The notes under the pieces: generated by a model
The model's input: the letters and a program-made list of their open reading frames with translations, nothing else
Database searches by the model: none
What the model was told of the DNA's origin: nothing
Program-made: the position numbers and the translations under genes
NCBI RefSeq assembly: GCF_000253055.1
Contig: NC_016070.1
Coordinates: 360,001 to 392,000, forward strand
Direction of reading: 5' to 3'
Source: Thermoproteus tenax Kra 1
GTDB lineage: Archaea; Thermoproteota; Thermoprotei; Thermoproteales; Thermoproteaceae
DNA: 32,000 nucleotides
Part shown: piece by piece, positions 1 to 32,000 of the stretch
Layout of the letters: each line of letters opens with the position of its first letter
Numbering within the stretch: position 1 is the first letter of the stretch

Positions 1-1
1 C

Positions 2-196
2 TACGCGGACGTGAAGGACATAATGGATCTGACAAAGCCCACTCTGGAGAAGATAAGGCACTTCTTCGAGAGATACAAAGAGTTGGAGCCCGGCAAATGG
101 GTGAAGGCAAAGGGCTACCTAGGGGCGGAGGAGGCCAAGAAGTACATAATGGAGGCAGTAGAAAGGTTCAAGAGGTCTCAGGGCTCTACCCCGTGA
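2..196 (+). CDS. ppa: Inorganic pyrophosphatase, C-terminal fragment (5' end lies outside the window)
   Basis: The reading frame is open from the window edge. The tail ...IRHFFERYKELEPGKWVKAKGYLGAEEAKKYI... resembles the C-terminal helix region of family I pyrophosphatases, judged from memory. Confidence 0.55.
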   Translation, partial: YADVKDIMDLTKPTLEKIRHFFERYKELEPGKWVKAKGYLGAEEAKKYIMEAVERFKRSQGSTP

Positions 197-818
197 TCCG
201 GCCCCTCTCTATCCTTTTGATAGCTTGGGCGAATCTTACGTAGCTGGGGTTCGACTCGGCGATCAACGCCGCTGCGCCGGTAGTCGATATAAACTCTTTG
301 ACGACTCCGGCGAGGTCGTCCCTCATCTTGGGCGAGAGGCCCTCGAACACCTCGTCCAACAACACGGCGCTGGTCCCCACGACCATCGCGCGCGCCAGCG
401 CGACCATCTTCTGTTGGCCGCCCGACAACAGCCCGGCCCTCTTCTCCAAGAGCTCCCTCAACACCGGCATCAAGCTCAGGACCAGCTCCAGGCGGTCCTC
501 CCTCAGCTTGAGCGCCCTCAAGGGCAGGAGGATGTTCTCTCTCACCGTCAAATTGGGGAAAAGCCTCCTGTCCTCGGGCGAGAGGCCGAGCCCGAGCGCC
601 GCCCTCTCGTGCGGCTTGAGCCCGTCTATGGGCCTCCCGTCCAGCTCCACGCGGCCTTTATATTTTACCAAGCCCATGATGCTCCGCAGCGTCGTAGTTT
701 TGCCGGCGCCGTTGGGGCCGACGAGGGCTACGGCGGTTCCCCTCGGCACCTCGATGCTGACTCCTCTCAGTATCTCAGAGCCTCCCAGAACTACTCTGAG
801 GTCGTGCGCCTTGATCAT
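186..818 (-). CDS. livF: Branched-chain amino acid ABC transporter, ATP-binding protein (LivF type)
   Basis: Walker A GPNGAGKTT, ABC signature LSGGQQ and Walker B VLLDE are present. The start overlaps the stop of the upstream livG-like gene. It sits in an operon with two permeases and a binding protein. Confidence 0.85.
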   Translation of the reverse strand: MIKAHDLRVVLGGSEILRGVSIEVPRGTAVALVGPNGAGKTTTLRSIMGLVKYKGRVELDGRPIDGLKPHERAALGLGLSPEDRRLFPNLTVRENILLPLRALKLREDRLELVLSLMPVLRELLEKRAGLLSGGQQKMVALARAMVVGTSAVLLDEVFEGLSPKMRDDLAGVVKEFISTTGAAALIAESNPSYVRFAQAIKRIERGRITG

Positions 819-1516
819 ACCTCCACTCTGTCTGCGTCCTCCGGCTTGGCTACGGCGACGACCCTACCTTGAGCCATAACCAAGACTCTCGACGCGTATT
901 TTTTCACTATATCTAAGTCGTGCTCCACGAAGACCGCCGAGGCGCCGAGGCTCTTCAACGAGCTGGCCAGAGAGTCCATAATGCGGTATTTGTCGTCGGC
1001 GGCCACGGAGCTCGTCGGCTCGTCCAAAAGCATCAGCTTGGGGCGGCTGACCGCCGCAAGCGCTACGTCCAGAAGCTTCTTCTCGCCCTCCGACAGCTTC
1101 TCGAGGGAATACATCCTCTTCTCCCATAGGCCGAACAGCTCCAGCGTCTCCCTCACCTCCCGCTCCTCCACCCGCCTCAGAGAGATCCCCTTGGCCGCGG
1201 CCACTGCTATTGCGACGTTCTCGTAGACGGTCAAGCCCCAGAACGCCGATGGAAGTTGGAAGGAGCGGGCTATGCCGAGCCTCACCCTCCTCTGTGGAGG
1301 AAGGTTGGTTATCTCTCTGCCGAGGAAGAGGATCTTCCCCGAGTCCAGCCTAATGAACCCGGTCAGAGCGTTTATCAACGTGGTCTTGCCGGAGCCGTTG
1401 GGACCGACTATGGCCAAATACTCCCCCCTACGCACCTCTAAGTCTACGCCGTCCAACGCCCTCACTCCGCCGAACGACTTCCTCAGCCCAACCGCCTTGA
1501 GAATAACCTCCTCCAT
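815..1516 (-). CDS. livG: Branched-chain amino acid ABC transporter, ATP-binding protein (LivG type)
   Basis: Walker A GPNGSGKTT, signature LSEGEKK and Walker B MLLDEP are present. The N-terminus ILKAVGLRKSFGG is typical of LivG. Confidence 0.85.
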   Translation of the reverse strand: MEEVILKAVGLRKSFGGVRALDGVDLEVRRGEYLAIVGPNGSGKTTLINALTGFIRLDSGKILFLGREITNLPPQRRVRLGIARSFQLPSAFWGLTVYENVAIAVAAAKGISLRRVEEREVRETLELFGLWEKRMYSLEKLSEGEKKLLDVALAAVSRPKLMLLDEPTSSVAADDKYRIMDSLASSLKSLGASAVFVEHDLDIVKKYASRVLVMAQGRVVAVAKPEDADRVEV

Positions 1517-2391
1517 AGCGCCAACACGGCCAACAGAGTCGCCCCTATGACGAGCTCGGGCGATGCGAACTGGTACGAGTAGAGTCTGACTATCTGATAT
1601 ATCGCGGCCCCCGCCAAGAACCCGTACTTCCTGGACACAAGCGCGCCGATCAGAGAGGCGACCACGAGCTCCCCCGAAGTAGTCCAGTAGGCAAAGTCGG
1701 GGGTCACTATATTTGTGGCGTAGGCGACCAACGCGCCTCCCAACGCTGCGAACGTCGCAGCTACAGCGGTGCCCAGAGCGACGTTTAGTCTCGGGCTGGC
1801 GCCCAGAGCTACTGCTCTGAGCTCGTTGATCCTTATGCCCGCCGCTATTCTGCCCATCCTCGTCTCAGGGAAGGCGGAGGAGAAGTAGAGCGCCGCTAGA
1901 ACCAACGCGGCTGCGACTAGGTAGAGTTGCGGCGTGTGCAACGTTGTGCCGGCCAGCTGCGGCGGAGGGAGCACTATTCCGTTGCTCCCGCCAGTTATAT
2001 CGTAGAACTTGACCAAGGCGCCGTAGATCACCATGGACAACGAAAGGTTGGCCAGAGCGTAGTATATGCCCCTCAAATGGCCGAGGGCAAGGCCTATGGC
2101 GAGGCCCAAGAGCGCGCCGGACGCCAGAGCCAGAGGAACGCCGACTGCCACATCGGCGTTTCCGAGGAACCTATACGCAAGGCCCACTGCGTATGCGCCG
2201 ACTGCGTAGTACATGGCAACTCCGAAGTTCACTAGGCCGTACTCCAACAGTATAGATGACGCCAAGACCGTCAGACTCCACGCCATTACGTAGACCGCCT
2301 CGTACCTCAAGAACTGGCCAGAGCCGAAGTATATCGCCGCCAGGATGGCCGCTACAGCGACTAGGTGGAGCTGTCTAAATAGACCTCGCAT
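1483..2391 (-). CDS. livM: Branched-chain amino acid ABC transporter permease (LivM type)
   Basis: 302-aa polytopic hydrophobic protein located between livH-like and livG-like genes, with overlapping gene ends. Confidence 0.8.
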   Translation of the reverse strand: MRGLFRQLHLVAVAAILAAIYFGSGQFLRYEAVYVMAWSLTVLASSILLEYGLVNFGVAMYYAVGAYAVGLAYRFLGNADVAVGVPLALASGALLGLAIGLALGHLRGIYYALANLSLSMVIYGALVKFYDITGGSNGIVLPPPQLAGTTLHTPQLYLVAAALVLAALYFSSAFPETRMGRIAAGIRINELRAVALGASPRLNVALGTAVAATFAALGGALVAYATNIVTPDFAYWTTSGELVVASLIGALVSRKYGFLAGAAIYQIVRLYSYQFASPELVIGATLLAVLALWRRLFSRRLG

Positions 2392-3217
2392 GTCTGACGA
2401 AGAGCCCCTTGGGTCTAAGGATGAGCACGGCCAGCACTATCAGATAGAGGATCACTAGCTCCAGCCTGGGGTAGAAGAAGACGACGGCAGTTCTGACCAA
2501 CGACACGAGGGCAGACGCCGCGACGATGCCCCAGACGCTGTCCAGACCGCCTATGACGATCACCGCGAACGCGTAGGGGAGAACCTCGGCGGATATGCCC
2601 AGGCTGAAGGACTGCCACATGGAGGCCAGAGCGCCGCCCGCCGTCGCCAACACTATCCCTATCATGACTAGGACTGCCTCCACCACTCTCACGTTGACGC
2701 CGAGCGACTCGGCCATCTCTTTGTCGTCCAACATGGCGCGGGAGTAGACGCCCAACGTTGTCCTATACAACATAAACGCAAAAAGCGCTAGGGCGAGGAG
2801 GACGGCGGCCGCGGTTATTAAGTAGGCCGCCGGCACAGGCCCGGCCGAGCCCAGAGCGGCGGCGTAACTCGCCGTTGTGTACAAACCTGAGCCGAAGAGA
2901 TATTTGTAAATGCCCTCCATTATGAGGAGGAGAGCGTATGTCGCCACTATCTGCTCCAGTTCTCCCGAGGCCAGGCTCTTCACGTAGAGATAGAACAGGA
3001 GGGAGGCGGGCACGGCGACGGCTACGGCCAGAGCCACGGCGCCGAGGCCCCACATGCCGGCGAAATATGACGCAAGGAAGCCGCCCAGAGCAAAAAAGGA
3101 GCCGTGGGCCAAGTTCAACACGCGGGTTGAGCCGTATACTATGACTAGGCCGAGAGAGAGCGTGGTTAAATTTATCCAGAAAATAAGGACGGGGACTAGG
3201 AAATCCGCTATGTTCAT
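2375..3217 (-). CDS. livH: Branched-chain amino acid ABC transporter permease (LivH type)
   Basis: Hydrophobic permease. I moved the start to the ATG at 3215-3217 (MNIADFLVPVL...), which forms an ATGA overlap with the binding-protein stop at 3214-3216. The longer track ORF (to 3439) overlaps the upstream gene and its extra residues are Arg-rich nonsense. Confidence 0.8.
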   Translation of the reverse strand: MNIADFLVPVLIFWINLTTLSLGLVIVYGSTRVLNLAHGSFFALGGFLASYFAGMWGLGAVALAVAVAVPASLLFYLYVKSLASGELEQIVATYALLLIMEGIYKYLFGSGLYTTASYAAALGSAGPVPAAYLITAAAVLLALALFAFMLYRTTLGVYSRAMLDDKEMAESLGVNVRVVEAVLVMIGIVLATAGGALASMWQSFSLGISAEVLPYAFAVIVIGGLDSVWGIVAASALVSLVRTAVVFFYPRLELVILYLIVLAVLILRPKGLFVRHARSI

Positions 3218-4533
3218 GCAGTCTTGATGTACTGATACCACTGGGAGCTTGTGTAGCCGTAGGGCGGATTCACCTCCGAGGGGTCGTAGTACTTTATGTT
3301 GACCAACTCCCCGCCGCTCGACATGCCCACTACGGAGCCGCACATGGCGTTGTGGTTCGGAGTCATGACCACGTAGCCGCCGGGAGTGGCGAAGGCCAGC
3401 CTCTCTAGAGCTTTGACTACGGCGTTGAGGTCGGGCCACTCTACGTTCTCCACAGCCGCCGCGGCCTCGTAGGCGGCCTTGAGGGCCAATACCGCGTTGG
3501 CCATGTGGTAGGCGGGATAGCTCGGCACGTCTCCGTAGAGGGACTTATACTTAGTTATGAAGTCGTTGTTCATGGGGTAGTACCTCGGGCTGGGGAACGC
3601 GTGATAGTTGGGACCCTGCACTATCTGGCCGTCGGGCATTCCGTACTGAAGCCCGAACTCGCCTCTGGCGAACGCCACTTTGACAGATTTAAATAGGCCC
3701 ATGGAGGTGCCCTGCTTTATCAGATTCACTAGGTCGGGCCCCCAGAACGACGTGTGCAACAAGTCGGGCTTGAGGCTCAAGATCTTTGATATCTGCGCCG
3801 AATAGTCGCTGGTGAACAGCGGCGTAAATAGTTCGTCCAATATCTGTACGTCCGGCTTAAGAGCCAACAACGTGGTCTTGAAGTCGTTCCACTCATCGTG
3901 GCCGTATGCGTAGTCCTGATTGAGGCCTACTACGGTCTTTATATTGGGCATGTTCTCCACTACGTACCTCGCCAGCGAGGCGCCGTCGGTCACAGTAGTC
4001 CCCGCAGGTCTGAAGACCACCTTCTTCATCATGTTGTTGTCCACCAACTGCTTGGTGGCACAGTCAAAGAACAGAGTTAGGACTTGGCCTATCTCCTCCG
4101 CCACTGGCGCTACGGCGAGACAGTCGGCGCTGGATATCAAGCCTATATATGCGTCGACGCCCTCTTGTTCCACGAGCTGTCTGTACAGGGTTACCATCTT
4201 GTCCGGGCCTCCGCTCTCGTCTCTGACGTCCAGTTGGATCTGGGCGCCGAGTATTCCGCCCGAGGCGTTTATTTGGTCCACCAACATCTTGGCGGCATTT
4301 ATGGCGGGTATTCCGAAGACTGAGGCGGGCCCCGTCTGGAAGCTCACCACAGCGAGCTTGAAGGTCGTCTTCTTGGCCACAGCTGTGGTCGTAGTACCTG
4401 TCGTCCCGGCCGTAGTAGAGGCAGTTGCAGGCTGTTGTTGCCCCTTGGGCATCAACGATCCGGCCAAAAACCCCACCCCCAGGCCCATTACGAGCGACGC
4501 CCCTATCTTTAACGCATCTCTTCTGGAGACCAT
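3214..4533 (-). CDS. Periplasmic-type substrate-binding protein of the Liv ABC system (LivK/LivJ family), secreted or membrane-anchored
   Basis: 439 aa. The N-terminus MVSRRDALKIGASLVMGLGVGFLAG is a twin-arginine-like signal plus hydrophobic segment. It is followed by a Thr-rich linker (TASTTAGTTGTTTTA) and then a type-I periplasmic-binding-fold-like body. It is the first gene of the liv operon. Confidence 0.8.
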   Translation of the reverse strand: MVSRRDALKIGASLVMGLGVGFLAGSLMPKGQQQPATASTTAGTTGTTTTAVAKKTTFKLAVVSFQTGPASVFGIPAINAAKMLVDQINASGGILGAQIQLDVRDESGGPDKMVTLYRQLVEQEGVDAYIGLISSADCLAVAPVAEEIGQVLTLFFDCATKQLVDNNMMKKVVFRPAGTTVTDGASLARYVVENMPNIKTVVGLNQDYAYGHDEWNDFKTTLLALKPDVQILDELFTPLFTSDYSAQISKILSLKPDLLHTSFWGPDLVNLIKQGTSMGLFKSVKVAFARGEFGLQYGMPDGQIVQGPNYHAFPSPRYYPMNNDFITKYKSLYGDVPSYPAYHMANAVLALKAAYEAAAAVENVEWPDLNAVVKALERLAFATPGGYVVMTPNHNAMCGSVVGMSSGGELVNIKYYDPSEVNPPYGYTSSQWYQYIKTA

Positions 4534-4608
4534 AATAGCCGAATTGAGAACTTATTTAAAATTAATTTTAAATTATAAAAAAGAAAATTTATAATTATTT
4601 TTAAAGTT

Positions 4609-4938
4609 TCAGAAGACTAGCGGGATGTAGCCCGCGTTGACGTATAGGGCGATCCTCTCGCCGGCTGGCAACAATTTGACAAGCTTGGACAGCTCTCCGT
4701 CGATCCCCTTGGCCTTCGCATAGTTCACACACGCCGAGTCGATCGCCCCGGTCGCGTTAAGTTTGTCGAAGAACTCTTTGACTTGTCCTTGAAGCTTCAA
4801 CAGCCTCTCCTGGCTAGGCCCGAAGAACACGATCTTCAAGTCCTCGTACCTCCGCGCCTCCACAGACCTCGAGGCTAGGGTCAACGCTAGGTCGGCCCTC
4901 TCGTCTCCGCTCATTATCACGAACAGGACCTTCGCCAT
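4609..4938 (-). CDS. Small DsrE/DsrF-fold protein (putative sulfur-relay protein)
   Basis: 109 aa. The N-terminus KVLFVIMSGD... suggests a Rossmann-like strand. A single conserved-position Cys occurs in ...GAIDSACVNYAKAKGI, matching the pattern seen in the other DsrE-like ORFs here. Confidence 0.5.
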   Translation of the reverse strand: MAKVLFVIMSGDERADLALTLASRSVEARRYEDLKIVFFGPSQERLLKLQGQVKEFFDKLNATGAIDSACVNYAKAKGIDGELSKLVKLLPAGERIALYVNAGYIPLVF

Positions 4939-4969
4939 GTGGCCTACGACTTGCCCTTTTTAACTCTTT

Positions 4970-5182
4970 TCAGCCGAGACCTCGCCTGAGCCTGCCGCCG
5001 CCTGCGGCGTCTTGGTTCTTAGTCCACTTAGACAAAAACTGTCTATAACACTCCTTGGAGCAGAACACCCAAGGTTTGTTGACGCAACAGGTCTTGACAA
5101 CAATGCCGGGGCCGTTGATGAGCTTACCGCAGTTGGAGCACCTCGATACAGCGGGCCTCTGCACCTTCAGCTCGAAGGGCAT
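4970..5182 (-). CDS. Small TRASH-type zinc/metal-binding domain protein
   Basis: 70 aa with CSNC-x22-CSKEC, which fits the TRASH pattern C-x2-C-x19-22-C-x3-C. The C-terminal tail is basic. Confidence 0.5.
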   Translation of the reverse strand: MPFELKVQRPAVSRCSNCGKLINGPGIVVKTCCVNKPWVFCSKECYRQFLSKWTKNQDAAGGGRLRRGLG

Positions 5183-5229
5183 AGAAAGACCCCGTCCTTC
5201 ATATAAAAGTATTATTGATAAGCGATAAA

Positions 5230-6072
5230 TTATTTATTGACGGCGTTCGCCAGATAGACGCCGGCTATCGCCAAGGCCATCCCCGCCATCTGGAGATTCG
5301 TCAGAGCCTCGCCCAGCGCTATCCAGGATAGAGCGCTAGTTATTGCAGGCAAGAGGGGCAACATATAGGCGGCGGAGGGCCCCATTGATTCGACCGCCGA
5401 GTTCCACGAGGCGTAGGCCAGAGCCCCCGGCACAACCGCTATATAGACCACTAGCGGCGCGAGGCTGAGGGGTATGGCTAGGTCGTCTATAGGCAGCGTC
5501 AAGGCCATTGCGGCTGTGCCCAGGAGGGAGGACCAGGCCATGGCCTCCACAGGTCTGTATCTCTTGTACAGCCCCCCGACCCGGAGCGTGTAGAGCGACC
5601 ACGAGACGGCGGAGCCGAGGGCCAGGAGCGCCCCCGGCGCCTCGCCAGACCCCCTCGGCGCCAGGATCAGATAGGCGCCCAAGACCGACAGTGCGACTCC
5701 CAGAGACCTCACGGGCTTTGCCCTCTCGGCCCCCAAGGCGACTCCAAGAATATAGGTGATCGGGCTCGAGAAGATCACAAAGAGCGAGGCGGTCGCGGCA
5801 TCTATGAAGTGTAGCGAGGAGTACAAAAGGGCGTTGAAGAGCGCCACCCCCAATAAGCCGGAGATCGCTAAATCTTTCAACTGCCCCTTGTACTTGGGGA
5901 GACCGGCCATCAAGAAGAGGATAGGCGTCGCTATAGCGAAGCGGATAAACGTGAGCCCGAGGGGGTCTACGCCGGCCGTCCCCAGGGCTCTGCCGACGAG
6001 GTAGTTTGTGCTCCACGCAACGACGGAGAAAAGGCTGTAGCCGACCCCCTTGAGGTCAGTGCGGCGTGCCAC
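5230..6072 (-). CDS. EamA/DMT-superfamily transporter
   Basis: 280 aa with about 10 hydrophobic segments arranged as two similar halves, typical of the drug/metabolite transporter family. Confidence 0.8.
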   Translation of the reverse strand: MARRTDLKGVGYSLFSVVAWSTNYLVGRALGTAGVDPLGLTFIRFAIATPILFLMAGLPKYKGQLKDLAISGLLGVALFNALLYSSLHFIDAATASLFVIFSSPITYILGVALGAERAKPVRSLGVALSVLGAYLILAPRGSGEAPGALLALGSAVSWSLYTLRVGGLYKRYRPVEAMAWSSLLGTAAMALTLPIDDLAIPLSLAPLVVYIAVVPGALAYASWNSAVESMGPSAAYMLPLLPAITSALSWIALGEALTNLQMAGMALAIAGVYLANAVNK

Positions 6073-6097
6073 TGGTCGTTTCAGATATGAATTAAAA

Positions 6098-6553
6098 TTA
6101 GATGTACATCACTATCCCTCCGTAGACCTCCTCTAGGAACGAGGCTGCCCCAACTATGTCATCTACTATGTCCACTAGGTCCTCCTTTCTTACCTTGTAC
6201 AGCTCGGCTGCGAGCGGACACGCGTATATTTTGAATCTGTCCGGATATTCTGTTTTCAACTCTTTCAGGAACGTGTACCAGTCCTTGATCTTTCCTTTGT
6301 TGATGGCCTCTTTCAAGCTGTTCAAGTATACCTCAACGTGGGGCAGGTAGAGCTGAGGGCTCATAGTGACGTCGAGAGTTGTGGAGTTGAGCTTGGGCAA
6401 TACGTCCTTCCTAAACGCCACCAGCCCCTCGTTCACCAAGTGGACTCTTACGTCCCACCCCGAGGCGAGGGCGGCGGCTCCGTAGACGGCCAGACAACAG
6501 ATTCTATTCGCAACGCCGCTCGCGAAGACTATCCCCAACTTTCTTCTCTCCAT
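6098..6553 (-). CDS. DsrE-fold protein of the longer DsrE3/'peroxiredoxin-like' type
   Basis: 151 aa. It is a paralog of the 15150-15584 product: KLGIVFASG / KLAIIAWSG, ASGWDV / ASGWEV, KIYACPLAAELY / TIYACSTTMELF and VGAASFLEE / VGAATFLEK align. The Cys is conserved. Confidence 0.55.
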   Translation of the reverse strand: MERRKLGIVFASGVANRICCLAVYGAAALASGWDVRVHLVNEGLVAFRKDVLPKLNSTTLDVTMSPQLYLPHVEVYLNSLKEAINKGKIKDWYTFLKELKTEYPDRFKIYACPLAAELYKVRKEDLVDIVDDIVGAASFLEEVYGGIVMYI

Positions 6554-6598
6554 GGCCTATTCTCGTGATTGAGCTTTATAGAGTCGTTTAAGTGCATT

Positions 6599-7339
6599 TT
6601 ATGCACGAGCGGCCCCGCGCCTCAATAGGAGGGAGACCACGTATTGGGCAAGTGGGCCGATCCTGCCCCTGGGCGCCGTCAAATGGGGCACTCCTAGCTC
6701 CCTCAGCGCCCTAGATACGGCGGGGCCGGCCGCCACAACTATCTTCCCCTTGAGGAGCTCAACGGCATCTTCGCCGCCCACCTCGGCGAAAAATCTCACT
6801 GCCAACGCGCTGGCGAAGACCACTGCGTCAGCTCCCAGCGCCCGATCCACGGTCTCCCTCGGCGGAGGCCTCGCCGTGTACGGCTGGAACTCGAACGCCT
6901 CGCATTTAACCTTCGAGAGCAGATCGGGGTCCCTCCAGCCGTAGTGGAATACTGCAGCGCGCCGGCAGGCCAGAGGCTGTAGCTCCTCCGCCGAGCTGGC
7001 CACAACTTTGGGGGCTGTCCCAAAGGCGTTCTTTATCATTATAGCGCCCTTCTCGCCCTCTATTGTGGCCACCGTGAGATTGGCCAGAAGCCGCGAGGCC
7101 TCCCCCAGAAGACCCGCCTCCTTCAACACCTGAGCGATTCTATACGCGGCGGAGCCTGTGGCGAAGAGGGCCAGGTCGGACTCGCGCAGAGCGGAGATCA
7201 CGGCGTAGGGGTCGATGGGCGCAGGCTCTATCGTCACCATTGGCGCCTCGATGACCTCAACGCCGTATCTTGCCGCAAGCGCGCGAAATGCCTCGACAGC
7301 CCTCGGCGCTGTCACAGCTACTGATACCACGTATTTCAT
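6599..7339 (-). CDS. hemD: Uroporphyrinogen-III synthase (HemD family)
   Basis: 246 aa two-lobed alpha/beta-like sequence (...VTAPRAVEAFR...VEVIEAPMVTIEP...VVFASALAVRFF...) consistent with HemD. A cobA-type methyltransferase and dsrN lie in the same window. Confidence 0.6.
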   Translation of the reverse strand: MKYVVSVAVTAPRAVEAFRALAARYGVEVIEAPMVTIEPAPIDPYAVISALRESDLALFATGSAAYRIAQVLKEAGLLGEASRLLANLTVATIEGEKGAIMIKNAFGTAPKVVASSAEELQPLACRRAAVFHYGWRDPDLLSKVKCEAFEFQPYTARPPPRETVDRALGADAVVFASALAVRFFAEVGGEDAVELLKGKIVVAAGPAVSRALRELGVPHLTAPRGRIGPLAQYVVSLLLRRGAARA

Positions 7340-7496
7340 GAATAGAGTATTAATATAGTGGCCGCCGCTCTTGAGGGCTCAAGCCTCTATAAATAAATAA
7401 TTTTATTGGATTATATTTATAAAAATAGATTTAGTTATCTACATTCTATCGCGGAAGCCGTAGGTGACGGATAAATAGGGAAGACGGGACGTTGTC

Positions 7497-7982
7497 ATGC
7501 CGCTAAAAGTAGGAGACAAGGCCCCGGACTTCGAACTATTGAACGAGGAGCTCAAGCCAGTGAGGCTCTCCAACGTGCTAAAGGAGGGGAGACCGGTGAT
7601 ACTGCTGTTCTTCCCCGGCGCGTTCACATCGGTCTGCACAAAGGAGCTCTGCACATTCAGAGACAAGATGGCTCTCTTGAACAAGGCCAATGCGGCCGTG
7701 ATCGGCGTCTCGGTCGACAGCCCCTTCGCGCTGAAGGCGTTCAAGGACGCCAACAGGCTGAACTTCCCGCTGCTCTCAGACTTCAATAGGACGGTCATAG
7801 GCATGTACGACGTAGTGCAAGCCAATCTCCTCGGGTTGCCCCTCTACCACTTGGCTAAACGCGCAGTCTATATCATAGACTCCACGGGCACTATCAGATA
7901 CGTCTGGTACAGCGACAATCCCCTCGACGAGCCGCCCTACGACGAGGTCATAAAGGAGGCTGAGAAGATAGCCCAGAAATAA
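7497..7982 (+). CDS. bcp: Peroxiredoxin (AhpC/TSA, Bcp-like)
   Basis: The N-terminus VGDKAPDFEL and active site FFPGAFTSVCTKELCTF (peroxidatic Cys plus nearby resolving Cys) are present. A TATA-like GATAAATAGG sits about 27 nt upstream, and a T5 run follows the stop. Confidence 0.85.
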   Translation: MPLKVGDKAPDFELLNEELKPVRLSNVLKEGRPVILLFFPGAFTSVCTKELCTFRDKMALLNKANAAVIGVSVDSPFALKAFKDANRLNFPLLSDFNRTVIGMYDVVQANLLGLPLYHLAKRAVYIIDSTGTIRYVWYSDNPLDEPPYDEVIKEAEKIAQK

Positions 7983-8019
7983 CGGTTTTTATCGGGCCTA
8001 CCCCTTAGTCGTCGCCAGT

Positions 8020-8223
8020 CTACAAGACGAGCGGAACCTTTGCCCTCCTCATGAGCTCTCTAAAGTCGTCGAGGTCTAGCCCGCTTATCTGCTGCGCCCT
8101 CCTCAAGTCGCCTGTCTCGATGTAGTACATAAGGGCAGCCCTAAGCCTTGGGGATAGGCTCTCTATGAACTGCCAGTCTGCGTACCTCCTCCTGAGCTCT
8201 CTAGCCTCCTCCTCAGACTCCAT
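8020..8223 (-). CDS. UPF0175-family antitoxin-like protein, orphan second copy
   Basis: 67 aa paralog of 8717-8950 (EEARELRRRYADWQFIE identical, then ...LRAAL.YY.ETGD...). Its 5' end is overlapped by the PIN ORF tail. No toxin gene follows. Confidence 0.55.
   Translation of the reverse strand: MESEEEARELRRRYADWQFIESLSPRLRAALMYYIETGDLRRAQQISGLDLDDFRELMRRAKVPLVL
8160..8211. repeat. 52-nt perfect direct repeat, copy 1 (5' part of the orphan antitoxin gene)
   Basis: Identical to 8857-8908 (cctctatgaactgccagtctgcgtacctcctcctgagctctctagcctcctc). Confidence 0.9.
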
Positions 8224-8717
8224 ACATATTCCCAGTCTCTCCTCCTAAATAAGTGTAGCGTCTCCCGCTCGTATCGCCTCAGCTCCTCCTCTATGTCTTG
8301 CACTAGACCTCTTCTCCAGCCCTCGACTAAGACCTCGAAGGCCCGCCAGACTGTTACGTTGAGGTTTAATGTCTGTGGCGCGAAGTAGGCGCCGCCGTTC
8401 TCTGTAAGCACTATGTAGCCGTAGATCAGTCCAGCGGCTAGACACACCGCCTCTGGGTAATCCACCGCCTTAAGCGGCCTTCTTCTGCTGGCGGCCATGA
8501 GCTCCCTCGCCCTAGCCTCCACCTCAGAGGTCTCAGTGAAGAGGGCGAGGGCGCCCTCGGCGAGTTTCTCCGCAACCCAGTCCACGGCCGGCGGATATTT
8601 TATCTCCCTAAGCACCGACTCCGGTATATGGACGACGTCGAAGAGGCGGAACAACAGATCTCGGCCTCCGTATCTGCCCCAATCTATTAGGAAGGAAGCA
8701 TCCGCTATCGCCTCCAT
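8163..8717 (-). CDS. PIN-like nuclease domain protein (DUF3368-type toxin candidate)
   Basis: The N-terminus AIADASFLIDWGRYGGRDLLFRLFDVVHIPESVLREI matches the DUF3368/PIN pattern. The start overlaps the upstream antitoxin stop (TAATG). The C-terminal ~20 aa run out of frame through the duplicated antitoxin sequence. Confidence 0.55.
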   Translation of the reverse strand: MEAIADASFLIDWGRYGGRDLLFRLFDVVHIPESVLREIKYPPAVDWVAEKLAEGALALFTETSEVEARARELMAASRRRPLKAVDYPEAVCLAAGLIYGYIVLTENGGAYFAPQTLNLNVTVWRAFEVLVEGWRRGLVQDIEEELRRYERETLHLFRRRDWEYVWSLRRRLESSGGGTQTGSS

Positions 8718-8950
8718 TAGGTGACGCTCGGTATCCTAGCCTTGATCCTCAGCTCGTTGAACTCGTCCACCGTCATGCCCGCGATCCGTGAGGCGACGTA
8801 TATATCTCCGGTCTCCACGTAGTATTTAAGAGCCGCCCTCAGCTTAGGCGGCTGGCCCTCTATGAACTGCCAGTCTGCGTACCTCCTCCTGAGCTCTCTA
8901 GCCTCCTCTAGGGCCTTCACGACGTCCTCCACGTGTTTTCCGCGGCGCAC
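8717..8950 (-). CDS. UPF0175-family antitoxin-like protein
   Basis: 77 aa with a GTG start. The HTH-like C-terminus IAGMTVDEFNELRIKARIP is present, and the gene lies immediately upstream of the PIN gene and coupled to it. Confidence 0.6.
   Translation of the reverse strand: MRRGKHVEDVVKALEEARELRRRYADWQFIEGQPPKLRAALKYYVETGDIYVASRIAGMTVDEFNELRIKARIPSVT
8857..8908. repeat. 52-nt perfect direct repeat, copy 2 (5' part of the antitoxin gene)
   Basis: Identical to 8160-8211. Confidence 0.9.
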
Positions 8951-9160
8951 TTTTTAATTCTTTTGTCCGGAGGGCGAGGCAGTGGCCGCTCTGAGCGCCC
9001 TATAGACGCCATGGCCCACCGTCCGTTGTAGCCCGTCGCCGTTGTAGAGCTCCGCGGGGACAGCCTACTGAGAAAGATAGGGCTGTTGGCCCACTCGTTT
9101 CTCGACTTAATCCGCGTCCGCCTCAATTGCCACCACCCAGCGCCTATTAGGGACACACGG

Positions 9161-10458
9161 TTAGGCCATCATCCTGTATATGTCTTCTAGGTCGTAGGCG
9201 ATGGCTCCCTCTCTTCTCTTGAAGCTTCTGGCTACTACAACGGGTACAACGCGGCCGGGCAGGCCCAACTCCTCGACCTTCTCTCTGAGCCCCTGAGCCA
9301 CCTCAGTTGCGTCCACCCCGTCTCTCCACCTCGCCTCCACGGGCACTACGACGCCGTCGCCGACGCCGAGGAGATCTATCTCTCTCGCCTCCCCCCTCTT
9401 AGTCCACCACTGGGGGCCCAGCTTCCTCACCCTAGGCAGGCGGCCGGCGGCCATCTCCCTGACTACGACCTCCCCTGCGATCTCTTCAAAGGTCTTGCCG
9501 AGGTACTGGCTGTACTCCCTCCGTATGTCCTCCACACCGTAGAGACCCTGCTCTATTAGCCAGAGGTTCGGCCCTATGAAGCGGAGCCAGAAGCGGAGGA
9601 AGCCGTCGGCGAGCTCGTATCTGTACCTCCCCCTGCCCAACACAGGCTTCACCTTTCTTACAATGCCCACGACCTCGAGGTTGCGGAGGTACTGCGTTAT
9701 GTCTGTCGACTTAAGCCCTGCGTGGTCTCTTATTTCGCCCATAGTGTTTTTCCCGGCCGCGATCGCCTCAAGTATCTGCCTATAGGTAGAGACGTCCTCG
9801 AACTCGTAGCGGAGGAGGAAGTCCCCCTCGTCGAGGAGGAACGTCCTCTCCCTCAGCTCCCGCTCCAGGAAGTCCCAGAAGGGCTCCTTCACCTTCACCA
9901 TGTAGTAGGGTATCCCGCCGGCAAAGCCGTGGATCTCCACCAGTTCGTGCGGCGGCCTGTCGGGAAAGAACTGTCTGTATTTGAGGAAAGGTATGGGGTC
10001 CACCCTCAACGACGCCGTCCTCCGCCCGTAGAGGGGGCTCTTGTAGGAGAGAACTTTTGAGGTCATGGTGGAGATAGAGGAGCCGGTCAGCACGAGCTTT
10101 AGGTCTGAGTCGGCGAGGACTTCGTCCACCACCGCCTGGAGGATCGACAGGATGGATCTGTCCTCCTCTATTAGGTTTGGGAATTCGTCTATGATGACGA
10201 CGTCGACTCTGTCCCTTAGGTATGTGAAGACAGCCTCCCAGTCGTCGGCGGTTGTCAACACGCCGGGGTCGACCCGCGCCGCGGCCGATTGCCTCTCCCG
10301 ACTGCGAGGTAGTAGACCCTCCGCATGTCCTCCGTGGCCTTTAGGACTAGGGCGGTCTTCCCTATCCTCCCCCTGCCGTATACCACAACTAGTCTGAAGC
10401 CCTCCTCCCGCAGGTCTCTCCTGCGCTTCTCCAGCTCCTCTTCCCTGTCTAAAAATAT
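9161..10458 (-). pseudogene. Archaeal ATPase (Arch_ATPase + DUF234 type), disrupted
   Basis: The C-terminal 366-aa ORF (9161-10261) carries Walker B VVIIDEF and a DUF234-like wHTH tail. The Walker A part (IFLDREEELEKRRRDLREEGFRLVVVYGRGRIGKTALV...) lies upstream in a different frame and ends at the TGA at 10255-10257. Where homologs start MF(V/L)DRE, this copy has ATA. The Walker A to Walker B spacing also looks short. Confidence 0.55.
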
Positions 10459-10506
10459 AACTACGGTTATATAATCAAGGTTATATTTAAAACATAACTC
10501 TGAGCC

Positions 10507-11150
10507 GTGGGGCCGGCCTTGGGGATTCTGGCGTTTCTCTGGTCCACAATAGGGGCCATCGCCTCGCTGAGGAGAGAATACCTCTGGGTAGCCTCCGTCA
10601 GATCGTTTACCGCGCCTCCGGCGGCTTTTGCAACGGGCTAGGCCCGGGAGTGGACGCTTCTGCCGGGCCCCCTTCTCGGCGGCCTCTTCGCGGTCTATCC
10701 AGCGGCGGTTGTATACACGGGGATTGGAAATATACCTCCTCTACACAGCCCCTTCCGGACGACCCTAGCCCCTTGCTCTGTTGGGCGAAAGGCCGATGCG
10801 ATGGAGTGCAAGATGTACCTGTCCTCGCGGCTCTTATGGTCTCCTCAGGCGGGATGTCTGGGGTCGGCTTCGCCACCGGCTTAGCTTCGTACTTCTTCTA
10901 CGGCTTGTACATCGCGGCCGCCAGGTGGCTTGCGGCAGACGGCTGCGTGATGGACGCATCGCCTAGGGCTATGCCCTTTACGCTGGCCGTCATCGTCCCG
11001 GCCCTACCGCTGAATCCAAGCCGCCTATCCTTGAGACCGCCGCTGGAGTGTGCCTCGGCGTATTTGGGACCGCATTGCCCTACATGCTCTTCGCGTTGGC
11101 TGTCTCCAAGTTAGAGGCACCGAAGCCAGAGCTGAGGATTCCCTTCACAG
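10507..11150 (+). pseudogene. Decayed EamA/DMT transporter remnant
   Basis: Transporter-like pieces are scattered over all three + frames: VGPALGILAFLWSTIGAIASL (from 10507, stops at TAG), PLALLGERP, GLASYFFYGLYIAAARWL and LGVFGTALPYMLFALAVSKLEAP. The 3' part is truncated by the convergent merA-like gene. Confidence 0.5.
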
Positions 11151-11184
11151 TTTTTCGACTGATGTGGACGCACAGAAGCCGCCC

Positions 11185-12585
11185 TCAGCCGCCGCAACAG
11201 CTGAGCTTTGTGGGATCTGTGGTGAAGGCAAGCGCGGCGAGCCTAAGCGCCTCGGAGAAGGAGGGGAAGGCTGGTATCCAGTCTGCAATGTCGTCTACCG
11301 TGAGCCCCTTTCGTACTGCCAGGGCGAATATGTTTATGAGCTCCTCAGCGTGTGGAGAAACCACGAGTGCTCCAGCTATCCTGCCCCCTTTTAACCTCAA
11401 CCTCTCCGGATAGGTGTTTATCTTTATGAACCCTCTCGCCCTTCCAGAGGTCCAGGCGGCGGCCGCGTTGTCTATAGTCACAAGCCGACATGCACAGCCG
11501 ACGCCGCTCCTTATCATGTCCTCCTCCCTGAGCCCAACGCTGGCCACCGGCGGATCTGAGAAGACGACCCGCGGGGCCCACATGGCGTCGAACTCGGCGC
11601 TTCCCCCAAGGGCGTTTACAGCCGCGACTACTCCCTGCCTCGCAGCCACGTTCTCTAGATATCTGCCGCCAGGAAGCCCTCCGGTTACGTCCCCAGCAGC
11701 GTATATTCCCGGCACCGAGGTCTCCATACGCCTATTTACCTCTACAGCCCCCTCCGGCGTAAGCTTGAGGAGCCCTCCTAAGTCCTCGACGTTTGGCCGT
11801 CTGCCGGTCGCCACGAAAACGGCCTCGGCCTCAACGGAGACGCCCCCTGCCCTAACCTCGACTCCGTTGTTCTTAACCTCTACAGCCGTAGCCTCGCCCC
11901 TTATTAGCTTCACTCCATCCTCCCTCAGCGCTTCCTCTATGAAGTCCGAGACAAGTGCCTCCTCGTACTTCAGGAGACGGCTTCGGTAAATCACATAGGT
12001 CTCCATGCCCAGCCTGCTCAAGGCTTGCCCGAGCTCCACTGAGATGGCGCCTCCTCCTATGAAGACCACGGAGTTGGGCAGATCCTCTAGGCTGAAGAAC
12101 TCCTCGTTGCTGAAGGCGAGACCTCTCCTCCTCGCCTCCTCAAGCCCCTTTATCTGAGGCCAGACGGCTCTCGCCCCGGTGGCGACCACGATTTTTCTCC
12201 CCACTACTGTCTCGCCGCCTACCTTCACCGCGCCGGGGCCAACTAACATCCCTCTTCCCTCCATGAGCTTGATGTCGTAATAGTCGATGAGGTCCGCGTA
12301 CTTCCTCCTCCTCAGCTCCTCAACGACCGACCTCATATGTGCCATAAGCGCTTTCCCGTCCACCTCGGCCCAACCCCTTATACCTCTGAAGTAGGGGGCT
12401 CTGGCCGCCTTCATAAGCTCGCCCGCCCGCACCAGGTACTTGCTTGGGACGCAACCTACATTGACGCAGGTGCCTCCCAGAGGTCCGTCGTTGATCATAG
12501 CCACGCTGGCGCCCAACTGGGCCGCCTTAATCGCGGCGGCGAAGCCGGCCGACCCTCCGCCTAGAACCACCAGATCAAAGGTCAC
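11185..12585 (-). CDS. Class-I pyridine-nucleotide-disulfide oxidoreductase, mercuric-reductase (MerA core)-like
   Basis: FAD motif VLGGGSAGFAAA and redox-active GGTCVNVGCVPSK are present, with a second dinucleotide fold FIGGGAISVE. The C-terminal Cys pair ...KLSCCGG is characteristic of MerA. There is no N-terminal heavy-metal-associated domain. The gene is only 7 nt downstream of the SelD-like gene. Confidence 0.75.
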   Translation of the reverse strand: MTFDLVVLGGGSAGFAAAIKAAQLGASVAMINDGPLGGTCVNVGCVPSKYLVRAGELMKAARAPYFRGIRGWAEVDGKALMAHMRSVVEELRRRKYADLIDYYDIKLMEGRGMLVGPGAVKVGGETVVGRKIVVATGARAVWPQIKGLEEARRRGLAFSNEEFFSLEDLPNSVVFIGGGAISVELGQALSRLGMETYVIYRSRLLKYEEALVSDFIEEALREDGVKLIRGEATAVEVKNNGVEVRAGGVSVEAEAVFVATGRRPNVEDLGGLLKLTPEGAVEVNRRMETSVPGIYAAGDVTGGLPGGRYLENVAARQGVVAAVNALGGSAEFDAMWAPRVVFSDPPVASVGLREEDMIRSGVGCACRLVTIDNAAAAWTSGRARGFIKINTYPERLRLKGGRIAGALVVSPHAEELINIFALAVRKGLTVDDIADWIPAFPSFSEALRLAALAFTTDPTKLSCCGG

Positions 12586-12592
12586 AGAGGCC

Positions 12593-14317
12593 TTACCCTA
12601 TCTCGAAGTCTGAGTAGGCGCCCGTGTACCCCTCCCATATCACCTCGGCCACTCTGCAGTTGAAGCCGCGGCACAGCTCCTCCACCAGTTTCTTGACCCT
12701 CTCCGCGTCCCCCTCGGCCACCACCTCCACTCTTCCGTCCGGCAGATTCGCCGCATAGCCGGTGAGACCCAACGCCCTAGCCCTGGCTCTGACGATCGGC
12801 CTAAAGCCAACCCCCTGCACCTCCCCCTCCACATAGGCTCTGGCCCTCGCCGGTCTCTCCACCACTCTCGCCAAGCCTCCCAAGACCGGCGCAGTCCCCG
12901 TCAGCTTCTCCCTCAGCCTCCTGCTAGATATGTACTGCAGAGCCTCTTGGGGCACAATCAGCCTCCCGTCGCCCCTCCCGAGGACTCTCCCCACGACGGC
13001 CGGCCTCAGATGGGGGATCTTCGCCAATCTGTCCAACAACGGGTCCAACAAGCTCTTGTGCGCAAAAATCGCTATAGCGCCGTTGGTCCCAGCGGTAGCG
13101 TCGGGCATCACATAGTTCTCTGCGGCGAATCTAGATATATTTGGATCCATGAGGGGGACGTCGAACAGCTCTACATCGACGCTGGACCTCTCGGCCACCT
13201 CTTTGAACACAAAGATGCCCGGCCCCGATACATCGATGGTGGCCGCTATGTGCGACCGCGCATCGAACTTCTCCCCGAGGTCGGGGAGGAAGTCGTATAT
13301 AGCCCTCGCCGCCTCCACGTTCGGAGTAGCCATTATCTCGAGGACCCTCCTCTTGGCTCTCTCGAGATCCTCCAACGGCATGACTCTGGACTCAAAGGAC
13401 TTGAGGAGCGCCTCGTCGGTGTTCACTGCCACGTAGGTTGTGAACAGAGCCAACTCGCCTATGGGCCTCGTGAGGACTATATAGAAGTCCTCGCTGAGCT
13501 TGTCGTAGAACGTCGGAGGCTCCCTATCCAGATGGGCGTAGGCCGTCGCGCCTATGAGCAAATATCCTCTGCCCGGCTGGGGGGCCTCGACGAGCTCCCC
13601 CAACGAGGAGGCGTAGCTCCTAACTCTGGCCTCGAGCGACCTCAGATATTGAGGCGGCGCGTCGTAGACCGGCGCTATCTTTACATCTCTGTATGCCCCC
13701 TTCGTGTAGAGGTCATTCAGAGCGTTGTTTATGGCCACAGCGACTTGCAGAGACGAGTCGAAGTCCTCGGAGGGATCGACGACTTGTATTGTGTCGTTGT
13801 TGGCCAAGATATAGCCCGCGCCTCCCTCGGCTCTCAGGAAGTCCACCATGAAGAACTCTGCGCCCTGCTTCGTGCTCACGATGCTGTGCCCCTTCCCCAG
13901 CCAGACTCTGTGTCTAGAGGAGCCGAGAGCCTTGTAGAGACCTGCGACGTGCTCCGCAAATCTGTCCGGCGAGCCTGCCTTGCCCATATACAGCTGTACC
14001 AACACGACGGCGAGCGTGGGGCTCAGACGCTCGATAACCTCGGGCTCCAGACTGGGGTTCTCTACATCTAAAAAGAAGCGCGCCAGCTCGGCGCGTTCGC
14101 CGGGCATTATGGCCACGTCCTCCCTCGGCGCAATTATCAAATTGAGCCTCTTTATCTCGTCCTTCAACAGCTGCACGGCCGGGTACAATACGTCGTAGAG
14201 GTCCACTTTGACGGAGCAGCCGAGCGACAACGACTCTATGGCTATGCCGGCCTCTCTGTAGAGCCTTACCCTCTCTCTGAACTTCTCCGTCATCGTTTTC
14301 TGACCACTATACGCCAT
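12593..14317 (-). CDS. SelD/PurM-superfamily (selenophosphate-synthetase-like) protein fused to a C-terminal acylphosphatase domain
   Basis: SelD-like motifs are SLGCSVKV (Cys-x-x-Lys, as in the SelD glycine-rich loop), REDVAIM, AINNALNDLYTKG, IVLTRPIGE, TIDVSGPGIF and TAGTNGAIAIF. The C-terminus has both acylphosphatase signatures (VEGEVQGVGFR and GYAANLPDGRVEV). An alternative start at ATG 14291-14293 (MTEKF...) forms an ATGA overlap with the tusA stop. Confidence 0.6.
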   Translation of the reverse strand: MAYSGQKTMTEKFRERVRLYREAGIAIESLSLGCSVKVDLYDVLYPAVQLLKDEIKRLNLIIAPREDVAIMPGERAELARFFLDVENPSLEPEVIERLSPTLAVVLVQLYMGKAGSPDRFAEHVAGLYKALGSSRHRVWLGKGHSIVSTKQGAEFFMVDFLRAEGGAGYILANNDTIQVVDPSEDFDSSLQVAVAINNALNDLYTKGAYRDVKIAPVYDAPPQYLRSLEARVRSYASSLGELVEAPQPGRGYLLIGATAYAHLDREPPTFYDKLSEDFYIVLTRPIGELALFTTYVAVNTDEALLKSFESRVMPLEDLERAKRRVLEIMATPNVEAARAIYDFLPDLGEKFDARSHIAATIDVSGPGIFVFKEVAERSSVDVELFDVPLMDPNISRFAAENYVMPDATAGTNGAIAIFAHKSLLDPLLDRLAKIPHLRPAVVGRVLGRGDGRLIVPQEALQYISSRRLREKLTGTAPVLGGLARVVERPARARAYVEGEVQGVGFRPIVRARARALGLTGYAANLPDGRVEVVAEGDAERVKKLVEELCRGFNCRVAEVIWEGYTGAYSDFEIG

Positions 14318-14535
14318 ACTCCCCTCTCCACTTCCTCTACGGCGAGCACCTCGTGTCCCTCCCGTTTGACCACCGAGGGCACGTTCTCACAGCTGGGAGG
14401 GTTGTCCGTCAAAATCTCCAAGACCGCCCCCGGCTCTATGCTCCTCAGAGCCCTGAGAGTGGCCAGCTGCGGATAGGGGCAGACGTATCCTCTGAGGTCC
14501 AATACGTACCTCTCTCCGGCTCTGACCGCTTGCAC
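14290..14535 (-). CDS. tusA: TusA/SirA-family sulfur carrier protein
   Basis: 81 aa with LDLRGYVCPYP (CPxP active-site motif) followed by EILTDNP. The start is GTG. It is the first gene of the tusA / SelD-like / MerA-like operon. Confidence 0.8.
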   Translation of the reverse strand: MQAVRAGERYVLDLRGYVCPYPQLATLRALRSIEPGAVLEILTDNPPSCENVPSVVKREGHEVLAVEEVERGVWRIVVRKR

Positions 14536-14638
14536 GCCCCTATCCTTATATGACGATAAAAATAATCCGAATTGTGTAAAAATAACACGTTAGCTCGTCT
14601 TCCGCTGCAGCCCAACGACTTATAAGGAAGAACCGACT

Positions 14639-15136
14639 TTGTACGTGTTGGCGCAACTCAAGCTGTGCAAGACACAGAGCGTGTTGGACTATAGACTCCT
14701 TCTGTTCTACGACATAGGGGCAAACTACGCAGAGATCTTCAGCAGATCCGGGAGACGCGCCGTTGCCAAAGTAGAGGGGGGCGGAAGGTGTAAGGGGGTC
14801 TCCAGAGAGCTCGCTCTGACCCTCTACCCTGAGCTGGGCTGGGAGTTCTTAGATGTCGAAGCCCCCTTCGATATAAGGCCGACGGACCCCGTCCCAGCCA
14901 CCAGAGTCGTGATGAAGGTTCCGTTTGGAGTAACAGAGGCCGTCGTCAGAGCTCAGCTCAAGGGGTATCCCTTAGCCGAGGGGACTCTAGCGTTGGAAGC
15001 CTTTGGACACATAGAATTCGGAGAGGTCGTGCACGTGGAGCCGACGGAGTACGCGGTTTTGACAGATGACACAAAGCTCCGCCTAGTGGAGGTGCCCGTT
15101 GAAGACGACGTAATAATTTATATGAGAAAATATTGA
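14639..15136 (+). CDS. Hypothetical protein
   Basis: 165-aa ORF with coding-like composition and an uncertain start (TTG at 14639, GTG at 14645). I recognised no motif. Confidence 0.4.
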   Translation: MYVLAQLKLCKTQSVLDYRLLLFYDIGANYAEIFSRSGRRAVAKVEGGGRCKGVSRELALTLYPELGWEFLDVEAPFDIRPTDPVPATRVVMKVPFGVTEAVVRAQLKGYPLAEGTLALEAFGHIEFGEVVHVEPTEYAVLTDDTKLRLVEVPVEDDVIIYMRKY

Positions 15137-15149
15137 AAAAGTCTAAATT

Positions 15150-15584
15150 TTAAATAAATAAAGTGACAGCAGCGTCCTTAGCCTTCTCTAAGAAAGTCGC
15201 CGCGCCGACTACTTCGTCGACGAAATCGGCCAACGCCGATTTGTCTCTTATGCCGAACAACTCCATAGTAGTAGAGCAAGCGTAGATGGTGACTTTCCCC
15301 ATGGATTTAGCTTGAGATAGCAGCTCGTGCCATGCAGGGAGGCCGGCTCTCCCTATTGCCTCACCTACAGCCTGCGCATATTCAGAATACGTCTGTTCCA
15401 CCTTGGGCTGCGCCTTCAACGCGTCCTTTCTTATTGCGTTCAATCCCCAGAATGTAAAGAATATCTCAACTTCCCATCCGCTTGCCGCCGCAGCACTGGA
15501 GAGTATTGCCACTGGATAAAGTTTATCTATTGTACCCGACCATGCAATTATTGCTAATTTATTCTTTTTTTCTATTCTTTCCAT
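15150..15584 (-). CDS. DsrE3-like sulfur-relay protein (DsrE fold, 'peroxiredoxin-like' type)
   Basis: 144 aa with KLAIIAWSGT..., conserved Cys in VTIYACSTTMELFGI, and the tail VGAATFLEKA...TLFI. Confidence 0.65.
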   Translation of the reverse strand: MERIEKKNKLAIIAWSGTIDKLYPVAILSSAAAASGWEVEIFFTFWGLNAIRKDALKAQPKVEQTYSEYAQAVGEAIGRAGLPAWHELLSQAKSMGKVTIYACSTTMELFGIRDKSALADFVDEVVGAATFLEKAKDAAVTLFI

Positions 15585-15616
15585 GTATAAAAGAAAGGGG
15601 TAGGTATATATTAGCT

Positions 15617-15625
15617 TTATTACCA
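15617..15625 (-). promoter_or_regulatory. TGKTAATAA box (TGGTAATAA) upstream of the DsrE3-like gene
   Basis: The 5' T lies 41 nt before ATG 15584 and is followed by an AT-rich TATA-like tract. The box overlaps the stop codon of the upstream dsrE-like gene. Confidence 0.45.
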
Positions 15626-15970
15626 GCTTAATGTTATTTTTGAATCTGCGGCGTACTCATAAAAGCTTGCTATACCCATTATTTTGACCCCTTCGACTAC
15701 TTCATCCTCCTTTATATTAAACGTAGCCGCAGCCGAGGAACAGAGCCACATCTTGCCTCCCATCTCCATTATCTGTTTAAACCTGGACTGAATCTCTTTA
15801 TCGAGCTTCTCAAAGACTTTCTTCTTTACTACATGTGCGCCGTCCAACGTCCAGAAAATTAGCACATCAAAGCCCATGGAGAGAGCCGCCAGCGCATAGC
15901 CCAACATAGTTGAGATACGGGGGGTATCCGCGGGAGGCATTGTGGCCAAGAAGGCTATCTTATCGGCCAT
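15620..15970 (-). CDS. DsrE/DsrF-family sulfur-relay protein
   Basis: 116 aa with KIAFLATMPP..., conserved Cys in KMWLCSSAAATFNI, and tail ...ADSKITLSW. It is adjacent to the DsrE3-like gene. Confidence 0.6.
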   Translation of the reverse strand: MADKIAFLATMPPADTPRISTMLGYALAALSMGFDVLIFWTLDGAHVVKKKVFEKLDKEIQSRFKQIMEMGGKMWLCSSAAATFNIKEDEVVEGVKIMGIASFYEYAADSKITLSW

Positions 15971-16002
15971 GGGAGCACCATGAGTTCCGAGCTATAAAAA
16001 AA

Positions 16003-16011
16003 TTATTAACT
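16003..16011 (-). promoter_or_regulatory. TGKTAATAA box variant (AGTTAATAA) upstream of the DsrE-like gene
   Basis: 41 nt before ATG 15970, followed by TTTTTTTATAG. Confidence 0.4.
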
Positions 16012-16066
16012 TTAAATTTAACATAAATTTTGTTAAACCCCTCTCAAGGCCATATTAGCTTCTTAG

Positions 16067-16075
16067 TGGTAATAT
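16067..16075 (+). promoter_or_regulatory. TGKTAATAA box variant (TGGTAATAT) upstream of dsrN
   Basis: 40 nt before the in-frame GTG at 16107 and 25 nt before the TTG at 16092. Confidence 0.35.
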
Positions 16076-16091
16076 CCAATATTAAGCAGCC

Positions 16092-17453
16092 TTGGATTTA
16101 ACGCTCGTGATACCTCGCTTGGTGATATCGTCCTTTAAAGGCATGTCGGGGAAGACCATAATCTCGCTGGCGCTCATGTACGGCCTCTCCAGGAGGGGCC
16201 TCAGAGTGGCCCCCTTCAAGGTGGGGCCCGACTACATCGACCCCAGCTACCACGCGGCGGCGGCTGGGAGGCCCAGCAGAAACCTCGACGCGGTTCTGAT
16301 GGGGGAGAGGGGGGTGGTGGAGCGTTTTGTGAAGTTCTCGAGGGGCGCGGACATCGCCGTTGTGGAGGGGGTCCAGGGCCTCTACGACTCCTTCGACGGC
16401 GTCTCCGAGCTGGGCTCCACGGCGCAGGTGGCCAAGCTGTTGAGGGCCCCCGTGGTCCTCGTGTTGAACGGGGAGAGGGTGAACAGAACTCTCAGGGCCG
16501 TGGTGAGGGGGCTGAGGCAGTTCGACCCGGAGGTCAACATACCCGGCGTTATTTTGACAAACGTGGCAGGTAGCCAGGCGGAGAAGCTGAGGAGGGCCCT
16601 CCCCGAGGAGGGCGTGGAGGTGCTGGGGGCTGTGCCGAGGAGCGAGAGGCTGGCGGAGGTCTTCTCCTACAGACACTTGGGCCTCACGCCGGTGGGCGAG
16701 AGGGGCGACGTCCCCAACATAGTGGAGGCCCTCGAGAAATACGTCCTGCCCTACATCGATCTAGACGCCGTCGTGGCCCTGGCTAAATCGGCCGGAGACC
16801 TCCCCTACGGCCCTCCGCCCGAGGGGGACCCCGCGGGGTCGGGCACGTGCAGAATCGGTATCGTCCTCGACAGAGCCTTCACCTTCTACTACCCCGAGGT
16901 CTTCGAGGAGGCCAAGTCTCTGGGGGAGGTGGTGTTTTTAGACTCGCTGGAGATGCAGGAGCTGCCCCCGGTGGACGTGGTCTTCGTAGGCGGGGGCTTC
17001 CCCGAGACCTCCGCCGAGGAGCTGGAGAGGAACAGAGCCTTCAGATCCTCGCTTTTGAGGTACATCGAGCGGGGAGGCAGGCTGTACGCCGAGTGCGGCG
17101 GCCTCATGTACCTCACCTCCTCCATAGTGGTAGAGGGCTCGGAGTACGAGATGGTCGGCGCGATAGACGCCGTAACTGTGATGCTGAAGAGGCCGGTGGG
17201 GAGGGGGTACGCCTGGGGCGTAGTCGAGGGGAGGACCCCCGTCGCCCCTCCGGGGACCAGGCTGGTGGGGCACGAGTTCCACTACTCCAAGCTCGTCCTC
17301 AGGGAGAGGGTGGAGACCGCTATAAGGCTGGAGAGGGGGGTGGGGATCGGCGGCGGCAGAGACGGCGTTGTGAAGGGCAATATGCACGCGCAGTACCTCC
17401 ACCTGCACCCCTACACCTACAGCGCTTTGAGGGCGCTATGCCGCTCTACGTAG
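16092..17453 (+). CDS. dsrN: Cobyrinic acid a,c-diamide synthase homolog (CbiA/CobB family), likely DsrN siroheme amidase
   Basis: The P-loop region SFKGMSGKTIISLAL, PFKVGPDYIDPSYH, and glutamine amidotransferase motifs YAECGGLMYL and GHEFHYS are present. Context is a dsr locus. The track start is TTG 16092, but GTG 16107 is plausible (see the promoter-box finding). Confidence 0.75.
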   Translation: MDLTLVIPRLVISSFKGMSGKTIISLALMYGLSRRGLRVAPFKVGPDYIDPSYHAAAAGRPSRNLDAVLMGERGVVERFVKFSRGADIAVVEGVQGLYDSFDGVSELGSTAQVAKLLRAPVVLVLNGERVNRTLRAVVRGLRQFDPEVNIPGVILTNVAGSQAEKLRRALPEEGVEVLGAVPRSERLAEVFSYRHLGLTPVGERGDVPNIVEALEKYVLPYIDLDAVVALAKSAGDLPYGPPPEGDPAGSGTCRIGIVLDRAFTFYYPEVFEEAKSLGEVVFLDSLEMQELPPVDVVFVGGGFPETSAEELERNRAFRSSLLRYIERGGRLYAECGGLMYLTSSIVVEGSEYEMVGAIDAVTVMLKRPVGRGYAWGVVEGRTPVAPPGTRLVGHEFHYSKLVLRERVETAIRLERGVGIGGGRDGVVKGNMHAQYLHLHPYTYSALRALCRST

Positions 17454-18091
17454 TGGGGGCGGGCCCCGGCGACCCCAAGCTCTTGACCATCAGAGCTAGG
17501 GAGCTGCTCGAGCAAGCCGACGTGGTGGCATACGGCGACCTCGTGCCGGAGGAGGTGGCGAGGATCGCCAAGAGGGCGCGTGTTGTAAAAATTGGCCACA
17601 GGAGGGCGGAGCACGACGCAGCTATAGACGCCCTGATAGAGGAGGCGCGGAGGAGCAACGTGGTGATTCTTAAGAACGGCGACCCGGCCATATTCGGGAG
17701 GGGGATCAAGATATGTAAAAAGGCTAGGGAGAGGGGGGTTCCGTGCGAGGTTGTGCCGGGCGTCAGCTCTTTTACGGCCGCGGCCGCCCTATATCAGATA
17801 GAATTAACCGATGGAGAGGCGTTGCGCCACGTGGCTTTGTTGGCATATCCCAACTTTGGACCGGGCGTTTTGAAGGAGGTCAGAGCCGACACCATCGTAA
17901 TCTTTATGATGGGAGATAGGCTGCCTGAAGTAGCAGGCGTTTTAGCTGAAGAATGCGACCCGGAGAGGGTGTTCTTGTGTGCGGGTGTGACGATAGGCGG
18001 ATATTGCGAGGAGCTCAGCACCGAAGAATTGAGCGCACGAAAGGGCGTCAGACCGGCCCTAGTTATAGCTCAAAAATGTAGAAAGCATTAA
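17438..18091 (+). CDS. cobA: Uroporphyrinogen-III C-methyltransferase (SUMT; CobA / CysG-A type)
   Basis: MPLYVVGAGPGDPKLLTIRA... and VVILKNGDPAIFGRG...VPGVSS are tetrapyrrole methylase signatures. The ATG at 17438 overlaps the dsrN end by 16 nt. The longer track ORF (from 16847) is an out-of-frame run-through of dsrN. Confidence 0.8.
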   Translation: MPLYVVGAGPGDPKLLTIRARELLEQADVVAYGDLVPEEVARIAKRARVVKIGHRRAEHDAAIDALIEEARRSNVVILKNGDPAIFGRGIKICKKARERGVPCEVVPGVSSFTAAAALYQIELTDGEALRHVALLAYPNFGPGVLKEVRADTIVIFMMGDRLPEVAGVLAEECDPERVFLCAGVTIGGYCEELSTEELSARKGVRPALVIAQKCRKH

Positions 18092-18105
18092 TGATTGTTT
18101 TACAC

Positions 18106-18114
18106 TGTTAATAA
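18106..18114 (+). promoter_or_regulatory. TGTTAATAA box upstream of tusA (18144)
   Basis: Perfect box 38 nt before the ATG, followed by TATTTAAAAG at -27 to -18. Confidence 0.55.
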
Positions 18115-18143
18115 ACTATTTAAAAGTATATGACGATGGGGCT

Positions 18144-18380
18144 ATGGAGAAAGTCGCAAAGACTCTCGACGCGAGGGGGAAGTTCTGTCCCATTCCGGTT
18201 ATGGAGACTGCAAAGGCCATAAACGAGGTCAAAGTCGGCGAGGTATTAGAGGTTCTCGCCACCGACCCTGCGGCGGACCCCGACATAAAGGCTTGGGCTA
18301 AAAGGATGGGACACGAAGTGATCTTGTCTGAGAAGACGCCGGAGGGTTATCTAAGAATATTAATAAAAAGATTGAAGTAA
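18144..18380 (+). CDS. tusA: TusA/SirA-family sulfur carrier protein
   Basis: 78 aa with LDARGKFCPIPV (CPxP) followed by EVLATDP. A T5 run follows the stop. Confidence 0.85.
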   Translation: MEKVAKTLDARGKFCPIPVMETAKAINEVKVGEVLEVLATDPAADPDIKAWAKRMGHEVILSEKTPEGYLRILIKRLK

Positions 18381-18389
18381 AACTTTTTG

Positions 18390-18725
18390 CTATACGCAAC
18401 CTGTTGGTTTCGGCGCTCCTGCCACTTTACAAGCGCCGTGGGCAGGCCCCGAGGGGAACAGCTGATATATCTTCTCCAGGCTGAAGCCTGTCTCCTTCGT
18501 GAGCATCTTTATCGGTGGACAAGAGCCGTAGGTCTCCCAGTACTCCCTAAGGTACTTAATTACTTTCCAGTGCTCCTCTGTCATCTGCTGTACGCCTTCA
18601 AGCTCTCTCGCCATCCACTCTGCTATTTTTTCATCCCAGTCCTCCGTGTTCTGCATAAAGCAGTCCTCGTCTAATATAACCTTTTTTCCGTCTACGGTGT
18701 ATTCACCCGGACATTTCACCGGCAT
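18390..18725 (-). CDS. dsrC: DsrC (dissimilatory sulfite reductase gamma subunit / TusE family)
   Basis: 111 aa. The C-terminal arm ...HGACKVAGAPKPTGCV has both conserved cysteines, the penultimate Cys and a Cys 10 residues upstream. The core WDEKIAEWMA...HWKVIKYLREYW is typical of DsrC. Confidence 0.9.
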   Translation of the reverse strand: MPVKCPGEYTVDGKKVILDEDCFMQNTEDWDEKIAEWMARELEGVQQMTEEHWKVIKYLREYWETYGSCPPIKMLTKETGFSLEKIYQLFPSGPAHGACKVAGAPKPTGCV

Positions 18726-18754
18726 GGCCTTCGTGATGCTTTATTTAAAAAATA

Positions 18755-18763
18755 TTATTAACA
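18755..18763 (-). promoter_or_regulatory. TGTTAATAA box upstream of dsrC
   Basis: Perfect box 38 nt before ATG 18725, followed by a T/A-rich tract (TTTAAATA). Confidence 0.55.
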
Positions 18764-18764
18764 C

Positions 18765-19247
18765 TCATTGAGAAATTATATTGCCTTTAATATAGCGAAT
18801 AACCGAGGGAAGAAGCGGAGACAACAGCTCTTGAGGGGTACCTTTGTATAAAGCGTAGAATATCATGATGGGCAGCTCGTCTATTGGAGCTCCGCCTTTA
18901 GCGTATTCTAGATATACATCAAGAAATCTAGCTAAATGTTCTTTATCTATATTCAAATTCTTTCTCAATTTATTCAAAATTAACTCTTGACTGGCACAAT
19001 TATAATAATAACAGACTATCAAGCCCCGTACTGTTGAGGCCAAGAGGTCGCCTCTGTGGCCGTTGGATCTCTCAATGAGACCGTATTTCTCAAGCCTTCT
19101 GACCTTTCTATACACTTGGGAGAAATGATAGTTTAGGTCATTCGCTATCTTATAGGCTGTCGCAGGTCCTCGGGATACTATGTACGACATCACATCTCTC
19201 AGTATCTTATCCCTAGAAAAATCACATAATTCTAATAAATTCAACAT
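18765..19247 (-). CDS. Winged-helix DNA-binding protein (putative regulator), paralog of 28379-29077
   Basis: The HTH-like segment is GPATAYKIANDLNYHFSQVYRKVRRLEKYGLIE. I prefer the ATG at 19245-19247 over the TTG at 19265, because the TATA-like CTTATATAG then lies at -29 to -21. Confidence 0.5.
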   Translation of the reverse strand: MLNLLELCDFSRDKILRDVMSYIVSRGPATAYKIANDLNYHFSQVYRKVRRLEKYGLIERSNGHRGDLLASTVRGLIVCYYYNCASQELILNKLRKNLNIDKEHLARFLDVYLEYAKGGAPIDELPIMIFYALYKGTPQELLSPLLPSVIRYIKGNIISQ

Positions 19248-19303
19248 TGATAGATAAAAATCCAAATCTATATAAGCTCTATTCCATCCGTGCGCCGGGA
19301 ATA

Positions 19304-19567
19304 TTAAGTGGCAGCTCGTTGCGCGAGCGTCGCCGGCCTAGTCGCCATTTTGACCAACGCGCGTGAGCCCACTACGAAGACGTGTGTATAACCTCCGCGT
19401 TCAGACAATATCTTAAATCCACCGATGCTGTCGAGGACTTCGTCCAGAGGCCTACCGTAGTATTTTCGTGGGAACACCACTTTTCCCTCCTTGGCCTTAA
19501 TATACTCCTTTACATCGCATAGACACAGAGTCGACACCACGGTTTCATAGTCCTCTCTGATATACAT
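19304..19567 (-). CDS. Hypothetical protein (87 aa)
   Basis: ORF with an ATG start. It is preceded by a perfect TGTTAATAA box at -40 and a TATA-like tract. I recognised no motif. Confidence 0.4.
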   Translation of the reverse strand: MYIREDYETVVSTLCLCDVKEYIKAKEGKVVFPRKYYGRPLDEVLDSIGGFKILSERGGYTHVFVVGSRALVKMATRPATLAQRAAT

Positions 19568-19598
19568 GGTAACAGCGACGTTATCTTTGTATTAAATT

Positions 19599-19607
19599 TT
19601 ATTAACA
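19599..19607 (-). promoter_or_regulatory. TGTTAATAA box upstream of the 87-aa ORF
   Basis: Perfect box 40 nt before ATG 19567. Confidence 0.5.
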
Positions 19608-19612
19608 AGGCG

Positions 19613-20065
19613 GTGCTAACTTATATTTTTATTCCCATCGATATCTTCTTTGTGATCTCAATTATAGAGGAGATAAAGAGGAGAGTGCAGGCCTACGGCA
19701 TGCCGTGTGGCGCGCCGCCCAATGGGCTGAAGCTCGAGGAGAACTTATACGTCTCTGACGGCTGGGCGATCTACTCTTCACAAGATGGTACTAAATGTCT
19801 CTACATGGGCGAGGTCGCCCAAGCCGTTGCATATGTTGGCAAAGTTGACTGCGTGAAAAAGATCGAGGGGGTCAAGCTCTCTCCTCCTTTTCTAGAGCTC
19901 TATGAAGACGAGGAGTACGCGGTCATATTGGGCGTGTGCGGCACCGATGTGTGCATCCAAGAGTGGAGAGATGAGGCTCCCAATTGTACTTGTATCTCAA
20001 ATTTAAAATTAGATGAATATATTAAAATGGTAAAAATATTAGAGAATTATAATTTGATTGATTAA
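19613..20065 (+). CDS. Hypothetical Cys-rich protein
   Basis: 150-aa ORF with 7 Cys. The start is uncertain (GTG 19613, GTG 19685 or ATG 19700). The 3' end is unusually AT-rich and overlaps the convergent DUF1641 gene by 4 nt. Confidence 0.4.
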   Translation: MLTYIFIPIDIFFVISIIEEIKRRVQAYGMPCGAPPNGLKLEENLYVSDGWAIYSSQDGTKCLYMGEVAQAVAYVGKVDCVKKIEGVKLSPPFLELYEDEEYAVILGVCGTDVCIQEWRDEAPNCTCISNLKLDEYIKMVKILENYNLID

Positions 20066-20502
20066 GTGATATGGGGACAAGATCCTATCTTCTTCAGGAC
20101 TGACATCAGATATCCCAGCCCTCTTTGGATCTCGGGATCTCCAAGGGCGTTGAGCAGACCCCAGAGCCCGATAGGCTTGGAGCCGTCAGCTGTAGCGATC
20201 GCGTTAGTGATACAGTCCACTTTAGAGCTGTCCGCCGATAGGTTCGTGCCTGCTATAAGCGCCACCTCCTGCAGTTTTGAGATTCTCTCCATGAAGTCCT
20301 TCGTGAGCAAACCCTCTGTGATAAACCGGAGCGCCGCTACCGCCTGAAGCAGATCGTCTAGGATGCCGCTGCGTTTGAACTCGAAGAGAGCGTCCACAAG
20401 ATCCTTCACTACATCGATCTTCTCCACTATCTCGAGAAGCGCTTGTTGCGTCTTCTCCTGTTGTAGCAACTCTATCAATTTATCGAGCTTTTCGGAGCTC
20501 AT
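20062..20502 (-). CDS. DUF1641-family protein (accessory protein commonly paired with SQR/NADH-dehydrogenase-like flavoproteins)
   Basis: The C-terminus GLWGLLNALGDPEIQRGLGYLMSVLKKIG fits the DUF1641 pattern. I moved the start to ATG 20500-20502, which forms an ATGA overlap with the sqr stop. Confidence 0.6.
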   Translation of the reverse strand: MSSEKLDKLIELLQQEKTQQALLEIVEKIDVVKDLVDALFEFKRSGILDDLLQAVAALRFITEGLLTKDFMERISKLQEVALIAGTNLSADSSKVDCITNAIATADGSKPIGLWGLLNALGDPEIQRGLGYLMSVLKKIGSCPHIT

Positions 20503-21641
20503 AGCCCGCACCTCATCACAGACCATATAGAGTAGTTGGTCATGTCCTTCAATCTTACAAAGAACCTACTTGGCGGCGGCGGGAACTTTGCAGGGTTCTC
20601 GTAGTTCCATGAGACCATAGTGGCCTCCTCGAAACCTGTCAGAATGAAGCAGATGACCCTTCCGTCGTATCTGGCGTCTGAATGGCCCAACTTCAGCTCG
20701 TCCGCTATTCTGTTTGATACGATCTCGCTCTGGAAGTGTGCAACCGATCCAGCCTTAGGTACAGGCAGATTAGTGGCGTCGCCGAGCGCATACTCAGCGC
20801 CTGTCGCTCCCTGTGCCTGAATCTGGAGCGTGTGTCTGTCGACAGGAACCCACCCCGCCTGATCCCCAATGCCCGATTTGATTACTACGTCGCTGCCGCC
20901 GTGGGGAGGCACTGCCATAATTAGATCGGCCTTTATCTCGCTCGACCCTACGACTTTCCCCTCCTCTATCGAGTTCACTTGGAATTTTGTGTGATATTCG
21001 AAGCCCCACATCGACAAAGTCTCCTCAAGGAATTTGTTCACCTGAGGTTGCGCGTGCAAATGGGGAGCCACTGTGGTGAATATAACCTTGGTCTTAGCTC
21101 TGAGTCCCGTGGCCATAAGGTAGTCGTTTAAAAGCCCGAGAAACTCGTAGGGAGCCACTGGACATTTATATGGTGTAGAGGTGACAGCCACCGCCACAGT
21201 TCCGCCTTTGAATTCTCTCAACATTTCCCTCACCCTCTTGGCGCCCTCGTACGTCCATACGGTCGACCACCATTTGCCGTAGCCGGAGAACGAGCCGACC
21301 TTTACTGTAGCCCCTGTAGCCACCACTAGATAATCATATTTATGTTCTTTTCCTGACTGTGTTATTATTTTCTTATTATTTAAATCTATTTTTGAGACAG
21401 TATCTTTTTCTAATTTTATCAGTGGATTTAGAAGTTTTGATACAGATCTGAACATCACGTCGGGCACCAACTCTTGAAACGGTACATACAAGAACCCGGG
21501 CTGATAGGTCTGGATCTCGTTTTGTTCAATTAATAAGATGGATACGTCGCCTCTCTTGATTTCGCCGTGTAGCTTAGCGGCGAGCTTATTGGCAGTAAAT
21601 ATTCCGCCAACACCGCCTCCAACTATTACAATGGTTTTCAT
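20499..21641 (-). CDS. sqr: Sulfide:quinone oxidoreductase-like FAD-dependent disulfide oxidoreductase
   Basis: The N-terminal FAD fold is KTIVIVGGGVGGIFTANKLA. TSTPYKCPVAPYEF (conserved Cys), a second Cys in GRVICFILTG, and ALGDATNLPVPKAGS are present. Length is 380 aa. Confidence 0.75.
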   Translation of the reverse strand: MKTIVIVGGGVGGIFTANKLAAKLHGEIKRGDVSILLIEQNEIQTYQPGFLYVPFQELVPDVMFRSVSKLLNPLIKLEKDTVSKIDLNNKKIITQSGKEHKYDYLVVATGATVKVGSFSGYGKWWSTVWTYEGAKRVREMLREFKGGTVAVAVTSTPYKCPVAPYEFLGLLNDYLMATGLRAKTKVIFTTVAPHLHAQPQVNKFLEETLSMWGFEYHTKFQVNSIEEGKVVGSSEIKADLIMAVPPHGGSDVVIKSGIGDQAGWVPVDRHTLQIQAQGATGAEYALGDATNLPVPKAGSVAHFQSEIVSNRIADELKLGHSDARYDGRVICFILTGFEEATMVSWNYENPAKFPPPPSRFFVRLKDMTNYSIWSVMRCGL

Positions 21642-21672
21642 AGGACCTTGGCTATTAAGAATTAAAAATAAA

Positions 21673-21681
21673 TTATTAACA
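21673..21681 (-). promoter_or_regulatory. TGTTAATAA box upstream of sqr
   Basis: Perfect box 40 nt before ATG 21641. Confidence 0.55.
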
Positions 21682-21816
21682 CTATTAATGAGAATATTAT
21701 TTTAAATTTCAGAATTATTAAATATTTTAAAAAAGACTTTAAATATATTATAAATATGATTTAACATTGATATATTGTAGTATTTATCTAGTAAATATTT
21801 ATAAAGTATAAAATAA

Positions 21817-22305
21817 CTAGGTCTTAATTGCTTGCAACTTGACGCTACCCTCTAGTCCTCCCTCGGGGAAGTACATGTCCCTAAGCACTCGGAATCCGCA
21901 CTGGGACAACAGCCGGCCCAACCTTGTCTCCTCCGGCGGTGTCCCCCTCTGTAGTTCGGCGTAGGTCTGTCTATCGTCCACATATTCAACGTAGAGGAGG
22001 TCGCCCTTCTCCATATATCTGCCGAAAAGGCAGTAGAGCTCCCTCTCCAAGTCGGTGTTCAACACCTTTATGTTGAACAACTCGGCCCAAGGGGAGTAGT
22101 ACGGCGGTCTCCCCAGAAAGAGCACGGCGTGAGCCACCAGTCGTCCGCCCCTCCATATCTCAAGATATATCTCCTCGGCGAGCCGGCCCCTTTTGCTTTT
22201 AATGACGAAGCGTCTGTCCGACAACAAGTCAGAGAGCACAGAGAGATCGATCTTTCGATAAAAAGGCTCAGTTGAGCGGAGTTGAAGATGCGCTTTCCCC
22301 CACAA
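21817..22305 (-). CDS. Hypothetical protein, last gene of the dsrAB-1 operon
   Basis: 162-aa ORF with a TTG start at 22305 that overlaps the upstream ORF by 38 nt. An alternative GTG lies at 22239. I recognised no family with confidence. Confidence 0.45.
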   Translation of the reverse strand: MWGKAHLQLRSTEPFYRKIDLSVLSDLLSDRRFVIKSKRGRLAEEIYLEIWRGGRLVAHAVLFLGRPPYYSPWAELFNIKVLNTDLERELYCLFGRYMEKGDLLYVEYVDDRQTYAELQRGTPPEETRLGRLLSQCGFRVLRDMYFPEGGLEGSVKLQAIKT

Positions 22306-22753
22306 TCTTTACTGCGTCCACAGGGCCGTACCTAGACATAAGCCATTTTAGATAGCTCTCAGCCTCCTTCTCTAACAACGCTCTTGCTATCCTTGCCCAA
22401 TTGTACATAGCCCAGTGGGGCTCTATGTTCAGCTTGAGAGAGAGGGCGCCTTCAGAGCCGTTGTCAAAACACCTGAGCGGATATAATGTTATAACGATAT
22501 CCAGCTTCATTTTATCCCAAGGCACGTCTCTCAGCGTCCTCTTCGCAGATGTCTCGTCCTCAAGCCTATCGCATGGTACATTTAGGCCGAATCTAATCTT
22601 GGGATAGATGAAGCCCAACATGTACTTCTCGCCAGTGAAATAAGATATTGCAAAAATATCTAGGTCGATTACGTGGAAGGCCTCAGTAGTGCCCGCCTCT
22701 TGTTTTACCAAGGATAGATGGAACTCTTGGGAGGTTACCCTCCTAAATTCCAT
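22268..22753 (-). CDS. Hypothetical protein, third gene of the dsrAB-1 operon
   Basis: 161-aa ORF. Its ATG at 22751-22753 overlaps the dsrB-1 end by 11 nt. I recognised no motif. Confidence 0.5.
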   Translation of the reverse strand: MEFRRVTSQEFHLSLVKQEAGTTEAFHVIDLDIFAISYFTGEKYMLGFIYPKIRFGLNVPCDRLEDETSAKRTLRDVPWDKMKLDIVITLYPLRCFDNGSEGALSLKLNIEPHWAMYNWARIARALLEKEAESYLKWLMSRYGPVDAVKIVGESASSTPLN

Positions 22754-23900
22754 CTCTGAACCTAGGCCATATATCGCCTCTGCTCCTGAAGTGCATATAG
22801 GTGCGCACGTGGTCGGGCACTTTCTGATAGAACGCGTGTACCTTATCCACGCCGACCAAGGATATGAACCTCTGCCACCCTATTCTGTTTATGAAATCTC
22901 CAAGCCTCTCGCCTGGTTGCGCGTGCTCCCTCCACACGTCTATCACCTTTTTGACGACCGCTACGATCTCCTCATAACGCGGCGGATTGGCGGGTAGCCA
23001 CGGTATCAATACGCGGCCCAATCTGGGGCCGCCGCCTGTGTTCGACATCTTTCCTCCCACGACGATCGAAACGCCTACGTCTTGCGGATCGTAGTCGAAG
23101 GCATCGCAGTTCTCCTTACATCTAGCGCAGTTTATGCACTTATCCCCAATAAGTACAAGCTTCACTTTGTCTCCCTCTCTCCTTAGGCTCAACGCGCCTG
23201 TCGGACACACTTGTACTATGAAGACTTGCGACTCTGGTATCTTGGCCAGAGCCTTAGGCGGCGGCAGACAATACGACAACATCTCCTCTCTGATCTTGGG
23301 CGGAGCGCCCCACTGGCCAACTATGACGATATCCATCGCTGTACCTCCCGCGCACATGGCCGGACACCCTGAGACAAACACCCTCAGCTTCGCCGGCAAC
23401 GGCACCTCGCCTGTGAAATAGGGCTTCAGGGCATCGCCAAGAGCCTTACTTATCGATGGCGAGTCCACCACTGCAGTAGTACATGTCAGATACGCCGTAC
23501 ATGAATTTATGCCCCAGAGCGACCGACCCCAGCCGCCGACGGGGAAACCCATCTTCTCGGCCTCCTCCTTGATCTTGAGCGCTTTGTCGAGGGAGTCTGT
23601 CAATATCTCCAAGTTGCCGGCCATAGTGACCCTCATGGCGCCCACTCCAAGTTTGTCCGCAATATCGGCAAACTGATCCAAAGTGTCAGCGCTAAGCCTT
23701 GCGTTGGGCGGCATCGCTATCTTGACCGTGAAGACGTGCTCGCCGGTCGCAGAGATGTGCTCAATGATGCCGTTCTCGTGGAACTTTCTATCGATCCACT
23801 TGCCGTAGTTGCGCTTGATTATATCCGGCAGATATTTATCGAGGTCTATGGGGAATACTTTCTGTAGTCTCGCTGCCCTGGGGTTAGTAGGCGACGTCAT
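22743..23900 (-). CDS. dsrB: Dissimilatory sulfite reductase beta subunit, copy 1
   Basis: The siroheme/[4Fe-4S] motifs CTAYLTC (C-x5-C) and SGCPAMC (C-x3-C) are present, with a ferredoxin insert CPTGA...CINCARCKENC. ATGA coupling to dsrA-1. Confidence 0.9.
   Translation of the reverse strand: MTSPTNPRAARLQKVFPIDLDKYLPDIIKRNYGKWIDRKFHENGIIEHISATGEHVFTVKIAMPPNARLSADTLDQFADIADKLGVGAMRVTMAGNLEILTDSLDKALKIKEEAEKMGFPVGGWGRSLWGINSCTAYLTCTTAVVDSPSISKALGDALKPYFTGEVPLPAKLRVFVSGCPAMCAGGTAMDIVIVGQWGAPPKIREEMLSYCLPPPKALAKIPESQVFIVQVCPTGALSLRREGDKVKLVLIGDKCINCARCKENCDAFDYDPQDVGVSIVVGGKMSNTGGGPRLGRVLIPWLPANPPRYEEIVAVVKKVIDVWREHAQPGERLGDFINRIGWQRFISLVGVDKVHAFYQKVPDHVRTYMHFRSRGDIWPRFRDGI
23527..23600. repeat. 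74-nt inverted repeat with one mismatch, arm A (dsrB-1)
   Basis: Reverse complement of 26809-26882 except for one base (T versus C at 26862). It encodes TDSLDKALKIKEEAEKMGFPVGGWG. Confidence 0.9.
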
Positions 23901-25114
23901 GTCTTAATAGCCTCCACTAACTTCAGGTACGACTCTCTTTCCTCCTTGCTCAACACGGCGTAAGGCACCTCGTCGCCCATCTTGGCTAGCGGCGGCATAC
24001 CCTCAAGCTCGATCCCAGCCTTCTTTACAAAGTTCTCAATGCCTACTTGCATTATATAATCGCCTAGGCGATACTTGGGTTGCGCCTCCTTGTCCCACGG
24101 CTCTATCAGTTTGAACGCCAGATCTATCGCCTTTTGGTGATCCTCAGGATCCAGATAGCCTACGAACCATCCCAACTTGGGACCAAATCTGCCCTTGACT
24201 CCGCCGCCTATGACTACTGCCACCTTTCTCTTCCTCCCCGGCTTTATCGCCGGGAACGCCCTCCTTATACACTCCATCGACTTCTTGCACTTGGCTCCGT
24301 CTATCTTCAGCTCCTTCCCGTCCCAAGTTATGGCGCCGGAGGGGCACCTCGCCGCAAGCTCCTTGGGGTCGACCTCGCCGGCCTCTATCTTCCTCCTCAG
24401 AAGCTCTTGGTCCACCTCGGGGGCGCCCTCCCATACGCCGATGAGACCTAGGTCTGCCCTATTGGCCCTAGCACAGTCCATGGGGCACCCTGAGAACTTA
24501 ATCTTGAACTTATAGGGGAAGTTCGGCGTCGCTATGGCGTCGTTGACTCTCTTGTCCTTATGAAATTCGGCGTACCACTTCAACGTGTCATACAAGGCGA
24601 ACTCGCAGAGGGCTGGGCCCACGCACGCGTTAAGGGCCCTAATGGCGTCTCCGCTACCGCCTACATCAGTGCCGATGGATCTCAACGCGTCGACCATTTC
24701 CTCTGCCTTGTCCTTTGTTAGATTCAAGACGAAGGCCCCTGTCTGGCCAACAATCTCAATGAGCCCGACGCCCAACTCCCGAGATATCTTGGTAATCTGT
24801 CTAACGAAGTCGGTCTTCCAGAACTTGCCGGGCGTGTGGAATATTCTGAAGTGCGTCTCCTCGCCTCCGTTGGGCACCCACGGCCTAGACCATCTGGATA
24901 GCACGCCGGTGTTCACAAATTCGACCTTGACGGCGCCCGGCCCCCAGGGAGTTTTCCGGGCAACGAGGCCGACGCCGTAAATATGTAGAGGATACCTAGT
25001 TTTCCTCAGCTCTCTAACGTGGCTGGGCCAAGGGCCTTTTTCTAACTCTTCCAATATCTCATTAGCCCTCTTTAACAGTTCATCGGGCGGCGGTAGATTT
25101 GGAGGAGCCGCCAT
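23897..25114 (-). CDS. dsrA: Dissimilatory sulfite reductase alpha subunit, copy 1
   Basis: GPWPSHV, CVGPALC (C-x5-C), SGCPMDC (C-x3-C) and the ferredoxin-like insert CPSGA...CKKSMEC are present. I chose the ATG at 25112-25114 (MAAPPN...). The TTG at 25153 would extend into the AT-rich promoter. Confidence 0.9.
   Translation of the reverse strand: MAAPPNLPPPDELLKRANEILEELEKGPWPSHVRELRKTRYPLHIYGVGLVARKTPWGPGAVKVEFVNTGVLSRWSRPWVPNGGEETHFRIFHTPGKFWKTDFVRQITKISRELGVGLIEIVGQTGAFVLNLTKDKAEEMVDALRSIGTDVGGSGDAIRALNACVGPALCEFALYDTLKWYAEFHKDKRVNDAIATPNFPYKFKIKFSGCPMDCARANRADLGLIGVWEGAPEVDQELLRRKIEAGEVDPKELAARCPSGAITWDGKELKIDGAKCKKSMECIRRAFPAIKPGRKRKVAVVIGGGVKGRFGPKLGWFVGYLDPEDHQKAIDLAFKLIEPWDKEAQPKYRLGDYIMQVGIENFVKKAGIELEGMPPLAKMGDEVPYAVLSKEERESYLKLVEAIKT
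24240..24441. repeat. 202-nt perfect inverted repeat, arm A (inside dsrA-1)
   Basis: I checked base by base that this is the exact reverse complement of 25953-26154. It encodes (I/V)GVWEGAPEVDQELLRRKIEAGEVDPKELAARCPSGAITWDGKELKIDGAKCKKSMECIRRAFPAIKPG. Confidence 0.95.
24585..24625. repeat. 41-nt perfect inverted repeat, arm A (dsrA-1, C-x5-C siroheme motif region)
   Basis: Reverse complement of 25766-25806. It encodes CVGPALCEFALYDT. Confidence 0.9.
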
Positions 25115-25143
25115 AGGACTGCCTCTCCGAAAAATTTTAAGAG

Positions 25144-25152
25144 TTATTAACA
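25144..25152 (-). promoter_or_regulatory. TGTTAATAA box upstream of dsrA-1
   Basis: Perfect box 38 nt before ATG 25114, followed by CTTAAAATTT at about -27 to -18. The extended site GTTAATAAC is a perfect palindrome. Confidence 0.55.
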
Positions 25153-25245
25153 AGTTAAAAGAAATATATTAAAATTGAAAAATCTATAGAATTTAATATT
25201 TTTCTATATATATACATTATTTTACATATTTTAATACACAAATAG

Positions 25246-25254
25246 TGGCAATAA
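25246..25254 (+). promoter_or_regulatory. TGKTAATAA box variant (TGGCAATAA) upstream of dsrA-2
   Basis: 40 nt before ATG 25286, followed by CTATTTTTATAA. Confidence 0.4.
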
Positions 25255-25285
25255 TCTATTTTTATAATCATCGGTACACTTTTTT

Positions 25286-26521
25286 ATGGAGGCATCGCAA
25301 AAGAGGGCAGAAGTGGACGAGCTTGCGCGAAGCGCATCAAAGGTGTTAGAGCGTCTAGAGAACGGGCCTTGGCCGAGCCACGTCAAAGAGCTCAAGAAAT
25401 CCAAGTATCCCCTAGAGGCTTACGCCGCCGGTCTAGCTGCCCGTAAGACGCAGTGGGCGGCCGGCTCGGCGAAGATAAGATACGTCTACACTGGCTTTAT
25501 CGCCAGAAGGACGAGGGATGGAAAATATGCCGAACTGCACTTCCGCGTCTGGCAACCTTCGGGGCAAATATATACTACTGATTATCTCAGGAGACTCTTA
25601 GATTTCGCGGACACTTACGGCTTAGGTCTAATAGAGATTCTAGGCCAACAGGGTATGATGATAATATCTGTGGATCCCAGCAGAGCCGACGAGGCCATAG
25701 ACGCCCTTAGGGCCTTGGGCACAGACGTCGGAGCTACCGGCGATACCATCAGAGAGCTGGCCACATGCGTGGGCCCAGCCCTCTGCGAGTTCGCCTTGTA
25801 TGACACATTGGCTGCCAGAGACTACTTCTTGACGCACCCTAAGATCTATGAATGGATGAGCAACCAGCTGTTTCCCTTTAAGTTCAAGGCGAAGTTCTCC
25901 GGCTGTCCCATGGACTGCACAAGAGCGGTCCACAGGTCCGATTTCGGCTTCGTCGGCGTATGGGAGGGCGCCCCCGAGGTGGACCAAGAGCTTCTGAGGA
26001 GGAAGATAGAGGCCGGCGAGGTCGACCCCAAGGAGCTTGCGGCGAGGTGCCCCTCCGGCGCCATAACTTGGGACGGGAAGGAGCTGAAGATAGACGGAGC
26101 CAAGTGCAAGAAGTCGATGGAGTGTATAAGGAGGGCGTTCCCGGCGATAAAGCCTGGTAAGAACCGCAAGATAGCAGTGCTCGTGGGAGGCCACGTGAAG
26201 GGGAGATTCGGCGGCAAGATGGGGAAGCCGCTCGCCATAGTTAACAGTGTTGAGGAGGCCATGGGTTGGGTCGTGAAGACCGTCGAATCTTGGATGGATG
26301 GCCTCGAGACCGGCGTAAGCAAACACAAGGACAGAATCGGCGACTTCATTATGAAGGTGAACTTCAAGAAATACACCGAGGAGATCCTCGGAGTAAAAGT
26401 GCCCTACAAGCCCTCTCTACACGGGAGGCTGGGCGCCGGCGCTGTGTTAGACGACAACGAGAGAAAGATGTGGCTGGAGTGGGTTCAGAACATCGTGAAG
26501 GAATACGAGGAGAGGATATGA
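25286..26521 (+). CDS. dsrA: Dissimilatory sulfite reductase alpha subunit, copy 2
   Basis: It carries the same motif set as copy 1 (GPWPSHV, CVGPALC, SGCPMDC, CPSGA...CKKSMEC). By eye it is only roughly half identical to copy 1 outside the identical tracts. Confidence 0.9.
   Translation: MEASQKRAEVDELARSASKVLERLENGPWPSHVKELKKSKYPLEAYAAGLAARKTQWAAGSAKIRYVYTGFIARRTRDGKYAELHFRVWQPSGQIYTTDYLRRLLDFADTYGLGLIEILGQQGMMIISVDPSRADEAIDALRALGTDVGATGDTIRELATCVGPALCEFALYDTLAARDYFLTHPKIYEWMSNQLFPFKFKAKFSGCPMDCTRAVHRSDFGFVGVWEGAPEVDQELLRRKIEAGEVDPKELAARCPSGAITWDGKELKIDGAKCKKSMECIRRAFPAIKPGKNRKIAVLVGGHVKGRFGGKMGKPLAIVNSVEEAMGWVVKTVESWMDGLETGVSKHKDRIGDFIMKVNFKKYTEEILGVKVPYKPSLHGRLGAGAVLDDNERKMWLEWVQNIVKEYEERI
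25766..25806. repeat. 41-nt perfect inverted repeat, arm B (dsrA-2)
   Basis: Reverse complement of 24585-24625. Confidence 0.9.
25953..26154. repeat. 202-nt perfect inverted repeat, arm B (inside dsrA-2)
   Basis: Exact reverse complement of 24240-24441. The spacer between the arms is 1511 nt and contains both dsrA 5' halves and both promoters. Confidence 0.95.
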
Positions 26522-27633
26522 GCGCCAACCCCGCTGATAGACTGAGGAAGAACTTGCCGGTGCCCTACACCAAGTTTCTGCCGGAGCAGTTAAAGCGTAA
26601 CCTTGGCAAATGGATAGACCGCAAGTTCCACGGCTACGGGATAATTGAACACATCTCCGAGACCGGAGACAGAATATTTACCGTGAAGATAGGTACGCCG
26701 CCCAACTTCCGCCTCAGCACCTCCACCCTAAGGGAGTTAGCTAAAGTGGCGGACGAGCTTGGCATAGGCGCCCTGAGGTTTACCAGGAACGGAAATATTG
26801 AGTTTATCACAGACTCCCTCGACAAAGCGCTCAAGATCAAGGAGGAGGCCGAGAAGATGGGCTTCCCCGTCGGCGGCTGGGGGCCTACGCTCTGGTCCGT
26901 GAACTCGTGCACGGCCTTCCTCACTTGCACAACGGCGGTTGTGGACTCGCCATCAATAACTAAGGTTCTGTACGATGCGCTTAAACCGTACTTCACAGGA
27001 GAGATAACATTGCCGGCGAAGCTAAGGATAAACGTGTCGGGCTGCCCCAGCGCGTGCGGCGGATTTACTGCAGATATAAACCTCGTCGGCCATTACGGCG
27101 ATGCTCCAACTTACGACCCAGAGCGTATAAAGCTCTGTCTGCCCAAGAGCGCCAAGGCGCTGGAGACCGGGCACGTGCCGGAGGTGGCTGAGGTTTGTCC
27201 CACAGGCGCCATTAAAGTCTACGGGAAGCCGGACGGCACTGTAGGCCTAGACGTGATCCGCTCTAAGTGTATAGCGTGTGGCAGGTGTAGAGATGTGTGC
27301 GACTGGATGGACTTCGACGAGAGCAAAGCAGGCGTCGCTGTACTAATCGGCGGAAAGGCCAGCAACACGGGGACGGGCCCATGGCCCTCGGTACAAGTGA
27401 TACCTTGGGTTCCCGCAGTGCCGCCGGACTACAAAGAGATAGTCGCCGTTGTCAAAAAGATAGTCGATGTGTGGAGGAGCCACGCCAGGACAGGGGAGCG
27501 CATTGGAGATTGGCTGAACAGAGTCGGCTTCGAGGAATTCTACAAACTATTGAACATACCGCTCACTAGGTGGAACCAGCCGCCTAGATTCTCTGGGGAG
27601 TTCGGGATAAGGCAGTTCTTCCAGAGGGCGTGA
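26518..27633 (+). CDS. dsrB: Dissimilatory sulfite reductase beta subunit, copy 2
   Basis: The ATG at 26518 forms an ATGA overlap with the dsrA-2 stop. Motifs are CTAFLTC, SGCPSAC and CPTGA...CIACGRCRDVC. The longer track ORF (from 26266) is an out-of-frame run-through of dsrA-2. Confidence 0.9.
   Translation: MSANPADRLRKNLPVPYTKFLPEQLKRNLGKWIDRKFHGYGIIEHISETGDRIFTVKIGTPPNFRLSTSTLRELAKVADELGIGALRFTRNGNIEFITDSLDKALKIKEEAEKMGFPVGGWGPTLWSVNSCTAFLTCTTAVVDSPSITKVLYDALKPYFTGEITLPAKLRINVSGCPSACGGFTADINLVGHYGDAPTYDPERIKLCLPKSAKALETGHVPEVAEVCPTGAIKVYGKPDGTVGLDVIRSKCIACGRCRDVCDWMDFDESKAGVAVLIGGKASNTGTGPWPSVQVIPWVPAVPPDYKEIVAVVKKIVDVWRSHARTGERIGDWLNRVGFEEFYKLLNIPLTRWNQPPRFSGEFGIRQFFQRA
26809..26882. 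repeat. 74-nt inverted repeat with one mismatch, arm B (dsrB-2)
   Basis: See 23527-23600. Confidence 0.9.
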
Positions 27634-28127
27634 GCGTATACGACAAAATAGGTGAGCTCATCCTAGCTTTACGGTTTAGATATCATGTTGAAGAATTCGG
27701 GGATGCCTCTGAGCTGGCCAACTACATCAAAGAATTGGAGTCAGGCGAAGGCGTCGACGCGCTGCTCTCGTTGGAGGGACGTCCGCGGCCGTATCTAATA
27801 TCGGCGTATAGAGAGGGAGACGACGTTGTGCTGGCACTCGTAGACCTAGACGATGTGAGATCCCTCAAGACGGGAGTCAAAGTGGAGGAACTAGAGGAGG
27901 TGACGAGTGCTCTCGGCGCTGAAAAATACGGGTCTAATGGACTGGCCCCCTTCTTTTTCCCCATAATGGAGAGAGATGGCGAGGCGTTTTTTGCCCTAGG
28001 CCTCAAGGCCGTGTTGCCGCTCACAGTGGTCACTGGCGGCGCCATAGATGAACTGTTGGAGATCTTAGAAGTGCGAGGCGATGAATTTTTCAACGCTATA
28101 GTCGGCGCTTTGAAGTCCTTATATTGA
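27630..28127 (+). CDS. Hypothetical acidic protein, third gene of the dsrAB-2 operon
   Basis: 165-aa ORF. Its GTG start forms a GTGA overlap with the dsrB-2 stop. It shows no similarity by eye to the ORFs downstream of dsrAB-1. Confidence 0.5.
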   Translation: MSVYDKIGELILALRFRYHVEEFGDASELANYIKELESGEGVDALLSLEGRPRPYLISAYREGDDVVLALVDLDDVRSLKTGVKVEELEEVTSALGAEKYGSNGLAPFFFPIMERDGEAFFALGLKAVLPLTVVTGGAIDELLEILEVRGDEFFNAIVGALKSLY

Positions 28128-28150
28128 CGATGCTTGAGATGCTATCGTCG

Positions 28151-28186
<36 letters not shown>

Positions 28187-28372
28187 GATTTGAGCATATA
28201 ACCTTCATGGCAGAGCAGGTGAAGACAACCGAGAAAGGCTTAAACATCGGTGCATTCAACGCGGCGGCGCGGGCCAACGGCGGATGGCCCTGGCAGGGGG
28301 ACGCCACAATGCCCGTCCCAGCCGCGGCCCATTAACCCCGGGCAACGGGCGAGGCCCCCACGGTAGAGGCCC

Positions 28373-28387
28373 CGCCCTTTAGGGCGG
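28373..28387. repeat. Hairpin-forming 15-mer CGCCCTTTAGGGCGG, copy 2
   Basis: Identical 15-mer that overlaps the TAA stop (28379-28381) of the convergent wHTH gene. Confidence 0.7.
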
Positions 28388-29077
28388 CGCGGTCATAAAC
28401 TCTTCCAACTTTTTTCTAAAGTCTTCCAACTCTTTTTGTAAACGACATACTCCGAGACACGGCGCCTTGCAGACGACTATTGAATTACCTATAATGTAAT
28501 GATCGCCCGTATCCCACGCCAATCCTATTCTGTAGAGCCCCTCGGCGAAGAGGGGCAATGCGGCTGTAAATATCCGTTCGGGGATCTCTAGGATCTCGGA
28601 CAATCGTAATATTGACGATCTGCCCGAGACTAACAACAACATAGACGATGTCGTACAGAGTTTTTCTATGGGCGCTAGATACAAAGACATGCCTAACTTT
28701 CTCAAGGCGGCCAGAACCACTTGTGCCAGCGCTCCCACTTGCCAGAGCGGCGCCGATGTGTCCCATCGCGTCTTAAGTTGGACTAAGGGATATTGTGGCG
28801 GCGCGCATCCTTTACAGAGACAGTAGAGGGCGCCCCTCGCTGTAAGCCTTACCTTCCCCTCATATTTTTCTAAAAGGCCGCGCCTCAGCGCCTTCTGGAA
28901 TTTGGCGTAGGCCGTAGAAAAGGGCATGTTCAACCTCCTTGCCGCCTTGTATACTGTGCCGCCCGTGTTCTCGGCAAAAAAGGAGAGCAGGTCATCCACA
29001 GCCAGATCCTCGTTGCAGGTCCACCTCAGCTCCCCGAGATCTACCTTTGCCGGCTTGATGAGAATAATATTTCCCAT
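28379..29077 (-). CDS. Winged-helix DNA-binding protein (putative regulator), paralog of 18765-19247
   Basis: GGTVYKAARRLNMPFSTAYAKFQKALRRGLLEKYEGKVRLTARGALYCLCKGC aligns with PATAYKIANDLNYHFSQVYRKVRRLEKYGLIE...STVRGLIVCYYYNC of the paralog. It is transcribed divergently from dsrM. Confidence 0.5.
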   Translation of the reverse strand: MGNIILIKPAKVDLGELRWTCNEDLAVDDLLSFFAENTGGTVYKAARRLNMPFSTAYAKFQKALRRGLLEKYEGKVRLTARGALYCLCKGCAPPQYPLVQLKTRWDTSAPLWQVGALAQVVLAALRKLGMSLYLAPIEKLCTTSSMLLLVSGRSSILRLSEILEIPERIFTAALPLFAEGLYRIGLAWDTGDHYIIGNSIVVCKAPCLGVCRLQKELEDFRKKLEEFMTAPP

Positions 29078-29126
29078 GGTCTCAATAAATCGTTCTTAAT
29101 ATTTATATTGTGACTTTGCATCTTAT

Positions 29127-29135
29127 TGTTAATAT
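29127..29135 (+). promoter_or_regulatory. TGKTAATAA box variant (TGTTAATAT) upstream of dsrM
   Basis: 38 nt before ATG 29165, followed by GTTTATTTAA. Confidence 0.45.
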
Positions 29136-29164
29136 AGTTTATTTAACCCGCGCCAGTGGATCGC

Positions 29165-29929
29165 ATGGATTGGACAGACGTTATGCTCTATGGCGTCTTC
29201 CCCTATCTGTCTCTTTTATTGTTTTTCGGCGGGGTGATATACCGTTTTGCCAATTGGATCTCTGCACAGGGGCTAACAGGCCTTTACTCTGTCGCCGTGA
29301 AGAGCTACACTTGGAGCTTCGGAGCTAGAGCCTCCGAAGTTGTAAAGAGGGTGTTTGTGCTCTATACGCTGACTTTATCGGATAGAATGTTGTTAGTGGG
29401 CTCTCTCCTCTTCCACTGGGGGATATGGTTGGCTCTGCTCGGCCATCTCTCGATGATCATACCCCCTGAGACCCTCGGAATGCCTAGCTCGCTTCATGAG
29501 GCTATAGCGCTCTACGTCGGCGGAGGCGCTGGAGTTGTAGCTCTTATCGGCTTATTGATATTGTTAATCAGAAGAATAGTAAGACAAGATGTAAGACGGT
29601 TGAGCTTCCTTGACGACTGGTTCGCCTTAGTCCTATTATTAGGCATAGTCGTGTTGGGCCTCTATCAGACGTTGATACTACACCCCGATTATATGCACAC
29701 AGTCGCGCCGTGGGTTCAAAGCGTGTTGGTGGGCTCCCCCGATCTCTCAATAGTGGCTACATGGAGTTTAGTAACAAAAATCCATGTGCTCCTGGCACTC
29801 ATATTTATAGCCTATGTGCCCTTCGGAAAATTGATCCATCCGTTTTCTTTCTTAGCGATGCCCACGCTCTGGAAGCCGCCTACAAAACTTTATGGATATT
29901 TATTGGCTAAGCTTCGACCTTCCCAGTAA
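29165..29929 (+). CDS. dsrM: DsrM (NarI/HdrE-like membrane di-heme cytochrome b)
   Basis: It has about 5 TM segments with His-containing helices (LFHWGIWLALLGH, KIHVLLALIF) and lies immediately upstream of dsrK. I prefer ATG 29165 to the GTG at 29156, because it gives the same 38-nt spacing to the promoter box seen at other genes. Confidence 0.8.
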   Translation: MDWTDVMLYGVFPYLSLLLFFGGVIYRFANWISAQGLTGLYSVAVKSYTWSFGARASEVVKRVFVLYTLTLSDRMLLVGSLLFHWGIWLALLGHLSMIIPPETLGMPSSLHEAIALYVGGGAGVVALIGLLILLIRRIVRQDVRRLSFLDDWFALVLLLGIVVLGLYQTLILHPDYMHTVAPWVQSVLVGSPDLSIVATWSLVTKIHVLLALIFIAYVPFGKLIHPFSFLAMPTLWKPPTKLYGYLLAKLRPSQ

Positions 29930-29930
29930 T

Positions 29931-29939
29931 TGTTAATAA
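29931..29939 (+). promoter_or_regulatory. TGTTAATAA box upstream of dsrK
   Basis: Perfect box 40 nt before ATG 29971, starting 2 nt after the dsrM stop codon (29927-29929). This suggests an internal promoter or operator between dsrM and dsrK. Confidence 0.5.
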
Positions 29940-29970
29940 AGATTATTTTTTTACATCACGTACATCTACA

Positions 29971-31452
29971 ATGCAATCGTCGACTCATGAACATTTAGAA
30001 ATAAAACTTGGTGATACTTCTAATATTAAGACATTTAAAGCAAAAATAGATCAAGTAAAGATACTGCACAATAGAGTAGGTCTCTCTCTGCCCCCGGATC
30101 CCATGGGCCATATTAGGACGAGGATCAAGGAGGCTATTAAAAACAATAGAAATGTGAGAATGGCCATAGAGGTCTGCGTCCACTGCGGAGTCTGTCTCGA
30201 TAACTGTCCCACGTATGTACGAACTAAGGATATCTATAACTCGCCGGTGGGCCGCGCCGAGCTCATAAGAGCTTTTCTGAAGGCGGATTCAGTCAGCGGA
30301 AGGCTCTTCGGCAAGGCTGTCGGCGCAGTCAAACTCACTGAGGAGTACCTCGAGAAGATCTATACATATTATTATCAATGTCTGGAGTGTAGAAAATGTG
30401 CATATTCATGTCCCTTCGGCATCGATCAAGCAGACGTCACAAGGCTAGTGAGGGAGATAATGTACGAGGCCGGCATAGTATCGCGCTACGTGGCGACAGT
30501 GATAGACGCAGTGGAGAGGACTGGGACCAACTTAGGCATGAAACCTGTGGCCGTTATCAAATCCATCACCTTCGCAGCTGGGGAGATTAAGGAGGAGAAA
30601 AAAGTCGACGTAATATATTACATCTACCGAGATGATACAAACGAGCTCAAGAAGTATATCGGCGACAAGGAGGTGGCATCTTGGAAGCTCGACGCCGTGC
30701 CGCCCGATGAGAGGCCAGAGGCCCTTTTGGTACCGCCCTCCGCAGATTTCTTTACTAACATAGAGACTCTTAAGGGGTATATGCTGTTCCTCCATCTTAT
30801 CGGCGTTAAGTATGCCTTTTCTACGGAGATGGCCGAGTTGGCAAACTTCGGTCTGTTTGTCAGCGAGAGACACCTCCACTATATAGGCATGAAGGTAGTT
30901 AACGCCGCTCTTAAACTGGGGGTGAAGACAGTGATAGCGGGCGAGTGCGGCCACGGATGGAGGGCGTTCAAGAACTACACGGGCCCAGAGCTTGAAAGAA
31001 GGGGCATGAAGACGCTACACATATTCCATCTAGTGATAGATGCTATAAAGAGGGGGGCGATAAAGCTCAACCCCGACGCCAACGGCGATATAGTATACAC
31101 CTTCCAAGACTCGTGCAACTACGCGAGAGGCGGAGACTTGACGGAGGAGCCCCGATTCATTATGAGACACGTGGTTAAGAAGTACACAGAAAGTCCGCAC
31201 AATAGGGAAAAAACGTGGTGTTGTGGAGGCGGAGGCGGCTTATTGACCGACGAGCTTCTTCCTCTAAGAATACAATATGCCAAAAATTGGTATGAAGATG
31301 CGCTACAGGTCGGAGCGAGCCACGTCGTGAGGGCCTGCGCCATCTGCAAAGCTCAATTAAGCCATACGATCCCATATTTGAATAAAGAGTATAAAAGAGA
31401 GATCACATACAGCGGCCTAATGGACTTAGTCTATAGGGCCCTCGTCGTCTAA
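29971..31452 (+). CDS. dsrK: DsrK (HdrD-like Fe-S oxidoreductase with CCG domain)
   Basis: Two ferredoxin motifs (CVHCGVCLDNCP and CLECRKCAYSCP) are present, plus CCG-domain cysteines (FQDSCNY...WCCGGGGG...CAICK). Confidence 0.85.
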   Translation: MQSSTHEHLEIKLGDTSNIKTFKAKIDQVKILHNRVGLSLPPDPMGHIRTRIKEAIKNNRNVRMAIEVCVHCGVCLDNCPTYVRTKDIYNSPVGRAELIRAFLKADSVSGRLFGKAVGAVKLTEEYLEKIYTYYYQCLECRKCAYSCPFGIDQADVTRLVREIMYEAGIVSRYVATVIDAVERTGTNLGMKPVAVIKSITFAAGEIKEEKKVDVIYYIYRDDTNELKKYIGDKEVASWKLDAVPPDERPEALLVPPSADFFTNIETLKGYMLFLHLIGVKYAFSTEMAELANFGLFVSERHLHYIGMKVVNAALKLGVKTVIAGECGHGWRAFKNYTGPELERRGMKTLHIFHLVIDAIKRGAIKLNPDANGDIVYTFQDSCNYARGGDLTEEPRFIMRHVVKKYTESPHNREKTWCCGGGGGLLTDELLPLRIQYAKNWYEDALQVGASHVVRACAICKAQLSHTIPYLNKEYKREITYSGLMDLVYRALVV

Positions 31453-31784
31453 GGTTTTACATAAATATAACCTTGTTTGACCAATTCAACTATTTTTACG
31501 ATGCCTGCTGGAACTATCTCGGCGTTTTCGTGGACGTCGCGGGGGTCTATCCCGAGGTTTCTGAGGGAGTTGTTACACACATAGAACTTTACGCCACGCC
31601 TCGCGAGGGCGGCTATCCTTTCTCTAAACGGCGAGCCCTTGACCATGTGCTTCACCGCCAGTCCGTTCGCCACGACGGCTATATCGGCGTTTCCCACTGC
31701 GGCCAAGAAGTTCTCCGCATTTGAGAGAGCGATGGAGAGAGGGACCGGATCGTCGCTATCAACGTGCAACAGCAGTTTCTCCAT
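31449..31784 (-). CDS. DsrE/DsrF-like family protein
   Basis: 111 aa with KLLLHVDSDD... and a conserved-position Cys in VKFYVCNNSLRNLGI. It converges on dsrK with a 4-nt overlap. Confidence 0.6.
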   Translation of the reverse strand: MEKLLLHVDSDDPVPLSIALSNAENFLAAVGNADIAVVANGLAVKHMVKGSPFRERIAALARRGVKFYVCNNSLRNLGIDPRDVHENAEIVPAGIVKIVELVKQGYIYVKP

Positions 31785-32000
31785 GAGATTGTGTCACAAT
31801 AAAAATTCTAGCTCTGTCTCCAGAGCGAGATCATAAAACTATAACTGGAAGGCCAGCGCACCTCTCTAAAAACGACAGAGGGCCGGCCGAGCCAAAGCCC
31901 GGCGGGACTTGTATTGGAATATATGTACAAATGCGGACCTCGCCTAGCCTTCTTAGCCTTTCGCCATGCCTCAAGAGACCTCTCCCTCTATACGCCAGAT

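Follow-up and report, generated by a model that had tools for sequence, protein, structure and literature searches.

The SelD-like protein family of the Crenarchaeota was described in 2014 by Li, Jiang, Ni, Liu and Zhang (BMC Genomics 15:908; PMC4210487), who found it in the Sulfolobales and Thermoproteales only. Their account already covers the fusion to an acylphosphatase domain, which is present in all the SelD-like proteins that they found in the Thermoproteales, as well as the SirA/TusA and DsrE-like neighbours, the vicinity of dsr genes and a thiophosphate hypothesis. The known selenium traits (SelA/SelB, YbbB, YqeB/YqeC) were all missing from the Sulfolobales and Thermoproteales in which they found the gene, and a selenium role, they state, cannot be excluded. 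In NCBIfam the family has a curated model, NF038049 ('SelD-related putative sulfur metabolism protein'). Literature searches turned up only the 2014 paper and a review of 2022, with no biochemical or genetic data on family members. In the 2014 paper the word 'tenax' was not found in the genome table (T. uzoniensis is present), and a MerA-type neighbour is not mentioned in the main text. In the case of the mercuric reductases, Thermoproteus has been placed in the most basal MerA lineage, together with Pyrobaculum, Thermofilum and Aeropyrum (PMC8261052); the only organisms named there for documented Hg(II) reductase activity are Sulfolobus solfataricus and Metallosphaera sedula, and no member of the basal lineage is among them.

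We analysed a stretch of 32,000 nt from Thermoproteus tenax Kra 1 (NC_016070.1, positions 360,001 to 392,000; hereafter the window), for which an earlier reading of the sequence (the original prediction) had proposed that TusA, a SelD-like::acylphosphatase fusion protein and a MerA-like reductase form a chalcogen activation module. The core of this operon is, in identity and architecture, almost certainly the archaeal SelD-like sulfur module of Li et al. as it occurs in T. tenax, because the fusion protein scores 669 bits against NF038049 (cutoff 250) and fits the published description point for point. The family, the fusion, its context and the thiophosphate idea are not new, as all were published in 2014 (PMC4210487) and the family is a curated one.

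Organization of the operon

Three tightly packed genes, tusA, the fusion gene and the gene of the MerA-type reductase, lie on the minus strand, and their open reading frames were confirmed at the coordinates given in Table 1. The junctions could be read in the sequence as they had been predicted: the tusA stop codon TGA (14292-14290) overlaps the fusion-gene ATG (14293-14291) as ATGA, and the fusion-gene stop codon TAA (12595-12593) is followed by 7 nt (12592-12586) and the GTG start of the reductase gene (12585). Because homologues begin at the position of ATG 14293, this codon is probably the true start of the fusion gene, which would make the product 566 aa long and not the 574 aa of the longest open reading frame. 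Judged from the 7-nt gap alone, the reductase gene is probably co-transcribed with the fusion gene.

Table 1. Features of the operon and its upstream neighbours, in window coordinates
Feature	Position	Strand	Description or evidence
Two DsrE-family genes, upstream of the operon	15150-15584, 15620-15970	-	PF13686 E 2e-27, PF02635 E 1e-23
tusA	14290-14535	-	81-aa TusA/SirA-family sulfur carrier, CPxP motif (Cys19)
SelD-like::acylphosphatase fusion gene	12593-14317 (longest ORF, 574 aa); probable 12593-14293 (566 aa)	-	
SelD-like (PurM-superfamily) domain, residues 11-473	12899-14287	-	Foldseek vs PDB, NCBIfam
Cys34-Ser-Val-Lys37 loop, equivalent of E. coli SelD Cys17-x-x-Lys20	14207-14218	-	Alignment
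Flexible interdomain linker, residues 476-485	12863-12892	-	pLDDT <50 in model
Acylphosphatase domain, residues 493-573; catalytic Arg506 (VQGVGFR), Asn524 (GYAANLPDG)	12599-12841	-	PF00708 E 4.7e-21
merA-type class-I flavoprotein disulfide reductase	11185-12585	-	466 aa

The surroundings of the operon are, as had been predicted, those of a dsr island, with two dsrAB-like pairs, dsrC, dsrMK, several DsrE genes, a DsrN-like gene and sirohaem genes. A TRASH-domain protein had also been reported nearby; an open reading frame is indeed present at 4970-5182, but its match to PF08394 is weak (E 4.7e-4) and lies under the cutoff.

The SelD-like domain and its TusA partner

The SelD, acylphosphatase and MerA motifs quoted in the original prediction are all present, and its domain assignments agree with the profile HMM matches (PF01206, PF00708 and TIGR02053). 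SelD is the nearest characterised relative of the middle protein, which is a member of the PurM superfamily; its family is a separate clade that scores far under the cutoffs of the SelD models. Besides NF038049 the protein's sole NCBIfam matches are SelD models (NF010705, 28 bits, cutoff 291; TIGR00476, 14 bits, cutoff 125), and AIRS_C matches 13 of 26 family members. A Foldseek search of the PDB with the AlphaFold2 model (pLDDT 88.7, pTM 0.79) ranked SelD/SEPHS1 structures on top (E 2e-15 to 1e-12; 3fd5_B at 2.1e-15), with target TM values of 0.6-0.72 (5l16 at 0.72), followed by HypE (E 2e-12) and ThiL. At the sequence level the relationship to SelD is weak, with an hhalign probability of 52% and no recovery of SelD from the PDB by the family profile at E<=10; the substrate and product assigned to the SelD-like enzyme are thus an extrapolation from its fold and residues.

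The residues in question are strongly conserved. The domain carries the motifs LGCSVK (C34, K37), NALNDLY (198), LTRPIGE (282), DVSGPG (362) and TNGAIAIF (411), and C34, K37, D67, D175, N198, D202 and D362 are invariant across the 26-sequence family alignment; they pair with C17, K20, D51, D68, N87, D91 and D227 of E. coli SelD according to hhalign, direct comparison and the alignment in the 2014 supplement. The Cys-x-x-Lys loop that the original prediction had singled out is thus conserved along with the Asp/Asn ligands; its spacing is identical to that in GC17GCK20I of E. coli SelD, and GC[AS]VKVD was found in 83 of 84 loci. The low pLDDT at residues 32-35 suggests that the modelled Cys34/Lys37 loop is flexible.

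The TusA protein matches PF01206 (profile HMM, E 3.2e-25) and has its CPYP motif at residue 19; among the NCBIfam models it comes closest to that of YedF (NF008242), with a score of 67 bits that stays below the cutoff of 79. A tusA gene adjoins the SelD-like gene in 70 of the 84 loci (median gap 40 nt), which makes it a near-universal partner.

The acylphosphatase fusion

The C-terminal domain contains both acylphosphatase signatures, VQGVGFR (500) and GYAANLPDG (520), and is best matched in the PDB by archaeal acylphosphatases (~E 4e-15) and, further down, by the N-terminal domain of HypF (E 1e-5). The architecture is shared by homologues of 562-586 aa in Pyrobaculum, Thermoproteus, Thermocladium, Vulcanisaeta and Caldivirga, whereas the unfused members of the family terminate, in the alignment, just ahead of the linker. 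In 26 further loci a separate acylphosphatase gene lies downstream of the SelD-like gene, at a median distance of 26 nt; fused and unfused associations together amount to ~48 of the 84 loci, ~36 being without an adjacent acylphosphatase. The frequent separate gene might suggest that an assembly error or a frameshift has joined two genes into an apparent fusion. We rejected this explanation, which has next to no probability: a single uninterrupted fused open reading frame is found in at least 20 independent Thermoproteales genomes and MAGs from five genera, the frame in the window is continuous, the AlphaFold2 model shows two folded domains with a short linker between them, and the fusion is a published one (PMC4210487). 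The data thus support a fusion that is genuine and conserved, as had been predicted.

Neighbourhood and distribution of the family

The conserved core of the module is tusA together with the PurM-superfamily enzyme; the acylphosphatase is fused in the Thermoproteales and is the next gene in many other archaea. Among the 84 loci, YeeE/YedE permeases (27/84) and rhodaneses (22/84) recur near the SelD-like gene, and DsrE genes are recurrent, non-universal neighbours (a DsrE2-like cluster in 14/84). In the T. tenax window no YeeE/YedE permease gene was found at a distance of up to 6 kb from the SelD-like gene. Further archaea, Thaumarchaeota among them, carry members of the family, whose range is therefore much wider than in the 2014 paper. 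This spread, the often separate adjacent acylphosphatase gene and the recurrent permeases and rhodaneses go beyond the 2014 paper.

The MerA-type reductase

By all sequence criteria the downstream gene encodes a predicted mercuric reductase of the MerA family, from its basal lineage in the Thermoproteaceae, in line with the original assignment. The protein scores 531 bits against the MerA equivalog TIGR02053 (cutoff 454), shows 100% identity with the NCBI entry 'mercury(II) reductase [Thermoproteus tenax]', and its best PDB matches are all MerA (5x1y; 4ywo of Metallosphaera sedula, E 3e-77; 1zk7 of Tn501). Its GGTCVNVGC motif (C40/C45), Y96 (equivalent to Y264), F440 (equivalent to archaeal F605) and C-terminal SCCGG (C463/C464) fit the published description of MerA (PMC8261052).

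We surveyed nine Thermoproteaceae contexts of this gene. In two of them MerA comes immediately after the SelD-like gene, in another two it is separated from it by two small genes, and in a further two it lies 6.7 kb or ~8 kb away; a SelD-like gene was not found in the fetched flanks of the remaining three (7 kb each side for L090, 10 kb for L093 and L094). The order tusA-selDL-merA recurs in one further Thermoproteaceae contig, of independent metagenomic origin (L091). In other orders no close MerA homologue (at least 40% identity) was found beside a SelD-like gene; in an unclassified Thermoproteota MAG a 43% homologue is encoded ~2 kb from one, on the opposite strand. Some MerA orthologues adjoin rhodanese, DsrE, TusA or AprAB, and in the P. 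arsenaticum/oguniense group a YHS metal-binding gene directly precedes MerA, an arrangement that resembles merH-merA. In six of nine contexts MerA thus stays within 8 kb despite rearrangement, which is more than expected from random placement in a 2-Mb genome, although shared ancestry can account for it. Because only some Thermoproteaceae have it next to the SelD-like gene, the MerA-type gene is no member of a conserved trio; it is likely an accessory, not an obligate partner, of the SelD-like module. The part of the original prediction that drew TusA into a chalcogen module with the SelD-like enzyme agrees with the counts given above, but the three genes are not conserved together: outside the Thermoproteaceae, no lineage has the MerA-type gene beside the SelD-like gene.

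Proposed role and alternatives

A thio- or selenophosphate-type role in chalcogen activation is a reasonable inference for the SelD-like module. In the explanation that we favour, TusA would hand sulfane sulfur or sulfide from Cys19 to the mobile Cys34/Lys37 loop, the SelD-type Asp/Asn-Mg-ATP site would phosphorylate the sulfur to yield a thiophosphate-type activated donor, and the acylphosphatase domain, which retains its catalytic Arg and Asn, may act on a phospho-anhydride-like intermediate or by-product. The merA gene would belong to the same sulfur/soft-metal island, probably co-transcribed because of the local gene arrangement and outside the core. As a whole (the published module, thiophosphate-type chemistry, MerA not core) this explanation is moderately probable; taken by itself, the putative thiophosphate chemistry is a tentative assignment, and a simple SelD-type reaction leaves the role of the acylphosphatase unaccounted for.

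The alternative that all three proteins constitute one obligate machine for chalcogen activation, in which the reductase supplies reduced S/Se (e.g. by persulfide or polysulfide reduction) or recycles the thiols of Cys34 and TusA, draws on the 7-nt gap, the L091 gene order, the six of nine proximate contexts, the sulfur genes beside other MerA orthologues and the basal lineage's absence from the taxa with documented activity. It is nevertheless rather unlikely, since almost all 84 loci, those of close relatives included, lack the reductase in their neighbourhood, three MerA orthologues are without a SelD-like gene in the fetched flank, the YHS gene recalls merH-merA, and the protein agrees with MerA in every specific respect, down to the C-terminal Cys pair and Y264/F605. 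A selenium role, in which the SelD-like enzyme would supply selenophosphate to a so far unrecognised selenium trait or to detoxification and TusA would behave like YedF, is improbable as well: the gene has sulfur genes around it (DsrE, rhodanese, dsr), the family stands apart from SelD in clade and score, and known selenium traits were not found in the carriers examined in 2014 (PMC4210487), the same paper that left this possibility standing, even though SelD is the nearest characterised relative and all its catalytic residues are kept, the YedF model is the best match of TusA, and the adjoining permeases recall the bacterial YedE-YedF-SelD association. Finally, an acyl-phosphate variant (Model 1 of Li et al.) or HypE/HypF-like chemistry would have the acylphosphatase domain bind an acyl phosphate, e.g. 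carbamoyl or acetyl phosphate, that donates a phosphoryl or acyl group, and would have a Cys-bound intermediate modified by the PurM-like domain. The ancient association of the two domains, the detectable similarity to HypF and the second place of HypE among the fold matches speak for it, but the conserved Cys sits in the N-terminal SelD-type loop and a HypE-type C-terminal Cys is absent, YrdC and Kae1-like carbamoyl-transfer domains were not found by profile HMM, the ATP-ligand Asp/Asn set is intact, and many loci are without an adjacent acylphosphatase, which together render it very improbable.

Comparison with known systems

The T. tenax core matches the Crenarchaeota SelD-like family (NF038049) in every tested respect, sharing the Cys-x-x-Lys loop, the Asp/Asn ligands, the fusion typical of the Thermoproteales, the adjacent SirA/TusA gene and the nearby DsrE-like ('Prx-like' COG2210) and dsr genes. 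With SelD/SEPHS (selenide, water dikinase) the protein has in common the fold, the flexible N-terminal loop and the equivalents of D51, D68, N87, D91 and D227, and, for the gene, a TusA/YedF-type partner and YedE-type permeases nearby; it differs in ~130 extra residues in the SelD-like domain (~470 vs ~340 aa), in its acylphosphatase partner and in hosts that, as far as examined by Li et al. (PMC4210487), are without known selenium-utilisation traits. In HypE/HypF, too, an acylphosphatase domain goes together with an ATP-dependent enzyme of the PurM superfamily whose target is a Cys-bound group, but HypE uses a C-terminal Cys whereas the conserved Cys of the SelD-like protein is N-terminal, as in SelD, and the Zn-finger, YrdC and Kae1-like domains of HypF have no counterpart in the fusion protein. 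The bacterial YedE-YedF-SelD (selenium) and YeeE-YeeD/TsuAB (thiosulfate uptake) systems are built from the same parts as the archaeal SelD-like loci, namely a TusA-family protein, a PF04143 'Sulf_transp' permease and a rhodanese, whereas the partners in T. tenax are TusA, DsrE proteins and a dsr island. The reductase, finally, shares with the archaeal MerA of Saccharolobus solfataricus and Metallosphaera sedula (TIGR02053) the redox Cys pair, Tyr264, the archaeal Phe605, the C-terminal Cys-Cys and the lack of an NmerA domain, but it has no adjacent merR or merH and sits 7 nt behind a sulfur-trafficking operon.

Operon structure and family assignment

The three minus-strand genes of the operon, i.e. 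tusA, the gene encoding a SelD-like protein fused to an acylphosphatase domain (selDL) and the gene encoding a MerA-type reductase (merA), lie exactly where the original prediction had placed them, and both junctions that it described can be read directly from the sequence. At the first, an in-frame ATG (14293-14291) shares the bases ATGA with the TGA stop codon of tusA (14292-14290); at the second, the TAA stop codon of selDL (12595-12593) is followed by 7 bases and then by the GTG of the reductase gene, a spacing that makes it likely that merA is co-transcribed with tusA-selDL in T. tenax. The starts of the homologs coincide with ATG 14293 and a database protein that is 99% identical to the fusion protein counts 566 residues, and the true product of selDL is therefore probably 566 and not 574 residues long (residue numbers follow the 574-aa longest ORF). 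Sigma-70 and terminator scans of the window gave matches at chance level, these models being uninformative for an archaeon, and neither tRNAs nor Rfam elements, including SECIS-type RNAs, were found within the 32-kb window at gathering thresholds.

The first gene product belongs to the TusA family by its match to PF01206 (E 3e-25; 88 bits, cutoff 28.6), and its Cys-Pro-x-Pro motif reads C19-P-Y-P. In the case of the fusion protein, residues 11-473 cover the NCBIfam equivalog model of the SelD-like family, NF038049, over its full length (positions 1-464 of 465), with a score of 669-670 bits (cutoff 250). Searches of Pfam and PDB with the single 574-aa sequence detected the C-terminal acylphosphatase domain alone (PF00708, residues 493-573, 75 bits against 22.5, E 5e-21); it contains both family signatures, VQGVGFR and GYAANLPDG, with the catalytic R506 and N524, and these signatures and residues are kept in all ten fused members of the family alignment. 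Every motif quoted in the original prediction was found at the expected residues.

The SelD-like family was defined by Li et al. 2014 (PMC4210487) in Sulfolobales and Thermoproteales. They reported its conserved Cys and Asp/Asn residues, an acylphosphatase-like domain fused in every Thermoproteales member that they found, and neighboring genes for SirA-like (TusA) and 'Prx-like' COG2210 (DsrE-type) proteins with DSR genes nearby. The T. tenax protein is of this Thermoproteales type, combining the acylphosphatase fusion with an adjoining SirA/TusA gene that overlaps its start codon. The SelD-like/TusA feature of T. tenax is thus already known and is curated under NF038049 as 'SelD-related putative sulfur metabolism protein', so that the original inference re-derives the 2014 work, even if the genome table of that paper includes T. 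uzoniensis and lacks T. tenax. The T. tenax genome paper leaves these operon genes unmentioned, no experimental work on the family was found in the literature, and a 2022 review cites on its function the hypothesis of Li et al. alone.

Relationship to SelD

A membership of SelD proper was rejected at the sequence level. The remaining NCBIfam matches of the N-terminal domain were two SelD models, both far under their cutoffs (TIGR00476, 13.7 bits against 125; NF010705, 28.1 bits against 291), and a profile of 26 diverse family members recovered no SelD sequence from the PDB at E<=10, its marginal matches there being HypE (E 0.059) and PurM (E 0.3). The AIRS_C domain (PF02769) is matched by 13 of these 26 members and, at E<1, not by the T. 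tenax protein itself. As a consequence, the relationship to SelD rests on the fold, the catalytic residues and weak HMM matches.

An AlphaFold2 model built from the same 26-sequence alignment (pLDDT 88.7, pTM 0.79; low confidence confined to the extreme N-terminus, the Cys34 loop and the inter-domain linker) has the two-domain PurM fold, matching SelD, HypE, ThiL and PurM structures with E-values of 1e-15 to 1e-9, and the predicted placement of the N-terminal domain in the PurM superfamily is thereby upheld. Selenophosphate synthetases rank first in the Foldseek comparison with the PDB (human SEPHS1, E 2e-15, then Aquifex, Leishmania and E. coli; target TM 0.6-0.72), with HypE, ThiL and PurM close behind. 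Seven residues (C34, K37, D67, D175, N198, D202 and D362) are invariant across the 26 sequences and correspond to marked residues in the supplementary alignment of 2014. Direct comparison with E. coli SelD pairs the loop GC34SVK37V with GC17GCK20I, RED67VAI with RDD51AAV and NND175TIQVVDPSEDFDS with TTD68FFMPIVDNPFDFG, and alignment of the family profile to E. coli SelD with hhalign (probability 52%) sets N198/D202 opposite N87/D91 and D362 opposite D227. The counterpart of D68 is D159 according to hhalign, whereas inspection favors D175 (NNDT versus TTDFF); both are conserved. The sequence-level link to SelD is weak yet in register. We conclude that the middle protein is a PurM-superfamily enzyme of which SelD is the nearest characterized relative and which lies outside SelD proper.

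The possibility that the fusion is a frameshift-merged artifact was rejected, since the fused ORF is uninterrupted in at least 20 Thermoproteales loci and the model shows two domains joined by a linker.

Distribution and conserved neighbors of the family

In a homolog search, the acylphosphatase domain was found throughout the 41 clusters with lengths of 562-586 aa, which belong to Pyrobaculum, Thermoproteus, Thermocladium, Vulcanisaeta and Caldivirga; the shorter members (449-493 aa), which come from Sulfolobales and other orders, are devoid of it. Further members come from Desulfurococcales, Acidilobaceae, Pyrodictiaceae, Ignisphaera, Thermofilaceae, Hydrothermarchaeales, Methanomethylicia and Geothermarchaeota, from Halobacteria MAGs, from Thaumarchaeota including Nitrososphaerales and Nitrosopumilales, and from two bacterial MAGs (one of Acidobacteriota, on a contig of 406 kb, and one of Bipolaricaulota). 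Its range is far wider than reported in 2014 (loci beyond the two orders named there lie among L040-L086, with L073, L033 and L085 as examples). Exhaustive searching of 1.84 billion representative proteins with a profile gave no more than 177 clusters (50% identity) at E<=1e-3, the distant full-length members of which retain a Cys...Lys loop, and true SelDs were confined to the weak tail. This marks the family as small and sharply bounded, and as a sister to SelD.

To describe the genome context, 80 loci from species-representative genomes were fetched and every ORF lying up to 6 kb from the SelD-like gene was entered into a clustering without prior labels; counts are out of 84 loci. Of these, 83 have the GC[AS]VKVD loop. 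A TusA gene accompanies the SelD-like gene in 70 (median gap 40 nt), a YeeE/YedE permease gene (PF04143) in 27, a two-domain rhodanese gene in 22 and a DsrE2-like gene in 14. The acylphosphatase is fused in at least 20 loci, all from Thermoproteales, and is encoded by a separate gene in another 26, on the same strand and immediately downstream (median gap 26 nt). These stand-alone acylphosphatases of about 98 aa next to unfused SelD-like genes (among loci L027-L079) belong to Desulfurococcales, Acidilobaceae, Pyrodictiaceae, Ignisphaera, Methanomethylicia and others, which implies that the partnership is older and wider than the Thermoproteales fusion. In Thaumarchaeota, including Nitrososphaerales and Nitrosopumilales, the order is SelD-like, tusA, rhodanese, with a YeeE/YedE permease gene nearby. 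A 165-aa ORF divergent from tusA in T. tenax is conserved near the SelD-like gene of P. aerophilum (60% identity) and of a Thermoproteales MAG (52%).

The MerA-type reductase

The flavoprotein is of the MerA type, as predicted: it scores 531 bits against the MerA equivalog model TIGR02053 (cutoff 454), the next best model, lipoamide dehydrogenase, reaches 307 bits (cutoff 409), and other class-I flavoprotein models stay under their cutoffs as well. All of its best PDB matches are mercuric reductases, among them the Metallosphaera sedula enzyme. The MerA screen of Christakis et al. 2021 (PMC8261052) uses the redox-active Cys207/212, Tyr264, Phe605 in archaea or Tyr605 in bacteria, and the C-terminal Cys628/629 (Bacillus RC607 numbering), and the reductase has C40/C45, Y96, F440 and C463/C464 at the positions aligned via 5x1y (offset 85) and 4ywo. 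By score and residues it is a MerA-type enzyme, with NAD(P)H-dependent Hg(II) reduction as its predicted activity. In the same study the Pyrobaculum and Thermoproteus MerAs form the most basal MerA lineage, and the crenarchaeal MerAs with documented activity, those of S. solfataricus and M. sedula only, fall outside it.

As had been noted before, no mer gene adjoins the T. tenax gene (merR with merH/TRASH for archaea, merT/P for bacteria), and the TRASH-domain protein about 6 kb away is confirmed as a weak match under the cutoff. The 109-aa protein encoded beside it is 48% identical to the product of the gene immediately downstream of merA in the metagenomic Thermoproteaceae contig L091, and a counterpart also adjoins merA in L010; from this placement, the probable small mer-associated genes of T. 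tenax seem to lie scattered, some 6 kb away from merA.

We compared nine Thermoproteaceae MerA contexts for their position relative to the SelD-like gene. Besides T. tenax, merA directly follows it in L091 (gap of 99 nt); in L088/L089 (P. arsenaticum/oguniense-type) and L014 (Pyrobaculum oguniense TE7) a DsrE-like and a YHS gene lie in between; in L010 and P. aerophilum merA adjoins an SQR-like/DUF1641 pair, at 6.7 kb or about 8 kb from the SelD-like gene; and in L090, L093 and L094 the fetched flanks (7-10 kb per side) contain no SelD-like gene. The merA of L014 appears to be split into two overlapping ORFs, which suggests a frameshift, either of a pseudogene or by sequencing error. A YHS gene lies directly upstream of the Pyrobaculum orthologs, and the recurrent MerA neighbors are a DsbH-like thioredoxin-domain protein, YHS, a Cu-type P-ATPase, rhodanese, DsrE, TusA and AprAB/DsrC. 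The DsbH-like protein (PF03190, 661-667 aa) is the most consistent immediate neighbor in Pyrobaculum/Thermoproteus; tblastn found no copy of its gene in the T. tenax window.

In no other order did a close MerA homolog (>=40% identity) lie beside the SelD-like gene. An unclassified Thermoproteota MAG (L043) has a 43% match on the other strand, at a distance of about 2 kb, and in other close relatives the gene downstream of the SelD-like gene encodes DsrE, a second TusA, catalase or DNA ligase. A Caldivirga flavoprotein encoded 2 kb from the SelD-like gene was rejected as a MerA ortholog, being of the single-Cys CoADR/NADH-oxidase type with 31% local identity.

Coordinates of features in the window and in comparison loci (L-numbers: fetched loci around SelD-like or MerA genes)
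Feature	Location	Coordinates	Strand	Remarks
109-aa ORF	window	4609-4938	-	beside TRASH-like ORF; no Pfam match
TRASH-like ORF, 70 aa	window	4970-5182	-	PF08394, E 4.7e-4, under cutoff; ~6 kb from merA
Segment downstream of merA	window	10262-11184		~900 nt
merA	window	11185-12585	-	466 aa
selDL	window	12593-14317	-	574 aa
tusA	window	14290-14535	-	81 aa
165-aa ORF	window	14639-15136	+	no Pfam match
G+C 0.42-0.50	window	15001-16000; 18001-22000
dsrA/dsrB-like pair	window	22743-25153	-
dsrA/dsrB-like pair, second	window	25286-27633	+
Stand-alone acylphosphatase	L028	11419-11715
Locus beyond the 2014 orders	L073	2122-8291
merA, apparently split	L014	12763-14152		ORFs 12763-13122 and 13106-14152
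109-aa protein homolog	L091	6953-7285		downstream of merA
109-aa protein homolog	L010	17712-18035		adjoins merA
165-aa protein homolog	L001			P. aerophilum
165-aa protein homolog	L015			Thermoproteales MAG
DsbH-like gene	L088	8744-10729
DsbH-like gene	L014	14497-16482
DsbH-like gene	L093	7967-9964
DsbH-like gene	L094	7939-9942
Soft-metal gene group	L006/L017	7698-10546
Soft-metal gene group	L088	6818-8395
Soft-metal gene group	L093	14269-18336
Soft-metal gene group	L094	1-3435

The surrounding island

The operon lies in a dsr island with two dsrAB-like pairs, dsrC, dsrM, dsrK, at least five DsrE-family genes, a DsrN-like amidase gene and sirohaem/HemD genes. The dsrA/dsrB-like pairs are arranged back to back and divergently; all four genes encode the NIR_SIR and ferredoxin-like half domains, the first subunit of the second pair scores lower against NIR_SIR (E 1e-18), and one of the pairs may encode a paralog or a Dsr-like enzyme of distinct function. 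In base composition the island is a mosaic: the G+C content is 0.42-0.50 over the DsrE genes, dsrC and the SQR-like/DUF1641/DUF1122 genes, against 0.57-0.62 for the sirohaem genes and the operon tusA-selDL-merA. The segment downstream of merA contains no convincing gene, its low-complexity Pro/Arg/Gly-rich ORFs on both strands matching no family, and may represent either the remains of a gene or an extended intergenic stretch.

Genes related to soft (thiophilic) metals recur after or near the tusA-selDL operon or merA in Thermoproteaceae: YHS and an HMA P-type ATPase follow the second tusA in Thermoproteus sp. AZ2, YHS-merA occurs in Pyrobaculum, and a multicopper oxidase/YHS/ATPase group lies near merA. 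Sulfur-trafficking and Cu/Hg-resistance genes thus seem to share one island in this family.

Functional implications

The original interpretation stands as to the relationship with the SelD family and the fusion and, as a proposal, as to the likely chemistry; the novelty does not stand, nor does the trio as one unit. What can be considered established are the architecture, the modeled fold, the conserved residues, the conserved partnership with TusA and the frequent partnerships with acylphosphatase, YeeE/YedE, rhodanese and DsrE. Li et al. hypothesized that the SelD-like enzyme forms a thiophosphate compound. Along these lines, the mobile loop with Cys34/Lys37 would receive sulfur from TusA, phosphorylation at the SelD-type ATP site would turn this sulfur into a thiophosphate-type donor, and the acylphosphatase, its catalytic Arg506 and Asn524 being intact, might process a phospho-anhydride-like species. 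They further suggested a role in dissimilatory sulfur reduction; the presence of the gene in aerobic ammonia oxidizers argues that the role is not limited to that process, and a biosynthetic role in sulfur mobilization would be at least as plausible.

The 7-nt spacing in T. tenax might be taken to indicate that MerA is an obligate partner of the SelD-like module, but this is improbable: the neighborhood survey led us to reject conservation of the trio as a general feature, adjacency being limited to some Thermoproteaceae, and from this patchiness and the absence in other orders MerA appears to be an accessory resident of a sulfur/soft-metal island, outside the conserved module. A related and rather unlikely reading ties the basal Thermoproteaceae MerAs to cytoplasmic sulfur trafficking, instead of or besides mercury detoxification, in that they would reduce TusA- or DsrE-bound persulfides, polysulfide, or Hg-(poly)sulfide complexes entering with sulfur. 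It would account for the persistence of merA within a dsr/apr/TusA/SelD-like island and for its likely co-transcription with tusA-selDL in T. tenax; if true, MerA may descend from a sulfur-handling disulfide reductase, and the SelD-like module would gain a redox partner in Thermoproteaceae.

The module, defined in 2014, is thus a small family that is nevertheless spread over Thermoproteota, Thaumarchaeota and other archaea. If thiophosphate is truly made, it would be an ATP-activated sulfur donor without precedent in biology and would bear on the divergence of selenium and sulfur metabolism. On this question the T. tenax window brings nothing fundamentally new and the comparative data are incremental; the functional hypotheses do become sharper through the wider distribution and through the neighbors that recur (YeeE/YedE, rhodanese, stand-alone acylphosphatase), and T. 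tenax is a cultivable host of the operon with merA attached.

Two other chemistries have to be weighed against sulfur activation by the SelD-like enzyme. Selenium as the substrate would suit the resemblance to SelD, as the E. coli enzyme has the same Cys-x-x-Lys loop and Asp/Asn ligands; the Sulfolobales and Thermoproteales genomes examined in PMC4210487 are without known selenium traits, and we hold this substrate to be quite improbable. Acyl-phosphate or HypE-like chemistry would suit the proximity of HypE in the structural ranking, and is very improbable: HypE has a C-terminal catalytic Cys and a partner, HypF, with YrdC/Kae1 domains, whereas the SelD-like protein has neither, its SelD-like domain showing no conserved C-terminal Cys in the 26-sequence alignment and YrdC/Kae1 domains not being found with Pfam or NCBIfam.

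Follow-up and report, generated by a model that had tools for sequence, protein, structure and literature searches.

Described Control Sites of Sulfur-Related and Metabolic Regulons

CstR, SqrR, and BigR are bacterial repressors which sense persulfide or sulfide. These are small winged-helix proteins with paired cysteines, controlling sqr and TusA/DsrE-type carriers from operators which are dyads that overlap sigma-70 promoters. In archaea, short elements which are adjacent to or instead overlap the BRE or TATA box serve metabolic regulons by acting on TBP/TFB recruitment, i.e., the TGM motif of TrmBL1/Tgr, the TFB-RF1 site beside the BRE, and the 6-bp boxes of EarA. A SurR-family regulator, in turn, possesses two ArsR-type wHTH domains with an N-terminal CxxC. 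The operator of SurR in the Thermococcales is GTTn3AAC, extended as GTTn3AACn5GTT, with the position of the site relative to BRE/TATA deciding between activation and repression (PMC12162507).

I use here the term ‘window’ for the whole 32,000-nt stretch of DNA that was analysed, and ‘box’ for a 9-bp element, TGKTAATAA, which in this window recurs upstream of dsr and related genes. No description of the box was found in the published literature, and it probably is a control site of archaeal sulfite/sulfate respiration genes which had not been described before. More specifically, and with moderate confidence, the box may be viewed as a gene-set-specific cis-element of an archaeal dissimilatory sulfite/sulfate reduction regulon, that is, as the putative operator of a wHTH regulator encoded by the same locus.

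The Box and Its Copies

There are six exact copies of TGTTAATAA in the window (18106+, 18755-, 19599-, 21673-, 25144-, and 29931+) and five close variants, hence 11 promoter copies in all. Each is found in a short AT-rich spacer and is oriented with its gene. These sites, along with one degenerate copy, are as follows:

15617..15625, minus strand: box TGGTAATAA; DsrE2-type gene, 144 aa, 15150-15584; TATA tract 15606-15613
16003..16011, minus strand: box AGTTAATAA; DsrE gene, 116 aa, 15620-15970; TATA tract 15992-15999
16067..16075, plus strand: box TGGTAATAT; dsrN (GTG 16107); TATA tract 16079-16086
18106..18114, plus strand: box TGTTAATAA; tusA, 18144-18380; TATA tract 18118-18125
18755..18763, minus strand: box TGTTAATAA; dsrC, 18390-18725; TATA tract 18744-18751
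19279..19287, minus strand: degenerate box ATGGAATAG-agc-TTATATAG; wHTH1 gene promoter
19599..19607, minus strand: box TGTTAATAA; orf87, 19304-19567; TATA tract 19588-19595
21673..21681, minus strand: box TGTTAATAA; sqr-like/DUF1641 operon (start 21641); TATA tract 21662-21669
25144..25152, minus strand: box TGTTAATAA; dsrA1B1-orf161-DUF1122 operon (ATG 25114); TATA tract 25133-25140
25246..25254, plus strand: box TGGCAATAA; dsrA2B2-orf165 operon (ATG 25286); TATA tract 25258-25265
29127..29135, plus strand: box TGTTAATAT; dsrM (ATG 29165); TATA tract 29139-29146
29931..29939, plus strand: box TGTTAATAA; dsrK (ATG 29971); TATA tract 29943-29950

All 11 boxes thus lie where the original prediction had placed them, at -38 to -41 and in gene orientation. 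Two of its gene labels apparently were swapped, as it is the 144-aa DsrE2-type gene which carries TGGTAATAA and the 116-aa DsrE gene which carries AGTTAATAA. Pfam confirms the DsrE, DsrE2-type, DsrN/CobB-like, TusA, DsrC, SQR-like, DsrM, and DsrK identities of window genes, and the small, conserved product of orf87 contains a Cys-Leu-Cys motif. The gene after dsrN encodes SUMT, a tetrapyrrole methylase. The letters of TGGTAATAA also serve the upstream DsrE gene, as a Trp codon and two consecutive stop codons.

The AAT at the core of the box is invariant across the 11 sites, and an A is found at -2 of the box in eight of the 11. A palindromic core also had been claimed. The palindrome, GTTAATAAC, indeed exists at dsrA1, but only there, with the box as a whole being asymmetric.

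Might the box be the product of chance, or else a generic by-product of AT-rich spacers and strong promoters that lacks any specific regulatory role? It would then perhaps reflect how promoters are built in a low-GC island obtained by horizontal transfer. The GC content of the dsr island indeed is below that of the window's left half, its spacers are 70-86% A+T, and a relaxed version of the box pattern gives 26 matches in the window, several of them away from promoters. Dinucleotide shuffles of the whole window, however, lead to an expectation of 0.17 exact copies versus the six observed, and shuffles limited to the AT-rich spacers (1348 nt) to an expectation of 0.08, with a maximum of two copies in 2000 shuffles. 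Three promoters of the same island furthermore lack the box (wHTH2, DsrE 31784, and wHTH1 save for its weak copy), as do background promoters of four Pyrobaculum/Thermoproteales loci, and box position is conserved at orthologous genes over lineages ranging in GC from 0.39 to 0.62. Chance consequently is largely refuted and is the least probable of the explanations considered, in keeping with the earlier claim that AT-richness alone is unlikely to explain the six exact copies.

The box is more frequent than base composition would predict, and it is found at promoters only. With a scoring matrix trained on the same 11 sites, there are 11 window matches of at least 11 bits, all of them the 11 box promoters. 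None was seen in coding sequence of the window, nor in positions 1-15000.

Position Relative to TATA and BRE

The box had been described as holding a fixed phase relative to start codons. Spacing is in fact constant, but the reference is the TATA tract rather than the ATG. Thus the gap between box and TATA is always 3 nt, of variable sequence, whereas the distance from the 5' end of the box to the start codon is 38 nt in four cases, 40 nt in five, and 41 nt in two. The TATA 6-mer core behind the box has a median start of -26, the same as that of 40 unrelated Pyrobaculum/Thermoproteales promoters, and this downstream TATA occupies the position of the sole TATA of unrelated Pyrobaculum promoters. 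Relative to TATA, the box spans approximately -12 to -4, and the G found 11 bp before TATA is invariant. Upstream of the box, no other conserved block or dyad was found.

The box as the TATA box itself, one of the options originally raised, was rejected. A TATA box is an A/T-rich TBP site of 8 bp, about 26 nt before the transcription start. Homologous boxes of other lineages are a 5-bp AATAA flanked by G/C, e.g., GTGGAATAAccc, and because of this the box cannot be a TBP site; it is the downstream tract, that is, which occupies the generic TATA position. A related possibility is that of a second, upstream BRE/TATA, with TTAATAA as TATA and A-n-TG as BRE, giving rise to tandem promoters with a 6-10 nt leader. 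TTAATAA does look TATA-like, the window box is A/T-rich except for one or two G's, and the frequent A at -2 would fit. The Vulcanisaeta-, P. oguniense-, and Thermoplasmata-like element nevertheless is AATAA flanked by G/C (GTGGAATAAccc, GAGGAATAAatc), with a normal TATA at N3, and the downstream tract lies exactly at the TATA site of generic leaderless promoters. Tandem promoters therefore seem quite improbable.

Generic promoters are A-rich in the -10 to -4 zone, with which the AATAA half of the box coincides. Given its span of approximately -12 to -4 from TATA, the box therefore overlaps, with its 3' half, the A-rich BRE region of generic promoters. The 5' half (TGKT in the window; GTGn or AGn elsewhere) reaches beyond the BRE. 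An ordinary BRE takes up the ~7 bp next to TATA and, if degenerate, is found at most promoters. It was rejected as an identity for the box: the 3 nt abutting TATA are variable, the conserved bases are at -12 to -4, and 56 of 57 background promoters are without the box.

An extended BRE is a more serious rival, i.e., one read by a TFB1 or TFB2 paralogue such that an alternative basal factor selects the dsr regulon. An asymmetric, gene-oriented element found 3 nt from TATA has the properties of a BRE, and its AATAA half falls within the just-noted A-rich zone. Both TFB1 and TFB2 are encoded in Pyrobaculum genomes (PMC3388794). The T/G positions and the G that never varies, however, are 10-12 bp upstream of TATA. 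This would be beyond the reach of the TFB helix-turn-helix, about 7 bp in TFB/TBP/DNA structures, and would count against an extended BRE. Together with the evidence from other loci given below, these distances leave this rival unlikely, if less so than the tandem promoters.

Specificity for dsr-Related Promoters

For comparison among promoters, a generalised box was defined as a G within 3 nt, AATAA, N3, and TATA. Background promoters were those of the left half of the window, of three P. aerophilum-type loci, of another Thermoproteales locus, and of non-sulfur flanks of dsr loci. The generalised box is found at 19 of 31 dsr-locus promoters versus 1 of 57 unrelated ones (p = 2.6e-10), so that, on these promoters, the original prediction withstands the refutation it had named for itself, i.e., a box that is merely the generic promoter consensus. 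With the window excluded, the difference persists (8/20 versus 1/51, p = 9e-5). In unrelated Pyrobaculum DNA, of which approximately 40 kb was scanned, there are three matrix matches, all in coding sequence and none with a TATA behind it.

Among the promoters compared, the box is restricted to a coherent gene set, that is, dsr, tusA, dsrE, sqr, sat, and apr. When sulfur genes were compared automatically with other genes of dsr-centred loci, the box was present in 40/189 versus 31/204. This difference is not significant, although among the box-bearing ‘other’ genes are sat, apr, and YeiH-like genes as well as genes for membrane subunits. A V-ATPase-linked ORF of Vulcanisaeta-like loci also has box-like elements upstream. 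The regulon therefore may exceed sulfur, or instead the AATAA part may be a feature of stronger promoters.

Conservation in Other Lineages

Other Pyrobaculum/Thermoproteus lineages, Vulcanisaeta (CACGTGnAATAA), and Thermoplasmata-like archaea of low GC possess homologous boxes upstream of dsrA, dsrC, dsrM, sqr, orf87, sat, and aprB. No such boxes are present in high-GC archaeal and bacterial dsr loci. The box thus leaves a phylogenetic footprint at orthologous promoters of other genomes. As counted over unique sequences, it is present at sqr in 21/24, orf87 in 18/21, dsrA1 in 13/15, dsrA2 in 17/28, dsrC in 40/79, and dsrM in 20/41, versus operon-internal dsrB1 in 0/25 and dsrB2 in 1/37. Its presence at sat, aprB, and NarI-like membrane subunits points to a wider regulon.

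At these orthologous promoters the start of AATAA peaks at -34 to -37 and the AATAA-TATA spacing at 3-4 nt. Thermoplasmata-like loci keep the N3 box-TATA spacing despite leaders of about 25 nt. What differs is the 5' half, i.e., GTGnAATAA in Vulcanisaeta- and Thermoplasmata-like lineages, AGnAATAA in P. oguniense-like ones, and TGKTAATAA in the window, with one lineage (L081-like) being loose in this half (GTGG, TTGA, TGTT, CGTT). Such lineage-specific 5' halves would be the pattern expected of a factor and a site which co-evolve. They count against an extended BRE, as the basal machinery of these lineages is conserved.

Candidate Regulators

Two genes of the window are candidates for encoding the reader of the box:

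18765..19247, minus strand: wHTH1, candidate regulator, 160 aa; TrmB/MarR-like winged helix, Cx4C motif
28379..29077, minus strand: wHTH2, paralogous candidate regulator, 232 aa; Cx4C motif, C-terminal Cys cluster

Both belong to one small, uncharacterised Cys-rich winged-helix family, found in 59 dsr loci, with wHTH2 itself representing a very small family. The gene order orf87-wHTH1-dsrC is conserved. Nearly all box-positive loci encode a family member, and box and candidate regulator gene co-occur (table 20,4 / 3,27; p = 4e-8, a value which is uncorrected for kinship and counts bacteria as negatives). Three box-positive loci (L001, L010, and L146) have no wHTH gene within the retrieved locus DNA. 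It is this wHTH, furthermore, and not tfb, which accompanies box and dsr genes across phyla, with a tfb gene found in none of the retrieved loci, again contrary to an extended BRE. The naming of these two Cys-containing proteins as candidate regulators thus gains from synteny of their family with box-positive dsr loci. Specificity, conservation at orthologous promoters, and this synteny likewise support the broader proposal of a regulon-specific operator or specialised promoter element.

Both wHTH promoters had been described as box-free. This holds for wHTH2, but that of wHTH1 has the degenerate copy at 19279-19287(-). Related lineages have stronger boxes there, with 21 of 39 unique wHTH1 promoters possessing one, and autoregulation is possible. 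The lack of a box at wHTH2 of the window, together with the degenerate state of the wHTH1 copy, speaks against the wHTH family as reader of the box. Searches of the PDB with the wHTH single sequences and with the family profile matched no SurR structure; AF2 models, with pLDDT of 41 and 48, are too poor for fold comparison.

Proposed Mechanism

The preferred reading, of an operator read by a locus-encoded wHTH regulator, would work as follows. A dedicated transcription factor, which I infer to be a protein other than TFB, would bind the box in fixed orientation beside TBP/TFB and thereby control their recruitment. The wHTH1/wHTH2 family is the best candidate for this reader, with cysteines through which a signal, be it sulfur or redox, might be sensed. 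The regulon as proposed would consist of dsrAB, dsrC, dsrMK, dsrN, tusA, dsrE, sqr, and orf87 along with, in relatives, sat and aprBA. Because the box overlaps the BRE position, I lean slightly toward repression that is relieved by a sulfur signal, with activation about equally possible. Sites of dimeric wHTH regulators are not usually asymmetric and locked in orientation as the box is, whereas basal elements such as a BRE are, which speaks against the regulator reading.

A further-reaching interpretation is offered tentatively, as one that may well be wrong. It is that an ancient module, formed of a winged-helix protein rich in Cys and of a GTGnAATAA/TGKTAATAA box 3 nt before TATA, accompanies dsr through archaeal phyla, in Thermoproteales as well as in Thermoplasmata-like lineages, with the box read jointly, its 5' half by a sulfur/redox factor and its AATAA half by TFB. 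If so, then the box would act as a ‘BRE extension’ of a monomer type and with fixed orientation, and a transcriptional control would have been described for the first time for dissimilatory sulfite/sulfate reduction in archaea.

Comparison with Known Systems

Relative to CstR, SqrR, and BigR, the likeness is one of functional analogy, consisting of a similar gene set and of small cysteine-bearing winged-helix proteins, without implying homology. Those repressors belong to another domain of life, and the box regulon adds dsrAB, dsrMK, sat, and apr. From the TrmBL1/Tgr, TFB-RF1, and EarA sites, which mostly are dyads or are found further upstream, the box differs in sequence, in target genes, and in putative regulator family. 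With the BRE it shares a location directly upstream of TATA, asymmetry, gene orientation, and A-richness. It differs in being found only at dsr-related promoters (1/57 of background) and in having nine conserved bp, the invariant G 11 bp before TATA, a non-conserved 3-nt gap, and a lineage-specific 5' half.

SurR resembles the proposed system in that both involve a sulfur-metabolism regulon in hyperthermophilic archaea, with SurR being a winged-helix protein with a cysteine redox switch and with its sites near BRE/TATA. The sites are alike as well: GTTAATAA fits GTTn3AA, and the dsrA1 copy, GTTAATAAC, fully fits the short SurR motif. The final C, however, is not conserved in the box (C at position 9 in 2/11 sites), while the n3 that is free in the SurR motif is the invariant AAT; the box for these reasons is not the SurR dyad. 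Taxa differ too, as do targets, i.e., dsr, apr, and sat rather than the mbh, mbs, and nsr of SurR, and the box, in distinction to SurR sites, is locked to TATA in both orientation and phase.

The Box and Its Phasing

The box, TGKTAATAA, is a specific, conserved, TATA-phased, and orientation-fixed element of dsr-regulon promoters, one that is syntenically linked to a family of Cys-rich winged-helix (wHTH) proteins. Six exact copies and five variants had been predicted upstream of 11 sulfur genes, and all are present, with each following the direction of its downstream gene (11/11). The six copies of exact TGTTAATAA compare with 0.17 expected from whole-window dinucleotide shuffles, and with 0.08 expected (maximum 2) in 2000 shuffles of the 1348 nt of AT-rich spacers alone. 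Upon scanning the 32 kb with a weight matrix, as built from the 11 sites themselves, nothing of at least 11 bits is seen beyond those sites, i.e., no such matches are found in coding sequence or in window positions 1-15000.

Alignment of the 11 sites reveals an invariant G at position 2 and invariant A, A, T, and A at positions 5-8. The 3 nt following the box are variable, and then a T/A tract ensues in 11/11. Within 40 nt upstream of the box, no additional conserved block, second half-site, or dyad is found in the 11 promoters. The palindrome pointed out in the original prediction does exist at dsrA1 (GTTAATAAC), but that copy is unique in this regard. Further box-like copies precede the dsrC and orf87 boxes by 23-30 nt, i.e., AGGCAATAT at 18774-18782 (minus strand) and TGGGAATAA at 19625-19633 (minus strand), each followed by an A/T tract, and these could be either secondary sites or chance matches. 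Packing is very tight: the dsrK box begins 2 nt past the dsrM stop codon, as does the dsrC box past that of wHTH1. The DsrE2 box, TGGTAATAA (15617-15625), doubles as the end of the DsrE gene upstream, giving its final sense codon (Trp) and a double stop, TAA TAA.

What the box is phased to can be judged by TATA calling, that is, by taking the best TTTAAA-like hexamer. The reference set comprised 40 unrelated promoters, some of them from the left half of the window and the others from P. aerophilum IM2, two contigs related to it, and one further Thermoproteales contig. Here the hexamer has a median start of -26 from the start codon, which agrees with the leaderless transcripts reported in P. 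aerophilum (PMC2151090). The same procedure applied to the 11 box promoters likewise gives a median of -26. The tract downstream of the box therefore is an ordinary TATA, and the box is found at about -12 to -4 from it. Though a fixed phase had been claimed relative to the start codon, the distance from the box 5' end to that codon varies from 38 to 41 nt across the 11 copies, versus a constant 3 nt toward TATA, so it is to TATA that the box is phased. In the unrelated promoters, moderate A-richness is seen from -10 to -4 relative to TATA, where BRE is expected; of the two halves of the box, AATAA overlaps this zone and TGKT reaches beyond it.

The box nonetheless belongs with neither canonical BRE nor canonical TATA. 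In several lineages AATAA is flanked by G/C (e.g., GTGGAATAAccc), and the element thus cannot be a TBP site, which speaks against taking the box itself for TATA. A repeated promoter cassette or mobile element is ruled out as the flanks are not conserved, and a terminator or 3'-end signal is ruled out as box orientation tracks the downstream gene.

Specificity

For comparison among promoters, a relaxed box was defined as AATAA or a one-mismatch variant, with G 2-3 bases upstream, followed by N3 and then a tract that is at least 6/8 A/T, all correctly spaced from the start codon. Specificity as well as conservation were judged on related loci. The relaxed box is found in 19/31 dsr-locus promoters versus 1/57 unrelated ones (Fisher p = 2.6e-10), that is, it is not the generic promoter consensus. 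Excluding the window, which is the source of the pattern, the counts are 8/20 versus 1/51 (p = 9e-5). In unrelated Pyrobaculum/Thermoproteales DNA (about 40 kb, non-redundant), the matrix has three matches, all of them intragenic and none followed by TATA.

Both wHTH genes had been described as lacking the box. This is the case for wHTH2, but wHTH1 possesses a degenerate copy, ATGGAATAG-agc-TTATATAG. The promoter of DsrE-31784, a DsrE gene inside the low-GC dsr island, also is without the box. As these box-less or degenerate promoters all are found within that island, an ‘island promoter style’ fails to explain the pattern.

An automated comparison of ‘sulfur’ with ‘other’ ORFs, TATA-anchored and within dsr-centred loci, was not significant. 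It was discarded as background because sat, aprB(A), YeiH-like, and NarI-like membrane genes are among the boxed ‘other’ genes that were identified, and also because the ‘sulfur’ class holds many false internal starts.

The Surrounding Locus

The window is a compact archaeal locus with spacers of 35-175 nt that are 70-86% A+T; Rfam and tRNA scans of it found no RNA genes. The gene identities of the right half are confirmed by Pfam, i.e., two DsrE-family genes, DsrN (CobB-like) and then SUMT (tetrapyrrole methylase), TusA, DsrC, an SQR-like flavoprotein plus DUF1641, two divergent dsrAB pairs, DsrM, and DsrK. The window's peroxiredoxin is 91% identical to its Pyrobaculum aerophilum counterpart. 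GC content is 0.54-0.62 over 1-15000 versus 0.42-0.56 over the dsr island (15000-32000), within which dsrN and the adjoining SUMT gene are an exception at 0.61. The P. oguniense dsr region likewise is of low GC (0.47). The low GC suggests a foreign or distinct origin for the island.

The dsrA1 and dsrA2 proteins are only about 50% identical, yet their genes share a 202-nt tract of perfect identity, found within 24171-24467 (minus strand) and 25927-26223 (plus strand) and encoding VWEGAPEVDQ...AIKPG, which indicates recent gene conversion between the two. Elsewhere, 10262-11184 consists of 923 nt at a GC of 0.60, without convincing ORF, Rfam family, or tRNA, and is flanked by genes for an ATPase-like protein and a MerA-like flavoprotein.

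Conservation in Other Archaea

Loci were fetched around genomic DsrA relatives, exact DsrC homologues, and metagenomic DsrC relatives, and in these loci orthologous promoters retain the element at the same place. The window-type box is seen in two MAG loci, L001 and L004. The cultured strain P. oguniense TE7 possesses three exact TGTTAATAA-N3-TATA promoters (of a DsrE2-type gene, a 117-aa ORF, and a dsrK-like fragment), along with TGATAATAA upstream of sat and GAGTAATAA- and AAGTAACAA-type boxes in its dsrC and dsrA promoters.

Table. Box forms in fetched loci, and the relaxed box in unique promoter sequences
L001 (Pyrobaculum MAG): dsrA TGTTAATAT; aprB AGTTAATAA; orf87 TGGTAATAA
L004 (MAG): dsrA TGTTAATAT; dsrM TGGTAATAA; aprB AGTTAATAA
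L003 (P. oguniense TE7, CP003316.1 831401-852621): cultured strain, complete sequence
P. oguniense-like contigs: [G/A]AG[T/G]AATAA
Vulcanisaeta-like loci: (CA)CGTG-n-AATAA
Low-GC Thermoplasmata-like contigs: GTG-n-AATAA or GTCGAATAA
Relaxed box, first set: sqr 21/24; orf87 18/21; dsrA1-type 13/15
Relaxed box, second set: dsrA2-type 17/28; dsrC 40/79; dsrM 20/41

Operon-internal genes are without the relaxed box (dsrB1 0/25, dsrB2 1/37, orf161 0/12). The start of AATAA shows a sharp peak between -34 and -37, and the distance from AATAA to the TATA hexamer is most often 3-4 nt, with Thermoplasmata-like boxes holding the N3 gap despite leaders of about 25 nt. No such element is found in the high-GC archaeal dsr loci (L007, L009, L155-L172) or the bacterial loci examined. 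The high-GC archaeal dsrC loci L155-L162 instead have GTTGTATCCTCA in common, a conserved string that lies about 60 nt ahead of dsrC and may be another lineage's control element.

A Candidate Regulator Family

Three genes in the window are of relevance here:

18765-19247, minus strand: wHTH1, 160 aa, candidate regulator
28379-29077, minus strand: wHTH2, 232 aa, its paralogue
19304-19567, minus strand: orf87, a small protein

Whereas wHTH1 matches TrmB/MarR models, wHTH2 has no Pfam match. Common to the family are an N-terminal winged helix and, after the wing, a Cx4C motif, e.g., CYYYNC, CLCKGC, and CLAHGC, as seen in the window proteins and in homologues from L002, L004, L006, L081, L082, and L086; long forms possess an additional C-terminal CxxCx3-4C cluster. 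The family is tiny, with wHTH2 matching seven representative clusters (E <= 1e-3) among 1.84 billion proteins. PDB sequence and profile searches returned no solved relative, just weak generic wHTH matches, and AlphaFold single-sequence models are of low confidence (pLDDT 41 for wHTH2 and 48 for wHTH1).

Of the fetched loci, 59 encode relatives of wHTH1 and wHTH2. The gene order orf87-wHTH1-dsrC(-wHTH2) recurs in the L081-like group of loci, a family gene adjoins dsrK in Vulcanisaeta-like loci, and Thermoplasmata-like contigs likewise encode a member. In the loci that span 15 kb or more, the box and a wHTH gene tend to occur together (2 x 2 counts of 20, 4 and 3, 27; p = 4e-8), a test which ignores kinship and has bacteria among its negatives. 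Lineages with the long, Vulcanisaeta-type protein have GTGnAATAA in common, and diverged proteins go with diverged 5' halves of the box. This is compatible, across four or five lineages only, with box and protein having co-evolved as site and factor. The wHTH1 promoter itself is boxed in 21/39 unique promoters (TTGAAATAA in the L081-like group), which suggests that wHTH1 may be autoregulated.

Extent of the Regulon

Boxes are likewise found in the fetched loci at aprB(A), sat, the gene of a YeiH-like transporter (PF03601), and genes of NarI-like membrane proteins (about 300 aa), so the gene set spans the whole dissimilatory sulfate/sulfite pathway. In the Vulcanisaeta-like loci (L002, L006, L014, L015, L138, L145, L146), the box-like A[T/A]GCAATAA-tat-TTTTAAGG is found upstream of a 105-aa ORF, itself ahead of V-ATPase subunit AC39, and GGTGAATAA-N3-TTATTAAGG upstream of a 117-aa ORF resembling a small winged-helix protein. 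With box-like elements at these ORFs, the regulon there may be broader, or AATAA may instead add to the strength of a promoter.

The box also marks uncharacterised genes as members of the sulfur-respiration regulon, i.e., orf87, orf161 and orf165 (of the dsrA1B1 and dsrA2B2 operons, respectively), the NarI-like proteins, and the YeiH-like transporter. The orf87 product has a conserved Cys-Leu-Cys-Asp-Val motif and no Pfam family, and it may carry sulfur or act as a partner to the regulator. Across many Pyrobaculum/Thermoproteus contigs, its gene is syntenic with wHTH1 and dsrC. The box aids start-codon annotation as well: its spacing supports ATG 29165 for dsrM and GTG 16107 for dsrN, as had been proposed, and the N-termini of orthologues agree.

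Dissimilatory sulfite/sulfate reduction is among the oldest of respiratory pathways, with the Thermoproteales enzymes near its root. Provided here are a precise cis-element, defined target genes, and a specific family of candidate regulators whose cysteines are conserved. Control of archaeal dsr genes thereby becomes directly testable in cultured strains, for which P. oguniense TE7 is convenient given its exact TGTTAATAA copies.

Mechanism and Comparison with Known Systems

Most likely, the box is the operator of a new, small, Cys-rich winged-helix family that controls dissimilatory sulfur respiration in archaea. It would be bound by a dedicated factor, probably a member of that family, and binding would modulate TBP/TFB recruitment. 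With repression, the factor would compete with TFB, to be relieved once a sulfur or redox signal modifies its cysteines, which fits in that the box overlaps the BRE position. With activation, the factor would instead substitute for BRE contacts, which fits too, as the site is directly upstream of TATA. Box position thus fits both, and neither is preferred.

The main rival to a dedicated factor is that the box is an extended BRE, as read by one of the two TFB paralogues of Pyrobaculum (PMC3388794). Box asymmetry and fixed phase are what an extended BRE has in its favor, but invariant bases extend to 10-12 bp upstream of TATA, the box is confined to dsr genes across phyla, and it is to a wHTH gene rather than to a tfb gene that it is linked.

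Literature searches covering the motif, Pyrobaculum promoter motifs, and archaeal dsr regulators returned no description of the box or of any archaeal dsr regulator. The closest known analogue of box plus wHTH family is the SurR system of Thermococcales, in which competition with TFB is relieved through cysteine modification by a sulfur/redox signal (PMC12162507). In both, the regulon is one of sulfur genes, the protein is a wHTH type with a Cys switch (putative in the present case), and sites are near BRE/TATA; in addition, GTTAATAA resembles GTTn3AAC. As a SurR site, however, the box fails: its terminal C is not conserved, its ‘n3’ positions are invariant, it has no dyad, and PDB sequence and profile searches detect no relation of the wHTH proteins to SurR. 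The box is a promoter-proximal regulon motif, unusual in that its geometry resembles that of BRE.

Follow-up and report, generated by a model that had tools for sequence, protein, structure and literature searches.

Apparent gene conversion and inversion between two dsrAB operons of Thermoproteus tenax and its relatives, with a swap of enzyme halves

How do two strongly diverged dsrAB operons, set head to head in one archaeal genome, come to hold stretches of identical sequence, and what would a crossover between such stretches do to the genes? We addressed this in a 32-kb window from Thermoproteus tenax Kra1 (the whole stretch of DNA analysed; positions count from its first base). On the minus strand, dsrB1 (22743..23900) encodes a type-1 sulfite reductase beta subunit of 385 aa, which scored 451.8 bits against TIGR02066 (cutoff 341.5) and carries the motifs CTAYLTC, CPAMC and CINCARC, and dsrA1 (23897..25114) encodes a type-1 alpha subunit of 405 aa (TIGR02064, 441.4 bits, cutoff 392.85) identical to protein P0089 of T. 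tenax. On the plus strand, dsrA2 (25286..26521) encodes a type-2 alpha subunit of 411 aa that is 100% identical to P0001 of T. tenax and scored 331.7 bits against TIGR02064, under the cutoff of 392.85, and dsrB2 (26518..27633) encodes a type-2 beta subunit of 371 aa with the cysteine motifs present (TIGR02066, 354.3 bits, cutoff 341.5). An earlier note, made from the sequence alone, had described two divergent pairs, dsrB1-dsrA1 (-) and dsrA2-dsrB2 (+), with C-x5-C and C-x3-C motifs throughout; its coordinates and counts were reproduced, and the motifs were found in 4 of the 4 DsrA/DsrB proteins.

The 171-nt spacer between the operons (25115..25285), described in that note as AT-rich, has 19.9% GC against 54.6% over the whole window and probably holds divergent promoters. 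On each side a G[GT]TAATAA-like element comes first and then, some 25 nt upstream of the start codon, an AT-rich TATA-like box; the spacer elements are GTTATTAAC (25143-25151) and AAAAATTTTAA (25130-25140) on the dsrA1 side and GGCAATAAT (25247-25255) and TATTTTTATAA (25257-25267) on the dsrA2 side. In an alignment of 11 spacers, promoter-like blocks were conserved on both sides.

The paralogous proteins (1 vs 2) are 53-59% identical. For dsrA1 against dsrA2, identity is 53% at the protein and 62% at the nucleotide level, falling to 41% and 53% once the tracts described below are left out, with third positions 34% identical in these remaining parts. Identical residues elsewhere in the genes share a codon in only 35-49% of cases, and in only 35% for dsrA1 against dsrA2; the differing codon strings for EIVAVVKK, cited earlier as an example of this divergence, were located at 27436 (+) and 22947 (-). 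Within these genes lies a perfect inverted repeat of 202 nt, with its left arm in dsrA1 (24240..24441, minus strand) and its right arm in dsrA2 (25953..26154, plus strand). A recount gave 0 mismatches, as had been claimed, and the repeat was not extendable by even one base. Both arms begin at codon phase 1 and encode the DsrA ferredoxin-like domain (VWEGAPEVD...AFPAIKPG), corresponding approximately to residues 237-305 of A. fulgidus DsrA (3MM5_A). The arms divide dsrA1 into module N1 (aa 1-222), the tract and module C1 (aa 295-405), and dsrA2 into N2 (aa 1-220), the tract and C2 (aa 293-411). Two shorter repeats also agreed with the earlier counts: a 41-nt repeat with 0 mismatches (24585..24625, minus strand, in dsrA1; 25766..25806, plus strand, in dsrA2), which spans the siroheme/[4Fe-4S] motif CVGPALCEFALYDT, and a 74-nt dsrB tract with 1 mismatch (23527..23600, minus strand, in dsrB1; 26809..26882, plus strand, in dsrB2; TDSLDKALKIKEEAEKMGFPVGGWG). 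In 10,000 permutations preserving codon position, the longest perfect runs had a mean of 13 nt and maxima of 30 nt (dsrA) and 26 nt (dsrB); the observed longest runs of 202 nt (dsrA) and 53 nt (dsrB) lie beyond any permutation.

Repeats in general are a classic source of assembly collapse, and nothing specific points to one here; that the T. tenax record owes its identical arms to collapse or to a chimera seems to us extremely improbable. The genome was built from Sanger reads (mean length 616 nt) of 2.5- and 5-kb clones and finished by primer walking, so that collapse of a 202-nt repeat is unlikely, and both the complete genome of P. oguniense and over 10 independent assemblies show the tract as well.

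We compared about 130 related loci and typed the segments of about 125, which splits type 1 from type 2. Outgroups were of one type throughout: third copies such as L037 were pure N1-C1-B1, and the single copies of Thermoplasmata and Vulcanisaeta were pure N2-C2-B2. Judged by this typing, two ancient paralogous dsrAB operons make up the locus, type 1 (dsrA1B1) and type 2 (dsrA2B2), and they are inverted relative to each other in T. tenax and other Thermoproteaceae. The dsrA tract was identical or nearly identical between the copies within most genomes compared: perfect runs measured 202 nt in T. tenax, 220 nt in L003, 254 nt in L053, 204 nt in L049, 215 nt in L056, 203 nt in L059 and 224 nt in P. 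oguniense, whose copies lie 8 kb apart, and the tract was 97-99% identical within L002 and also between L011 and L038. The flanks of the tract, copy against copy, were 48-58% identical in T. tenax, L003 and P. oguniense. Between genomes, the tract itself was about 76% identical for T. tenax against L003 or P. oguniense and 88% for L003 against P. oguniense; its third-position identity between T. tenax and other genomes was 47-52%, and that of flanking orthologous segments 44-54%.

The tract is thus identical within genomes, yet its silent sites diverge between genomes like those of the flanks. This upholds the gene conversion proposed from the T. tenax sequence and excludes protein- or nucleotide-level constraint. 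The tract does encode the most conserved part of DsrA, with invariant columns, as would be expected if purifying selection with codon bias, or an embedded RNA or binding-site element, had kept the copies alike. That explanation has next to no probability and is refuted by the low codon sharing elsewhere in the genes, by the tract's third positions, about half of which differ, as in the flanks, when T. tenax is set against other genomes, and by L037, a third dsrA of P. oguniense whose tract is just 63% identical; a comparison with Rfam gave no match. In most of the genomes compared, the dsrA tract evolves in concert by gene conversion. The tract boundaries, whose comparison across relatives had been proposed as a check, vary by lineage, chiefly in dsrB. 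Tracts in the 5' part of dsrB comprised a perfect run of 291 nt in L003, runs of 80/66/55 in L050, and, in L002 and L052, runs of 93 nt, 46 nt and less. The 41-nt stretch showed no exact run of at least 20 nt in the three within-genome dsrA comparisons spanning it (L003, L002 and P. oguniense), suggesting that conversion here covered a short tract and was lineage-specific.

We consider it probable, at roughly 85%, that an ancient inverted dsrAB pair carries a conversion island maintained by homologous recombination, and that crossovers in this island yield inversion isomers. Recombination between the dsrA genes would repeatedly copy one version of a 200-250-nt island over the other, with more sporadic conversion in the 5' half of dsrB and the stretch around the cysteine motif. 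Conversion would hold the island identical within a genome as the remaining gene parts became about 50% diverged, leaving the island as the sole long stretch of identity available for crossover. No recombinase families were found in the 32-kb T. tenax window, so in a locus with no such gene nearby the agent is probably the host homologous-recombination machinery. Frequent conversion may be what keeps the island in place, with selection or mismatches barring its spread into the type-specific flanks. Given the inverted orientation of the copies, crossover within the island flips everything between the arms, in T. tenax a 1511-nt segment (24442..25952) that holds N1, both promoters and N2; since the arms share a reading frame, the products are intact chimeric genes. 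Both the 1511-nt distance and the shared frame, put forward in the earlier note, agreed when the geometry was recomputed. The predicted products are N1-C2 with dsrB2 and N2-C1 with dsrB1. T. tenax Kra1 as sequenced is the parental, unrecombined isomer.

Such in-frame chimeras joined to the opposite dsrB, predicted from the T. tenax repeat, were seen in relatives. L002 and L052 are 98.3-98.7% identical in the flanks and 97.8% identical over an inverted centre of about 2 kb, and L002 and L003 have collinear flanks (92-93%) and a centre that matches at 93.8% in the opposite orientation; in both comparisons the inverted part is exactly what lies between the tracts. The identity switch in L002 falls within the tract, reciprocally in both dsrA genes, against either contig; its products are N1-C2-dsrB2 and N2-C1-dsrB1, and all chimeric ORFs are full length. 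Many other contigs and lineages also hold chimeras of one kind or the other; the C type is always paired with its dsrB type, and the N type reassorts. From these alignments, reciprocal inversion isomers with breakpoints inside the tract are shown to exist in relatives, where inversion between dsrAB copies swaps enzyme halves between the two operons. The chimeric enzymes are probably functional.

All recombinant isomers come from metagenomes or metagenome-assembled genomes, with short-read data behind them, and T. tenax and P. oguniense, the isolates that have both types, show the parental arrangement; P. aerophilum (P0004), the only other named isolate cluster, has an unrecombined N2-C2 dsrA. 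Four recombinant contigs (L060, L061, L131 and L128) start inside or beside one repeat arm, L062, L064 and L130 start in the central segment, and ten contigs end in the tract, all of which an assembler would also produce at an unresolved perfect repeat. Several recombinant metagenome contigs could in principle be mis-joins through that repeat; taken alone, the near-identical pairs L061/L053, with arms of 254 identical bases, and L060/L048, with arms of 140+60, are compatible with one. The copies might then undergo gene conversion with crossovers (almost) never, every chimeric dsrA being a mis-join, but this is improbable. L002 spans both arms with long flanks on both sides, and exact matches between its arms never exceed 83 nt, with no 141-mer in common, so the repeat could not mislead a k=141 assembly; L125 spans both arms within one 280-kb contig. 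The recombinant layout also repeats in independent assemblies of diverged lineages: L011 and L126 come from two separate metagenome-assembled genomes, L060 and L131 are distinct lineages (96% identical) with a common recombinant state, and L130, L129, L128, L062 and L001 match collinearly at 88-94% identity in the pairs compared. In the tuf system, moreover, conversion and inversion are described as outcomes of the same recombination events (PMC6735719).

The island may further be kept because inversion is frequent and useful, a maintained flip-flop with cultures and populations that would be mixtures of both isomers. The N-terminal catalytic module of each dsrA, with its promoter, would then be combined with the C-terminal/DsrB module, and the genes downstream, of either operon, giving enzyme heterogeneity in a core respiratory complex. 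Consistent with this, the tract has kept its position since the Thermoproteus/Pyrobaculum split, also where the copies are convergent or 8 kb apart, recombinant states are scattered at tips throughout the N1 and N2 trees, and contig pairs 98-99.9% identical differ in isomer state; the four ORFs are intact in either isomer, and the ten contigs breaking in the tract would be expected if reads carried both junctions. We nevertheless regard a maintained switch as rather unlikely: the contig breaks and some of the mis-joins can be put down to a perfect repeat alone, and the persistence to a conversion island that perpetuates itself passively, with no benefit needed; the swap may alter little as both promoters carry the same conserved elements, and the tract is eroded in some lineages (runs of 27/26/31 nt in L051 and 63/41 nt in L054).

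An ancient inverted pair with a conversion island and crossover can be set beside several known systems. The R64 shufflon, the phage Mu G segment and type I phase-variable hsdS loci shuffle domains by in-frame inversion; they depend on short sites and a site-specific recombinase, and usually only one gene is expressed, next to silent cassettes. They resemble dsrAB in that inverted repeats within coding sequence let an inversion fuse an unchanging 5' part in frame with one or another 3' part. The dsrA arms, in contrast, consist of ordinary coding sequence, 200-250 nt long, which drifts from species to species, the window lacks a recombinase family, and both products are complete, promoter-bearing genes. 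Archibald and Roger reportedly described, in about 2002, recurrent and lineage-specific partial gene conversion between archaeal chaperonin (thermosome) subunit paralogs, which like dsrA are subunit paralogs of a hetero-oligomer homogenized over part of the gene and divergent elsewhere; to our knowledge that study involved neither an inverted head-to-head geometry nor inversion isomers. Moorella resembles T. tenax in having more than one dsrAB set per genome, with copies of different phylogenetic depth, there in separate regions; the papers on them report no exchange between the copies, and the literature passages searched make no mention of conversion, chimeras or inversion for the Thermoproteaceae dsrAB copies. 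The genes tufA/tufB of Salmonella enterica are inverted paralogs that exchange sequence by homologous recombination (Abdulkarim and Hughes, 1996, and Hughes, 2000, cited in PMC6735719; PMC5485169), with conversion events that also invert the intervening segment in up to 50% of cases (PMC6735719). Both systems combine inverted paralogs with conversion and inversion and lack a dedicated recombinase. The tuf genes are near-identical over their full length and encode the same protein, so their inversion alters gene order and not protein; the dsrA paralogs share about 41% protein identity outside the tracts, their homogenization is limited to one domain-sized island, and inversion creates chimeric subunits and swaps the partner subunit gene. 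The dsrAB case is also archaeal and hyperthermophilic, with comparative evidence where that for tuf is experimental. By this analogy, the mechanism proposed here matches that of tufA/tufB, and what appears to be new is that a single island is homogenized and that inversion reassorts enzyme modules.

The earlier note had described two complete dsrAB pairs transcribed divergently from a 171-nt spacer, and these were recovered at the same coordinates. The minus strand carries the ORFs of dsrA1 (23897-25114) and dsrB1 (22743-23900), and the plus strand those of dsrA2 (25286-26521) and dsrB2 (26518-27633), with a 4-nt overlap between the dsrA and dsrB ORFs of each operon and a spacer of 19.9% GC against 54.6% for the window. 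We refer to dsrA1B1 as type 1 and dsrA2B2 as type 2. DsrA1 (P0089 of T. tenax among the DsrA homologs that we typed) scored above the TIGR02064 (DsrA equivalog) cutoff (441.4 vs 392.85 bits), as did DsrB1 (451.8 bits) and DsrB2 (354.3 bits) with respect to TIGR02066 (DsrB equivalog, 341.5 bits). DsrA2, which is 100% identical to P0001 of T. tenax, missed the TIGR02064 cutoff (331.7 vs 392.85 bits); its best family was by far DsrA, and it aligned to A. fulgidus DsrA (3MM5_A) with an E-value of 1.7e-52. Judged from these profile scores, copy 1 is a canonical DsrAB according to NCBIfam, and copy 2 is more divergent, with DsrA2 being a divergent DsrA. In its consulted sections, the T. tenax genome paper cites only unpublished data for growth on sulfate, and gives TTX_1185-1188 as ‘dsrABCGK’ without comment.

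The C-x5-C and C-x3-C siroheme-[4Fe-4S] motifs reported for the four proteins were present on recheck in all of them (CVGPALC and CPMDC in both DsrA copies, CTAYLTC and CPAMC in DsrB1, CTAFLTC and CPSAC in DsrB2). The ferredoxin cluster motif C-x2-C-x2-C reads CINCARC in DsrB1 and CIACGRC in DsrB2. At the corresponding site both T. tenax DsrA copies have CKKSMEC (24270-24290 and 26104-26124; residues 276-282 of DsrA1 and 274-280 of DsrA2), with Ser for the middle Cys, where A. fulgidus DsrA aligns with CVRCMHC. The form CKKSM[EH]C also occurs in most Thermoproteaceae relatives, and a deep type-1 relative (L039; L-numbers designate the related dsrAB loci and contigs that we compared) retains CVKCMEC. 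The ferredoxin-like domain of DsrA may bind no cluster, or a different one, and filters of the type described in the consulted parts of PMC12948486, demanding C-x2-C-x2-C in DsrA, would lose the dsrA genes that carry CKKSM[EH]C.

Over the whole genes, codon alignments put protein identity at 53% (DsrA) and 59% (DsrB), and nucleotide identity at 62%. Outside the tracts of identity the paralogs were strongly diverged, as had been claimed, with 41% protein and 53% nucleotide identity in dsrA, 34% identity at third positions, and the same codon at only 35% of identical residues. The tracts themselves, like every other figure of the earlier note, stood up to recounting: there is no mismatch in the 202-nt inverted repeat (24240-24441 vs 25953-26154), which allows no extension, or in the 41-nt repeat, and a single one in the 74-nt dsrB repeat. 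The 202-nt arms, 1511 nt apart, share codon phase 1 and hence the same reading frame. We then permuted the alignments 10,000 times with codon-position classes preserved, using the longest perfect run as the statistic: permuted runs averaged 13 nt and reached at most 30 nt (dsrA) and 26 nt (dsrB), against 202 and 53 nt observed. Identity that includes silent sites and lies far above the background of the same gene pair is the mark of gene conversion. The 202-nt tract codes for the ferredoxin-like domain, which corresponds in alignment to residues ~237-305 of A. fulgidus DsrA (3MM5_A). No exact run corresponding to the 41-nt stretch was present in L003, L002 or P. oguniense, and this tract may be particular to T. 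tenax. A collapsed repeat in the T. tenax assembly is not credible, since the assembly was made from Sanger reads with a mean length of 616 nt from 2.5- and 5-kb clones.

The comparison set, ~130 related loci, came from genomes of species representatives, from metagenomes and from lookups of exact proteins. DsrA was divided at the tract, defined as the stretch homologous to the 202-nt repeat, into an N module preceding it, the tract itself and a C module following it, and each part was typed against T. tenax types 1 and 2; B denotes dsrB. Single-copy genes of Thermoplasmata, Vulcanisaeta and Nitrososphaeria were N2-C2-B2 throughout, and a separate Pyrobaculum clade, including the third copy of P. 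oguniense, was N1-C1-B1 throughout. Because segment typing yields pure type-1 and pure type-2 clades, the dsrAB duplication is, by this typing, older than the split between Thermoproteus and Pyrobaculum.

Besides L003, eleven metagenome contigs (L048-L056, L059, L088) repeat the head-to-head B1-A1 <> A2-B2 layout, and in most genomes compared the tract was identical or nearly so between the two dsrA genes. Perfect runs reached 220 nt in L003, 204 nt in L049, 215 nt in L056, 203 nt in L059, 254 nt in L053, and 224 nt in P. oguniense TE7 despite copies lying 8 kb apart. Tract identity was 97-99% in L002 and between L011 and L038, the convergent operons of L125 had a near-perfect tract, and the tract was eroded in L051 and L054. 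The earlier note had proposed comparing tract boundaries between related genomes, and these do differ, with perfect tracts of 167-254 nt in dsrA, where not eroded, and of none to 291 nt in the 5' half of dsrB, a pattern indicating independent conversion events. Inside the dsrA tract, paralogs were 100% identical and orthologs 76-88%; in the flanks the relation was reversed (paralogs 48-58%, orthologs 68-78%). Between T. tenax and other genomes, third-position identity was about the same in the tract (47-52%) as in the flanking orthologous segments (44-54%). Since the tract is identical between paralogs within genomes yet drifts freely between genomes at silent sites, like its flanks, the gene conversion originally proposed is upheld, and we regard concerted evolution of the tract by this process as essentially certain from these comparisons. 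Constraint at the protein or nucleotide level is excluded by the same drift.

In L003, a Pyrobaculum metagenome-assembled genome, the dsrB 5' halves (4048-4604 vs 7234-7792) share a 291-nt perfect tract, and the dsrB2 5' part, apparently converted towards type 1, fits that type by a slight margin in the scoring. From these two signs, conversion in dsrB is judged active and lineage-specific. A search of the compared loci for chimeric dsrB genes or dsrB crossover products returned none, the only signal being the 5' part of L003 dsrB2. Between L003 and two P. oguniense loci (L004 and L034), identity over the tract (dsrA codon-alignment columns 690-888) was 88%, and 76% at third positions, with 46-58% at flank third positions; the tract may have been exchanged across lineages, or its sequence may change more slowly locally. 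P. oguniense TE7 has three dsrAB sets at 835-877 kb (L004 1-6000, L034, L037). Two of the sets share the tract, and within the 8 kb separating them are a DsrK-like gene, an SQR-like flavoprotein, DUF1641 and two HemD genes; three of these are represented in T. tenax by homologs outside the dsrAB pair, SQR-like and DUF1641 beyond dsrB1 and DsrK beyond dsrB2. The third set (L037) has 63% tract identity and takes no part in homogenization.

Recombination between the arms had been predicted to invert the intervening segment and to place in-frame chimeric dsrA genes on the opposite dsrB, and we found this arrangement in relatives. In the parental state, the two operons are N1-C1-B1 and N2-C2-B2; after inversion, they are N1-C2-B2 and N2-C1-B1. 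The 24.6-kb contig L002 has the layout B2-A <> A-B1, with dsrB partners swapped relative to T. tenax, and all four of its ORFs are full-length. Compared with L003 (~93% identical), its flanks are collinear and its central 2 kb lie in the opposite orientation. In sliding windows, one L002 dsrA follows L003 dsrA1 up to the tract (90-100%) and L003 dsrA2 thereafter (89-100%), while the other has the reciprocal pattern, the switch lying inside the tract. Marker columns give the same reciprocal switch against L052, where the flanks are 98.3-98.7% and the inverted centre 97.8% identical. On the evidence of metagenome contigs throughout, what separates L002 from L003 and L052 is thus an inversion that comprises the inter-repeat segment and nothing more, its reciprocal breakpoints lying within the repeat. 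The T. tenax repeats are inverted on one replicon, as in tufA/tufB.

Segment typing identified further chimeras, N1-C2-B2 in L062, L128, L129, L130, L001 and L125, and N2-C1-B1 in L060, L061, L064, L131, L011, L126, L127 and L125. Database proteins P0128 and P0132 are N1-C2 chimeras, and the chimeric proteins P0121, P0129, P0130 and P0133 are the products of L130, L129, L128 and L131 respectively. The C type and the dsrB type were never apart; N alone reassorts. Tips with the recombinant state were scattered over the neighbour-joining trees built for N1 and for N2. Among the 120 DsrA homologs typed, none from an isolate genome was of the recombinant isomer, the typed isolates all being parental.

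A perfect inverted repeat of 200-250 nt is a typical site for short-read assemblers to break or mis-join, and the recombinant contigs might have arisen in this way: ten contigs end inside the tract, and L060, L061, L128 and L131 begin at or beside one arm. For the same reasons, the near-identical pairs that differ in state, L061/L053 (99.5-99.95%) and L060/L048 (98.1-99.6%), are suggestive of inversion rather than proof of it. Mis-joining alone does not, however, account well for L002, whose arms share no exact run longer than 83 nt, so that an assembly with k=141 could not have been misled by the repeat, nor for L125, which covers both arms within a 280-kb contig. It would also have to have produced the same recombinant layout repeatedly: in the independently assembled L060 and L131 (96% identical), in the metagenome-assembled genomes that contain L011 and L126 (98.5% identical), and in L128, L129, L130, L062 and L001, which match collinearly at 88-94% identity in the pairs compared. 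We put at roughly 90% the probability that inversions via the tract really occurred, and did so repeatedly, in Thermoproteaceae.

Three loci depart from the simple pair of isomers. In L125 (7100-15623; same contig as L007, from a Thermoproteales metagenome-assembled genome), the operons are convergent and 3.8 kb apart, with DsrE, DsrC and a DsrM-like gene between them; the two dsrA genes are chimeras, one N2-C1-B1 and the other N1-C2-B2, that retain a near-identical tract. Close to the 5' end of the N2-C1 gene there is an apparent frameshift, which may reflect a pseudogene or a sequencing error. L127 (4-1832) and L057 (4065-5893) are 95% identical from the HemD gene via N2 to the end of the tract and fully diverge past it, into C1-dsrB1 in one and C2-dsrB2 in the other; since the upstream sequence (about 0.9 kb in L127, 5 kb in L057) holds no second dsrA, the exchange partner must lie further off. 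Finally, L001 (1-3778) and L129 (1-4700) have a third configuration, B2'-C2'-N2 <> N1-C2-B2, with a 1.29-kb inverted repeat of 88% identity. L001, with C2-dsrB2 on both sides, was at first taken for a chimeric contig, but its layout recurs in L129, which is 94% identical and comes from a separate NCBI assembly; on this agreement we treat the configuration as real. It would derive either from a very long conversion replacing C1-dsrB1 or from the acquisition of a type-2 module from another lineage.

The T. tenax pair lies in what is, from its gene content, a dsr/siroheme island. On one side are HemD, DsrE-like genes, DsrN (16092-17453), a tetrapyrrole methylase, DsrC (18390-18725), a TrmB/MarR-type regulator, DUF1641 with a sulfide:quinone reductase-like gene, and DUF1122; on the opposite side are a DsrM-like gene (29156-29929), DsrK (29971-31452) and DsrE. 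The tetrapyrrole methylase match is confined to residues 200-382 of an ORF (16847-18091, +) that overlaps the DsrN gene in a different frame, and the real start of this siroheme-pathway methyltransferase gene is probably near 17450. No recombinase, integrase or invertase family was detected among the scanned ORFs of the 32-kb window, and an Rfam search of 21500-29000 matched no structured RNA or curated element at E<=0.1. The ORFs directly 3' of dsrB1 (22268-22753, -, 161 aa) and dsrB2 (27630-28127, +, 165 aa) matched no Pfam or NCBIfam family and are not akin to each other; a further ORF (28379-29077, -) was recorded alongside them. In relatives, dsrB is likewise followed by an ORF of about this length (161-163 aa after B1 in L125 and L126, 164-166 aa after B2 in L128-L130), and these ORFs may be type-specific uncharacterized accessory proteins.

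We compared the T. tenax spacer with those of L002, L003, L048, L050-L054, L059 and L088. Both predicted divergent promoters have a G[GT]TAATAA[GC] block adjoining an AT-rich TATA-like box ~25 nt 5' of the ATG (predicted conserved blocks at 25130-25151 and 25247-25267), and many of the compared spacers have an extra TTATTAAC copy in the middle. The block may be a common regulator site or a BRE/TATA pair. Its presence upstream of both operons suggests that they are co-regulated, and since the two promoters carry the same conserved blocks, inversion may change module combinations more than regulation.

The most economical reading of these data is a scheme of general homologous recombination in four steps. 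Recombination between the inverted paralogs would first convert their most conserved stretch. Once identical, this stretch would be the sole substrate long enough for more exchange, making the tract self-perpetuating. Its edges would become fixed where the proteins turn type-specific, because mismatches block heteroduplex extension or because longer conversions are selected against; in the T. tenax codon alignment, the tract has an indel immediately before it and strongly diverged sequence after it. Part of the exchanges would then resolve as crossovers, inverting the intervening segment. A stronger version, in which the homogenized ferredoxin-domain island of Thermoproteaceae is selectively maintained as a recombination joint or flip-flop switch operating at appreciable frequency, we consider doubtful. 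If it held, a 1.5-kb cassette with both promoters and both DsrA N-terminal modules would be flipped, a clonal population would be a mixture of the two isomers with as many as four DsrA/DsrB module combinations, and in hyperthermophilic archaea a core respiratory enzyme would be subject to a recombinase-free mechanism resembling phase variation.

DsrAB serves as the standard marker of sulfate and sulfite reducers, and archaeal-type Thermoproteaceae sequences lie near the root of trees that date the origin of sulfite respiration (PMC4351914, PMC7174415 and PMC12948486, in the parts consulted). Thermoproteaceae dsrA is a mosaic, with one third evolving in concert between paralogs and the N-terminal two thirds reassorting with the C-terminal part and dsrB, and concatenated DsrAB trees, clade definitions by percent identity and molecular dating can be distorted for these clades unless the segments are analysed separately. 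In short-read assembly and binning, these dsrAB loci break, or may be mis-joined, in the tract, given the contigs that end there. The natural N1-C2/B2 and N2-C1/B1 chimeras provide a ready test of which module sets enzyme properties.

The locus is also a clean natural case of conversion-coupled inversion in Thermoproteota (Crenarchaeota), a process whose experimental dissection comes mainly from bacterial tuf genes. As far as their consulted parts go, DsrAB reviews and phylogenies (PMC4351914, PMC10504309, PMC10591310, PMC12948486) treat dsrAB as a single-copy operon, discuss additional copies chiefly in Moorella, and go no further than noting multiple copies in Thermoproteota; our literature search found nothing on conversion, concerted evolution, chimeras or inversion of Thermoproteaceae dsrAB. 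Shufflons and the Hin, Gin and Rci invertons have a recombinase gene at or near the segment and short conserved sites, whereas the scanned ORFs here include none and the arms are 200-250 nt of coding sequence that drift at the silent-site rate between species. The closest likeness is to tufA/tufB of Salmonella, where recombination between inverted paralogs also causes conversion and inversion, with up to half of the events leading to inversion according to the excerpts consulted (PMC6735719, citing Hughes 2000; PMC5485169). Unlike the tuf genes, the dsrAB paralogs are deeply diverged and homogenized over a single domain, and inversion, because the arms are in frame, yields chimeric alpha subunits and couples each to the beta subunit and downstream genes of the opposite operon. 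Deep paralog divergence, homogenization of a single domain, and in-frame chimeras with partner exchange are what is new here relative to tuf.
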